From Stegostoma tigrinum (lineage: Eukaryota), in NCBI RefSeq assembly GCF_030684315.1, contig NC_081379.1:28240637-28304636 (forward strand): a stretch of 64,000 nucleotides of DNA, in the 5' to 3' direction. Below are positions 1 through 64,000 of this stretch, piece by piece. The notes under the pieces were generated by a model that worked only from the letters and a program-made list of their open reading frames with translations, was not told where the DNA came from and ran no database searches. The position numbers and the translations under genes are program-made. Each line of letters begins with the position of its first letter. Within the stretch, counting starts at the first letter, position 1.

Positions 1-1181
1 ATTTACATTTTTATCTCATTTTCCTATTTAACAAATTGCCCTCCTCCAAGGCATTCCAGAAAAAAGTAAATGATGTTTAAAAGCAAGTAATTGTCCTTCA
101 CTTTGTTCTCCATAATTCAAGGCCTCATATTTTTCTCCTGAAAATTAAAGTAATCCCTCATAAATCTCTTCCCATTTAGTCAGAAACCAACTACGTGTCA
201 AAATTCTGATCTCCCTGCATGCAGCAAACTGATGGATGCCAAGAAATTGCATTCATTCTGATGACATATGGAGATGTCAGTACATTTTAAAGAAATCAAT
301 TTAATTCTCTCACTGCAATTTGGACAATCTGAGCAATGTGTGCTCTTTTTAAATCTTGGTTGGTATTGTGAGAGAAAATAAATCACCTTTTTCATTTTAA
401 AACTGGAGGAAATGCTCCTAATCACACTGAACAGCTACTTATAGGGAGCTCAAAGTTTCATTGTGATCCTGATTTATGACCAGTGGAGAGAAACTGGTCC
501 GAATATTAGCTATGCATTGTAGAAGTTCTGGAATATGAAATAAATGGATGAATTCAAAGGTTGCATCATACTGAATGTTGCAAACGACACAGTAAACAAA
601 GGGAATAATTTGATTATATATTGAGGGATCTGACAGTGTTTAAATTGGCTGCTGTGTTTCTGACATAACAACAGTACCTGGGCTTCAATAACAATTAAGG
701 GAAGTACCTTAAACTTATTGTTACAATAAGAAGCTACAATTGTACAAATTCATTTTTCCTATTTACTGCACAAAAAAATTGGACTGTAAAAACCAAATGA
801 ATACTTTCCAAAGGCATTGATTAGAGAAATCAATTTTCACGTGCTAAACAATGTTTGTCACAGGAGAGGTTGAGAGCATTTTAGTATAATTATGGCAATG
901 GTTCTTGACAATATAAACATTTAGGAATGATCACCTCTCTGGGTGCATTGATATATACTCTAGGAATGCTGATGGAGACCAGGGAAGACATTTTACCAAC
1001 TGCTACCAAGGTTCTGTGAGATGAGAAATCAATATCATTGCATGCACATGTGAAAAAAACCTTCACACTTCCAGAGCCACTACTCCAACAATCGATACAG
1101 CTAAAACAACTCAAAATTGGAAGTGACACCAGCTGGGTCCCAGCACCAAGCTTGGTACTGGAACCAGCAATGGTAAATCCA

Positions 1182-1413
1182 AAGATAGTAGGAACTGCCG
1201 ATGCTGGAGAATCCGAGATAACAAGATGTACGCAGCTGGATACACACAGCAGGCCAAGCAGCATCAGAACAGCAGGACAGCTGACGTTTCGAGTCTGGAT
1301 CCTTCTTCAGAAATCAGAAATCTCTGAAGATGGGCCCAGACCTGAAATGTCAGCTTCCCTGCTTCTCTGATGCTGCCTGGCCTGCTGTGTTTATTCAGCT
1401 CTACACCTATAAA
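1182..1413 (-). mobile_element. Penelope-like (family A) fold-back mini-insertion with HHR motif on both arms
   Basis: Matches the 3' end of the long PLE at 54583. Inverted arms meet at ~1311-1322. TSD ggtaaatcca at 1172-1181 and 1414-1423. Confidence 0.9.
1282..1313 (-). ncRNA. Minimal hammerhead ribozyme motif; core intact, weak stem II
   Basis: Minus strand reads ttCTGAAGA-aggatccagactc-GAAAC-GTC-ag. Confidence 0.55.
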
Positions 1414-1555
1414 GGTAAATCCAGCCTTATCCAAGCTGCAGAGTCCTCCTTACTCACATTAGGAGGTATATCTCACAGGCAGGTCAAGCAACAGCCTACA
1501 ATAGTCATACTCAGGGAATCAGACCTTCTATATCATGTCCCAAACAACACGATCA

Positions 1556-1760
1556 TGATAAAAACTGAAAGAACTGTGGATGCTGTAAATTGGGAACAAA
1601 CGGAAGTTGCAGGAAAAGCTCAGCAGGTCTAGCAGTAGATGTGAAGGGGAAAACAATTCAGAGTTAACATTTCAGTTCAAATCACCAGACCCAAAACATT
1701 GATTTTTTTTCTTCAGAGGCTGGCAGACCAGCTGAGCTTTTCCTGCAACTTCTCTTTTGG
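1556..1760 (-). mobile_element. Penelope-like (family B) fold-back mini-insertion
   Basis: Inverted arms gttgcaggaaaagctcagcaggtct / agaccagctgagcttttcctgcaac. Homologous to 37222 and 60352. TSD aacac(g/t)atca at 1546-1555 and 1761-1770. Confidence 0.75.
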
Positions 1761-1812
1761 AACACTATCACAATCCTTGGGTAGTTCTTCTCCAGCCAGC
1801 CAGAAACGGTGA

Positions 1813-1927
1813 CAGAGATAACGGGAAATGCAGATGCTGGAGAATCCGAGATAACAAAAAGTGTGGAGCTAGATGAACACAGCAGGCCAAGCAGCGTCTC
1901 AGGAGCACAAAAGCTGACGTTTCAGGC
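1813..1927 (-). mobile_element. PLE family A 3'-terminal stub, ending in HHR stem II
   Basis: gagataacgggaaatgcagatgctggagaatcc...aaaagctgacgtttcaggc aligns to 54583-54694. Confidence 0.85.
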
Positions 1928-1944
1928 AGGTCCAGGCTATATTC

Positions 1945-2003
1945 CTGAATACTATGAGCAATTTAGCATGACCAATCCACCTAGCCTGCAGATCTTTAGA
2001 CTG
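1945..2003 (-). mobile_element. HE1-type SINE fragment
   Basis: gcaatttagcatgaccaatccacctagcctgcagatctttagactg matches 47790-47836. Confidence 0.7.
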
Positions 2004-2039
2004 CAAAGTTCTGCATAGGGTCAATGTTTGGACTACAAC

Positions 2040-3762
2040 AATTCATGTTACACATGAACAATCTGAACAAAGGAACTGAGAGCATTGTTACTAAGTTTGT
2101 AGATGACACAAAGATAAACCATGAGATACAGAAGTAGAGTTAGGCCATTCAGCCCATCAGATCTCTGCTGCAATTCACTCATGGCTGATATGGTTCTCAA
2201 TCCATTCTCCTGGCTTCTCCCCTTTACCCTTGATCCCCTTACTAATCAAGAACCTCTTCAGCTCTGTCTTAAATACACTCAATGATGCGGACTCCCTGAA
2301 CCCTCTGTGGCAATGAGTTCCACAGGTTCACCACCCTCTGTCTGAAGGAATTCCTCCTCTCACAGTTCTAAAGGGTAGTCGTCTCATACTGAGGTTGTGC
2401 CCTTGGGTCCTAGTGTCTCTGACTGGTAGAAACATCTTCACGTCCACTCTATCCAGGCTTCTCGGAATCCTGTAAATTTCAACGAGCTGCCCCTCATCCT
2501 TCTAAATTCCATCACTTTCAGACTCAGTCTTCATCCACTCCTCATGTAACAAGCCCTTCAGCCCAGGACCATTTTAGGAAAGTTCTTCTGGACAGGCTCC
2601 AAGGCCAACACATATTTCCTTTGATGCAAGGCCCAAAAATGCTCACAATATTCCAAATGCTTTCTGACTAGAGCTATCTTTGTGTTATCTGCAAACTTAG
2701 CAACAAAGCCTTCATCCAGATCATTAATGTATAACATGAATAGTTGTGGTCCCAATGCTAACCCCTGCAGAGCACCAATAGTCACCAACCTATAGTATCC
2801 TGTCTTTTGCCTCCCTCCCTTCTTAAACAGCCACTTTCTAGTCCTCCGGGACTTCCCTCACTCAGTGATAGGCAGAGGGTCATGTAGTGTTGAGAAAGTG
2901 AGGAAGATGCAGAAGGACTTGGACAGGCTAGGAGAGTGGGCAAAGAAGTGGCAGGTGGAATATAACGTGGGAAAGTATAAGGTTATGCATTTTGGTAGAA
3001 TGAATTGAGGTTTAAACCATTTTCAAAATGGGGAATGGCTTTGGCAATCACAAGCACAAAGGGACTTAGGAGTTCTTGTTTAGGATTCCCTTAAAGTGAA
3101 TATGCAGGTTCAGTAGGCAATTTGGAAGACAAATGCAATGTTAGCATTCATTCCAAGACAGCCAAAATACAACAGCAAAGATGTATTGCTGAGGCTGTAT
3201 AAGGCTCTGATCAGTTGCAATTTTCTGGGCAGTTTTAGGCTCCATATCTAAGGAAGGATGTGTTGGCTTTGAGGGGATCCAGAGAAGGTTTACAAGAATG
3301 ATCCTTAGAATGAAGAGCTGGTCATGAGAGGAGCAGATCAGCATTCTGTGCTCAATGAAATTTAGAAGGGCAAGGAGGATCTCAGTGAAAATTACGAATA
3401 CTGAGAGGTCTGGATAGGGTGGACATGGAGAAAATGCTTTCACTAGTCGGGGAGGCCAGGACCTGAGTGCACAGCCTCAGAGGGACAACCCTTTAGAAAT
3501 GAGATGAGGAGGAATTCCTTCAGCCAGTGGCTGGTTAATCTGTGGAATATATTGTCACAGAAAGCTGTTGAGCTCACGTTGTTGAATGTATCTGAGACAG
3601 AGGTAAACAGGTTGTTGATTCATAAGAGGATCAAGGGTTATGGGGAGAAGGCAGGAGAATGTGACTGAGAAACATATCAGCCATGATCAAATAGTGGTGC
3701 AGACTCAATGGGCCGAATGCCTAATTCTGCTCCAAGATCTTGTTGCCCAGGGTCTTATGGTA
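2040..3762 (+). mobile_element. CR1-type LINE, 5'-truncated and degenerate, interrupted at ~2119-2870
   Basis: Translates to ..TKFVDDTKI, then after the interruption KMQKDLDRLGEWAKKWQVEYNVGKYKVMHFGR. CR1-like 3' end (gggccgaatgcctaattctgctcc..ggtcttatgg). Confidence 0.9.
2119..2790 (-). mobile_element. CR1-type LINE nested antisense inside another CR1, with internal deletion
   Basis: ORF 2558-2788 LQGLALGPQLFMLYINDLDEGFVAKFADNTKI is a CR1 RT motif. 3' tail at ~2120-2200. Confidence 0.85.
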
Positions 3763-3769
3763 AAAGAGT

Positions 3770-3912
3770 GATTCATTTTTGAGTACCAAGCATGAGTAAA
3801 GGGATATGGGGATAGGTGGGCAAATGGCATTGATATTAACTCTCAGCCATGATGGTAGAACAAAGTTGAAGGGGTGAGTGGCATAAACTTGTTTTTCTTT
3901 CTAATGTTCTTG
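3770..3912 (+). mobile_element. CR1 3'-end fragment, old
   Basis: aagggatatggggataggtgggcaaatgg..gccatgat..gaaggggtgagtggc resembles the other CR1 tails in the window. Confidence 0.6.
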
Positions 3913-4149
3913 CGAAGAATATCAAATGGTCAAAAAGTCATGCACGTAGGCATCCAATTTGAGAGCAAGGTTCTTAGTGAGAAATGCAATCTCAGAATAT
4001 CAGCCATGTCTTGTCAGGCAGATTTGTTGCATGGTGATGTCTTTCTCATTGATACGTGTTTCCCTGACCTCGTGGCATAGTCAAACCTGAACCGGTAAAA
4101 CTTGCTGAGGAAAAACAGGAAGTACAGTTGAGGCATAGAATGTGACCAT

Positions 4150-4460
4150 TGATTTGCAAAACGTGTTTAGTGTGCAATTGAGAAGACAGAAGGTAAATGA
4201 AATTTAATGCTGAAAAATGTGAACTGTTGCACTTCGATCAAAAATGTGAAATATAGCCTTATTAAAAGAATGGAATTAGGAGAAGTTTAGAAATAGACAT
4301 GAGAATGAAAGTAGTATATCATTTTCAGAAACTAGACTATTTGGCGAAGCTATTAAAAGCTTAATAGAGTGTGAGTACAAATTACCAGAGCAAAAGAATG
4401 CAGCTGTGGAAATTATGCTTAGACTTTACATTGTGTTGGTGAGACCACATCTCAAGTATT
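4150..4460 (+). mobile_element. Old CR1 RT fragment
   Basis: atgaaatttaatgctgaaaaatgtgaactgttgcacttc = MKFNAEKCELLHF; ttggtgagaccacatctcaagtat = LVRPHLKY. Confidence 0.65.
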
Positions 4461-4703
4461 CTTTTAAGATTCACATCGCATAAGTATATAGACATGTGTT
4501 AAAATGAGTATGTAACAGAGCAATTTCAATTTCGAAATTGAGGCTGGGCAGGAAACAGTGAAGTGATTATTAGTTGCCACTTAATGTCTCAACTGAATCT
4601 AAGGCAGGAAAGTGGGGAGAAAGACAATGGTGTAATGGTAATGATGCCGAGCTCATAATCCAAGGGGTCCAGGTTAATGCTCTGGGGACACAAGTTCCAA
4701 TTT

Positions 4704-5025
4704 GAGCAGCACGGTGGCTCAGTGCTTGGCACCGCTGCCTCACAGCATCAGGGACCTAGGTTCAATTCCAGCTCGGGCAACTGTCTGTGTGAAGTTTGCA
4801 CATTCTCCCAGAGTCTTTGTGGGTTTCCTCTGGGTAATCTGATTTACTCCCACAGTCCAAAGATGTGCCAGTCAGATGGATTGGACATCTAAATTGCCCA
4901 TTGTGTGCAGACTAGATGGATTTTCCATGGGAAGTGTAAGGGAAAGCGGGTCCTCTTCTTTGGAGGATTGCTGCAGTCTTGATGGGCTGAATGGCCTGCT
5001 TTGCCATTGTAGGGGTTCTATGAAT
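4704..5025 (+). mobile_element. HE1-type tRNA-derived SINE, preceded by the head of a second SINE type (~4622-4703)
   Basis: A box ggtggctcagtg, B box ggttcaattcc, core tcccacagtccaaagatgtgc, LINE-like tail gggctgaatggcctgct. Confidence 0.9.
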
Positions 5026-5061
5026 TGTATAATAGCAAACTTGGATTGTCAAATGAAATGA

Positions 5062-5470
5062 ATATTTATTGGTTGCGAGTCTTTGCGCTCCCTTTTCAAA
5101 TCACCTAAAGGACCTACTTCTCTGCTTCTGGTTGCACTTCAGCACAACACTGCTGATCTTCGGGCACCCGGTGTGGCGAGGCGTGGGCAGGTCCGAGGAT
5201 CTCCGCATGGGTCTGCTCCTGGCCTTGGCCAGGCTTGCTTTAAACAGGCCCAGGTAGTTGGCCGCGGAGGGGACTATTTCAGCCTGCCGCCCGCCCCTCT
5301 TCCCCAGCCATGTTCCAGCCCAGGTGTCTTTGAAGAGGGAGTATGTGGTGCCCACCAATGCTTTTGATGCCTTCAGGGGGACCGCAGTGGGTGGAGTGCT
5401 TTACATCCCCTTCCAGTGCTATTTTAATTTGATCCTTACTCTCCCCTTTCACTTTATTTCCCACGTAGGC
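5062..5470 (+). mobile_element. Tx1/L1-clade LINE ORF2 C-terminal fragment
   Basis: NHLKDLLLCFWLHFSTTLLIFGHPVWRGVGRSEDLRMGLLLALARLALNR resembles fish Tx1 ORF2 C-termini (recall). GC-rich relative to flanks. Confidence 0.7.
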
Positions 5471-8400
5471 ATTGGCCCCTACAGGGCTTTGCTTGTTCCT
5501 GGTTCACCAGCCAAGTGGGTGATTTTCCCAGTGTTGGAATATTGAACAAAATTATTTACACAAATGGTGTTTTAATTGAGTCCCTGTACCGACACACACA
5601 CACGGGTCGGGAAAATAAGGAGAAGGAAAAAATATAAACAAACGATTGAGAATTACAAAAATAAAATCAAAGGCAGGAAATATGGCCTAGAGCTCACCTG
5701 TTCCATGATAAAATTAGAGAGTGGTCACGGAGATGTGAAGTAGGATGGAGGATTTTGCAGGCCCAACACTCATTGGTCAGCGAGTGTTAATTTCTACTCA
5801 TGGAGCATTAATTGTTGTTTGTGTTTCAATTTTGCAAGAGCAATACTATACGTTTTCTACCAAAGTAAACGGCCCAAGGCTTGCAACATTTTTTATTCTG
5901 ACTAATCTTTCAGTGAAGCTGCCACTTGCTGGTTTGCCAGTTTCCAGATAGTTCCGAAGAAACACTATACCTTGCAGGGGATTCTACTACACAGTACAGT
6001 TTAAGTCCCTTCACGAACCTAGCCAAACATTTTCTGAACAATTTACATTCTGTGTTGCTATCAGAGTAGATTTGATTCCTTGGGTGGAATATTCCGTGCC
6101 CACATGAAGACCTAGTCATACTATCTCAAGAGTATGGGATAGATGTGGAATGTGCAAATATGTCCCCCTCCTTGACATAATGGTATTCTACCAGGGTCTG
6201 AATGGCTGACCGGTCTAATTGGCCAGGTTATCCATCCCTGGGGTGCTCAGTCAGGACAAAGACCTGTTAGTGTCCACTTAATTGCCTGATGGGCACCAAA
6301 TCTGGTGGGCTTCCCCCAAACAGTCAACAAGGGCTACTTGGCACTTTCGCAGGCAGTAGGCAAGACACTTGCTTCATAGCAAGGACTGTAGCAAATGTCA
6401 TTTCCTCTCCCAAAATAGTAATTGTTGCATGACAGGTTCAGTACACATTAAAAGTTAATCAGCATCATAAGAATCTGAGGTCAGCATGATCTTGACTTTA
6501 CTTGACATCAAATAAAAGCATTTTTAGCAAGGATTGAGCAATTGCGACTGATCTTCCTCTTCCTAATCCCAAAGTCCTACATTTGACTGTTGTGCAAGTA
6601 TCTTGGTTCTGATAAGACAACATTGCACAAAGCCAAGGCAACCCAACCATAACGCTTCAGGTTTACTGATGCTGGGCCGATATCTCTTCAAACAGAAGTA
6701 CTATCCCTTTGGCATTGAAATAACTGGTGCAATAAGCCTAGGAGGAGATAGCTGACAGCTAGAATGTAGTCAGTAACACCCAAAGGACCTGGATCCAAAC
6801 ATGCAAGACAAGAAAAGCTGTCAAACTAAGATTTCCATAACAGATTTCCACATCTCTGCCAAATAGCTACCCCAAGTACATATGCCCCAAAGTCCTTATT
6901 CATGAACTTGCAACTGTTCTATTGATGTCCTGGCCAAAGTATTCATGTAATCTTTACCAATATTTGAATGCTTGTCATTGCAACACAATCCTGCAGCAAA
7001 GCACAAATACAAACTATAACTTACACCAGAAATGCAGACACATATATCAAATTTTCCTATCGAAATGCATTGAACTTCTGCATATTCTTCCATTGCTGCA
7101 CAGAATGGGCTGCAAGTTAAGTATTTCATGAATCAATGAGCTGTCTCCCCTTGGAGCACCTCAAGATTGAGGCCTGAACCTTTGACAGGCCAACTTTGCC
7201 AAAGTATTGCCAGAGACCGGATTCAGGAATTCCTCCTGCCAAACCTAGCTTGCACTACTTTCACTGAGGTATCAATAGAGACAACTGCATACGTCAAATT
7301 GTCTTCAAACAAATTTCAGTTAGGAGAATTTCCAGAGCACCACTTGTAGTCTTTAGACTTTTGAGGAAAATGTAAGGTGTTCCTTGGGATGGACGATCAT
7401 AAAAAGTGGCTAAACTCTGTGGACTGTCAAGTGTTTGATAGAAATAAATCTCCTGCCCTTTAGATTTAAAAAAAGTCAATTTAAAATAATCACTGTTTAC
7501 AATTTCACCGAGCATTGACTTCTGCATGAGGTTTATCATTGCAGGGTTAATACTGGGGTTGCCATTGGGTCACAATTTGAAATGGGCCTGTATAGATTAC
7601 AAGTGTTCACAACTTGAAACATGCCACAGATGAGCAATCTGCTTGGTTGAACTGCCTCACTATGCCTTGGTTTACATTTTTACATTACTTTCCCTACTTT
7701 AAGGTTGCTTTAACCTTATTTGTGTACTGTTAACTAAAAGTTGGAAGTTAGTAGAAAGTAGAAACTCTTTGCCCTTATTCACAAATGAGCTCCATCTCCT
7801 ATGCCTATAAATACTTACTTTCTATAAGCTACTTTAGAAATTTACATTTTATGAAAGTACTGGAGTTGAAATACAATCCATAACGGTAGTTGTTCAATAG
7901 CAAATCAGTTCATGGCTTTCCAGTGAGGTCATTTCAAGACATTTTCTCCCCTCCCTGTACTGACGTCTGATCAATCCTAGACTCTTTTTTACATTGACCT
8001 CTTCATCGCTTGTGCTGACAGATCAGCATGGTGAATACTTGCTGAGTTGACATAGAGGGCTGTAAGGACAAAGAATGGTGACTGCGGACCGGGAATTACC
8101 ACTAAATTCACAGAGGGCCTGTTAAAAGCCATGAGGTTGGTAAAGAACCACAGGTTGGCATGGGGATATGAAGGACCATGGGAGTGGAGGGAACAGGAAG
8201 TGGCATGAATTGACGTGAATAATACATTGTGTATGAGGGAGAGGGCATGGATTTCACAGCTGTTTTTCATTTTATTCTTTCCCTGTCAAGCAGATCCTTT
8301 CAAATCAGCTCAGCTCAACACCCAGCAGCTCCTGTGGCTTCTTCCGCAGCGTTTCAGGGATTGTGGGTCCAAACCTGGTTCAGAAACACATGTCCAGAAT

Positions 8401-9234
8401 TAAGCTTTGAACATCTAGGGCACATTCACCCACGTGGTGCTTGGGGAGTCAAGTACCTTCTTGATTGCAATCTCAAGAACAAAATTTCAACAATTTAGCC
8501 CTACTAATCACTCTCAGGAATGTACAAGATCCACTGAAGAATGGTCCAGGCATTACATGCCTATTTGTGGAGGCCATGCTGGGCAACATTAGTCATAAGC
8601 CAATCAAATGGAGAATGGGAAGTTGAGGTTCCCTTAATCTTGGATCTGTTCTCGCGTTGCCCTGTGAGTTACTCAATCTGAAAATAAACTTAGAAGGGCT
8701 AAGGTAGAAAATCAGATTACAAAGTTTATGCTTGTAGCCCTTTGAGTTTTGACAATTAAGGAGTCTTTTAATCAGTGTGTTTAAGATGGTTAAACGATTG
8801 ACAAACTGTATTGTTAAGCTGAGAGTACCTAACAGTTTCTTTAAGGTCTAAACAAATTTAACACAGGTGATACATGCACTTTAATATGAAGCAAATTTAT
8901 TGGCTTAATCTGCTTTATATATATTACAGAAATATGCAAACTAATGAGTGAATTTATTAGCTGAAACTACACAATATATGTATGAATAAGTGAGTCTCAC
9001 ACTGCTTTCTATCCACTGGGGATTCTGGCAACGGTGGCACTCAGAGTTCTATCTCAGATCCCATGGCACTGGTCTCGTGATGGTGGAAAGGTGATGAATG
9101 AGGCAATATTAATACGATTCTTTGTCAAAGATTACATGCTGCATCTCCATTCCAGTACTTTTTCAGATATTCCATTATGCAGAAAAAAGTTGTAAATATC
9201 TCCAAGTGGCTGTGTTAACTGCATAATAAAATGG

Positions 9235-9393
9235 TTACCACAGATTTAGAAGGCATCTGGAAGGATATATGAATAGGGTTTAGAGGAAAATGGGCCAAAC
9301 GCTGGCAAACGGGACTAGATTTATCTAGGATATCTGGCCAGCACAGGCAATTAGATGCAAGGGTCTGTTTCCATGTTATACGTCTCTATGACT
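9235..9393 (+). mobile_element. HER1/CR1 LINE 3' end
   Basis: atttagaaggcatctgga..gggccaaacgctggcaaacgggactag..gggtctgtttccatg..ctctatgact. The tail is the reverse complement of the 30672-30730 tail. Confidence 0.8.
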
Positions 9394-9689
9394 TAGGCTC
9401 AATGACGATCAAAGTTATGCAGTTATCTCTCAGTCAAACAGGTATGTCTTTTTTTAAAACCAGGTCTACGCTCATGTTTGTACCACTTTGATTCATTGCT
9501 GTTCATTGCCAGGAGCAGTTAACCCTTAATGATAAACTCTTAATGCTCTAGTTCAAAGACATCAGCTTTAAGCCCAACACGACACAGGGCTAGATGGAAA
9601 CAATACTCAAGTCCAGAGCAAGAGGCGAGAATGTGAAAAGATATCAGCTATTCAGGGATGAGAACAGCAGTCAAGGTAAATTGTAAATT

Positions 9690-9845
9690 TAAAAACCGAG
9701 ACTGCAATGTTTAGGTGAAGGTATTAAGGATTCTGAAACCAACGCAGGTAGATGATATCAAGATGTAGATTAACCATGATGTAACTGAACGGTGGAACAG
9801 GTTTGAGGTGCAAAAATGTCGATTTCAATTCTCATGTTCTTATTC
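9690..9845 (+). mobile_element. Old CR1 3' end
   Basis: ggtattaagga..gcaggtagatg..ccatgatgtaactgaacggtggaacaggtttgagg..atgttctt. Confidence 0.6.
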
Positions 9846-9931
9846 TACAATACAAACAAGCCCTGAAGATATGGTGTGGAGCCAGCATGTTACCCTTCAT
9901 AGGCCTGAAAGCACAACTTGTCAAATCAGCT

Positions 9932-10008
9932 GATAGACAAACACAGTAGGTCAGGCAGCATCTAGAGGAAAGGAGCAGTCAATATTTTGGGTATTATCCA
10001 TCTTCAGG
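9932..10008 (-). mobile_element. Old PLE 3' stub ending at a degenerate HHR
   Basis: acacagtaggtcaggcagcatct..gtcaatattttgggtattatccatcttcagg; minus strand CTGAAGA..AAAT-ATT. TSD aaatcagct at 9923-9931 and 10009-10017. Confidence 0.6.
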
Positions 10009-11105
10009 AAATCAGCTATCATTTTCTCTGTCATCAATTTTCACAAGCACCAATACAGGGACACATGTTGCAGCAAATTTCAACGGTGAGGACCTTATGG
10101 AATTGTTTCGAGGTGACAGAAAAGATGGAAAGGTTGTCAGCACAGAAGTAGTAACTGGTTGCCCAGAGAGGCAAACCATTTTCTTCTGCTGGGGCCTTGT
10201 TTAAACATCCCAAATTCTGGATGGGCAAGAGAAGAATCCCAACTGAAGCAGGAATTACATGAGTCTCTCCAAAACACCCTCCATAGTCTGGCTGGTCACA
10301 CAGAGGAGCCCACTTGCAGTGTCTGTGCACTCAGTCCGAAAGGAATCACAGCACAGGAAGCTGATGTAGAAACACTGGCTGGAACACAGTCTGAGAGAAA
10401 GATTTGTAGATGAGTTGAAGGAAGGCGCAGAAGCAGGGCATAACTGAAGAAAGAGTTGGGCTGTTGTTACAGACCAACAGCACTCCTGGGCCATTCAGCA
10501 TTCCCATGAAAGTGTCAGCTGATATTCTGGAGTCATCAAACCACAATGGTATCGAGGATGGTGGAATCAGATTGAAGTTAATGATGTAGAACAACAAAGG
10601 GGAGCTTACATTTAAAAAAAGTTCATTTCCAGGGTTGTAATGGTAGGCAAGCACCAGGGTTTGTGAAAGGGACAAATCTGCGGCTTAGTCAATGTCAGGC
10701 TTCTTTATCAGTTATCTGTTGACATTAAACTCTTTGATACTGAGCATGTTGCCTATGCTAACATAGAAAGGGTGATAGCCATATGCATTGAGGGCATGAT
10801 AACCTTACCTGTGATAAAAAGGGCTGTCTCTATTGTGGATGTTCCATAGGGTGTCTTGAAATGAATGCACATATCTCCACACAGAACCAATGCTTCCAGA
10901 CGGTTTCATTAGTCATTGGCCAGGCTGTACCTGGGCCACCAGACAGTATGGATATTGCATTGAGGGTTAGATCTATATCATCTCTTCCAGTTGACATCCC
11001 CGGGCATGTCGGCTTTTGTTCTGTACAGCACCACGTATTCCATCAAGTGAGAATAGAAAGCAATGTTCATAACTTTCCAACATTTGGCTGGAAGAGCATG
11101 GACCC

Positions 11106-11150
11106 AGAGAGAGAGGGATGGAGACAGAGACACAGAGACACAGAGACACG
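11106..11150. repeat. (GA)/(GACA) compound microsatellite
   Basis: agagagagagggatggagacagagacacagagacacagagacac. Confidence 0.8.
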
Positions 11151-11568
11151 ACAGTTTGTGAGTTTAACCTGAGAGTCCCCATAGCTCAGGCAACATTGAG
11201 AAGACAGGGCTGTTGTGGTGGCTTCAACTAGTACAGGAATTGAACACATATCAGTGGTATCACTCTGCATGGTAGCTGAGTTGTTCTGCTAACGGCTCCC
11301 GAGTATATGTAAGTCAGAAAATTGTAGACCCCTAACTCAAGGTATAATTATTTGCAGATATCTTTCAGGCCAGGTAGATAGCCTCACATTGATGAAGTGC
11401 AATGATTTTAATTTTGGGAAGCAAACTCATTCAGAAATTCTCAGGTTTTATACCTCCTTACATCAAAATTTCCAAAGGCATTTAAACTCCAGGGCTGTGT
11501 GTTTAAAACATTGGGGCAGAGTCTGCTGTTAGTACTTAGGGAAGGGCACCAGTCAATTTCTAGACTTG

Positions 11569-11770
11569 AGAGAGATAATAGGAACTTGCAGATGCTGGAG
11601 AATCCGAGATAACAAGCTGTGTAGCTGGATGAATACAGCAGGCCAAGCAGCGTCTTAGGAGCAGGAAAGCTGACGTTTCGGGCCGAGGCCCTTCTGAAGA
11701 AATGTCAGCTTTCCTGCTCCTAAGATGCTTCTTGGCCTGCTGTGTTCATCCTGTTCCACACCTTGTTAAC
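11569..11770 (-). mobile_element. PLE family A fold-back mini-insertion
   Basis: Inverted arms join inside the HHR at ~11690-11700. TSD tttctagacttg at 11557-11568 and 11771-11782. Confidence 0.92.
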
Positions 11771-12299
11771 TTTCTAGACTTGCACTTGTCTAGAGACCAT
11801 CTAATGACAGTTTGTATGGTACGGTCCTGTCAGCCAAAGGTTCAAAGAGTGCAGCTTCTCAAATGAATATTTCAGCTATGCGCATGCAAAAACATTAAAG
11901 GAGTATTCCCTTAATCAACCCAGGTTGAATAGTTATTTCTGAGCAATCTGAATCAACAATTTAGGACCACATTTCTCACCCAATGTGGAGGATAAAAGTG
12001 CATCAAATGAACTTTAAAAGTGAATTTCTACCTCATCCCCATGGTTTGGCAGCAGAAACAATAATAAAGGTCAGCACAAAGGTGTTACATGTCATTTCAA
12101 AATGCTGTAGAATAAGTTATGTTTATTTTTACAACAGTGAATCATCATAATACGTTGACTATTAAATAATACGGTTGCTCAGTTATTATATCTAATAGTC
12201 AGCATGTTCTCAAAGGTAAGGAACACCATTGTAAAAGAGAAAATGTCTTTGTATGTATTACAGCACCTTCCTTCACTGGATAATGTGCTACTGAGAACT

Positions 12300-12476
12300 C
12301 AGAATCATTGAATCCCTACAGCATGGAAGCAGGCCATTTGGCCCATCGAGTCCATACCAACATTTCAAAGAGCATCCCACCTAGACGCACCACCTATCCT
12401 ATTTCTGCATTCCCCGCCCTGGACACTATGGGCAATTTAGAATAGCCAATCCACCTAACCTGCACATCTTCGGACT
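12300..12476 (-). mobile_element. HE1-type SINE 3' half
   Basis: aatccctacagcatggaagcaggccatttggccc..gggcaatttagaatagccaatccacctaacctgcacatct. Confidence 0.85.
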
Positions 12477-15474
12477 TATTTTACACTTAATCATGCACTA
12501 TTTCAATACAGGTAGGATTGTGTGAGCTTTCCCATCACATTCAATTTTCCTTCACATTCAGCTCAACCACTGGTTTGGCTGTTTCACAGTTCGATAGATG
12601 GTTGAGTTACTGTCTCTGTTCAAAGGCTGTAATGCATCCTGCCTTAGCAGTTGTTCAGTGAAAAGTCATTATGAATGTTTGGCTGCCTTTCAAGCCATTA
12701 ATGAATTTTGTTCAACAGGCCTGTTGACGCAGCCATTAAAAAGAGCGTGAGCTTGTTTATTTTGAAAGACTAATGAACTTTCAATGGAGAAAATTGTTTT
12801 TCAAGAGGCTAATCAAATAATGTTTGCTTATGTTGATAGATTTCTATGCTTTTAAGAAGACAATGGTTTTTAAAATGGCCATTTATATAATATTTGTTTT
12901 GTTCTTACACATTTTTGAACTTTAAGTCTCTTGAGTTTTACTTTGTAGAGGATAGAAGATGAGTGGGGTGGGGTATGTGGAGATTTGAGGAGATAATGGA
13001 AAGGGTGAGGAGGCTGAGGATTAACCTCATGGTTCACAGCCATGTCCAAAACTGGGCCAAAGATTCTGTGAATGGAGGTTGTCTCAGGATCAGTCACCTC
13101 AGTATCCCTTTAAGGTTTGCTGCGAGAGATGACAGGTTCAACTCCAGTACGCCCATCCTCTATTAGATGATAACAGCCTAGACAGGTATTGGCTGGTGGA
13201 AGGTGGATCAAAATGCCTACAAATCTCTTTCACACATCCAATTCCACCGAAAGGATGAAAAGCTGACCCGTGGCACATGGAATAGTCAATATGACATTAG
13301 GCACATAAAAGCAAAATAAAAAGACAGGGCATGATAGATTGGTTTGAAAGCAAGACAAATGAAACAGAAATGAAAATGAAAAAAAGTTAGCTCAAGTTTC
13401 AAACTAAACGCCTTCAACAATAATTAAAATCTGAAAAAAATGACTGTGAAATCGAAACGGCTCATTTGTATCCCTACTGTTGATGTTGGGCAATGATTAT
13501 CACAGTTAAAAAGGGTACCTAGGCTGGAATGGGCAAGTCTCAAATTGTTATGGTGAATTTATTCCTTAGTTGTGAAGTAAGTACAGAAATTTCCAGCTGT
13601 TTAATACACTTGACCAGAGAACCAGATGGTGAGATGTAATTCAAAAGAAGCTTTTGGAAGAACATCATATCGCAGACAGTCGGATTTCTGTGATTAACTG
13701 TGCATGTCCCTAAACTGAAAGTTGCTATGCAGCTTGTGTGTGAATAAGCTTTCCTATCACCATTATTGTCACAGCAAAACGAGTCCCAATGAAATACTTT
13801 GACAATCTTGCTGCCACGGTACTTCATCAGAGCAAATTACTTCTTTTAATAGGGTTGATGCCATCCAGCTATAAAAATGAGTTTCATTGCAGTCTGCACT
13901 GTAATAAGGGTGCTAGTGTTGTTGAAATGTTATAAATGAATTTCCACTTGTACTGAGAACAGTCTGTGCAAGCAATCCATTTGGCAGAAAGAGACCAAAT
14001 GCACCATTCCTAGCTTTCCATTGTACAGAAAAGGAGAACACTCTCTGGCAAAGTACCATTCAAGTTCTGAGCTGTTGAAGGAATTTGTCACTTTACAAAT
14101 AGCGTGGACGCTGCAAAATCATTTTATGGCTAGGAATCTTAATTCAGTCTTTTTAAGATAGACTTCTATTGACACCTTATCTCACTATCTTTCATCATTG
14201 TCATTTAAACCATGAGATGAGCAATAGATTTTCAGATCTTATTTTGAACGCTTAAAATAATAATCTCCACTTTAATACTTTTCATCCAAAAAGCTCTGGT
14301 AATCCTCAAATACCAAAAGTGACAGTGCGTTAAGAAGGAAGGGCAAAGATTTGTAGGCAATCACAAACAAAGTGCTTTCAGGAAAGTGCCTATAAAAGTG
14401 ACATCCCTCAAAATCAAAGAAATCCAAGCAGAAATAACCTCGAGATAATTTGCTCGAGGCGAATCTGCAAATACACACTTCTCTGAGGCCAGGAATTATT
14501 GCATTGGCTGAGTGGGGACAGTGCCCTAATTAAGCTCTCAAGGGGCTTAACCGATTGACTGCCATCATCCAAGTCTCCATATCATAGAAGCTCCCTTGGG
14601 GCTCAACAGGCATTCCTCATATTTTTGGGCCGACTACTTCCAGGCATGCTTTCTTTTTTAAAGGGTTCTTTTTTAAAAGGCTGGCTCACTTTCTACACAA
14701 TTTGTTTAAATTTCAAAGAAATAGTATTTTTTTAAAGGCTTCATACTGGGCAGACAGCAAGTAATAGCAAAGTTCATGTAGTAACCAATTTTTGTTTAGA
14801 AGGTATAGCAAAACAATCACTTCAATGTGATGGGATAGATCAGTTGTCTTCTGAAGGACTCATCTCTCTCTCAACTTACAACTGGAAAATTGTTCTGTTG
14901 AATTTTCTCCTACAGAATTCATCACTACAGATAATATGGATCTCATTAATTATAATAGGCAAACGATTATCTGCTATTTTGCAATCAGTACCAAAAACGT
15001 TGAGAGTCCAAAGATTTCAACACGAGTTTGACAACTTGACAAGCAAACATGTAGTTTTCTACCAGCTGTGCCTATCAATCACTGGAAAAATGAGAAAAAA
15101 AAACTTGTTTGTTTGCATCACATGCTTATTGGTTACAAAGAAACTGCTCTGAACTTCAAGGCAATGTCAAAGCTGATTAAATGTCACAGGATACTACATT
15201 GAACTGACAAGGGAATAGCTGGTCACTTAAGTCTGCTAATGTCTGTCGAACAAACAAATATGAAAACTGATAGCACACTTTTATAAAGGAAGATGCTGCT
15301 TTCTGTCATTACACCATTGATTTCATTGCAACAGAGGATGTTTTATTTTCTTCAATTTTATTGCAGCTTTAAAAGGGTTCCGTTAAATACTGTTTCCACT
15401 CCATCAATTTTAGGAGTTAGGTGTAGATCTCCATTTAAACAAAATGCTTTGTTGGGTTGATCATGTCATGATTA

Positions 15475-15808
15475 GGTGGCACGGGTAGCTCAGTGGTTAG
15501 CACTGCTGCCTCACAGCACCACGATCCCAGGTTCAATTCCAGCCTTGGGTGACTTCATGTGCGGAGTTTGCATGTTCTTGCCATGTCTGCATGGGTTTCC
15601 TCCCACAGTCCAAAGATGTACAGGTTAGGTGAACTGGCCATGTTAAATTGTCCAGTGGCTCCAGAGATGTGCAGGTTAGGTGGGAAATGCAAGGTTACAG
15701 GGATAGGATAGGGGACAGGTGTGGGTCTGGGTGGGATGCACTTCAGACAGTGTGTGTGGACATGATGGGCTGAATGGCCTGCTTTCATACTTTGGGAGTT
15801 CTGTGACT
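15475..15808 (+). mobile_element. HE1-type SINE, near full length
   Basis: A box tagctcagtgg, B box ggttcaattcc, V-type core and LINE-derived tail. Homologous to 47688-47986. Confidence 0.92.
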
Positions 15809-15819
15809 TTTGACAAGGT

Positions 15820-15995
15820 TAATGGAAGAATTTCTGCTCTACTTCAGGAAAGTGCTGCAGGGTTTTCTATGCCTATTTAATCAGACAGAAGGGCGACACT
15901 GAAAGAGAGCACCTCCATCAGCATCACACTGAAAAGGTAGCCAGCATTATCTGCACAAGTCTGGACTAAAGGTCAAAACCACAACTTCATGACCA
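15820..15995 (-). mobile_element. Degenerate DeuSINE/SacSINE-like SINE
   Basis: ctgctctacttcaggaaagtgc..gaaagagagcacctcc..cacactg resembles 22420-22592 and 31800-32070. Confidence 0.5.
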
Positions 15996-17849
15996 AAAAG
16001 CATGAGATTCCATCATTGTTAAGGCAGAAAGTAAGATGGCACTTTCTGTCTGTTGCAATGAGCAGAAATGAATAAGGGTAAACATTTGCCTGGAAAATCC
16101 ATGAATCAGTATAATTTGTGGCTAGAATACGTTTAAATAATTGATGAGAGAGCCAGGCATCATCCTGAAACTCAATGCTTGTGCAATCACCCAAAATCCA
16201 TGAAATTTAAAGCCCATTTTACAACATTAAGTCAGAAAACTAAGAACAATGGAGTAAATGCCAATGGTGTGATGTAAGTGAAAACAAATGTCACAATCAG
16301 GCATTGAAGTTGAAGGATCTTGCAAATTTCAGCTCTTTGTCTCCCCATTGGAATCTCTGTCTTCTGGGTGTTGTGGCACTTTTCTACGTCCATCTGTAAG
16401 TGTGGGATCTCCTGTTGAAGCTGCTTTCTAAAATTATGCTCACTCACTTACAGTTAAACTTTGAGCACCCAAGATGTATATTAGCAAGTGGCAGCAAGTG
16501 CTCACCTTTACAAAGGACCCAGGCCAGAAAATACCACAGGTAAAAGGCCTGGATCTGGGAAGGCAATTGCATCAGGGAGGATGCTGGCATCCCAGAGGAC
16601 TGTCACCTTCGTGCCTCCTCCTGAACTCAGTTCCGGATGGGTAAATCTGAGCTCAACCTCCATGCCCCATTGCCAACTGAAGCCCTTACATCATCACCGA
16701 ATGACCGCTGAAGGACCATTTAATGGCCCACACTGGTCAGGGCTATAATGGGTTGGCCCACCTGACTGGCAAAGTAGTGCAGCTTGGCTCTCAGTTTTGG
16801 AGAGAGATGATGTTGAGCAACCGAGAGCTAAATTGTCCTCCTGCAGGAGACAGAGTGCTGCTGCTGAGTCCAAGAACTACCAGCCTCTGGTGAGAATGTC
16901 TCCATTTGGGTTCAAATTGCCAGAAGAAGTTGGAAATCCTAAGTCTCACCTGGCATTCCTCATTTTCATGGGATTGGCATCGACATGGTTCATACATGTT
17001 TGATTCCTAAAGACAAGTGGCCTCCGCTGAAAATCTGAGTTTGGATTACTTTGAGTTTGAAATTCAGAGTGCGAAGATCAGACCAGGTAAGAGGGCATCT
17101 GTTCTCAGTGTATTTTCTTTTAATTAGCCAGGAGTCAACACACAAGGGCTGAGGTACTCTTGCAGGTGTAATCCCAAGTTTATTTGGGTTTGGAGGGGGT
17201 GGTCAGGGATCCTTTCAGGTGACTGGAAAGGAGAGATGAGGGCATCAGGTATCTCTTTTGAGGATAAAAGTCAGGGAGTTCTTTGTGGGGAGGACCATTA
17301 GGCACACAATGGGTTTGCTAATCTTGGACAAGACTGACCATAAATGTAAACACTTCACAACTGTCCATTGAGTTAAAGCCTGTCAATAAGTGTCACCAAG
17401 TATCCAGAAATGTCAACACTTACTGTCCTTTCAAGAAATGTCCAAAGTGCCAAGGTCTGTACTAATGAATGAGTGACTTTTTCGATGTAGTGTAGCTTTC
17501 AGTATAGAAATTCAAGTAAGAGAACTGGTTAATTTCCCATTTTTGCATGGTTATTTTTTGGTACATACTCAGTTGGTATGAGAAGTGAAGGAGGTAAGCG
17601 TTAGCGAGTTTTGAGAAGATTTGTAGCTCAGGTTGAGATTCTGGATGTAAGTTTGCTCGCTGAGCTGGAAGGTTCATTTTCAGACTTTCCATCACCATTC
17701 TAACATCATCAGTGAGCCTCCGGTGAAGCGCTGGTGTTATGTTCTGCTTTCTATTTATCTGCTTAGGTTTCCTTGGGTTAGTAACGTCATTTCCTGTGTT
17801 GAGGATGTCATTTCCTGTGTTGGTGATGTCATTTCCTGTTCTTTTTCTG

Positions 17850-18428
17850 AGAGAGTGGTAGATGGGCTCCAAATCAATGTGTTTGTTGATGGAGTTCCGG
17901 TTGGAATGCCATGCTTCTAGGAATTCTCATGCATGTCTCTGTTTGGCTTGTCCTAGGATGGATCTGTTGTCCCAATCAAAGTGGTGTCCTTCCTCATCTG
18001 TATGTAAGGATACGAGTGATAGTGGGTCATGTCGTTTTGTGGCTGGTTGATGTTCATGTATCCTGGTGGCTAGCTTTCTGCCTGTTTGTCCAATGTAGTG
18101 TTTGTCACAGTTCTTACAAGGTATTTTGTAGATGACGTTCGTTTTGTTTGTTGTCTGTATAGGGTCTTTTAAGTTCATTAGCTGCTGTTTTAGTGTGTTG
18201 GTGTGTTTGTGGGCTACCCTGATGCCAAGAGGTCCGAGTAGTCTGGCAGTCATTTCGGAAACGTCTTTGATGTAGGGGAGAGTGGTTATGGTTTCTGAGC
18301 CCATTTTATCTGTTTGTTTGGGTTTGTTGCTGAGAAATCGGCGGACTGTGTTCATTGGGTGCCCGTTCTTTTTGAATATGCTGTATAGGTGATTTTCTTC
18401 TGCTCTTCGAAGATCCTCTGTGCTGCAG
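17850..18428 (-). pseudogene. Inverted second copy of the PLE thumb plus GIY-YIG region
   Basis: ORF 17927-18448 is nearly identical to ORF 18793-19170 and ends at the same TGA. Confidence 0.9.
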
Positions 18429-18429
18429 A

Positions 18430-19300
18430 CCATCTTCAAGACCATCAATAATACCCTTTACTGGCGTAGCATTCATAAAAGAGGAGGAAAACAACAGCAA
18501 ACTGCCATTCCTAGATGTCACAGTAGAGCGAACAGCCAATGGGGAACTTCAAACCAGCGTTTACAGGAAAACAACACATACGGACCAAATACTGAACTAC
18601 AGGAGCAACCATCCCAACACCCACAAACGAAGCTGCATTAGAACATTATTCCAACGAGCCACCACACACTGCAGCACAAAGGAACTACGCAGAGCAGAAG
18701 AAAATCACCAATACAGCATATTCAAAAAGAACGGGTACCCAATGAACACAGTCCGCTGATTTCTCAGCAACAAACCCAAACAAACAGATAAAATGGGCTC
18801 AGAAACCATAACCACTCTCCCCTACATCAAAGACGTTTCCGAAATGACTGCCAGACTACTCGGACCTCTTGGCATCATGGTAGCCCACAAACCCACCAAC
18901 ACACTAAAACAGCAGCTAATGAACTTAAAAGACCCTGTACAGACAACAAACAAAACGAACGTCATCTACAAAATACCTTGTAAGAACTGTGACAAACACT
19001 ACATTGGACAAACAGGCAGAAAGCTAGCCACCAGGATACATGAACATCAACTAGCCACAAAACGACATGACCCACTATCACTCGTATCCTTACATACAGA
19101 TGAGGAAGGACACCACTTTGATTGGGACAACAGATCCATCCTAGGACAAGCCAAACAGAGACATGCATGAGAATTCCTAGAAGCATGGCATTCCAACCGG
19201 AACTCCATCAACAAACACATTGATTTGGAGCCCATCTACCACTCTCTCAGAAAAAGAACAGGAAATGATATCAACACAGGAAATGATATCACCAACCCAA
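18430..19300 (+). pseudogene. PLE RT C-terminus/thumb plus GIY-YIG endonuclease, disrupted
   Basis: EEENNSKLPFLDVTVER..SVYRKTTHTDQILNYRSNHP..NVIYKIPCKNCDKHYIGQTGRKLATRIHEH. Stops at ~18758 and 19168. Confidence 0.9.
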
Positions 19301-19356
19301 GGAAACCTAAACAGATAAATAGAAAGTGGAACATACACCAGCACTTCACCGGAGCC

Positions 19357-19396
19357 TCACTGATGAAGTTACCTAGAATGGTGACGGAACATCCGA
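19357..19396 (+). ncRNA. Mutated minimal HHR of the Poseidon-type PLE (second mutated copy at ~17680-17714 on minus)
   Basis: tcaCTGATGA-agttacc-tagaat-ggtgac-GGAAC-ATC. Stem II gttacc/ggtgac is retained; GAAA is changed to GGAA. Confidence 0.7.
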
Positions 19397-20221
19397 AAAT
19401 GAACCTTCCAGCTCAGCGAGCAAACTTACATCCCGAAGAGGTAAGAGTTGTGGGCATAAGTAGGCACTAAGCTGGCATAGAGGAATGAGGGGCCATGGCG
19501 TTTGGATAGAAGGAATTAAGTAGCATGGGTAGGGCATAGGAAATGTACGTGGCTGAGGGGAGTGTCAGGGATGTGACTGATGAGAGTTGGAAGAATGTTT
19601 CATCTTTCTGTCCTATTGGAGAGCTAGGGATCCATCTGGAGTTAAGACACTTTTGTTAGAGATAAGACACTGTTCGGGAGAGATAAGGCATCCTTCAACA
19701 ATCTGCAAAGGCATGTTTGTATGCAAAAGGTACATAAATTTATTGGGACTGGCAAAGTTGCCAAGGAACTAATCAAAATGAAGAGTTAACAAAAAAAAAC
19801 AATGCTAACTATTTTGGAGTACCTGTTCACATCAATCCATTCTAAGATTTGTGCTGCATGACTGACTTCTCAAACTATAATATTACTGTGACGTGCCTGC
19901 ATAATACATTGATCATGAGTGAAATGTTTGCTTACCTACATCATTGAGCACTTAGGTTAGGTGTTTATTTTCATTAGGGATTAGTTGAAGCAGTTTCATT
20001 TTACTGGATTTTTTTGTATGAATGAGAGGGTGAGGTGGAAGGTAGGATTAGCGATGAGGACAATGATGTGGAAGAACAAGGAGTTAAGATTTCAAGATTA
20101 GCATCGGAAATGGCAGATGATTCTGAGTTGGTTCATAAATCAAAGTTTAGCTTCTGACATTAAATTTCAACCTGTGAGGGACAGAAGTTGGGGAAAACTC
20201 CCACAAACAGCTATGACCAGA

Positions 20222-22318
20222 CCACCCACAACCTCATCACTTCAGGTGACCTCTCACCCACAGCCTCAAACCGAATCGTTCCCAAATGCCGCACCGCCTG
20301 CTTCTATCTCCTTCCCAAAATCCACAAACCTGACTGCCCTGGTCGACCCATTGTCTCCACCTTCTCCTGCCCCACCGAACTCATCTCCAATGATCTAGAC
20401 TCCATTTTCTCCACCCGGTCCAGGAACTCCCCATCTACGTCTGTGACAGTACCCATGCCGTACACCACCTCCAAAACTTCCGATTCCCTGGTCCCTAACA
20501 CCTCATCTTCACCATGGATGTCCAGTCCCTATACACTTGCATTCCCCTTTCAGATGGCCTAAAGGCCCATGTCTTCATCCTGTCCCGCAGGCCCGACCAG
20601 TCCCCCTCCACTGATACCCTTGTCCATTTATCTGAACTCGTCCTCACCCCAAGTAACTTCTCCTTCAATTCCTCCCACTTCCTACAGACAAATGGGGTGA
20701 CCATGGGTACCCGCATGGACCCAAGCTATGCCTGCCTCTTCATAGGATACGTGGAACAATCCCTTTTCCGAAGCCCTATCCCCCACATCTTCTTCCATAA
20801 TATTGATTGTATCAGCGCCGTTTTGTGCTCCCACAAGCAGCTTGAACAGTTCATCCACTTCACTGACACCTTCCACCCCAACCTTAAGTTCACCTTGACC
20901 ATCTCCGATACCTCTCTCCTTCCTGGACCTCTCTGTCTCCATCTCTGGCAACCACCTGGAAGCCGATATCCATTTCAAGCTCACTGACTCCCACAGGTAG
21001 CTAGAATGTACCGCCTCTCACCCACCATCCTTTGCCTCCGCTGCATCTGCTCGTTTTTCGAGGGCCACAACTTCCTCTACACAGTGGTCAAAAACACCTT
21101 TGACCATGTCTCCCGCATTTCCCACACCTCATCCCTCACACCCCCTCCCCACAATATCAACAAAGACAGAATTCTCCTTCATCCTCACGTACCACCCCAC
21201 CAAACTCCGGATCCAACACATCATCCTCTGCCACTTCCACCATCTGCAATCTGACCCCACTACCAAGGATATTTTACACCACGCCCCCATCCTTATCTGC
21301 CAGAGGGACCGCTCTCTCCAAGACTCCCTCCTCCACTCCACACTCCCCACCAGCCCCATCACCCCAGGCACTTTTCCCTGCAACTGCAGGAAGTGCTACA
21401 CCTGCCCATACACCTCCCCCTTCACCCCCATCCCAGGCCCCAAGAAAACCTTCCACATCAAACAGATGTTCACCTGTACATCTGCTAATGTGGTATATTG
21501 TATCCGCTGTTCCCGATGAGGCCTCCTCTACATCAGGGAAACCAAGCAGCAGCATGGAGATAGTAGGAACTGCAGATGCTGGAGAATCTGAGATAACAAG
21601 GTGTGGAGCTGGATGAACACATCAGGCCAAGCAGCATCTGAGGAGCAGGAAAGCTGACATTTCAGAAGGGTCCAGGCCTGAAGCATCAGCTTTCCTGCTC
21701 CTCTGCTGCTTGGCCTGCTGTGTTCATCCAGCTCTATACCTTGTTATCTTGGAGACCACTTTGTGGAACACCTACACTCAGTTCGTGGCGAACGACTATA
21801 CCTGCCAGTTGTGAACCTTTTCAACTCCCCCTCCCACTCATTGAATGACATGTCATTCCTGGGCCTCCTCCAATGCCACAACAATGGCACCCAAAGGTTG
21901 CAGGAACAGCAACTCATATTCTGCTTGGGAACCCTGCAGCCCAACAGTATCAATGTGGACTTCACAAGCCTCAAAATCTCCCCACCCCCCCCCCCCCCAA
22001 CTCATCCCAAAACCTGCCCAGCTCATCCCTGCCTCACAAACCTGTCCGTCCTTTTTCCCACCTATCCACTCCTCCCACCTCAACCCCCACCCACACCTCC
22101 TACCTACCAGCCCCATCCCCACCTCCTTGGCCTGCCCGTCTCCTCTCCACCTATCTTCTCCTTTATCCATCTTCTATCTCCCTCCCCCTCTCTATTTATT
22201 TCAGAATCCCCTTCCCCTCCCCTATTTCTGAAGAAGGGTCTACACCCAAAACATCAGCCTTCCTGCTCCTCTGATGCTGCTTGGCCTGCTGTGTTCATCC
22301 AGCTCCACACCTTGTTAT
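20222..22318 (+). mobile_element. Neptune-type PLE (family A), 5'-truncated and frameshifted
   Basis: [43 protein letters not shown], Cys linker CNCRKCYTC, VVYCIRCSR. C-rich 3' UTR. Degenerate HHR at ~22228-22256. TSD ctatg(a/t)ccaga at 20211-20221 and 22319-22329. Confidence 0.93.
21557..21749 (-). mobile_element. PLE family A fold-back mini-insertion nested in the GIY-YIG region of a family A copy
   Basis: Interrupts ETKQQ..GDHFVEH. tggaga is repeated at 21555-21560 and 21750-21755. Confidence 0.9.
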
Positions 22319-22419
22319 CTATGTCCAGATAGCGTGCTTTGTCTGATACTGCTTCAGGAATAAGTGTTGACAGGGCACCAGGCCTTGCTGCTCTGCTCAT
22401 CTCTGACCTTTCACCATCA

Positions 22420-22592
22420 GCCAGAAAGGCAGGTGGGGCTGCCCGAAAGACAGCTCATCCAACAATGCACTGTTGCTTCAATACTGGGTACTAGAGAGTT
22501 CGCCTTGATTTACATGTTCAGGCCCTGGAATGGGGCTTGAAATCAGACTCTTGTGATTTACAGAGAAGTATGATACAAACTGAGGCACAGCA
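22420..22592 (-). mobile_element. SacSINE/DeuSINE-like SINE, 5' part
   Basis: Minus strand gctgtgcctcagtttgtatcatact..ttcaagccccattccaggg..cagtattgaagcaacagtgcattgttggatgagctgtctttcgg: tRNA-like head plus Deu-like core (recall). Confidence 0.65.
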
Positions 22593-25374
22593 GCAGGATA
22601 CAGAACTACTTGACACAAGGAAGAGATGCCATGTTAACACAGCACTTGCTCGAGTTCTTCTCATCCTCATGCTCGCGGTAACTGAGCAATTAAAATAGCT
22701 GCAATGTCCTGTCCTTCTTTTCCACAAAATTAATGAGCTAGTTGCAAATGACAGCTGCTGTCCTCGAGTGTGCTAAGCTATTGCACTGTCAAGAGCAGGT
22801 GATGCTTTTCATTTCATTTTCTCTATTGTGGGGGTGATCACCTTTTGCTTGAAAGTCCGAATCAGCTAGCGCGACAACATGTTAGAGGATTTAATGTCAA
22901 ATTCCTGATCAGACACTGTCAGTCTCAAACACTGCCGATCTGCTCTGCCTCAAGTCACAGTCATGTAGGGTTCTGATGTTACCATAACAATGCACTCTCA
23001 TCAGAATTTCAAAAGAGCACCACCTACAGTGTCGACATGACATCATTCTCTCTCCCCTGGTTTTCCAAATTTAAGTGTATAGATTGTGTGTACAAACTAT
23101 AGATTCATATGTGTGTGTATATATATAAGTTGCAAATAAAAAAAAAGTGTTTTGTTTGGACATTCTGCTCATTACTGGCTTGGAAGAGCTCATTATCAGC
23201 CCAGGCAGGAGATGGTAATAACTGCCCTAGGCCCAGTAATGACCATAATGTTCCAACACAATGCTATTATTGTTATTATGATGCATTTCAGCGTTATATT
23301 TGAACATTTATTTAATGCGGCATCTGCTTTGTGGGATTGAACAGATGTTTGTCACTGTGCCTGCACTGATAAGCACCTTGTACAATCTGCTTTGTCACAC
23401 AGGCTGATGTACACTTCAGTTTCAGTGAATGGCCTGCACCTTCTTTATAGCAACAGATCAGCAGATAACAACAACTAGCCTAATTAGCTGCCAAATGAAT
23501 AATCCAACTGGTTGTCAAAACCTGGGTCAATTCACATTGGGGTCCATTCTTAAAAAAACACAATTATCCTTAGCTTACTTTTCTTTTGACTGTAGGTGTA
23601 GCCTATCAGAGTAGTGTAGGTCTAAAACAGGTTTGAAATTTAAATGCTTCAATTAAAAACTATTCTGTTTTGAGCTATGGAGATTAGCTCAACCTATTTG
23701 AATCAAATGGATTTCTGACAACAGAATATTCAAATTAAATGTGCAATTAGTCTGTTTATAAATTGCAGGCCAACTCTCGGGAACCCATTGCAATCCAAGA
23801 GATTGGACTATTTCAGTCACTTTCTCTATGTGTGTTTTATGTCCTTGGTGGCCTCTAAGCTTCAGTTTTATAGTAATGCTTTCCGGATCCACTTTGAGAT
23901 GATCACAGTCAGTGCTGTTCACTAGGACAAAGCAGCCTGCTGCTCAGGCGCAACTTGTCACCCACCAAAGAATTGAAGGCAATTGCCTGTCACCCATGAT
24001 TTGGAAGCCCCAAGGTTTTTGATGGGCAGGAACAATGCAAGCTCTCCCCCATGCTACATCAGTTCCAGGCAGTATTTGCTTCAATAATTACTCCTTATCA
24101 ATCCGAATCTCAAACTCGATTGTCCTTCTAAGAGCTTACTGCCCAAGGTGAGCAAAAGGGGATCATGTCAAGAGATAAATGTCAAAATATTTGTATTTTC
24201 CTGGGAAGGCATTTCATTAGTCACTGAGAGTGCTTTTATTCTCAATCTTTTCAAGTGGCATTTTGTTACAGAGTGCCAAATTAAATGGAACTAACAGGCA
24301 AAGTTACAAATGAGCTGGAGGCATCTGATTCCCATTAACATTAAGACAAAGACACAGCTACTTACAGAGGAAACTACTGACAGTAATACAATTACAACAA
24401 ATATTACTTCCTCCTAAATGCTTCACAGCTGATCCTTATTCAAATATTTTTCAGATTGGACAGTCCTTCTCTTTAAGCAATTATTGCTGTTCATTTCCTT
24501 TCATACCTACTCGTTATCCACATTTTGTACATATATCCACATGTCTATTCTCCTCCCATTTCATGTTTTAAAGAACATCGCTGCACTTGGAATATCTTGC
24601 ATATGCCAAGCATTGGTTGCCTTGAAACTTCTGATCTCAATTGATCCAAAATGTTACAAGGTGAAGGTCAGAAAGTTCAGGTGCTGAGGCTGTCATTACC
24701 TGTCTAGGATTTCTCTCTCTCTCGCCAACTCCCCCCACAGGACTGTTACTGCCCATATCTGCCTCAGCCAATTTATAATCCACTTTTAATCAAACCTAGC
24801 ATGGATGACTTGTTCTCAGTTGGCAAATCTAGAGTGCTACCCTCAAGGAACGCACATTGGATCAGCAGTTTTAATGTCCGTGCCTGACTGCTAAATGGCA
24901 AATAAATTCAAAGGGCTCCACTTTAAATGTAAAATCAACTTAAAAGGGAAATCTGTAAATTTTGCTTTGATACACATATTCTTTTTGCCTTGTACCCTCT
25001 TGGGTCCTTCTATTTCACACATTGGAAAAAGAACAAAATGGTAGTCTCCCTTTAGTGCACTTCTATCACTAATCCATAAGCAGCTGCTGAGAGGGTTCTC
25101 AATCGACAGCACCTCGGGATTCCCTCCTTGGGCGTGCACCTCACTGCTTTTTTGGATTCCTTTTCACAACTGAGTGACCAAGATCTGAAACTACTCAGGT
25201 GAATGTTAATGGTTATCATTTGGATCCTGCCACAGTGGCACTGTGCCATCACTGAAAGTGTGCAGCTGGGCTCATTAAAAAGCTAGAATGAAATAGGAAT
25301 TTGCACAGTAACTCATTCTCATAATGTTCCCATTCAAAGTCTGTGTAATATTTCTATAATTATAAAATTGCACA

Positions 25375-25880
25375 ATTACAGAAATTATAGCACTGAGGGC
25401 TATTTGAGCCCATCGTCCCTGCGCTGGTGCTGTCTTTTCAAGTGGAATTGATCCATTCGAATACATTTCGCTGTCCTTTCTCTCTATCCTTTCATGTTCT
25501 ATGATTTCAAGTACCTATCCAATTGCTGTGTAAATGTTATTGTTTCTGCTTCAATAACTATGTGTGGCAAAGATTTTCATTTCAAAATAAGCCTCTGAAT
25601 GAAACCAATTCTTCCACCTCTCCACTTTGTGTCCTCTTTTATAATCTTGACTTTATCCACTTTTATTGGCCGACCAACCAGCAGTAAAAATCTTTCACTT
25701 ATACCCTCTCAAAGTTAATTAAGTCAAAATATTTTATCCTTGATTCAGAATTATCATTTTCTTTTTCTGGCAACATTCCTGTGAAATTTCTTTCCAAATG
25801 CTTTGCCCTTCTACCTATAATGAGATGCCTATAACTACACACAATACTCCAAATATGCCCTAACCAATATTTAGGACAAA
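25375..25880 (-). mobile_element. Old CR1 3' fragment
   Basis: acagaaattatagcactgagggctatttgagcccatc tail; aactacacacaatactccaaatatgccctaacca is the reverse of LVRAYLEYCV. Confidence 0.6.
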
Positions 25881-26284
25881 TTCAACATAATTTGCTTGTG
25901 CTTTCAGTTTCCACTAAGTGTAAAATAAAGGAGTCAATTAACCCTTTTATCGCAAACTGCACTCCCAAAGGAAAGATGAAGATATATCCAACGATAGATC
26001 TCTCCATTCTTTTAAGTCTTCCATTTTTGGGAATAATTCCTTTCATTATCCGTTTTCTGCTCAAAATGTATGTCACATTTCTCAGAATCAAATTGCATTT
26101 GCTCCTTATCTACCCATTGCAACTGACAATGTTATATTCTAGGCATAGCCAGACATCCACAATGGGTAGAAATTAATGGCCGCAGTGGAAGATCCATCCA
26201 CAAGCTACAAAGCCAGTGGCAACTCTGCCATAGTCATTACTGGGAGTCTGATCAGGATTAAATCCCATTCAGATGGCCATATGA

Positions 26285-26880
26285 CTATAAAATCCTAAGA
26301 CATAGGAGCAGAACTAAGCCATTCAACCTATTGAGCTTGTTCTGCCATTCAATCATGGCTGATATGTTTCTCAATTCCATTCTCCTGCCTTCTCCCTGTA
26401 ACCCTGGATCCCCTACTAATCAAGAACCCACCACCCCTATCTCTGTCTTAAATGTTCTCTATGACTTGGCCTCCACAGCGTTCTGTGGCAATGAATTCCA
26501 CAGCTTTACCATTCTCTGACTAAATAAATACCTCCTCATCCCAGTTCTAAAGGGTCATCCCTTCACTCTGACACTGTGCCTCCACATCCTCGCCTCTCCT
26601 ACAAGTGGGAATACCTTATCCACATCCGCTCTATCCAAGCCTCTCAATATTCTGTAAGTTTCAATGAGATCCCTCCTTATTCTCCTAAACTCCATTGAGT
26701 ACACACCCAGAGTCCTCACCAATTCCTTACACAAAAGCTCTTCAGCACCAGGTCATTCTTCTAAACCTACTCTGGACCCCTCCAGGGCCAGCACATCCTT
26801 CCTTAGGATGAAGCTTCCCCTATTTTTCAACACTACCTGTTGCTCCACTTATCTTTGTGTCATCTGCAAACTTAGTAACA
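26285..26880 (-). mobile_element. CR1 3' fragment
   Basis: taagacataggagcagaactaagccattc tail. Homologous to 2119-2790. tgtgtcatctgcaaactt is the reverse of KFADDT. Confidence 0.88.
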
Positions 26881-26929
26881 TGGTCTCAGGACAGTGGCTA
26901 ACACAAAGCAGCCCACTTGATTGCCTGTG

Positions 26930-27340
26930 GATGTGGTGCCATTCAGTTCCTCCACCACTTGCACCAAGTAACAGCAGTGAGAGCCATCTGCAAGATGCAC
27001 TGCAGGAATGCACCAAGGATCCATTGGTAGCATCTTCCAAACCACACAACCACTTCCATCGAGATGAACAAGGGCAGCAGATACATGCGAACACCGCCAC
27101 CTGCAAGTTCACCTCTAAGCCAGCTCAGCACCCTGACTTCAGAATATATAGTCATTCCTTTACCATCACCAGGTCAAAATCCTGGAACCACCCCCCTCCC
27201 TAACAGTATTATGGGTCAACCTACAGCACAAGGACTGCAGTAGTTCAAGGTGACAGTTCACCACCATTTTCTCAAGGCAACCAAGGATGGGTAATAAAAA
27301 TGCTGGACCAGCCAGCAACACCCACAAACTGAGTGAGTCA
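26930..27340 (+). mobile_element. 3' end of a second LINE family (same as 62045-62940)
   Basis: AICKMHCRNAPRI, matching YKMECRNSPKI at ~62130. Tail ggcaaccaaggatgggtaataaaaatgctgg is shared with the SINEs at 44343, 51463 and 53618. Confidence 0.8.
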
Positions 27341-30300
27341 AGAAATATTACAGATTGCTGGTTGCCATCAGGGTATCCATGTGGTCTCTGATCAATGGCT
27401 GGCAGTCCTGCTGTGCCAATGGAGCCCAGAATATAGGTAATTGTGGGTGAACGGCTGGGGTCAGACAGGCAGACCTCGTTGAATAGGGAGGGAGGTGGTG
27501 CAGAAACTGATGGGGTGTGGCACTTGCTGTGAGTGCAGCCCTTGCCACCGGTGAGTCTTTTCAATGAGGCACATTGATCCAAGAAGAAGTGGTTCTCCCA
27601 CCAAGCCATACCCAGAGTCTATGTAAGCTTTCTGAAGTGCTGCAACCCTTATCTGGTTGCTGGATAGATACCAGCAACAGCGGGATGAGGCCCTCAAAGT
27701 TCTCAGTTGGTCAAAGGGTCATTCTCAACCATTCCTGTCCAGATTTTAATGCAGGACAGGGAGAGTAGATAGTTTAGTAGGGGTGGGGGGGTGAGATTGG
27801 CACTTGGGAAGGTGACAGGCCCAGCATCCCAAGTCTTCCTGCTGCTTTAAATGGAATTCGCAACTTCCCAGTCCGCACCTGGGATTGTGAAGCATGTGTG
27901 AATGTGAAAATACACACACTGGGGCAGGAAAATGAGCCACAAATTCACATTGAAAGAGCTGAATTTGCTGCCCCAAGCTGGTAAGTACCTCTGAGGAGGT
28001 GTGATTTGATATGACTGCACAAAATGATGTTCCACTTGTTCTGTTGAAAATGAATGAACTTTTCCCATACTTTTTCTTTCACAAATATTGCCACCTATTT
28101 TGAGCCAACTTGAAAATGGCATTAGGCACTCAGTTAACTTTCTTCCGCTTTTTGACTGCTTGTTGTTTTGTTTTCCAGCAGCAATTGAGAATTGCATCAG
28201 ATGACTTTCAAAACTGTCTTAGAGCAACACAGCGACAGATTTCACATTGCCACTGAATGCCTTCCAATGTGATCTATACAAATGAATGAAATCTTTTCAA
28301 GAAAGGAGGACTCCCTGAATCAGAAACAAATGCTGATTTCCCGGTGACAATTTCAGCCCTAGGACAAAACTGGGATAGTTGTCTCCTGCAGCAATGGAAA
28401 TCCCAATCTCATCTGGCTGACAACAATCATTTCAAGACGTTCTGATCACAAATCAGAACATGTTGTTAACAAGTGGACATGGCGCATATTTAGAAGATTC
28501 TCAGCAAATGTTTATTTGTGGTGTTTGTCATTGTATTCTTTAATCTGAGTTTTACAAGGGACCCGAACTGAGTGAAGGCCAGGCATAAATGGGTTGACTC
28601 CAATGTTTAAAAATTTGTTCATTGTTGACAATGGGATAATTGCATTGATTTTTCCATGTTTGTGGATGCTGATAAATGCTGGAGAAAGTTTAATCTGTGG
28701 TAAACTTAGGAAAAAAGTCTTCTCCATCATTCTGTTGGTATGGAGTAGATTCACTGCCATACTTGAAATGACTCGTCAAAACGGTAGCTAATCAAAAGGA
28801 CAGGGAACTTGTAACATGTTGTCATCGACATGAATGTATATCTATACCCTGAGAGTTAGAGATGTCAAAGATAGCCCTGAAAAACCAGCAGGTGCAGAAC
28901 ATTTTCAGGCTTGTTGAAACATTTTAGTGATAACAGAGTTTGTTGTCTGTGTGGTTGATGATGGCATGCACAATGCAGGCCCCACTAAGCTGGCACTTGG
29001 CCACAGTGATGTGTTGTGAAAGGAGTCCAGAAATGCTTAGAGTTCAGCTTAAAGCTGGCAAGGTAGGAATTTGTCTTATCAGTGGCAGAGAGGGGTGGTG
29101 TCAAATCAGCCACCGATTATAACGATGTCTAGAGGTTGCAGTGGACCTAACATCAAGTGGTATGTAGAATAGGTGAACAGGGCACTGCATGTATCGGTTC
29201 TCCTCCCCTCTTCATCCCACCACCATCACCTATTCTCCATCAACCACTGTTTTGCAGCAACACCTGATAACAATTTCAACTTCTATTATCTACCAGTGCA
29301 ATCGACTTTGTAAACTGCACAGCAAAAGTGCTGGATAATGTTTATAAGTTTTATTTGAATGTTTATACTAGGCATTGGAGCATTTTCAATTTGCAAACTA
29401 TTAAATATGTACTATAATCAAATAATACATTTTTTTAGACTGAGTTTGCAATGGATATGACAGCCATTAAAGATCACAATTACACACACCTACGCACGTA
29501 CATCTACAAATACCCTTAAAAAGCCACTGTGCTGCTCCAGCACTTATTACGTGCCCAATGATTGTCACAATCATAGTACATATCCCTTGAATGAAGATGG
29601 TTATAATTACAAGCACAACATAAATAGCAATGTTTTTTATTAGTCACTTTTCACAATCCAGTGTGTCCAGTCAGATTGTTTGCACTAATAGAAGTCAATT
29701 GAATGTTACAATAATGCTTAAAAGATAAAATGCCTTTCAGATTAGCTTTGGTCCATTGACTGGTAAAGAATTAACGATCCATGAAGCTCCAGAAAACACA
29801 AAGATTTGCTTAATGATGGGCCTTTCTAGTTCATTAATTTTAAAAGGAAACTTCCCATGTGGCTTAGGGTCATATCTCCTTAATAAATACCATAAAGATC
29901 AGCTACAGAAATCATGAAATTGTGCACACATACACTTACGAGGAACGTCCATGCAGCTAAGAACCCATTTAGTTCTTAACATTTATCAGTGCAAGTGCCG
30001 AATTACCCGAGACCAAACAGGCATAAACTCTATAACATGCATCTACAAAGTAGATTATAGTATGAAGCACCCGTGAGCATGAAGACATGGAAGATAAAAT
30101 ACGTATACTGTAGTTAAAAAAGATCAGCACAAAGGTCCAGTTGTAAGTCACGTTAAAAAATCTATTCTACTAAGATACAATATGACAAATTGAAAATGTG
30201 CAAGGAAATTCTAATGGCATACTCTGTGGAGATCAACACACCACCTTCTCAGTGAAAGGCTTCATGTCATTCTAACCTGCAAAAACAGAACAATTTGTTG

Positions 30301-30671
30301 AACATCTCCTCATCATTCTGAGTCAAGCACTCTTTACATCTGTTTTTTTTTTATTTGGAAGGCACAGTGGTGACATGGGGATGATTTTAAGTAGAACAGG
30401 GCAAGAGTTTGAGCTTGTTAACTCTTTCTCATCCTGAGTACCATAACGGAAGCTTTGAACAATCCAACCTAGATATGATTTCTTGTACTGTACAGAATCC
30501 TTCAAGGAGGAAATCATTTCAAGGTGAAATCACACACGCCTTGGAAAGGTAGAACTTGGGGAAGCAAGAGATTGAAGGCACATGATAATTGATAGAGTTT
30601 TTCAAAACTTTTGAAGCGTATTAGAGAAACATCAGGTGATTGATTCAGAGTTATTACCCGAGGGCAAGTAT

Positions 30672-31252
30672 ATAGAGTCATTGAGCCACAGAGCATGGAA
30701 ACAGACCCTTTGATCCAACTCATCCATGCCGACCAAGTTTCCCCAATCAAAACTAGTCCTACTTCCTTGCATTTGGCCCTTACCCCTCAAAACCTCTCAT
30801 TCATGTACCTGTCCAATTGTTTCTTCTAAATGTTGTAATTGTATCTGCATCTACCACTTCTTCTGGCAGTTCATTCCACATACAACCATCCTCCGTGTGA
30901 AAAAGTTGCCTCTCAGGTCACTTTGAAATCTTCCTCCTCTCACCTTAAAAATATAGCCCTCAGGCTTGAACTCTTCCACACCAGGTGAAAATGCCTTTGC
31001 TATTCATCTTATCTCTCCCCCTTCATGATTTTATAAACCCCTATAAAGTCATCCCTCAATCTCGTACGCTCCACTGAAAATAGTCGCAGCCTTTCCTTAT
31101 AACTCAAACTCTCCAGTCCTGGCAACATCCTGATAAATCTTTTCTGAACCCTCTCCAATTGAATAATATCCTTCCTATAGTACAGCCACTAGAACTGTAC
31201 ACAGTATTCCAGAAGTAGCTTCACTAATATCCTGAACAACCTCAACAACATG
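30672..31252 (-). mobile_element. HER1/CR1 LINE 3' fragment
   Basis: agagtcattgagccacagagcatggaaacagaccctt tail; agaactgtacacagtattccagaagt is the reverse of LLEYCVQF. Confidence 0.88.
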
Positions 31253-31799
31253 AATTGTTCCCAAACAAAAAGCAAAAGGCAGAGAAACATGCAGCACTCT
31301 GAAGACAGATGAGCAGAGGACGTATTATAGAACATGCAGTTGGGAATCCATTATTCGGGAATGGAAGGGACAAACAGTGGAAGAATTGGAATCACAATTG
31401 GTACATAGGGTTGCAAGCATAGACGCATTGATGTGATCAGGGATATGGAGAGTGTATAAGATGGTGCTTAAGGAGGCACAGGCTGTAGAATTATCAGTTC
31501 ATTATGATTTGGAGTCTGAGAATAAAGCTGATTCTCAATATTGTGAAGGCTTTGAGGTTTCCGGCTGGAGAGAGAGTTCAAAACATAAAAGGCCAACATT
31601 CTGGAGGAATGGACATCGCTGCCATGCTGACCAAAAACTGCATAAAAACTTTGTCACATTTTATTGGTCTCCAAACTGCTGCTCCTTTTTTCTCAGAGCC
31701 TTGTGGCACACATATCCTATTTATTACAATCTTCTCACTGCAGCATACCCTATTAGAGGGACATATAACGAAGAACATCCATTCAGATGGTACGGTTCA

Positions 31800-32070
31800 C
31801 AACTTCCAATCATCCCAAAGTGCCTCACAGCCAATGATTTGTTTTCAGAAGTACTGTTCAGAAAGTACTGATGAAGTGATATTGTAGTTCAGAAAACTGG
31901 AGTGGCCAATTTGTGCACAACGTGATCCTAAGAACAAGGCAATCAATTTAGTGATGTTCATTGAGGGATAAATATTAGCTCAGTTGCCAGTAAGAACTAC
32001 TGAGCTTTTCTTCAAAATAATGCTTCGGGATCACTTTCTCCACCTGAAAAGGCAGCTGGGATTAATGTCT
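31800..32070 (-). mobile_element. DeuSINE-like core and tail
   Basis: gccaatttgtgcaca..gtgatgttcattgagggataaatattag..ttcttcaaaataatgcttcgggatc..ccacctgaaaaggcag, similar to the Deu domain (recall). Confidence 0.65.
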
Positions 32071-33224
32071 TAGACACCAGATGTCAAATAGCTGCTGCTT
32101 TAGGCGGAACTTTCAAATAATAGTCCCTACTGAAACAGCAAGGGCTATAGCGAGTTGAAAACCTGTGGATGCTTCAGTGGACTATACTTAGCTGTTTAAC
32201 TGAACCACGGCATTACTGCCTAGCCTCCTGCTTCCCAGTTAGAACAGGGGTGCAGAATGCTACACCAGACATGCCAAAAGGAAGGTTGTTTTGAATTCAA
32301 GGGACCCCAACAGCAGCCACCAAATCGAGAGAAATCCTGTGAAGATTACTCCCTGGGCTCTTACCAGGAAGTCCTGCTGGAGTCTCTACGAACTGCAATG
32401 AGGTGAGCTCATCTGTGAGGAAGGTATGGGTGCAAGTGGCTGAGGAGACCAGTTGTAGGAGTGCAGTCCTTTCAATCTGTGTGTGTACTAATGGACTCAG
32501 TGCCCAAAAATGACAAGATTGATTAATGACATCCCACTGTGTGTGCACAGCCCCATATTCTGACTTTTCAAGCATTCTCCAGCACAGTGCTCCCTAGAAC
32601 CATACATCTTGCAGCTACACTGATTTTCTATCTCTTCACGATTTGGATGTCTCCGTGAGAGCAGCGAATACACACAACTCACTGAATGCTATGCCATATT
32701 GCACCAATGCCTGACAGACAGCCTCCAAAAATGTTACCCTTCCCTTCCACCCATACAAGGCATTCCTGACACTCATTATTCTCTGTTCACTCTCCTTGCA
32801 GGGAAAGAGATCATACAACATTGAAGAGATGTAGGGACCCACTGACAGGTCAGTGACGAAGCATGCCCGTATGATTCACTGGGAAGGAGGTCCAATCCCA
32901 GGATGTCAGTAACAATTTGCTGTGAACACTGAGCATCCAGAGGCATTGGTGCTAAACATGTCAAAAAACCTGATCCCCTCTCTGCCTGTAGAGCCAGTGC
33001 TATGGGTCTTGCCTTCTTCCAGCTCAAACTTGGTGTTCATCCCCTCTGCCCTGTAGAGCACAGGTAGCTGGGAAAGCAGCTGGTGATGCTACTCTTGGTC
33101 TAGCTGCTCCTCTTGTTCTCTATCAGAGGTCCAAGATTGAGGTGCCACTGTTAAGTCAGAGAGTGGGAACGCAATTGAAGAGGATTTAAAAACTGAAGTA
33201 AATTCAGACAAATTGGCAATGCCA

Positions 33225-33590
33225 GACTTGCTGGAGCATTGAACGAGGCTATTCTGCCCATTATACCTGCACTAGGTCTTCACAGGAGCAATTAACCTCG
33301 TGCCACTCCCCATCTTCTCTCTGTAACCCTACATGTTCTTCCCTCTTAAGCAACCATCTAACTCCCTGTTAAGTGCCCTAAATGAACATGCCTCCGCCAT
33401 ACTCTCAGGCTAATATTAACCACTTTTTGCAAGGATTTTCTTCTTTTGTCAATTACCTTAAATCTGTCCCTCCCCCCCTTTATTTTTAAAACTTCCACCA
33501 ATAGGAACAGATCTTCCCTATCAAGTCCATCCAAAGCCTTCATGAATTTGAATATCTCTATCAAGTCTTTTCTCTCCTTCTCCAAAATTA
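33225..33590 (-). mobile_element. CR1 3' fragment
   Basis: ORF 33358-33585 KDLIEIFKFMKALDGLDREDLF is a CR1 ORF2 C-terminal motif. Confidence 0.8.
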
Positions 33591-33673
33591 GCCACCGGAC
33601 CCATTTGTGATGAACAGTCCCGAGTCATTTGCTGAGAGGGTGCAATATGCAATAACCAGCATGGGAGGTTGGC

Positions 33674-33702
33674 GGGGGAGGGGGGGGGGGGAAGGGGGGG
33701 GG
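33674..33702 (+). repeat. Poly-G tract (potential G-quadruplex)
   Basis: gggggaggggggggggggaaggggggggg. Confidence 0.8.
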
Positions 33703-33750
33703 AATGGAAATCCTTGCTCATTTTGACCTGATGTCACAAGATTTCTTGGG

Positions 33751-33851
33751 ACAAATGCAGAGAATGATGGAGAATCTCAGCAGGTCCAGCAGCATCTATG
33801 GAGGGAGAAACACAGAGAATATTTCAAGTTCAGTCTAATTCTTCTTTAGAA
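33751..33851 (-). mobile_element. Old PLE 3' stub ending at a degenerate HHR
   Basis: ggagaatctcagcaggtccagcagcatctatggag..tatttcaagttcagtctaattcttctttag. Candidate TSD ttc(t/a)tggg at 33743-33750 and 33852-33859. Confidence 0.55.
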
Positions 33852-33874
33852 TTCATGGGCCGATGGAGTCAATG

Positions 33875-34228
33875 TTGAGGACTCGAGATCAATCTTGACA
33901 AGTTGGAAATGGAATGGATGTTTCCTCTTGTAGGCAAGTACGGAAATAAGGAGAAATGTTTAACATTCAGGATGACATCCTCAAAACAGAGATGAGAAGA
34001 AAGTATTTCTTTCAGAGGGCTGTATGTGATTTTGGACATCTGTTTCAGAAGGCAGTGCAACTAGAGTCACTGAATATTCAAGACAGAAATGGATTGATTT
34101 TTTATTAGGAAGCAAAGGTTATCCAGGATAGATGGAAATGTGGAATTCGAAAGGCAAATAGATTGGCTATGATCTTATTGAAAGTTGGTGCATGCTCAAG
34201 GGGGTCATATTACTTCTGTTCCTATGAC
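33875..34228 (+). mobile_element. CR1 3' fragment
   Basis: ggatgtttcctcttgtagg..gagatgagaagaaagtatttct..ctatgatcttattgaa..ttcctatg. Confidence 0.75.
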
Positions 34229-36963
34229 TCTGTCCTTACTGTGTACCATTCTGCAGCCAACTCCACTAGCTCGTTCAACAGTGTTGCAGGATGGAACTTG
34301 TAAGGTATTAATTGAAAGAGGATTAAAAGTGATACTGAAAGAAAATGTTCTTGCATTTACATTAGCTCTGTGTCACTGCTTTGCAATGATATTTCAAATC
34401 ACTTTCATTTGTGTTGTCAGCTTCAATATATTTTGTGGAATGGAAAAGCATTTGTGTGACAACTCATTTGCAAAGTGAAAATCTTGTTGAATTGTGATAC
34501 AACAAAGAAAAATTCAGGTGACAACTGTGAAATACTGCACCGTATTAATTGGTTAAACAGTCATTAAACTCTACACAACCACACAGAACTGACAGTGTGC
34601 ACTGAAAGTTAAAATAATGAACATTAGTGTACAGATAACAAAATTATTTTGTATCAATGGCTTTTGGAAAAATAAGAGGCCACCGATGTTGTAGCACAAG
34701 TATGAAAGATACTTAGTTGTCATCCTGTTTAACCTTGATGCAGCGTTCACTGCAATGTGCAGTGCACCATTTTGCTGAAATCTAGAAGTAGTTTTCTTTT
34801 CAAAATAGTCAAAAGGAAGTTCATCACATGTACAATTATATTAGACTGCCATCTGAAATTAGAGAGTCAGAGGCAGCATATTGTAAAAAACTGCTAAGAT
34901 CACTGACGGGTTTGCATTGTGCAAATATGCATAACTTACTGAGCCAGGCAAATTTATTTTTCAGTAATATGATTTGTAATAAAAAGTCATTTTACTTTCA
35001 ATGCACGAATTAATCCCATCAGAGTAATCACTATAACTTTAAAAATCCAAATATTCCCCATTCAAAGTGAGAATCAACAAGTAAGCCAAAATAGTTGCCA
35101 CACGGACAGCATTTCCGTGGCGGTGAAAATGCTGGAAGATGCCAGGAATCCCAAGGCCCTCCCTGAACCTAGCGTTGACATGGGTAGGGTGCAGGGAGTG
35201 TAGTTCGGAGGAATGTTTTATCGGTCACCACATTATTGAAGATATGGTATGGCTTGATGGAGGTAAGCCACCCTTTGCAATTGTGAAGAAGCATATGGAT
35301 AAACTCAATGGGTCTGCCAAAATTGTCAAAGAACTGACCAAAAGGAGTAATTTTTTTTAAAAAAGTACTAAATAGTTCAGATATTCACAATGGCTGATTC
35401 TCCAAATTATCATTTTCATATTGAGGTACCTTTCAAGAATGTGATGAACAATTCCAACCGCTTATAGAATGGAAATGTTTGTTTCCATAAGGCATTGAGC
35501 ATTTGAGTGAAATGCTTGCTTATATAAGGGATAAATTCACAGTATTGACAGTGTTTTCTGTCAGCCTGACTTTTGAGATAACAGGTGAACTGGCATGGGT
35601 AAGGAAGGGTCAAGACTGATGGGTGCAGGATGTGAACTGGCACTGGGTTGGTACAGGATCAATAAAGTACCTGGGGGATGCTGGACTGCTCATAGAGTAT
35701 GAGGGGCCATGGAGATGGATAAATTGACTTAAGACATAATATGGGCCTTCAGTCATGATGGGATAAAAAGGGCCATGGGGCTATGTACAAGGGCACAGCT
35801 GGCATGGGTGGGGGCATGGAGAGTGTGGTTAGAGACCAACAAGGATGTTTTACATTTTACTATGTATTTTGAAACTTTGAATACAGTGCCTGCATCCCCA
35901 AGCAGGTTTTCTGTTCAGCCTACATGTTGGTTATCTGGCTATACAATTAGCTTCACAACTAGCTTTACAATCAAAGTCACGAAATACATATAGGAGTGGA
36001 AGATATTTGGCTTCATTGGATAACTGAATTATTATTCACCTTCTCTTGAAGCAGCTATTATGCAGCAACACAGCATTCAGAAATTTAATTAGCAGGCTGA
36101 AAAATCTGGCCCATTTTCTACTACAAGGATGGTTCTTAAAAAATCTTGCTGTTGCATTTCCCATGTTGATGGTCACTGAAGTGACATTTTTAATTATTGA
36201 TGCGAGACATTCAACAGGTATGGGCCTTATTTCCTTAGTACATAATTAAAGTGCTATAAGGAGCTAGAATCTTACCAGTTTCATCTGCTTTGTAATATAA
36301 GCTGTGAAATAGCTGGTCAGCTCTCGGACAGGCTATTGGATTGGGCACCATTCTGCACAGAGAAACTGGCACTTCTTCAATCTTGCCAATCAACTCATTG
36401 GTAAACATTACAACAACATACATGGTGTTGACAATAAAAGCAGTTTAAAAGTCTGTATCCTATCTAAATCTTCCAGCTGGGGAGATATAACAACAGTGAA
36501 TGCACATGGCTAGGATGGATAAGGTAACAAAATTTACGAAAGACTTTTCATAAATTATTTTAAACTGTGATCCAATGCATTCTGTGCATAAAAAAGGAAT
36601 CCTTCAAATATCAAATAATAAAAATACAGTTGCTCATTTTTTGGGCTGTAAAGTTCTTTCATTAAGCCCATTCAACAGTAGAATTGTCTCTTATCTAGAG
36701 ATGCAATAATTTTCCAATTCCACTGCTACTTTAAAAAGTATTTATCTAAATTATGTATTAGTCTGAGTGCACAAAAATCATCAATTAGTAGCTCTGAATT
36801 TTTAAAACGGTGACCTTTTGTGGTCCCACTTTTGCGGTTTGCGTGGAAGTCATTTTAGTTCTAGTTTCAGTTCTTCAAATTGAATTGTAGAGCTGATCTT
36901 AATCTTATATTCTTGGGAAAGCAGTTTTACCTCAGAATGCAAGTAAGGCTTCCTATATTTTTG

Positions 36964-37178
36964 GAGATAGTAGGAACTGCTGATGATGGAGAATCTGAGA
37001 TACCAAGATGTAGAGCTGGATGAACACAGCAGACCAAGCAGCATCAGAGGAGCGGGAAAGCTGATGTTTCAGGCCTAGACCCTTCTTCTGAAAGGCATCC
37101 AGACCCGAAACGTCAGCTTTCCTGCTTCTCTGATGCTGCTTTGTCTCCTGTGTTCATTCAGCTCTACGCCTTGTTATT
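36964..37178 (-). mobile_element. PLE family A fold-back mini-insertion
   Basis: Arms join at the HHR core (~37088). TSD cta(t/a)atttttg at 36953-36963 and 37179-37189. Confidence 0.9.
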
Positions 37179-37221
37179 CTAAATTTTTGCCCTTGTTTAA
37201 CAGGCACATTTCTGAAAACTT

Positions 37222-37360
37222 CAAAACAAAAACCAAAAGAATGGTGGATGCTGGAAATCAGAAACAAAAATGTTCCAGTTTTTAAGGGTGGCTAGATCCA
37301 AAACGTTAACTCCGATTTCTCTCCACAGATGCTGCCACTTCTGCTGAGGTTTTCCAAAAC
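37222..37360 (-). mobile_element. PLE family B mini-insertion (tail plus inverted HHR-bearing arm)
   Basis: aaaaaccaaaagaatggtggatgctggaaatcagaaac + agggtggctagatccaaaacgttaact. TSD tttc(t/c)gaaaactt at 37209-37221 and 37361-37373. Confidence 0.75.
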
Positions 37361-38456
37361 TTTCCGAAAACTTTAAGTTTGCTGTTACACCTCTTGATTA
37401 ATTCATACACAAGTGTATGAGAAATGCTGAAAAATAATTTGAGGCTGAAATAATAATCGGTAACCTTATTGATCACTTCCAAAGTTATTGATACCCAAAC
37501 ATTGTTCTTACTCCAAAGGATGATTTTTAATTTTGTCTCTGCTTTATTATTTTGTCTGGTTTGAAGAATAGAAATTTGTCATAGTGAGTAACAGGCAGGA
37601 TTTTTAAATGCATGATATTCTGTTCCATTAAGACAAGTGAAAGGAGCAACCCATGTGATAATCTATATTTGTGCCACCAGAGACAAATTTATGCCTTGAT
37701 TTTCATAAGAGATTCAGTCACAATTTTCACCTTTCTTGTGGGTCAGCCAAGGCTGAATTGGTGACACTCTCACCTCCCAGTCAAAATGTTCCATATTCAC
37801 GTCACTAACCCAGTAATAGTAATGGCATTGACCATCAAGGGGAGATGATTAGATTCTTGCTTGTTGGAGATTGTCATGGATCTCAAATTACATTCCTCAC
37901 CAGGCACTAATATGAGACAATATACACAGAGGAACACTCATTGCTGTTTGCATCAGATACCTAAGATTAGATTTTCCTCTATGATTTAATTATATTAAAT
38001 ACAGGTATGAGTAAATCCTGGATGTACAATACAAAGTTATAGGTCTCCAATCTATTCTGTGTTCAATTTACTGTTGTCCAGAAAATAAAAGATGAAACTG
38101 GGAGGGGTGGGGAAGTAGAATGCCTTATGAACAGCCATAAATCCAACAGACAGAATACAAAGCAATGTTTTGTTTCTCTCCACAGCATTTTCTTTTCGGA
38201 GCTGAAAGATTCCTAGAGTTCTAACCTCCACAAGGAAAAGAACCAAACATTTTCACAATTATTCTGAATGCTGTAATTCTTCAAAGAGACAGACCAACTC
38301 CTATAAGGTAAAAAATTTGCATTATGTACTGAAGTTCTGAATATGTCATCAGCAGCATATATCTCTACCTCCCCAGGCTCAGCTACCTGTTCTTTCTTTT
38401 AAATGGACTCATCCCTGCATATTTATACTTTCTCCCCAATCCCCTCCTTATGGTAG

Positions 38457-38482
38457 AGGCAAAAAAAGAAGCCGACGAGCGG
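38457..38482 (+). CDS. Candidate host microexon (26 nt, or 24 nt from 38459); gene unidentified
   Basis: Consensus donor CGG|GTAAGT at 38483. TAG acceptor after a ~70-nt AG-free pyrimidine-rich tract with ctcat branch-like motif. Three retained CpGs. All three frames open. Confidence 0.4.
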
Positions 38483-39289
38483 GTAAGTAAAGAATCTTGC
38501 ATTCAGAAATTCTTTCCTGAAGAAGGATTTCTTCCTTTACATGGGTTCTTCTTTATTTTTAGTTACTGTATTTGTTGTAATAGTGACTGTGGCTTGTTTG
38601 CACTACAGTTTGCATTGTGTATACTTAATCAATCAAAACAGATCATTAAAGGGGAACTCTGCGTGTCCAACTAATATGCAATTTAAAATAAACCTTTCGT
38701 GTTTTGAAAGTGAAAAGAAAATGAAAATTGAATGTCAGTTTTTTGTGGATTTAGTACTCTACAAGGGTTATGTACTCCATGCTTGAATTACTAAAAGTTT
38801 TATCATTTCTACTGCTTACAGGGTTGTTTGACTACTTCTGAAGTATAATATAAACACTATTTGAGACTCATTGTGATTTCCTCATTTTTAACAAAACTGC
38901 CTGCAACAAAACCATGTTTTGTTTTTTGTCATTTTGATTGATAAGTTACATTTTAAACATCTTTTACTGTTCTGCAGCTCATTTTTTTTTAATTTCCGTG
39001 CTTCAGCTTCAATTTCCTGTCAAAAATGTTTTTACTTGTAATGCAATATCACTGCACCTGTAACATAATGAACATAAAATATTTTGCTTTGCAAAAAGAA
39101 AGATTCTTTCAGGTACCAGGGGTTCTAGACTTGCCTGCTCTTTTTAACAGAGCTCACTGCACTAAATATCATTTGGGTCTTTCCTGTTCCTTAAAATAGC
39201 TTGATAATAGCCAGTTTGACAGTCAAAAATAATGAATTGTTTTCAAATCGGGCCATAATTGAAGAGAAATTGCTTCCAACAGCAAAAAG

Positions 39290-39570
39290 TGTAAGTAACC
39301 AGAAGACATAGGTTTAAAGGTGATCAGTGAAACAACTACAGGCAACAGGAAAGAACCTTTTTCTAAAACACTGCCAAGTTATTGTAATCTGTAACACAGT
39401 GCCTGAAAAGGTATTGGAAGCATATTCTATCATAACACTCAAAAGGACAACTAGATAAATACTTAAAAGGCACGGCCTTATGAGGAAAAATCAGGAGTGG
39501 AAGGCTCTATCAAACAGCCACTGAGACACAATGGACCGAATGGTCACCTTTTGGTTGTATCTATCCATGA
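39290..39570 (+). mobile_element. Old CR1 3' fragment
   Basis: aaccagaagacataggtttaaaggtgat..gcctgaaaaggtattggaagca..tggaccgaatggtcacct. Confidence 0.7.
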
Positions 39571-40535
39571 GGACCCTGGTTTTAAGATTACACAATGGAT
39601 TTTCAATTTGCTTCCATACATAATTGGATGTTGTTGTTAACTGGCTGCAGATACAGAAACTTTCCATTTTTTAGTACTATTGAGAAGAATAGAAATGGAA
39701 ATTGGGAGGTTTCTAGAACAGGTGCTCAATCCACAACATCAATTTTATACACTGGTAGCAAACTGAAAATCTCTCTCGGTAACTATAATTACTTAGTTCT
39801 TAAAATACATATATACACACACACGTATTTCCAACTATTTCCTTACCAACTACAGTCAACATTTACAACATTTCCTACAGCAAAATCATTTTCACTTGCC
39901 ATCGTGATTGGCAGGCTACATTTGGGCTTTATTTTAGCCTTATTAATTCCAGATCATTATTCTCTTCAGAGGTTCCAGACAGATACTTCTCTTTGAAGGC
40001 TGTAAATCAAATTCACTAATTTGAAAAAGAAAGGTTGAACAGTCTCTTCCATGCAATAACAGGAAGCAAGCCAAATGTAGTAAATAACTAAGTTCAAAAA
40101 GCTGCAATCTGAGACTTAATTGGGACCAATCAGACAACGTGCTTGCATTTGAAATTGATTCTCAAGCAGCCTTCCTGGTCATCAACTAGATAAAACTCAC
40201 CATTCTTTCTCAGGTTTAGCTGGGAAATGTTGATTTTTTTTTAGAGGAGGTGATCTTGAACACTTTATGGGCCATGATAGAAGTGTAGAATACAAGTTAA
40301 AACTCAGGTAACGTTGTCATGTGGCAGACATGAAAATCCATTAAAAATTACAAGGAGGGGAAAATGCCACTTGGAGAGGCTGTAATTTTATAAAACTGAA
40401 ATACCAAGCATCATTATCAGGGTTAAGACAATACAGCTTATTAAAGATAGTTAATTGCCACGTAAAAGTCCACTTTTGATTTTCCATAAAAAGCCTAGTT
40501 CTGAATTTCCATTAAAAGCCAAGTATATTGAACTG

Positions 40536-40725
40536 AGATAATGGGAACTGCAGATGCTGGAGAATTCCAAGATAATAAAATGTGAGGCTGGATGAACACA
40601 GCAGGCCAAGCAGCATCTCAGGAGCACAAAAGCTGACGTTTTGGGCCTAGGCCCGAAACGTCAGCTTTTGTGCTCCTGAGATGCTGCTTGGCCTGCTGTG
40701 TTCATCCAGCCTCACATTTTATTAT
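40536..40725 (-). mobile_element. Young PLE family A insertion forming a spacerless 154-bp palindrome
   Basis: Arms 40572-40648 and 40649-40725 have one mismatch; centre cct|agg. TSD tatattgaactgag at 40524-40537 and 40723-40736. Confidence 0.95.
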
Positions 40726-41369
40726 ATTGAACTGAGCATGGCAGCCTTGGAGTTTACATTAACTTCATTCCTTTAAGATGCCCAATGACTTTAACAGTAA
40801 TAATAATAATTTCTTTCTGAGAGATCATCAAGAGAATTTTGGATATGGCTGAATTTCATAAACATGACTCACTATCACATTGGTTCAAAACTACTTACAC
40901 TGGCTAAAGAAGGGGCAGAAAGGTACTATTGTCCTTTGTTGGATTTTCAGCTTCCAAACTGAGGTTCAATGTGTTTAACTCGCATTACCCCTGTGCTGGA
41001 TGTACAAAGAATCAACCCAACCTCAATGAACTGACACAGGCATGGCTCTGATTGGAGTAAAGATCTGCAAAGACATCTTCTCCTACAAGTCAAAGAGATT
41101 GGAAAGTCAAAAGAAAGCAGCAAAAACCCAGTAGCCATCCAAGAACAAAGCAAAGCCACAGGAGACACTCTGAAAATTCTAACTAAATATTTTAAAACAA
41201 CACCTTTTGCTAGGGAGCTCACACACACACAAAATTTTAGTAAAACGAACACTATATCCACCCATTGACAACAAACGGATAATCCAAATTTTAGGATTAA
41301 AGTAGAGTCCAAGTGATTTCCTGGAATTTCCATTACTAGTCTCAAACATGTATAAGCTAAATACCCAGT

Positions 41370-42158
41370 CACTTGTGCTGAAAACAGCAAAAGCTGGAGA
41401 TCACAGCAGGTCAGACAGCATCCATAGAGAGACAGCAAGCTAATGTTTAAAGTCTAGATGACCCTTCAGAGCTGAATCAAAGCAGCATTTCACTTGTACC
41501 TCATCGAATCTGGTGTTTTGTATCACTGCACCCAACGTGGCCTACTCTGCGCTGGAGAAACTGAACACAGACTGGGTAATGGCTTTGCAGAACACCCCCT
41601 GTCCATGGACAAGCATGACCCTAACTTTCTCGTCATCGGTCGTTTTAATACAGTGTCCTGCTCACGTGCTCACTTGTCTGTCCTCAGCATGCTCCAGTGA
41701 ATCAAAGCGCAAACAACATTTCATCTTCAGACTAAGCACTTTACAGCTTTCTGGACTTAACATTGAGTTCAGCATCTTCGGATTGTGCGCCAGCTCCCAT
41801 TCCTTCCCCTTCTTTTAACTTTACTTGTTACGTTGTCTGTCACCATGTCCTTTCTCCCCCTTGCTCACCCCAGTGGGACTCTGTTCTTTCCAGTTTGGCA
41901 GTTAGACACACCATTGTTCTGCCATTCTCACATTCCAATCACTTAATCTGAACCATCAACATCCTTTCTTCCACAGCACACTAAACTCCACATCCTTCCC
42001 AACCATAGCATAAATGCTGCCCCATCTACACTTCACCTCAGCTCTGAAGAGTCATCGAAACTTGAAACACTAGCTTGCTCTCCCTCCATGGATGCTGTCT
42101 GACCCACTGTGATCTCTAGCATTTGTTGTTTTCAGTTCGGTTGCAGTAATTTGCTCCA
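41370..42158 (+). mobile_element. PLE family C: GIY-YIG relic with inverted terminal arm
   Basis: FTCTSSNLVFCI..AGETEHRLGNGFAEH..FIFRLSTLQLSGLNIEF. 41378-41475 is inverted relative to ~42038-42135. Degenerate HHR ctgaagagtcatc..gaaacactagc. acccagt repeated at 41363-41369 and 42159-42165. Confidence 0.85.
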
Positions 42159-42194
42159 ACCCAGTGGCCTTTGTTACTCAAATAATCAAATTAC

Positions 42195-42870
42195 TACAAT
42201 CTTAGACCATTCATCTCTTTGAGTCTGTTGTCTCATTCAACAAGATTATGACTGATCTCAACTTTCCTGTTTAGCCCTTGACTTGCTTATTTATCAAAAG
42301 TCTAACTAACTCTAAATAGATTTAATAACAGCTCCACTTCTTTTCTGGGGAAAGAAATTCCACATACCAGCAATCACTCAATATAAGATAAGAAGTTTTT
42401 CTTCAGCTCTAGCTAAACAGGGAGATCTTTTATTCTTGTACTTTTTCTCCTTGGTTCTGTTCTCCCCAACAAAACATCCTCCCAGTTATTACCCCATCAA
42501 GTCCCCTCAGATCTTATCTGTTTCAATAAGATTACCTGTCCTCTTGTACACAGTATTGTAAAGGTCCTACCTGCCCAACATTTTATCACAAGATAACCCT
42601 TACATCCCAGGAACAAGTCAAGTGAGTCTTCTCTGGGCACAATTGTATCCTTTTTCAAAAAAGGAGATCAGCTGCACACAGTTTTACAGGCTAGATGTAC
42701 TCTCACTACACCCCTGTACAGTTGCAGTAAAACGTCCCTACGACTACATTCTATTCCCTTGTAATACATCTCAACATTCTATTTGTTGAATACTTACTAT
42801 ATCTGCTTACTAACTTCATGTAATTCATGTACCAGCACACCTAAACCTCTCTGTAAAATTCTGCAATCCC
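42195..42870 (-). mobile_element. Old CR1 3' fragment
   Basis: Similar to 26285-26880 (ttatgactgatctc, ccccatcaagtcccctcagatcttatctgtttcaataagattacc). Confidence 0.7.
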
Positions 42871-43070
42871 TCTCCATTTCAATAGTGAACCACTCGGAGG
42901 AAATTACTTGATTATCACCAAATCTTGATTTTACTTTTCAAAAAAAAACACAAGTTTAATGCCGGGGAAGCCTTACAGACCCTAGCGTGACTATAGAAGA
43001 ATGTGATGAACATCTCAAATCCTCTCTAGTAATCCAAGTACCATGATCTTCAGGCATGCAAAACAGCACA

Positions 43071-43275
43071 GTGTTAATGGGAATTACAGACGCTGGAGAA
43101 TCCAAGATAACACAGCACAGAGCTGGATGAACACTGCAGGCCAAGCAGCATCTTGAAGGGTCTAGGCCCAATATGTCAGCGCTTTTCTGATGAAGGGTCT
43201 AGGCCCGAAAGGTCAGCTTTTGTGCTTCGAAGATGCTGTTTGGACTGCTGTGTTCATCCAGCTCCACATTTTGTT
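43071..43275 (-). mobile_element. PLE family A fold-back mini-insertion with a tandem HHR duplication in the plus arm
   Basis: tgaagggtctaggcccaatatgtcagc followed by ctgatgaagggtctaggcccgaaaggtcagc. TSD aaaac(a/t)gcacagtgt at 43060-43074 and 43276-43290. Confidence 0.9.
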
Positions 43276-43354
43276 AAAACTGCACAGTGTGCCTCTTTTA
43301 CTTTACAGATGACTCAGTGGACTTATGAAGCTGTCTTCTAGCTACAAATAAGAC

Positions 43355-43378
43355 GAGAGAGAGAGAGAGAGAGAGAGA
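43355..43378. repeat. (GA)12 microsatellite
   Basis: Direct reading. Confidence 0.9.
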
Positions 43379-44342
43379 AAAAGAGACAGAGCACAAGATA
43401 CAAGCTTCCTATTCACAGTTAACGCATTGATTTTTCTTCAGCTTGTGACTACAACTTGCCAGTATGTAACACAATATACTCATTAATGACTTACTGCTGA
43501 TCAGGCAGAGCTAGATTCTCAAGGTGATTTGCTGGATCACTATTTGAGCATCAGCAGTGAGGAAGACAATCACTGGCTGGCCTTGACTCTACAGCACCAG
43601 TCTGATTTCTTCAAAAAGTACTCCCTCTTCCCTAATGGTGCAATCAAACAGCTAGATTATTTCCAGTTTGCATCCACCATAAACTACTTGAGTGAATCTG
43701 AAGTTGGGCCCCCAACGTCATATTGGAGTGAAGCCTAGTAAGGTTTCCCACGTACATACTGTTGCTGCCGCATTGTCACATAATTCTGATTTTACGGCCT
43801 TACTAGGCTTAGTATTAAGTGCTAGCAAATGCAGTTTAGAGAGCCCTCAAAAGGATTTGATCATCCACCTGTCCTATTTTTAACTCTATCTGACATCAGC
43901 TTGAATTTTTCAGCAAGTAAGGGCTATCCAGACCTCAACTTTGACACATTTCAATTTCTCACCAGTGGGAAACTCAAAGGTACACAGGTATTTCCGCACA
44001 GGCATTGTGTGTTGCCTAAACAAGTGAAATTAAGTTCCACTGGTCTCAAGGCGCTCAAACTGCAGTTAGTTATCAATTGGAGACTGGTGCTGGGGTGTAA
44101 AATACACCAATTGCGAGGACTCCAGCCTTAAATACTTTAAAGGCGATGGAGAAAGATCTAACAAAATTACTTAACTGTTGCACTTTATCCCGTAACTAGC
44201 TGTGGCAAATGATAATTCCTCTCCAGCACCTACAGAGATTACAAGCTTAGCTAAAATAAATGGGGACTGCTATTTAGAACTCCTTGGCACACTGGTAGTG
44301 TCCTTATCTCCAGGCCAGCACGTGCAGACTCAAATCCCATGT

Positions 44343-45056
44343 GGGAGGCAACGGCCTACTGATACTATCACTGGATCATTAATCCAGAGACCCTGGTCAT
44401 GTTCTGGGGACCTGGGTTTGAATCCTGCCATAGCAGATGGTGAAATTTGAATTCCATAAACATCTGGAATTAAGAGTCTAATGATGACCATGAACCCATT
44501 GTCGAATGTTGGAAAAACCCAGCTGGTTCACTAATATCCTTTCGGGAAGGAAACTGGCATCATTACCTAGTCTGGCCTACATGTGACTCCAGGCACACAG
44601 CAATGCGGTTGATTCTCAACTGCTTAGAAAGGCTTAGATAGGGTGGACACTGGCAAGTTGTTTCCATTAGACGGGAAGACTAGGACCCGTGGGCACAGCC
44701 TTATAATTAGAGGGGGTCAATTTAGAATGGAAATGAAGGGACATTTCTTCAGCCAAAGAGTGGTGGGCCTGTGGAAATCATTGCCACGGAGCACAGTGGG
44801 GGCTGGGACGTTAAATGTCTTCAAGGCAGAGATTGATAAGTTCTTGATCACGTAAGGAATTAAGGGCTATGGGGAGAGCGGGGTAAGTGGAGTTGAAATG
44901 CCCATCAGCCATGATTAAATGGCGGAGTGGACTCGATGGGCCAAACGGCCTTACTTCCACTCCTATGTCTTACGGTCTTATGCCCTTTGGGCAATTAGGG
45001 ATGGGCAATGAATACTAGTTTAGCCAGAGATGCCCTCATCAAATGAATAAAAAAAG
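44343..45056 (+). mobile_element. tRNA-derived SINE (MetaSINE-like core) interrupted by a CR1
   Basis: B box gggtttgaatcc; core ggttcactaatatcctttcgggaaggaaa..tggcctacatgtgactccag; tail gggcaattagggatgggcaat. Family assignment from recall. Confidence 0.8.
44624..44980 (+). mobile_element. CR1 3' fragment nested in the SINE
   Basis: ORF 44643-44855 KTRTRGHSLIIRG..FFSQRVVGLWKSLP..FKAEIDKFL. tgc on both sides. Confidence 0.9.
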
Positions 45057-46329
45057 TTGCGCCCTGGAGGTGTACAATGACATGTCTGAAGAGTATGATT
45101 CAAAGTACACATTAGGGTACTTCTTGGTATACATAGAGGAACTGAAAGCTTATAATAAATAAACTATTGGAAGCAAAATCTGAAATCTGTATTGTGAGCA
45201 CAGAATTGAAATATTGACTATTCCCCACTGTCATCCTGTATGGATTGATAGTTAAGATTTTAAAGATCATTTCAAACTTGTTGGTAGATGTACACTATCA
45301 CAGAATTTTGAGCAGTCTACAGAAGTGGAGTTTGAACTCACTAGCCAAATGTCAAAGTGGTGTGTTTTCTCCATTATAGAAACCATGTGATTTCCGTTGT
45401 TTCTACCAGACTTCCAGTTTTATGCATGGTGGATGAGCTGAAAGAAAAAAAGTGATTTTTTTTATTTAATTTAATATCAAGCAGAGACAGCATTTGAGGA
45501 TATATTCTTTCTCTGTCCCCTCGCACCTTAGTTCATTTCTTTCCTTTTCGGAGAAAAACAGCCCTGCAAAAATGACTGGAAATGACACACAAGCATACCT
45601 ATTCACCATCCTAAAGGATGACTTCCTGCCAACAAAGGGAAGCGTAACCCTGCCGAAGGGTGCCTTGCCTTCACTGAGATTATCCCACGATCAGATAAAA
45701 GGAGTCCCTAAATTCTCCAAAAGGGATGAAATATGAACCGTCCCTCCAACCCTTAACCCTCACAACCTCCTTACTCCCACAGACTCTAAATGCTCTATCC
45801 ATGTCAACTCTTGAAACCTAATACCCTCCACCCAGCTCCACAGTCCTCGTTACCTCTATACTAACATCGTACCTACTTTATCACCACCTTCCCCCTTCAC
45901 TTATTGTGCCAACTCTCTGAGTTTCCACAAGTACCCAGGTGCATGAGAGAAAAAAAATGGCGCTTTTAAAATTCTATATTGCTGACTCTATTTTGTTAGG
46001 AAAAGCATTCTCATTATTAAAAACACATTTTGGCATTTGTTGACACTTCTAGACACTTCTTGGAAATTCTTAAACAGTCTTGACAAGTTGGACCTTGATC
46101 CTCACCCTTGAAGGATACCCATCCCTTACTGCCAAAGTGCATTGTGATCATACTCAAAGAAGTATCACAGCTCTCTAAAAAGGATGCTGTAACTATCCAA
46201 GGAGAACAAATCTGCTCTTATCTAGTTTAATCTCCAGAAACCAGGAACTCCAAAATCTGACTTGAGCGGAGGCAGCTGGTCATTTAAGTGTGTAGCAGCC
46301 TCTGCGAATTACAGTTGTAGTGGTCTTTA

Positions 46330-46452
46330 TGGAGAATAGTAAATTGTAGGGTATGCAGGGTAGATTGATCTTAGTAGGACAATAGATCGGCATAACATCA
46401 TGGGCCGAAGGGCCTGTACTGTGCTCAACTGTTGTATGTTCAATTCTATGAA
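46330..46452 (+). mobile_element. HER1-like LINE 3' tail
   Basis: ggtcggc-like..aacatcatgggccgaagggcctgtactgtgct..tgttcaattctatg. Confidence 0.7.
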
Positions 46453-46829
46453 GTCTGCATAATCTCACCTCCCACAAAAATAAGAAACACTGAATTCTGT
46501 ATTGGAATTTGTGATTCCTAACTTCTTCTAGCATTTACCTCCAACAGAGTTACTCTCGATTGGCATAAAGGTCTTGCCTAGATCTATTCAAGACAAAGTT
46601 TAAATTATGCTACATCACAGTAAAAATAGATTTATTCCTTGCACGCCCTATCTAATAGCATATTTATCATATCAACCCATATTTTTACATTTTCATCTAT
46701 ACAGCAGTAAATCTCTAACTCCTATATAAAATGTGCACTAAATCATTATAGCATAAGGTCAGCATTTTGAATTATTTAGAAACAACCCAAATCTAAAATT
46801 TAGGTAGTCCCTTTTAGTTAGTGAAGCAT

Positions 46830-47170
46830 CAAAAGCCACCTCGCAGCAGTGTTATAAGACAAAAATTGATACAAAGCCACCTGTGGATACTTGGACAAGT
46901 TTCCAAAAACTAAAGTCAAAGTAGGAGGTTTAAAGAGACATCTTAAAAGGGGAAGAGGTAAGGAGGCACGGAGGTTCGGACCTCATTGGGTCCAAAGGAG
47001 CTACAGGCAGAGCTGTCAAAGATGAGGTGGTAGAAATTGTGAATGCACAAGAAGCCAGAATTAAAAGGAGCACACAGTGATCTGAGAGAGTTATAGGACT
47101 GGGGATGGTTACAGAGATAGAGAGGAGTTCATCCATGAAGACATTGCAAAGGCAGACGGAACATTCCCTC
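46830..47170 (-). mobile_element. L2-like LINE 3' fragment
   Basis: aaaaattgatacaaagccac..gtcaaagtaggaggtttaaagagacatcttaaaagg..gccagaatt..gttacagagatag resembles shark L2 3' ends (recall). Confidence 0.5.
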
Positions 47171-47687
47171 AGAACCCATAGAATGCCCACTAAAATATAT
47201 CAAGTGAGAGATAATGCATGCTATTTTTACTCAGAAACATGAATGCTACATTTCAAGCCTTAGAAACAGTCTTTATTTTGTTGAATATATATTGAATGCC
47301 AAGGCCTAGTTAGTGTATTATTGGTTAAGAACGACATATAAAAAGGACCTACTCACTCTGTAGCAATAAAATTTCGTGGTCAGTTTGAAAAGCAGGTCAA
47401 AGGTTGAACTCCACCTTGACCGATGACAGTCTGAAGTATGCCCTGCATCAGTTGGATGGTTTGGGGATGTGATTACTTGCACAAAGGAAAGCATATTAAC
47501 ACCACATAAGCACACCTCCTGAGAATTTCCACCCATCGAAGGCGCTGAAGAAAGTGCCTGTGAGCTCCATCATTCTACCTTCTTGATCAAGGATGGAAGT
47601 ATACATGTGCTGCTTAAGAGAGGTTTCAAGAATAAAAACACATTATTCCAGCTGTGATTCCATCAGGAGGTACACAGCCTGCTGCCT

Positions 47688-47986
47688 TTTTTTAGATTCC
47701 CTACAGTGTGGAAACAGGCCCTTCGGCCCAACAAGTCCACACCGCCCCTTGAAGCATCCCCCCATCACCCACATACCCTGAACACTACGGGCAATTTAGC
47801 ATGGCCAATCCACCTAACCTGCACATCTTTGGACTGTGGGAGGAAACCGGAGCACACAGAGGAAACCCACGCAGATACAGGGAGAACGTGCAAACTCCAC
47901 ACAGACAGTCGCCCGAGGCGGGAATCGAACCTGGGCCCCTGGTGCTGTGAGGCTGCAGTGCTAACCACTGAGCCACCGTGCCGCCC
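47688..47986 (-). mobile_element. Young HE1-type SINE
   Basis: Minus strand gggcggcacggtggctcagtggttagcac (A box), ggttcgattcc (B box). CpGs retained. HER1-like tail gggccgaagggcctgtttccacactgtaggga. Confidence 0.95.
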
Positions 47987-50900
47987 TGTTTAAGATATAG
48001 ACTTTTTAAACTACAGTTGTAGAGCTGGTAGCATTTCAGTATGTCAGGGTGGACTTGCTACAGAAATCCCAGGAAGATTTAACACTCCCACTGACTTAAT
48101 AATATTCATGAAAAGGTTTAGTGCTACTCAATTGAATCACCAGGCAACATGCCCATACATCTGATGCACCTGTCAATCCATCAAATATACTTGAATTCAG
48201 GACGGTCGATGTGGGTCAGCCATTTGACCATGATGTTGTTAAACAAGCTGCAGTTTGACAGCACTGTTTGCTTTGCTGCATGCCTGTCTAAACTAGGAAC
48301 ATTAACCAAACCACAACACAGGCTTGTCAACAGACACGGGGCATATACAGTATGTATCCAAAAAGGTTCCTGCAAGTGTTTGGAAAAACCTGTGGCACAT
48401 CAAAAAAAGATATTGTGGCTTTTGGTTCCCAGAAGTGAAGTCAGAGGGCCAGATTTTCACTCCTGAGTCAGGACACTTGCTGGTTTTACAAACCTGATCC
48501 AGGAGAAAGTGCCCTCCCCTGGAAGTTAGGATTCTTACCTTTCAGGGTAGCCAGTTTCTCTGGGAGTTGGGGCAGGTGACCTTGGCACAAAGAAGAGGGT
48601 GTTGGGTGTGGAAGCTGAATGGGCAGAGTGCCTGCCTCGGTGCTCTGGTGCTGTGTTGAGGTTTATTCTCTTAAAATCACCATTAAAAGCTCATCAGCTC
48701 TTAGCTATCATCACCCCACATACTCTCCATCTCTCATTCATGCCAGTCAATGCCACCTCAGCCTGCTCCAATCATTGATAAGCCCTTTTACCCTCCATGC
48801 CATCTCATGCTCCCAACCTACCTCCATAACACTCATATACTCAATGTAAACCTTTGCTGTCGATATGCTACCATGGTCCTTTATAGTCCCTGTGCCATAT
48901 TAGTGCCAATTCATGTCCCCATAACTATCTCCTTTTCCACATACACTTGCCATGTTAATATCACCCAAACTCCACTTAGGGCAGGCTTTGGGAGCTATGT
49001 GGAGGTGAAAAAATAAAGGTAAATTTCTATTGTAGGTTTTAATTTTAAAAACTCTTCTGTTAGAACAAAAATCATCATATTTAATTTCCTTCAACTGCAG
49101 AATTCCCAATTACCACAAAAAAACATTCAAGTGCATAATTCCTTATAGAAAAAGTTACTGGAATTCATAGTCACACGTCAAAGAAACTGCAAATTGGAAT
49201 GTCAGTCTGTAAAATGGCATGCATCCTGTGATAATGAAAGGTTAGGAAATCACTCGTGTAGTCTGATTCCAATATTGGCAGCCTTCAGGCTTCTGTCAAC
49301 TGACAGAGTGAAATAGTAATCAATGATATTTATTAAATGTGTGGACATTGTTTTTCAAAAGTTTAAGTAGCAGTTTCAAATGTGTTGATATTTTCAATAG
49401 TTGCCTTCAAAAATTCCTTTTGACAATTTCTTTCAAAAGGTCCCCTGATAATGTGTCAGTTTCTTTACATCAGGCATGTTCAACCTTTTATTGTTCATGA
49501 GAGCCAATCCTGAGTAATGAACTGGCTACTAAAGGAGTGCTGGATTCTTGACCAGTTTATGGACTGCCCAACCCTGCTCTCCAAACCTACAGACCTATGG
49601 TCCCTTGGTGTCCTGTCTGATGCCACCACCATTAGCATGCTTCTGTCTTTCCTCTGCACAACCATTTTCTTCCTGGTTCGGTTCCTCTTCTTGCCACCAT
49701 TTCAGCCACTGCTGCCAGTTGTGGCATTTCCCCTCTGTTGCTGGCACCTCGAGTTGGGGTTGGCAGCACCTGGTTCTGGCAAACTGGTTAGCTAGCTTGT
49801 AGCAGGAAATTAAATTAAATAACTTGAATTCTGTAATCTATTGGTTACTTTTCAAACATTTATGTCAGCTATTCAATGGAGAAGTTATGCTATCAATGCA
49901 TTGTTATGAACATGTGGGCTACTCCCGTTTATAGTTGCTTTTGACAGTCACTTTTCACTTGTCAGAGGTCCTTTTGACACTTCTTAGCTGTTCCCTTCGA
50001 CAGGCACTGTAGACAGTTGCTGCAAAGGCCTGGTGAGAATTGCAATTATGTTGACAGGTAATGGGTTAATGCAATTTGCTACAAACATTCGTGTCTTCTT
50101 TTAGCAATTCCAAAGGGAATCTTACTCTCAGAAGGTGCAACTTACCTCTTCCAAGAGCATGCATATTCTTAATCCTGAGGCTATATCCAAAAAGCAACCT
50201 TAGCTCTCCAAAAGGACATCATGGCTACCCAAAAAGACTGACAAAGTTCAGACCTGTTCCTACCAGGGCTAATCAGTTCATATAGCGTTTCTCTCAACTG
50301 GATCACCTAAATAGCATGAGACTCAAAGTAGTAGCTGCTCTATATGGGTATCAAAATAGCAGTTGTATGAAAGGTGACTCACCCAGATACCAGCTGACAC
50401 GGTGGAGACAAAATATGCTCTACTGACGATCAATTTTCAAACTCAATCATCTGATTTTAATTTCTGGGATTTTCATGCTCCAGAATCATGTTAAATATGG
50501 CTACAAACACTGGCTTATAATGGCCACAGCAATGAACTGATCACACAGGTGAGCCAAGCTTCATAAAACCCACGCTTAACAAGCAAACAAAACCAGTCTG
50601 GACTGAAGTTAACATTTACCAAAAGACACTGAGCCAAGTCCATACCATTAGACATGAAAAGGCCCTCATTTTCTATTTTGGTTTACAGCTTTATTTTCAA
50701 ATAGAGGAAACAGTTCCTCGTCAATAATTAACAAGCCGAAAAAGAAACTTCCACAAGTGAGATATACAAAACAGCTCGTACTTCAAGTAACTGTTTTTAG
50801 TAGAAAAGAGAAGGCAGAACTGGAGGTGGGAAGAGCTCTTTCTCAAGAGGGAAAAGCACCCAGTAATAGCATGGATTTAAAAAACATCTGGGACACCAAG

Positions 50901-51462
50901 AAATCAACAAATAATTGCAAAATTTCCTATCATTATATAGTTAAGACTCCAATTAACATGATCTTGGTTTAAAATCTTATTTTAACACAGAGGTTAAACT
51001 GTACATCTGCTTAATCTTCCTTTGGTTCAAGGCATATCCCCTTTTAACTTCACTGTGAATGTGTGCTTGACATTGCAACTTCATTATTTTTTCTTGGGGT
51101 TAGCAGACAATAAAACTGATTCTTTTTTGCAGGAAAATCTTGTGACTGGCTCGTTAACACTACAATAGAAATTAACAAACTACATTTTATTTGGAGGGAA
51201 GCATAGCCTGGCCTTAAAAAGAATTAAGGAGATTAAAAAGAGGGTAGCCGATACGCTCTCCCCATCACTCTGCAGAAATAGTAGATGTCGTATTCAGGAG
51301 TGGGAATTCCAATTATTGGCATCTGCCATTTTTGAAACAATGGAGAAATTCTCCATAATGATCAAACACATCAGCCAGATGTAAATCCATTGATCAATCT
51401 GCACTGCAGAATGAACCACCACTTTAACACAATTAATTCAACAGCTGATAGCTTTTTTTTAA

Positions 51463-51800
51463 AATGAATTCATAAGGGATGTGGATGTCACTAGCCAGGC
51501 CAGCATTTATTTCCCAATCCTAATTGCCCCAGAGATCAGATAAGTGTCCATATTGCTGTGGGTCTGGAGTCACATGTTGGCCAGACCAGGGAAGGATGAG
51601 AGATTTCCTTCCCTAAAGGGCATGAGCAAACCCAGATGGTTTTTTTCCCCGACAACTGACAAATGGATGCTTGATCATCACTAGATTCTTAATTCCAGAT
51701 TTTTGATGGATTCAATTTCCACCATCTGCCATGGTAGGGTTCAAACCTGTCTCCCCAAAATATCACCTTAATAGTCCAGTGATAATACCACAAGGCCATC
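51463..51800 (-). mobile_element. MetaSINE-like SINE
   Basis: Reverse complement of the 44343 element (ggagtcacatgttggccagaccagggaagg..ttccttccctaaagg). Confidence 0.82.
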
Positions 51801-52397
51801 AGCTACTCTTTGATAGCTAATATTGCCAGATTTTATTATAAAGACTTATTCAACGATGAGAAATATTTTAAAAGAATTTGCAGGCACTGTCACTTTATGA
51901 AAATCTGGATAGAGCATGTTATTCAACTAAATTAATGTTGAATGATAGATAAAGTATTAAATACAGTGCCTTTGGTTTCAAGTCAGCCCGAGTTAGTCTT
52001 TTCACAATGTGGTGCGACACTACAGAGACACTATTAGATTTAAATAAGACATAGGTGGAATGGATGTGTGAGCAAGGTTTATGGAGCTATATTCATAACC
52101 CAATGAAAAATGAGGATTTTGACAACCTGTAAACTTACTAGCTTATTAATGAATGATGTTTGTCTCCATTCCTTTTGCTAAAATGTCCACACTGCCATTT
52201 TAGGAAGAAAAAGAGCCTCAAAAAGCCATGTATCACAATGAAATCACAGGCATGCGACAAGATGATATCTTATAATGATGCCTTCATGCTGTGAATACAA
52301 ATGGGGCAATCACAATTCTTTTTCATCTCAATCAAAGCAAAATGCTATCCCATACATTTTTTGGGAGTGGCATATCACTTTAATATAAACATGGTTG

Positions 52398-52424
52398 GTG
52401 TGTGTGTGTGTGTGTGTGTGTGTG
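52398..52424. repeat. (GT)13 microsatellite
   Basis: Direct reading. Confidence 0.95.
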
Positions 52425-53617
52425 CGATCTAGACAGCTGTCTCCAGGGAAATGGCTTTCAAATCTTACATCTTAAAAGAGCCGGGCCGCCTACAGCAGGG
52501 CAAACAAATTAGCTGTTTAGCAAACCCAGCTCCAAAAACATGAGGAGGAAAAGTATCTTTTATTTTTTACATTCCTGAGCACATTGCAATATAAAACTGT
52601 AGTTAATCAAGTTGAGAACAGAGGAGTGGTGGCAGAGGGTGACTATGTGTAATTGTAATAGCATCAAAAGCTGGTCTGACTATAATATAGCACATTAAAA
52701 ATGGATATGTTAATTGCAGAGGTCCAGTTAGTCCTTAGGTTTCCTATCCACCTCCTGATCGCACATAAGAAAAATGTTATATGGTTATTCCGGACAAGAT
52801 CAGAATAGGAGGTCAAACACACTGTTTGCACAACAGTCTGCCACTACCATGACTCCCCCATGTTCCATATCCCTCCCCTTCTCTTCATATGGCATGGAAT
52901 ATCCAACACTACATGAATAAAACTTGCCAATAACTAGTAAGCAGGTGCCATTGGCAGGTTGAGGTGTTACTTTCCTGCAACATGAAAACAACTGCATTCT
53001 GGAAATATTAGTTGACAAATTTTCCCTGTGCCAACAACACAAATATCTAGTAGAATGATGCACTTTGTGATGTTCTATACGTTAGCCTCCCTATCATATA
53101 CCATAGAGAGTCAAGATTTTATTGAGGCAGATGCCTTGAAGTTTATTAACAATGCTAATTAGTCACAGGGCTACAGTATCACAAACTTACACACATTGTC
53201 TGGTTTCTACACTTACTGAACATTACAGACACACAGCAGACTGAAGTCACTACAATGACTCCACTGCACAGAGAAAGTGATTGTGGGTGAGATGAGTGCA
53301 TACATGTCATGACATCAGTCAACTGTGTTAAATATACAAGACTGTCTGGTTTGAAATCAATGTCACAATACAACACAGAAATACTTCAGTTTTCTACTAC
53401 AGTCCGTTAGCTAACCATTGGAAGGCTGATGTAGTGTATGTGTATCAAATAGATCTTCTAAATATGCGTGGTTGATAAGGTATTAGGGTTTTGAGGTATT
53501 AATTCAAATCACATTGGCATGAATGAATTTTAACAAAACTGCTCCTTAAGATTGAACAGTTAGCTAGACTTAAAGGACAGGGAACTGTAACATGTTTCAA
53601 GAGCTGTAGCAATCTTT

Positions 53618-54162
53618 TCAATTCATTCACAGGATGTGGGTGTAATGGTAGGAGCAATGTCAGCCAGGTGGATCTTACAGAGTGTGAGTTTCCTGATTAG
53701 CACTACTAACCTGGGCCAATCAGGAAGCCCTGGCTGACAGACAGATTAAAAAAAAGTGTGTCATGTACTTTGCACATGTAAATAACAGGTGACTTGGTAA
53801 TGGGTTGCTGGCCTTGGTGGAGTTATGTCAGTGGGCATCACTGGCTAGGCCAGCATTCAGTGCCCATCCCTAATCAGAGGGCAATTGACAGTCAACCACA
53901 TTGCTGTGCGTCTGGAGTCAAATGTAGGCCAGACCAGACAAGGACAGCAAATTTCCTTCGCTGAAGGATACTAGTAAACCCGTTGATATTTTTCCCCTGA
54001 CAATTGACAATGGTTTCATGGTTATCTCTTGACTCAGAGATTTTTTGTGAAATTTAAATTGCACAATCTGCCAACAGCAGGATTTAAACTCAGCTTCCCA
54101 GAACATTAGCTGGGTCTCTGGATTAACAATCCAACAATAATACCATGAAGCTATTTCTTCCC
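53618..54162 (-). mobile_element. MetaSINE-like SINE whose tail is split by a solo LTR
   Basis: attcattcacaggatgtggg | insertion | gtgggcatcactggctaggccagcatt. Homologous to 51463-51800. Confidence 0.82.
53641..53830 (+). mobile_element. 190-bp solo LTR-like insertion
   Basis: TG...CA ends and 5-bp TSD GTGGG (53636-53640, 53831-53835). CCAAT at ~53716; degenerate poly(A) signal aaataac at ~53781. Confidence 0.8.
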
Positions 54163-54678
54163 CATAATATAAAGAATTTATTAAAATAAAAATTCAGATT
54201 AAATATTATAAAATAAGAATATAATTTAGCCCTAATCTAGATCATGAGGAGAAAAAATAACCCAACTATCATTTGGCATATCGTGCTTGCTCTCATTGTA
54301 ATTTGTGATGTCTTACTACATTTGAGCATAAAATTGCAAGCTTTTCTGTACACCTCACCAAGAATGCAGTGAAAACATATTTGCTACTTGGTTATTTTTG
54401 AACATTTACATCTTCCACAATTGGTCCTTAAAGAGTCATAAATTCACCAGTTTCATCTTGCTTGCAGTAATGTACTTTTCTTGTTTATTAAGTGCTTGTC
54501 TATCGTACACTGGGACAACATAATTAATGTTGGTATCTCACATGGACTCTCTAGATGACTGTGCAAACAGTATTCAACATAAGTGATAATGGGAACTGCA
54601 GATGCTGGAGAATCCAAGATAGTAAAGTGTGAAGCTGGATGAACACAGCAGGCCCAGCAGCATCTCAGGAGCACAAAA

Positions 54679-54712
54679 GCTGACGTTTCGGGCCTAGACC
54701 CTTCATCAGAGA
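54679..54712 (-). ncRNA. Minimal type I hammerhead ribozyme motif with intact core
   Basis: ctCTGATGA-a-GGGT-ctag-GCCC-GAAAC-GTC^ag. Loopless palindromic ACGU stem III implies a dimeric form. Stem I is only ~2 bp, so activity is unproven. Confidence 0.75.
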
Positions 54713-54939
54713 GGGGGATGGGGTGAGGGTTCTGGAATAAATAGGGAGAGAGGGGAAGGCAGACCGAAGATGGAGAGAAAAGAAGATAGGTGGAGAGGAG
54801 AGTATAGGTGGGGAGGTAGGGAAGGGATAGGTCAGTCCAGGGAAGACGGACAGGTCAAGGAGGTGGGATGAGGTTAGTAGGTAGGAAATGGAGGTGCGGC
54901 TTGGGGTGGGAGGAAGGGATGGGTGAGAAGAAGAACAGG

Positions 54940-56418
54940 TTAGGGAGGCAGAGACAGGCTGGGCTGGTTGTGTGGTGCAGTGGGGGGAGGGGACGAACTG
55001 GGCTCGTTTTGGGATGCGGTGGGGGAAGGGGAGATTTTGAAGCTGGTGAAGTCCACATTGATACCATTGTGCTGTAGGGTTCCCAAGCGGAATATGAATT
55101 GCTGTTCCTGCAACCTTCGGGTGGCATCATTGTGGCATTGCAGGAGGCCCATGATGGACATGTCGTCTAAAGAATGGGAGGGGGAGTGGAAATGGTTCAT
55201 GACTGGGAGGTGCAGTTGTTTATTGCGAACCGAGCGGAGGTGTTCTGCAAAGCGGTCCCCAAGCCTCCTCTTCGTTTCCCCAATGTAGAGGAAGCCACAC
55301 CGGGTACAATGGAGACAGTATACCACATTGGCAGATGTGCAGGTGAACCTCTGCTTAATATGGAAAGTCATCTTGGGGCCTGGGATAGGGGTGAGGGAGG
55401 AGGTGTGGGGGCAAGTGTAGCATTTCCTGTGGCTGCAGGGGAAGGTGCTGGGTGTGGTGGGGTTGGAGGGCAGTGTGGAGCAAACAAGGGAGTCACAGAG
55501 AGAGTGGTCTCTCCGGAAAGCAGACAAGGGTGGGGATGGAAAAATGTCTTGGGTAGTGGGGTCAGATTGTAGATGGCGGAAGTGTCGGAGGATGATGCGT
55601 TGTATCCGGAGGTTGATGGGGTGGTGTGTGAGAACGAGGGGGATCCTCTTTGGGCGGTTGTGGCGGGGGTGGGGTGTGAGGGATGTGTTGCGGGAAATGT
55701 GGGAGACCCGGTCAAGGGCGTTCTCGACCACTGTGGGGGGAAAATTGCGGTCCTTGAAGAACTTGGACACCTGGGATGTGTGGGAGTGGAATGCCTCATC
55801 GTGGGAGCAGATGCGGCGGAGGCGGAGGAATTGGGAATAGGGGATGGAATTTTTGCAGGAGGGTGGGTGGGAGGAGGTGTATTCTAGGTAGCTGTGGGAG
55901 TCGGTGGGCTTGAAATGGACATCAGTTACAAGCTGGTTGCCTGAGATGGAGACTGAGAGGTCCAGGAAGATGTGGGATGTGCTAGAGATGGCCCAGGTGA
56001 ACTGAAGGTTGGGGTGGAAGGTGTTGGTGAAGTGGATGAACTGTTCGAGCTCCTCTGGGGAGCAAGAGGCGGCGCTGATACAGTCATCAATGTAATGGAG
56101 GAAGAGGTGGGGTTTGGGGCCCATGTAGGTGCGGAAGAGGGACTGTTCCACGTAACCTACAAAGAGGCAGGCATAGCTGGGGCCCACGCGGGTGCCCATG
56201 GCCACCCCCTTTGTCTGTAGGAAGTGGGAGGAATCAAAAGAGAAGTTGTTGAGGGTGAGGACGAGTTCGGCTAGGCGGATGAGGGTGTCGGTGGAGGGGG
56301 ACTGGTCGGGCCTGCGGGACAGGAAGAAGCGGAGGGCCTTGAGGCCACCTGCATGCGGAATACAGGTGTATAGGGACTGGACGTCCATGGTGAAAATGAG
56401 GTGTTGGGGGCCAGGCAA
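54940..56418 (-). CDS. PLE reverse transcriptase plus GIY-YIG endonuclease; uninterrupted but lacking the N-terminus
   Basis: [41 protein letters not shown] linker, VVYCLHCTRCGFLYIGETKRRLGDRFAEH. The frame stays open to the truncation at ~56453. Confidence 0.93.
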   Translation of the reverse strand: MPGPQHLIFTMDVQSLYTCIPHAGGLKALRFFLSRRPDQSPSTDTLIRLAELVLTLNNFSFDSSHFLQTKGVAMGTRVGPSYACLFVGYVEQSLFRTYMGPKPHLFLHYIDDCISAASCSPEELEQFIHFTNTFHPNLQFTWAISSTSHIFLDLSVSISGNQLVTDVHFKPTDSHSYLEYTSSHPPSCKNSIPYSQFLRLRRICSHDEAFHSHTSQVSKFFKDRNFPPTVVENALDRVSHISRNTSLTPHPRHNRPKRIPLVLTHHPINLRIQRIILRHFRHLQSDPTTQDIFPSPPLSAFRRDHSLCDSLVCSTLPSNPTTPSTFPCSHRKCYTCPHTSSLTPIPGPKMTFHIKQRFTCTSANVVYCLHCTRCGFLYIGETKRRLGDRFAEHLRSVRNKQLHLPVMNHFHSPSHSLDDMSIMGLLQCHNDATRRLQEQQFIFRLGTLQHNGINVDFTSFKISPSPTASQNEPSSSPPPTAPHNQPSLSLPP

Positions 56419-57620
56419 TTGGAAGTTCTGGATGAGGTGGAGGGCGTGGGTGGTATTCCAGAACCCTCACCCCATCCCCATCTCTGATGAAGGGTCTAGG
56501 CCTGCAACGTCAGCCAATATTCAACATAATTTGTCTGATTTGACCATTTAACTATTTCATTTATCCCTCAAAAAAACTTGCTTAATACGTTAAAGATTCT
56601 GCTTGCTATTTGTCTTTTGTTCATTATTTCTATGAAAGGTCCTGCAGAATAATTTCAAAGTGGCTTCTCACTTCAACAAAACACACCAGTGAAATTTCTA
56701 ACTAAAACGCCCTCTGGCAAGGACATTTCAGTTTTCCTTGGGGCTAAATTAAAATCCCATGCCAAAATACTTGCGCATACATATAAACACTGATAAATAG
56801 CTCTGCTTGTATGCCTGCTGAGTAAAATTGCGCTAATTAAATGTACTTTATTGACCAAAATCAGTAATTTAGCAAAAAAAATGACCTGTTAATTATTCCA
56901 TCATCCAGCCAGCTGTCCGTGTTACTGTGAAAGATATATGCACTGGATCATGCGGTTCTCCAGAGCTTTTCTGATCACTGCGCGACTGTAACAAACTGGC
57001 TTCATTTCAAAAACAAAAATATGGAATAAATTTTTTAATCTTTTGTTGATAAACTGATCAGTTGACACTGATATTTGTTGATAAGTAAAACTGGAGTATT
57101 CAGAGGACCTTTTGGGACATCAACAATTTCTCTCCAAGACAGTGAGCAAATGTTTAAGCAGAACCAGGGGCATCTTTGCTTTATCTGTCAAGCAGGCTGA
57201 TGCATCCAGCAAAAAAGGCTAAGGTACAGTTGTGATGAACCTTGGCTTGCTTCTTCTTTAATCCCAAATGCGGCAAACCTCTATTTGTTTACAATATTGA
57301 CAGTATCGAGCAGAAACAAAGGACAGGAAAAGAACCTAACAATGAATCATGTAATTAAGACCCAAGTTGTAAAGACAGATTAAACTAATTAGAAAGTAGG
57401 TTCTTCTCAAGAATTCAAATCCTGAGGTGCAATATTCTGGGAAAAGTGGAATGCCAAGACAAATGTCAAATTATTGTACCAATACTCAAGCACTCAGCTG
57501 CTCTCCTCACTATTCAAACAGATATATTAACTCTCAAGTAAAAAATCGGTTAGTCCCTTCGGATAGTGGAAAGAGTCATTTAAAAACAGCACTCTGCAAA
57601 AACATGTACAACATTAGATC

Positions 57621-57729
57621 CTTCATCAGAGATGTGCTCCTGAGATGCTGCTTGGCCTGATGTGTTCATCCAGCTTCACACTTTGTTATCGTGGATTCTC
57701 CAGCATCTGCAGTTCCCATTATCTCTGAC
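57621..57729 (+). mobile_element. PLE family A 3' stub with a 12-nt inverted HHR-core piece
   Basis: cttcatcagaga + tgtgctcctgagatgctg..gttcccattatctc. Perfect TSD tacaacattagatc at 57607-57620 and 57730-57743. Confidence 0.92.
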
Positions 57730-57799
57730 TACAACATTAGATCACCAACTTTGGATCTACCCTCATATCTTGTCATCGAAACTGAATTAGATACTGCAA

Positions 57800-57985
57800 T
57801 GTGGAAGGCAGCTGATTTTTTATTTCTGGCTAATGCGAAATATAATCCAGATAAGGGGGTGAAAGGTTATTTTAAGTAGGGAGGAATGTGAAATAATCCA
57901 ATCAACCATGATTTTATTGAACAGTGGAGCAGGCTTGACTGGAGGAGTGCCCTACACCTGCTCTTAATTCAGAAGTTCCCATGTG
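57800..57985 (+). mobile_element. Old CR1 3' end
   Basis: ggggtgaaaggttat..atcaaccatgattttattgaacagtggagcaggcttga..ctacacctgctcttaattc. Confidence 0.65.
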
Positions 57986-58239
57986 TCTTGGCTGTTTGCT
58001 CATTGGAAAATTCCTATGTCTCAAATGTGGACACACTCAATCCAGTTTCTACTCTAAATGGGCTGCAGAATAAAACGGTCAGCGACTGCTGCCATATTCA
58101 TGAAGAGGCCACAAAGTGGCAGGCATAGAAAAAAAATCTAAAATTCTGATTTCTTTTTCAGGTGGGGGTTTGGAGGCAGATGGCTATTATGAGGCAAGAA
58201 TGAGTGGAAGTTTATTCTTCCTGCCAAAGTGCACAACTT

Positions 58240-59000
58240 TGGGGTAAATGGCAGATGGAGTTTAATCTGGACAACTGCACATTAGGAGGTCAAATGCAAG
58301 ATGAAATAATACAGTAAATGGCATGATCCTTAGGAGCATTGATATACAGAGAGTTCTTGGGGTGCAAGTCTATTAGTCCATGAAAGTGAAAACACAAGTG
58401 GATCGAATGGAAGAGGCAGCATTCGGCATGCTTGTCTTTATCGGTCAGGGCATTGAGTATTAAAGTTGGCAAGTCATGTTGCAGCTGTATAAAACTTTAG
58501 TTAGGCCACATTTGGAGTATTATATGCAGTGCTGGTCACCACACCACACGAACGATGTGAATGCTTTGTAGAGGGTGCAAAAGAGGTTTACCAGGAGGTC
58601 ACCTGGATTGCAGTCTATCAGTTGTAAGGAGAGGTTGGACAAACTTGGATTGTTTTCACCAGAATGTCAGAGGCTAAAGGGTAACCTGATAAAATTATGA
58701 GAGGTATGGATAGAGTGGATTGTCGGAGTCTTTTTCCTAGGGTGGAAGTGCCAAATACTAGAGTGCATAGGTTTAAGGTGAGAGGTGAAAAGTTTAAATG
58801 AGATGTACAAGGCAAATTTTGTTACTTAGAGTGTGATTAGATGCCATGAACTCTGCCAGGGGAGGTGGAAGAAACAGACAAGATAACAACATTGAAGAGA
58901 CATTTAGACAGACACATGAAGAGGCAGTGAATAGAGGGATACTGATCATCTGCAGGCAGATGGGATCAGTTTACAATGGCACAGATGTGGTGGGCCACGT
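58240..59000 (+). mobile_element. CR1/HER1 LINE 3' fragment
   Basis: WQMEFNLDNC, LQLYKTLVRPHLEYYMQCWSP, RVQKRFTR, TRVHRFKVRG. Confidence 0.9.
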
Positions 59001-60351
59001 TCGATGTCACATGTTTTCTCACAGTACATTTCATGTGCCAAGTTTTGCGCTCAAGTTATTCCACCAGATTGTCTTGTGACCCTATTCGTTAAAGTCTCAA
59101 ATGAACAAATTAATACTGGGATTCGATATTTTTATCATGTAACCTAGAATTTATGGGTTGACTATTGCTGTCAGCAGAACGCCTGCTCTTCTAGAATATG
59201 ACTCAAACTATAGTTTTCTCATATCCTTCCCGGAAAAAGGGGGGAAGAAAAGGGTTAAAAACCAATTGCAGCTCCTGGTCTGTGTGTCTTGGTGGGTTGG
59301 TAAGCCAATCTTTTGGCACTTCTGCACTGCAGGTAATGCAAAGCTCTTCCAGTCTGAATGTTAGAAGTCAACCATTAAAAAGAAACAGGACAAAGGCCTG
59401 TCAGCTAACTTGGAGTGTTAAATCTCAAAATCAACTGCTTTACTAACAAGATCAGCATTACTGGGACTATCCAACTTGACAGCACAAACTCTCCACCAGC
59501 TATTCATCATGAGACTCAAAGACTGACTCATAAATCTTTCTACTCAATCCAGATTTCAAATCTGGACATGTATGTCATATTTTGTTGACTTTTCTCACAT
59601 TTCATAGCTAATAAACTCATCCTTTATAAAGCTCAAGAAAGCCTGATTAATTTGATTCCTATAAAAACAAGGAATAATTAGATGGGAAAAAATTAATCTG
59701 AGGGAAGGGATTTTGTTTTCTAAATTAACTTTGTTGTGGCTGAGAGAAGGGTTGGATTAAGAAAGGGGGCTCATTCCTCACCCAGAAGAACCATAGTGGG
59801 CTTGGTCGGCGGCAGGGTGGGGGCGGAGGATCCCCTTTTGAATTGTAACAAATTGAGGATCCTCGGCCAGGGACCAGTTGTAACAGTGAAAACTTATACT
59901 AGAATAGATTATATTGGCAAATCAAAACAAACATCAATATTTCACCTCAGCGCTTCCTGAAGAATAAAGCTTCCCTGTCTCAAACCTGGCTCACCATAGC
60001 TCCTCAGTGACTGATACCTTCTTATCCAACAAAAAACAACTAATCATTATTATTTTCATCTGGATTTCTGACAGATTGTTTTTTGAACATGTTAGAAACA
60101 CATTAACTACCTTATTATACTAAAATATGCCATTGGTACTTTTGTTGTAAAGGAAAATTATTTTAAACAATGCATATAGTCTCAGTAGCAGGTTTAAAAT
60201 AATCAAAGTCAAATTCAGATACATTTGCCTTTACTCTTGTAAATTAAATGACCAGTATCTCTCCTTAATTATTTATGTAAATCAAACAAAGTAACCTGAC
60301 TTCTTGAATTCTAAACATTAATTTCTTCATGTCAATATAGTTGTAAATGGA

Positions 60352-60566
60352 AAATAAAACTGTAAAAACTGCAGATCCTGGAAATCAGAAACAAAAACAG
60401 AAATTGCTGAGAAAGCTCAGCAAGTCTGGCAGCATCTGGGAAGAGAAATCAAAGTTAATGCTTCGGGTTGAATGACACTTCCACTAGACCCAAAACGTTA
60501 ACTCTGATTTTTGTCTACAGTTACTGTCAGACCTGCTGAGCTTTTCCTGCAAATACTGTTTTTGTG
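60352..60566 (-). mobile_element. PLE family B fold-back mini-insertion
   Basis: Arms aaagctcagcaagtctggcag / ctgtcagacctgctgagcttt join inside the HHR remnant (~60480). TSD gttgt(a/g)aatgga at 60340-60351 and 60567-60578. Confidence 0.85.
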
Positions 60567-62044
60567 GTTGTGAATGGAGTATTTTCCACAATTCTAGCTG
60601 AAACAGCATCACTAATACTGGTGGTGGTTACTTTAAGTCAGGACAGTAAGCTTTCTTCATCTCTGGAACAGTGTCGAGAGCCCAGCCTCCATAAAATGTG
60701 TTCAACAATATCACAATTGCAAGTTTTCAGTTTAATTTGAACCAAATGTATTCAAGCCAATTCCCAATCTGGACAGTGACAAAAGCTAAACATTATTTGT
60801 CATTGTTAGATTATGTATTGGATGCTATACTATTTTGGTATAAAGCACATACACATTTAAATCAGTTATTGAGTCGTCTTCCGTGAACTTGATGCAATTT
60901 AAGATCTGACTGCTATTCATTCTTTGCCTGTGACTCTCAGTTTAATTCAAGGTGGCATTGGTCTGCATGGTTTTATTTCCACCATTGTGCTTGGATGAAT
61001 GTCAGCCAACAGTGCTTTATTTTAGGATACTGAAGCGGCTGAGGCATTCAAATCCAACATGTTCTATTAACCCACACAAAAATTCCAGTCCTCCTCCACT
61101 ACTGAAAGCATAAAATTCAGACATAGAGAGTCTGTTTTAGGACTAACATTATGTCTGCATTTCTCCTGACACCAGCAGAAGTCAGCCCACCATGCATTTT
61201 CTGGTGCAAGCTGCAATGAATGCCATGCTGGTGAGAGCATTAGTGCACAGACTGCCAGCATCTGCCAGAAAACAAACAGTGTGGGTAACTCAAAGCATCT
61301 TGGTAGTCCTGCTGTTTTAATGCTAAACCGCCCAGTTAACTCTGTTTTCTAATCAAGCCTGGCTGTAATCGCACTAAATCTTCACTGATTTTCAGTTAGC
61401 TGCTGATTGATTCCTTTTGGCTACCAATACAATTGTACAAATTTTTGACATTTTCTAAAGTTCTTCAACGTTACTGAAGTCTACAGGGAGTGGTGTGGCA
61501 GGTGTGGGAGGACTTGATCCTAACATTGAGGCTTCTGTCTAAATAAGATGCTCCCAGACAAGGGCACACTAGTAGACATTTTTCTTGGGATACAGTATGA
61601 CTGGGAGAACGAGCTTAGTAGGACAAAGTGCTATGAGACCGAGCAGGAGAACTCCCAGCAGAAGAAAGTATCTGCCCAGAATGTGAGGAAGCAATTCTAA
61701 TACCTGAATCTCATGTCCATGCTTTCCCACTGTGGAGGGTGACATTGAACACACAGTATGGCTTTTTCAGTGCTGCATGTCCATTCTAAGAGGTACCACA
61801 ATCAAAATGGATCCAACTATCTTAATATCCACTATTCTACGAGCAAATGCAATAAACCATGCAGGTAATAGCCCATTCTCCTGGCAGCTGTTGACACTTC
61901 CCTTCCGTTGGATTCTGCTTTGCCATCTGTATTTCAGCTACTGGAAGAAAACAGAGAGTAGCTACTGGACTTTAACAACATGGTTCGTAGCTCTGATGTA
62001 CAACTGACAGACATGGGCAGCAGGTATATAATGAAAACCATAAC

Positions 62045-62940
62045 AGTACTCATGTGTCTGCTGCCCTTGTCCTTCCAGATGGAAAAGGTCAAGGGTTTAG
62101 AAAATGCTGTCAACTGATCTTTGGTGAATTTCTGCACTCCATCTTGTAGACAGCACACAGTGCTGCTACTGAGCATCGGTGATGGAGGGAGTGAATGCTT
62201 GTGGATGTGGTGCCAATCAAGCGGACTGCTTTGTCTTGGATAGTGTCAAGCTTCTTGAGTGTTGTTGGGACTATACCCATCCAGACAAGTGGTGAGTATC
62301 CCATCACAGTCCCGACTTATGCCTTGTACACGGTGGACAGGTTTTGGGGAGTCAGGAGGCGAATTACTCGCCACAGTATTCCTAGCATCAGGCCTGCTCT
62401 TGTAGCTGCTGTGTTTATGTGGTGAGTCCAGTTGAGTTTCTGCTCAATGAAAACACCCAGGATGTTGTTTTAGTGGGGTATTCAGCGACAGTAACACCAT
62501 TGACTATCAGGGGTGATGTTAGATTGCCTCTTATTGGAGATGGTCATTGTCTGGAATTTGATTGATGCCAACGTTAGTTGCCACTTGTCAGTCCAAGCCT
62601 GGATATTGTCTAGACCTCAATGTATTCAAACACAGACTGCTTCAATATCTGAGGAGTCATGAATGATGCTGAACATTGTTCACTGATGAATGAACATTCC
62701 CACTTCTGAGTTTACAATGGAGGGAAGCTGATTGATGAATCATAGTTGGGCAAAGGACACCACTCTGAGGAACTCCTGCAGAGATGTTCTGCAACTGAGA
62801 AGACAAATCTCCAACATCTACGGCCATCTTTCTATGTGTCAGATACGACTCAAGCCAGTGGACAGTTTGCCTCTTGATTCTCACTTATTCAAGGTTTACT
62901 CGGGCTCCTTGAAGCCACACTCGGTTGAATGCAGCCTCCA
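62045..62940 (-). mobile_element. LINE RT fragment, second family (CR1/L2/Jockey-related)
   Basis: WLESYLTHRKM..ISAGVPQSGVLCP; YSPLVWMGIVPTTLKKLDTIQDKAVRLIG..SLHHRCSVAALCAVYKM. Confidence 0.85.
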
Positions 62941-63325
62941 CAAGATTTCTTCACCATCACTGTATTCTTGTATTTGCAATCTGCTCTTCTACTGGTCAGT
63001 TTGGAGCTCTTGGATATGCAAAAGAGGAACCAAGAAAATATTATGGTGATGTGTGCGGCAGGAACAGTAAGAGGTACATTGTGGAATGAGGAATTAGTGG
63101 GATGTGAAAATTTGAGGCAAGAGGATTGTGCCATCTTGGACAGTTTCAACCCTGCCACCAGCGCCAACCTCTGCCAAGGGCAGATGGTGAGACTGTGATG
63201 TCCATGCATCCCCGACATAACATCTGCTTAGAAAAATCAACCACCTCCAGTTAGAAGCTAGCTTGTTCTTCAAGACAGAAGAAATTGTGTCAGTGAATGT
63301 GGTGCAGCGTGTTTGGATGATGTGG

Positions 63326-63455
63326 CTCTCCGATGAAAGGTCTAGACCCGAAATGTCAGCTTTTGTGCTCCTGGGATGCTGCTGGGCCTGCTGTGTTCAT
63401 CCAGCCTCACATTTTATTATCTTGGATTCTCCAGCATCTGCAGTTCTCATTGTCA
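63326..63455 (+). mobile_element. PLE family A 3' stub starting at the HHR
   Basis: ctctCCGATGAaaggtctagacccGAAATGTCagc..ggattctccagcatctgcagttctcattgtc. No clear TSD. Confidence 0.88.
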
Positions 63456-64000
63456 TTGTTGAAAGGTGAGTCATGTCTGTATAGTGAATTGAGCTGAAGA
63501 GGAGGTTAGTGGTGTAAGTTGAAGATGCTGTCTCTGACTTTGACCACTCATTTAAAGACATTGAGTTTTGTGCTGCACTACACCCAGGTCGTCACAGATT
63601 GATTTCTGGGATGGACTGCAACGGCAAAGTTTGGCTAGCAAGCCTCTTATGAATGCAACACATCACCCCTCCTCTTCAGTTCCTCAATCAAACCCTGTAG
63701 GTCAGTGTCAAGAAATCTTGGAGCCCATGTTTGCTCGTGGCGTGCTATTGTTGAATCTTCTATGTGACAGAATCAATTATGAATTGATTTCAACTAACTA
63801 GATAGTATATTTCTCCTTTAAGAGGTACAGTTTGGAGAAGCATTGCAAATGAATTAACGGTTACTGAATTTCATTGCTAAGTGTTATAGGAATCTCCTTG
63901 TTTCGACGCATTGTAAGAGAAGCTTGAATAACCTAGCTTTGGCTGACTTCACACTGCAGGCAGAGCAAAAGGATACTGATTTAGATCTGGCTCTGTACTC

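Follow-up and report, generated by a model that had tools for sequence, protein, structure and literature searches.

Penelope-like insertions in the window

The window analyzed is a stretch of 64,000 nucleotides from Stegostoma tigrinum (GCF_030684315.1, NC_081379.1 positions 28,240,637-28,304,636, forward strand) containing pieces of Penelope-like elements (PLEs) of families A, B, and D. Breakpoints in family A are numbered from the predicted cut site of the hammerhead ribozyme (abbreviated HHR), taken as 0; those of families B and D are counted from the CTGA of the HHR motif. The initial annotation had reported short PLE 3'-end pieces, often with an inverted partner, and such pieces were present at all of the places that it listed (14/14). 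The features are as follows, head-to-head and palindromic insertions being given as unstranded.

1182..1410, unstranded: family A (old subfamily) head-to-head mini-insertion; breaks -31/-28, TSD of 13 bp
1556..1760, unstranded: family B head-to-head mini-insertion; weak TSD
1813..1927, - strand: family A solo arm, +100 to -11; TSD search negative
9932..10008, - strand: old diverged PLE stub with a decayed HHR; possible 9-bp TSD
11569..11770, unstranded: family A head-to-head mini-insertion; breaks -22/-7, TSD of 12 bp
17601..19437, unstranded: long head-to-head pair of a family D PLE, with an HHR and remnants of RT-end and GIY-YIG-like coding sequence
Within 17601..19437: family D TATA-like GATAAATA, 47 nt before CTGA
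21557..21753, unstranded: family A head-to-head mini-insertion; breaks -7/-23, without a clean TSD
21748..22322, + strand: older long arm of family A, 5'-truncated and spanning -581 to +65; carries TATTTAT and the CCCCTATTT start motif
33751..33847, - strand: old diverged PLE stub
36964..37177, unstranded: family A head-to-head mini-insertion; breaks about -30/-11, weak TSD
37222..37360, + strand: family B rearranged mini-insertion; TSD of 13 bp
40536..40729, unstranded: nearly perfect family A palindrome with its centre in the stem II loop of the HHR; -19/-19, TSD of 14 bp
43071..43276, unstranded: family A head-to-head mini-insertion; +17/-28, 32-nt duplicated HHR piece inserted, TSD of 15 bp
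54582..56514, - strand: young family A long copy, 5'-truncated (the reference copy for family A); TSD of 15 bp
56454-56514: 61-nt inverted arm of the young long copy, part of 54582..56514
54737..54743, - strand: TATA-like TATTTAT, 30 nt ahead of the breakpoint peak
54713, - strand: position -31, breakpoint peak and putative transcription start
54679..54711, - strand: minimal type I hammerhead motif, recognized by eye (CUGAUGA, 4-bp stem II, GAAAC-GUC)
54682, - strand: HHR cut site predicted from the motif; stem I of just 2 bp
57621..57727, + strand: family A arm spanning +7 to +100 and accompanied by an inverted HHR piece of 12 nt; TSD of 14 bp
60352..60566, unstranded: family B head-to-head mini-insertion; TSD of at least 12 bp
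63326..63455, + strand: family A solo arm starting at -31 with a G before it; TSD search negative

The TSDs, the TATA-like box, the older long copy at 21748-22322, and the third family at 17601-19437 had been overlooked in the initial annotation. A minority of junctions, such as that at 40536, are centred on ribozyme palindromes.

Identity of the parent element

RT motifs, including YIDD, are visible in the translation of the parent ORF, and the RVT_1 match (E=4e-6, 27.1 bits) fell just below the cut-off of 29.6. A GIY-YIG motif sits near the end of the ORF in translation, and PF01541 matched one of the three ORFs scanned at E=9e-4 (19.9 bits, below the cut-off of 22.6). Three of five ORF pieces had no Pfam match. 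A partial tandem (pLTR) arrangement and an inverted 5'-truncated copy are both present, as in EN+ PLEs. The minimal HHR motif, identified by sequence in families A, B, and D, is the same as that of PLE pLTRs (PMC4209133); the Rfam search gave no hammerhead match, solely sub-threshold miRNA hairpin matches, on palindromes. The 3' ends of family A arms are bimodal, at about +65 and +100, providing a tail of 30-40 nt. TSDs of 11-18 bp flank the mini-insertions and were detected in 65 of 91 pairs versus 0 of 91 decoys. The mini-insertions are independent products of EN+ PLE retrotransposition. With the EN+ PLEs of the Penelope/Poseidon type, including the Penelopes of Adineta vaga, the S. tigrinum elements have in common RT with a C-terminal GIY-YIG, partial tandems, and an inverted 5'-truncated copy, as well as the 30-40-nt tail, the TSD, solo pLTRs, and palindromes at inverted junctions (PMC3846280; PMC8557442).

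Breakpoints of family A

The break statistics were drawn from 1.464 Mb of the S. tigrinum genome, providing 302 family A arms, 180 of which extend to -27; each arm was compared with the 5 nearest long natural copies. Stops at -35..-27 were found in 75 of the 180 arms reaching -27, versus 2.3 expected from background truncation. This corresponds to a stop rate of 0.046/nt versus a background of 0.0014/nt (P about 5e-91). The next stretch, -60..-36, contains stops in 2 of 105 arms, revealing a cliff. The clustering of breaks near the HHR claimed in the initial annotation is thus far above chance, but its profile ramps up and then ends in a cliff at the ribozyme's 5' edge instead of forming a hump around the ribozyme. 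Solo arms share the cliff, with 25 of 120 breaking at -34..-28. The cut site itself has no peak (breaks at +1 in 3/302 arms), in agreement with the earlier proposal that the template was mostly uncut at the GUC. We rejected an alignment artefact of subfamily divergence as the origin of the cliff, because breaks were called against the nearest long copies and both subfamilies align upstream.

Arms of a pair were not independent in length. Among the 91 pairs, 65 were short-short, 23 were long-long, and only 3 were mixed, versus 35.8 mixed pairs expected (P=1e-18). One +65 end was joined with one +100 end in 88 of the 91 pairs, and, with up to 13 diagnostic sites compared, the two arms differed at 0-2 of them in 78/91 pairs, versus ~30% of random pairs.

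TATA-like box and additional G

The peak at -31 falls 30-31 nt behind TATTTAT, which begins 30 or 31 nt ahead of -31 in 77 of 96 long family A arms. The transcription start and the cap are predicted from the consensus of such motifs, the TATA-like box and the start motif. Among genome-wide matches of young family A with non-C starts, G preceded the -31 start in 5,035 of 7,443; control counts, among the matches listed, were 34/100 at -32 and 31/100 at -26. Inspection by eye of 23 loci with G left 10 unexplained by the partner arm or the TSD, 11 ambiguous, and 2 that were substitutions in long copies; about half of the G cases could derive from the partner arm or the TSD. For family B, 7 of the 16 non-A cases had G. 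No G excess preceded A(-31) in the old subfamily of family A, the first 100 matches listed having 26 G, 55 A, and 19 T. In L1 and SVA, untemplated G is reported to mark capped templates (PMC4859970). Long copies had no G excess at -32/-33 of the kind expected for an LTR-type strand-transfer scar (463 matches at -32 and 390 at -33, with ~45 and ~46 G, respectively, in the first 100), although a scar-free transfer would be invisible.

Families B and D

All 5 long copies of family B have a TATAAA-type box located at -33 from CTGA, and 25 of 30 arms of this family break at -6..-3, the mode, -3, being TATA+30. Only family D separates the putative start from the ribozyme edge, since the two lie within 1-2 nt of each other in both A and B. 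The family D box, GATAAATA at -47, predicts a break at -17, and this prediction, made from one pair, preceded the test on 50 new arms sampled among 6,889 pattern matches. Five of the 50 arms (4 insertions) broke at -18/-17, versus 0.59 expected (P=3e-4), with a pattern blind to breaks inside the ribozyme. This pile lies ~13 nt outside the ribozyme motif; no arm (0/50) broke at -15..-4, and the other 45 of the 50 extended beyond the TATA+30 site as well as the edge of the ribozyme. Breakpoints pile at TATA+30 in all three families.

Proposed mechanism

We propose, with a probability of roughly 0.75, that the breaks at TATA+30 are produced by RT starting internally near the RNA 5' end and running off the predicted capped start ahead of the ribozyme. 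According to this sequence-based model, the endonuclease would nick both target strands ~14-15 nt apart, and each target 3' end would prime RT, the one at +65 and the other at +100, with the same RNA (or RNAs from a single source) as template. Both cDNAs would proceed to the RNA 5' end (-31), where RT would often copy the cap, leaving the extra G. The two cDNA ends would then be trimmed and joined head to head via short homology; for a solo insertion, one cDNA would join the target directly. Breaks downstream of -27 in 122/302 arms mean that the run-off model needs trimming or early stops. Long and more-than-unit copies would come from a template without a 5' end at -31, either a circle or a read-through tandem transcript. 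None of 33 arms making a second pass through the ribozyme stopped at -35..-27 (P=1.6e-7), and a circular template was previously proposed for more-than-unit PLE copies (PMC4209133).

More tentatively, PLEs might use two RNA forms, a capped linear RNA yielding strong-stop mini-insertions and a ribozyme-cut circular RNA yielding long and more-than-unit copies. The hammerhead would then be a switch between dead-end and productive templates, and a dimeric RT would prime both strands on one RNA, with one subunit at +65 and the other at +100. If this is the case, genomes alone would map the transcription start of each family and its ratio of linear to circular templates. The breakpoint cliff, the all-short or all-long insertions, and the single start site per arm constrain the PLE cycle; the cliff and the arm patterns can be turned directly into predictions for the anole system already established in vitro, and they bear on the origin of PLE inverted and tandem structures and on the role of the hammerhead.

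Alternative origins of the breakpoints

A template 5' end at -31 could also be made by processing, i.e., by a protein nuclease or another cut, rather than by transcription initiation. This accounts equally well for the cliff and the pair correlation and fits the old subfamily, which is without G excess. We nevertheless consider it unlikely, as processing would need to land at TATA+30 in three families with differing ribozyme spacing, and a cut end has no cap to yield G.

The initial annotation attributed the breaks to stalling or template switching of RT at a folded or dimerised HHR. Such stalling would agree with a break hazard that climbs across the motif, from +31 to -26, with junctions centred on ribozyme palindromes (-19/-19, -12/-12, +1/+1), and with 20 of 55 second-pass arms stopping between +78 and -24. 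However, the peak lies at the far edge of the motif, where RT has already copied it, and the predicted fold of the region is no better than that of shuffled sequences (z=+0.20). None of the 33 second passes ends at the peak, most family D arms read through the ribozyme and the pile is at -17, and independent stalls predict 35.8 mixed pairs, against the 3 found. The additional G is also left unexplained, and this origin is quite improbable.

Loss of the centres of long head-to-head insertions after integration, by cruciform or slippage deletion, would shorten both arms jointly, and mini-insertions do make up a larger share of the old subfamily. It is nonetheless very unlikely: solo arms have the same break site where their TSDs are flush, the peak already holds 23 of the 77 short arms whose identity to long copies is at least 96%, and long palindromes persist (the 23 long pairs; family D). 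Neither the cliff nor the G follows from it. The same low probability applies to a single cDNA folding back and copying itself, a process related to the self-priming to which inversions were attributed in work on EN+ PLEs (PMC3846280; PMC8557442). Arms sharing a haplotype and the combination of one long and one short 3' end are in its favor, but self-priming from the +100 arm requires that arm to extend furthest upstream, whereas in 36 of 57 short pairs it is the +65 arm that reaches furthest; as the cliff is also unexplained, self-priming is at most the joining step. Amplification from a small number of short MITE- or SINE-like masters, themselves non-autonomous, is extremely improbable, since the few junctions that recur at distant loci (L151/L159, L152/L154/L179, L153/L158) differ in subfamily variants, 63 distinct break pairs occur among the 65 short pairs, and mini-insertions are found in both young and old subfamilies; the independent origin of the copies asserted in the initial annotation was thereby confirmed.

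Comparison with known systems

In retroviruses and LTR elements, minus-strand strong-stop DNA is a short cDNA whose synthesis is primed close to the RNA 5' end and terminates by running off the cap. The run-off reading makes PLE mini-insertions alike in that respect, and the end at a defined template 5' position is seen in the cliff, the pair correlation, and the three families. The mini-insertions differ in being primed by target DNA and integrated directly, and long copies lack the cap-G scar of strand transfer. In L1 twin priming, both target nicks prime RT, generating an inversion with a TSD. The two arms of such an L1 insertion copy distinct portions of the RNA, whereas the arms of PLE mini-insertions copy one stretch, head to head.

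With the anole Poseidon element PAc in vitro, both strands are nicked and extended, RT begins internally at two sites that define the tail, a shorter RNA 5' end gives a shorter product, and HHR cleavage is dispensable (PMC11167929). The templates in that study were synthetic, and the main text contains no genomic 5'-end analysis; the start site did not differ between strands (PMC11167929), whereas 88 of 91 pairs in S. tigrinum use one site each. PLE pLTRs are known to contain dual HHRs on opposite strands, 100-700 bp apart, as well as many single motifs, but the report describing them did not connect these with truncation points or with a transcription start (PMC4209133). A putative TATA box and Inr were described in one pLTR, and the available portions of the EN+ PLE literature are without breakpoint statistics, a TATA+30 pile, an extra G, or two insertion classes (PMC3846280; PMC8557442). 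In the Penelope of Drosophila virilis, the promoter is TATA-less and an intron separates the start from the ribozyme (PMC2377424, PMC4209133), so the TATA/start/ribozyme layout is not universal. PLE breakpoint clustering at the start site was not found in the literature searched, which consisted mainly of the main texts of articles outside subscription journals.

Rough extrapolation from 73 per Mb gives ~2e5 family A mini-insertions genome-wide, and their origin in the PLE cycle would account for short hairpin repeats that form a very abundant class and could be misfiled as MITEs or miRNA precursors. Assignment to class II MITEs was rejected on the basis of the variety of junctions and of arms that are retroelement pieces. 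Animal non-LTR retrozymes are likewise non-coding PLE derivatives with a type I HHR, but they consist of head-to-tail tandem units (bioRxiv 10.64898/2026.07.22.740005). The mini-insertions are head-to-head or solo, and we rejected their classification as retrozymes on that account. Retrozyme-like head-to-tail tandems of family A also exist in the S. tigrinum genome.

Abundance and independent origin of the mini-insertions

Family A coordinates are counted from the hammerhead ribozyme (HHR) cut site, the C of GUC (position 0; 54682 in the window, minus strand), and those of families B and D from the C of CTGA (position 0), which is -27 in family A. Natural copies served as reference sequences. 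An arm is a single 3'-end piece of a Penelope-like element (PLE), and minis are short insertions of one arm or of a head-to-head pair. The sample (1.464 Mb of a 3.2-Gb genome) comprised the window, 200 kb of flanking sequence and twelve 100-kb blocks picked blind to content, and contained 302 family A arms, 120 of them solos and the others in 91 head-to-head pairs. Only arms that extended to +31 or beyond and began by +71 were counted, so that very short arms and arms without that part (such as window 56454-56514) were missed and stop frequencies downstream of about +30 are too low.

Mini-insertions are a real, abundant feature. Every PLE mini copy named in the initial annotation is present in the window, and minis make up 129 of the 211 family A elements in the sample (155 per Mb around the window vs 73 per Mb on other contigs). 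The mini share differed strongly between families: most of family B (25/30), about 60% of elements in family A and about 10% of arms in family D. Target site duplications (TSDs) of 11 to 18 bp (mode 14-15) flank 65/91 family A pairs vs 0/91 decoys, and break combinations are distinct in 63/65 short pairs, ruling out a master MITE and supporting the proposal that the copies were generated independently.

Breakpoints and the predicted transcript start

Stops per nucleotide among the 302 arms rose from 0.0026 at +31 to +11, via 0.0058 and 0.0076, to 0.0156 at -11 to -26, peaked at 0.046 at -27 to -35, and were 0.0008 at -36 to -60 and about 0.0013 out to -1200. The peak contains 75 stops vs 2.3 expected, although chance similarity to the partner arm adds somewhat to the breaks called at -35 to -32 in pairs. 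Solos, which are unaffected, break at -34 to -28 in 25/120 cases, with modes at -30 and -31. Only 3 arms break at +1, in agreement with the earlier suggestion that the template was mostly uncut at GUC.

Run-off of the reverse transcriptase (RT) at the RNA 5' end probably explains these breakpoints (probability about 0.75). The motif TATTTAT starts 30 or 31 nt ahead of -31 in 77 of 96 long family A arms, which extend past the peak, and the -31 site reads as a putative initiator in both the young and old subfamilies. In family B, a TATAAA-type box lies at -33 with TCAGTT behind it, and 25/30 arms break at -6 to -3 (mode -3). The predicted start and the ribozyme 5' edge nearly coincide in families A and B, whereas family D sets them apart, its box at -47 predicting a start at -17 and its ribozyme edge lying near -3. 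The -17 expectation arose from one pair and was then checked on 50 further arms: 5 break at -18/-17 (4 insertions; 0.59 expected) and 0 at -15 to -4, with a search pattern blind to breaks within the ribozyme motif, 9 are scattered at -22 to -61, and 36 extend past -75.

In the young family A subfamily, a G precedes the -31 start in 5,035 of 7,443 non-C cases genome-wide, vs 34/100 at -32 and 31/100 at -26 (first 100 among the matches listed). By eye, 10 of 23 G loci were unexplained by partner arm or TSD, 11 were ambiguous and 2 were substitutions. One element (L155/L156) contains two successive forward pieces, both starting at -31 after G. An untemplated G is read as cap copying in L1 and SVA (PMC4859970). 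The old subfamily counts against cap copying, with G in 26/100 (first 100 among the matches listed), and family B, with G in 7/16 non-A cases, points in neither direction.

The initial annotation had located the clustering correctly, near the HHR, but the cause it proposed, RT stalling or switching template at the folded or dimerised ribozyme, is very unlikely. RT travels from +100 toward -31, so it has already copied the motif by the time it arrives at the peak. Folding of the ribozyme region was similar to that of shuffled sequences (z=+0.20), and hammerhead stem I is only 2 bp. Second passes through the same motif were examined in more-than-unit copies chosen by ORF-side sequence only (60 loci minus 5 duplicates, 55 distinct arms): 33 reach -27 and 0/33 stop at -35 to -27, vs 75/180 on the first pass (P=1.6e-7). 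The other 22 stop earlier, scattered from +101 to -24, which favors neither model cleanly. Independent stalls would also yield 35.8 mixed pairs (one short and one long arm); 3 were seen, 1 of them being the upstream end of a full-length arm.

Inverted and solo pLTRs, tails, TSDs and putative TATA/Inr motifs are already known (PMC3846280, PMC8557442), as are HHR pairs on opposite strands (PMC4209133). In the literature searched, including PMC11167929, PMC2377424, PMC7561263 and a retrozyme preprint, there was no report of the breakpoint cliff, the extra G or the two insertion classes.

Arms of paired insertions

Pairs combine one +65 and one +100 3' end in 88/91 cases, and subfamily variants are common to both arms far more often than in random pairs. 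The +65 arm extends further upstream in 36/57 short pairs, a reach not attainable if the +100 arm simply folded back. The anole PLE enzyme nicks and extends both strands in vitro from two internal start sites (PMC11167929). Together, these observations suggest that priming took place twice, on a single RNA or on separate RNAs from one source, after which the cDNAs would be end joined with 0- to 6-nt overlaps or small inserts. The model does not account for the inverted arms at window 56454-56514 and 57621-57632, which have their 3' ends within the ribozyme (at +3 and about -19) and beside the TSD instead of at +65 or +100. At L144/L145 (G000:C4:68972040-68976298), two arms both run on into the ORF and meet head-to-head at -302/-39.

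Long copies and other derivatives

Long copies cross -31 freely, often twice, and no strand-transfer G scar was found in those of family A. A circular template from ribozyme cutting has been proposed (PMC4209133); either a ribozyme-cut circle or read-through tandem RNA would serve. The templates of the minis may be full mRNAs or transcripts running outward from dead copies. Second-pass stops are frequent at +78 to -19 and -61 to -111 and might arise where RT runs into its own cDNA once it has gone around a circle. At a single locus, L260 (G000:C1:8807621-8810654), +173 directly abuts +1, where the end left by ribozyme cutting is predicted to lie, and this junction may stem from a template that was cleaved or circular.

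Some family A units are internally deleted, measuring about 270 to 640 nt. Each carries a promoter motif and an HHR, and they form head-to-tail tandems that are retrozyme-like non-autonomous derivatives.

Internally deleted family A units and their arrays
L119, L120, L256, L258, L277, L278: internally deleted units
G000:C1:104860920-104862797: array of such units
C1:110519803-110520715: array of such units

Just past +103, L115 and L121-L150 carry a branch-point-like TTTTAAC, a pyrimidine tract and a CAG acceptor directly before the ORF ATG, possibly a 5'-UTR intron kept in genomic copies (donor not located). At window 41378-42135, ~560 nt of other repeat separates the two members of an inverted pair that have HHR-like ends and belong to a different old PLE-like family. 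Palindromes at window 1271-1363, 21606-21734 and 36999-37178 gave miRNA-like hairpin scores below Rfam thresholds; they could be miscalled as miRNAs or yield real hairpin RNAs.
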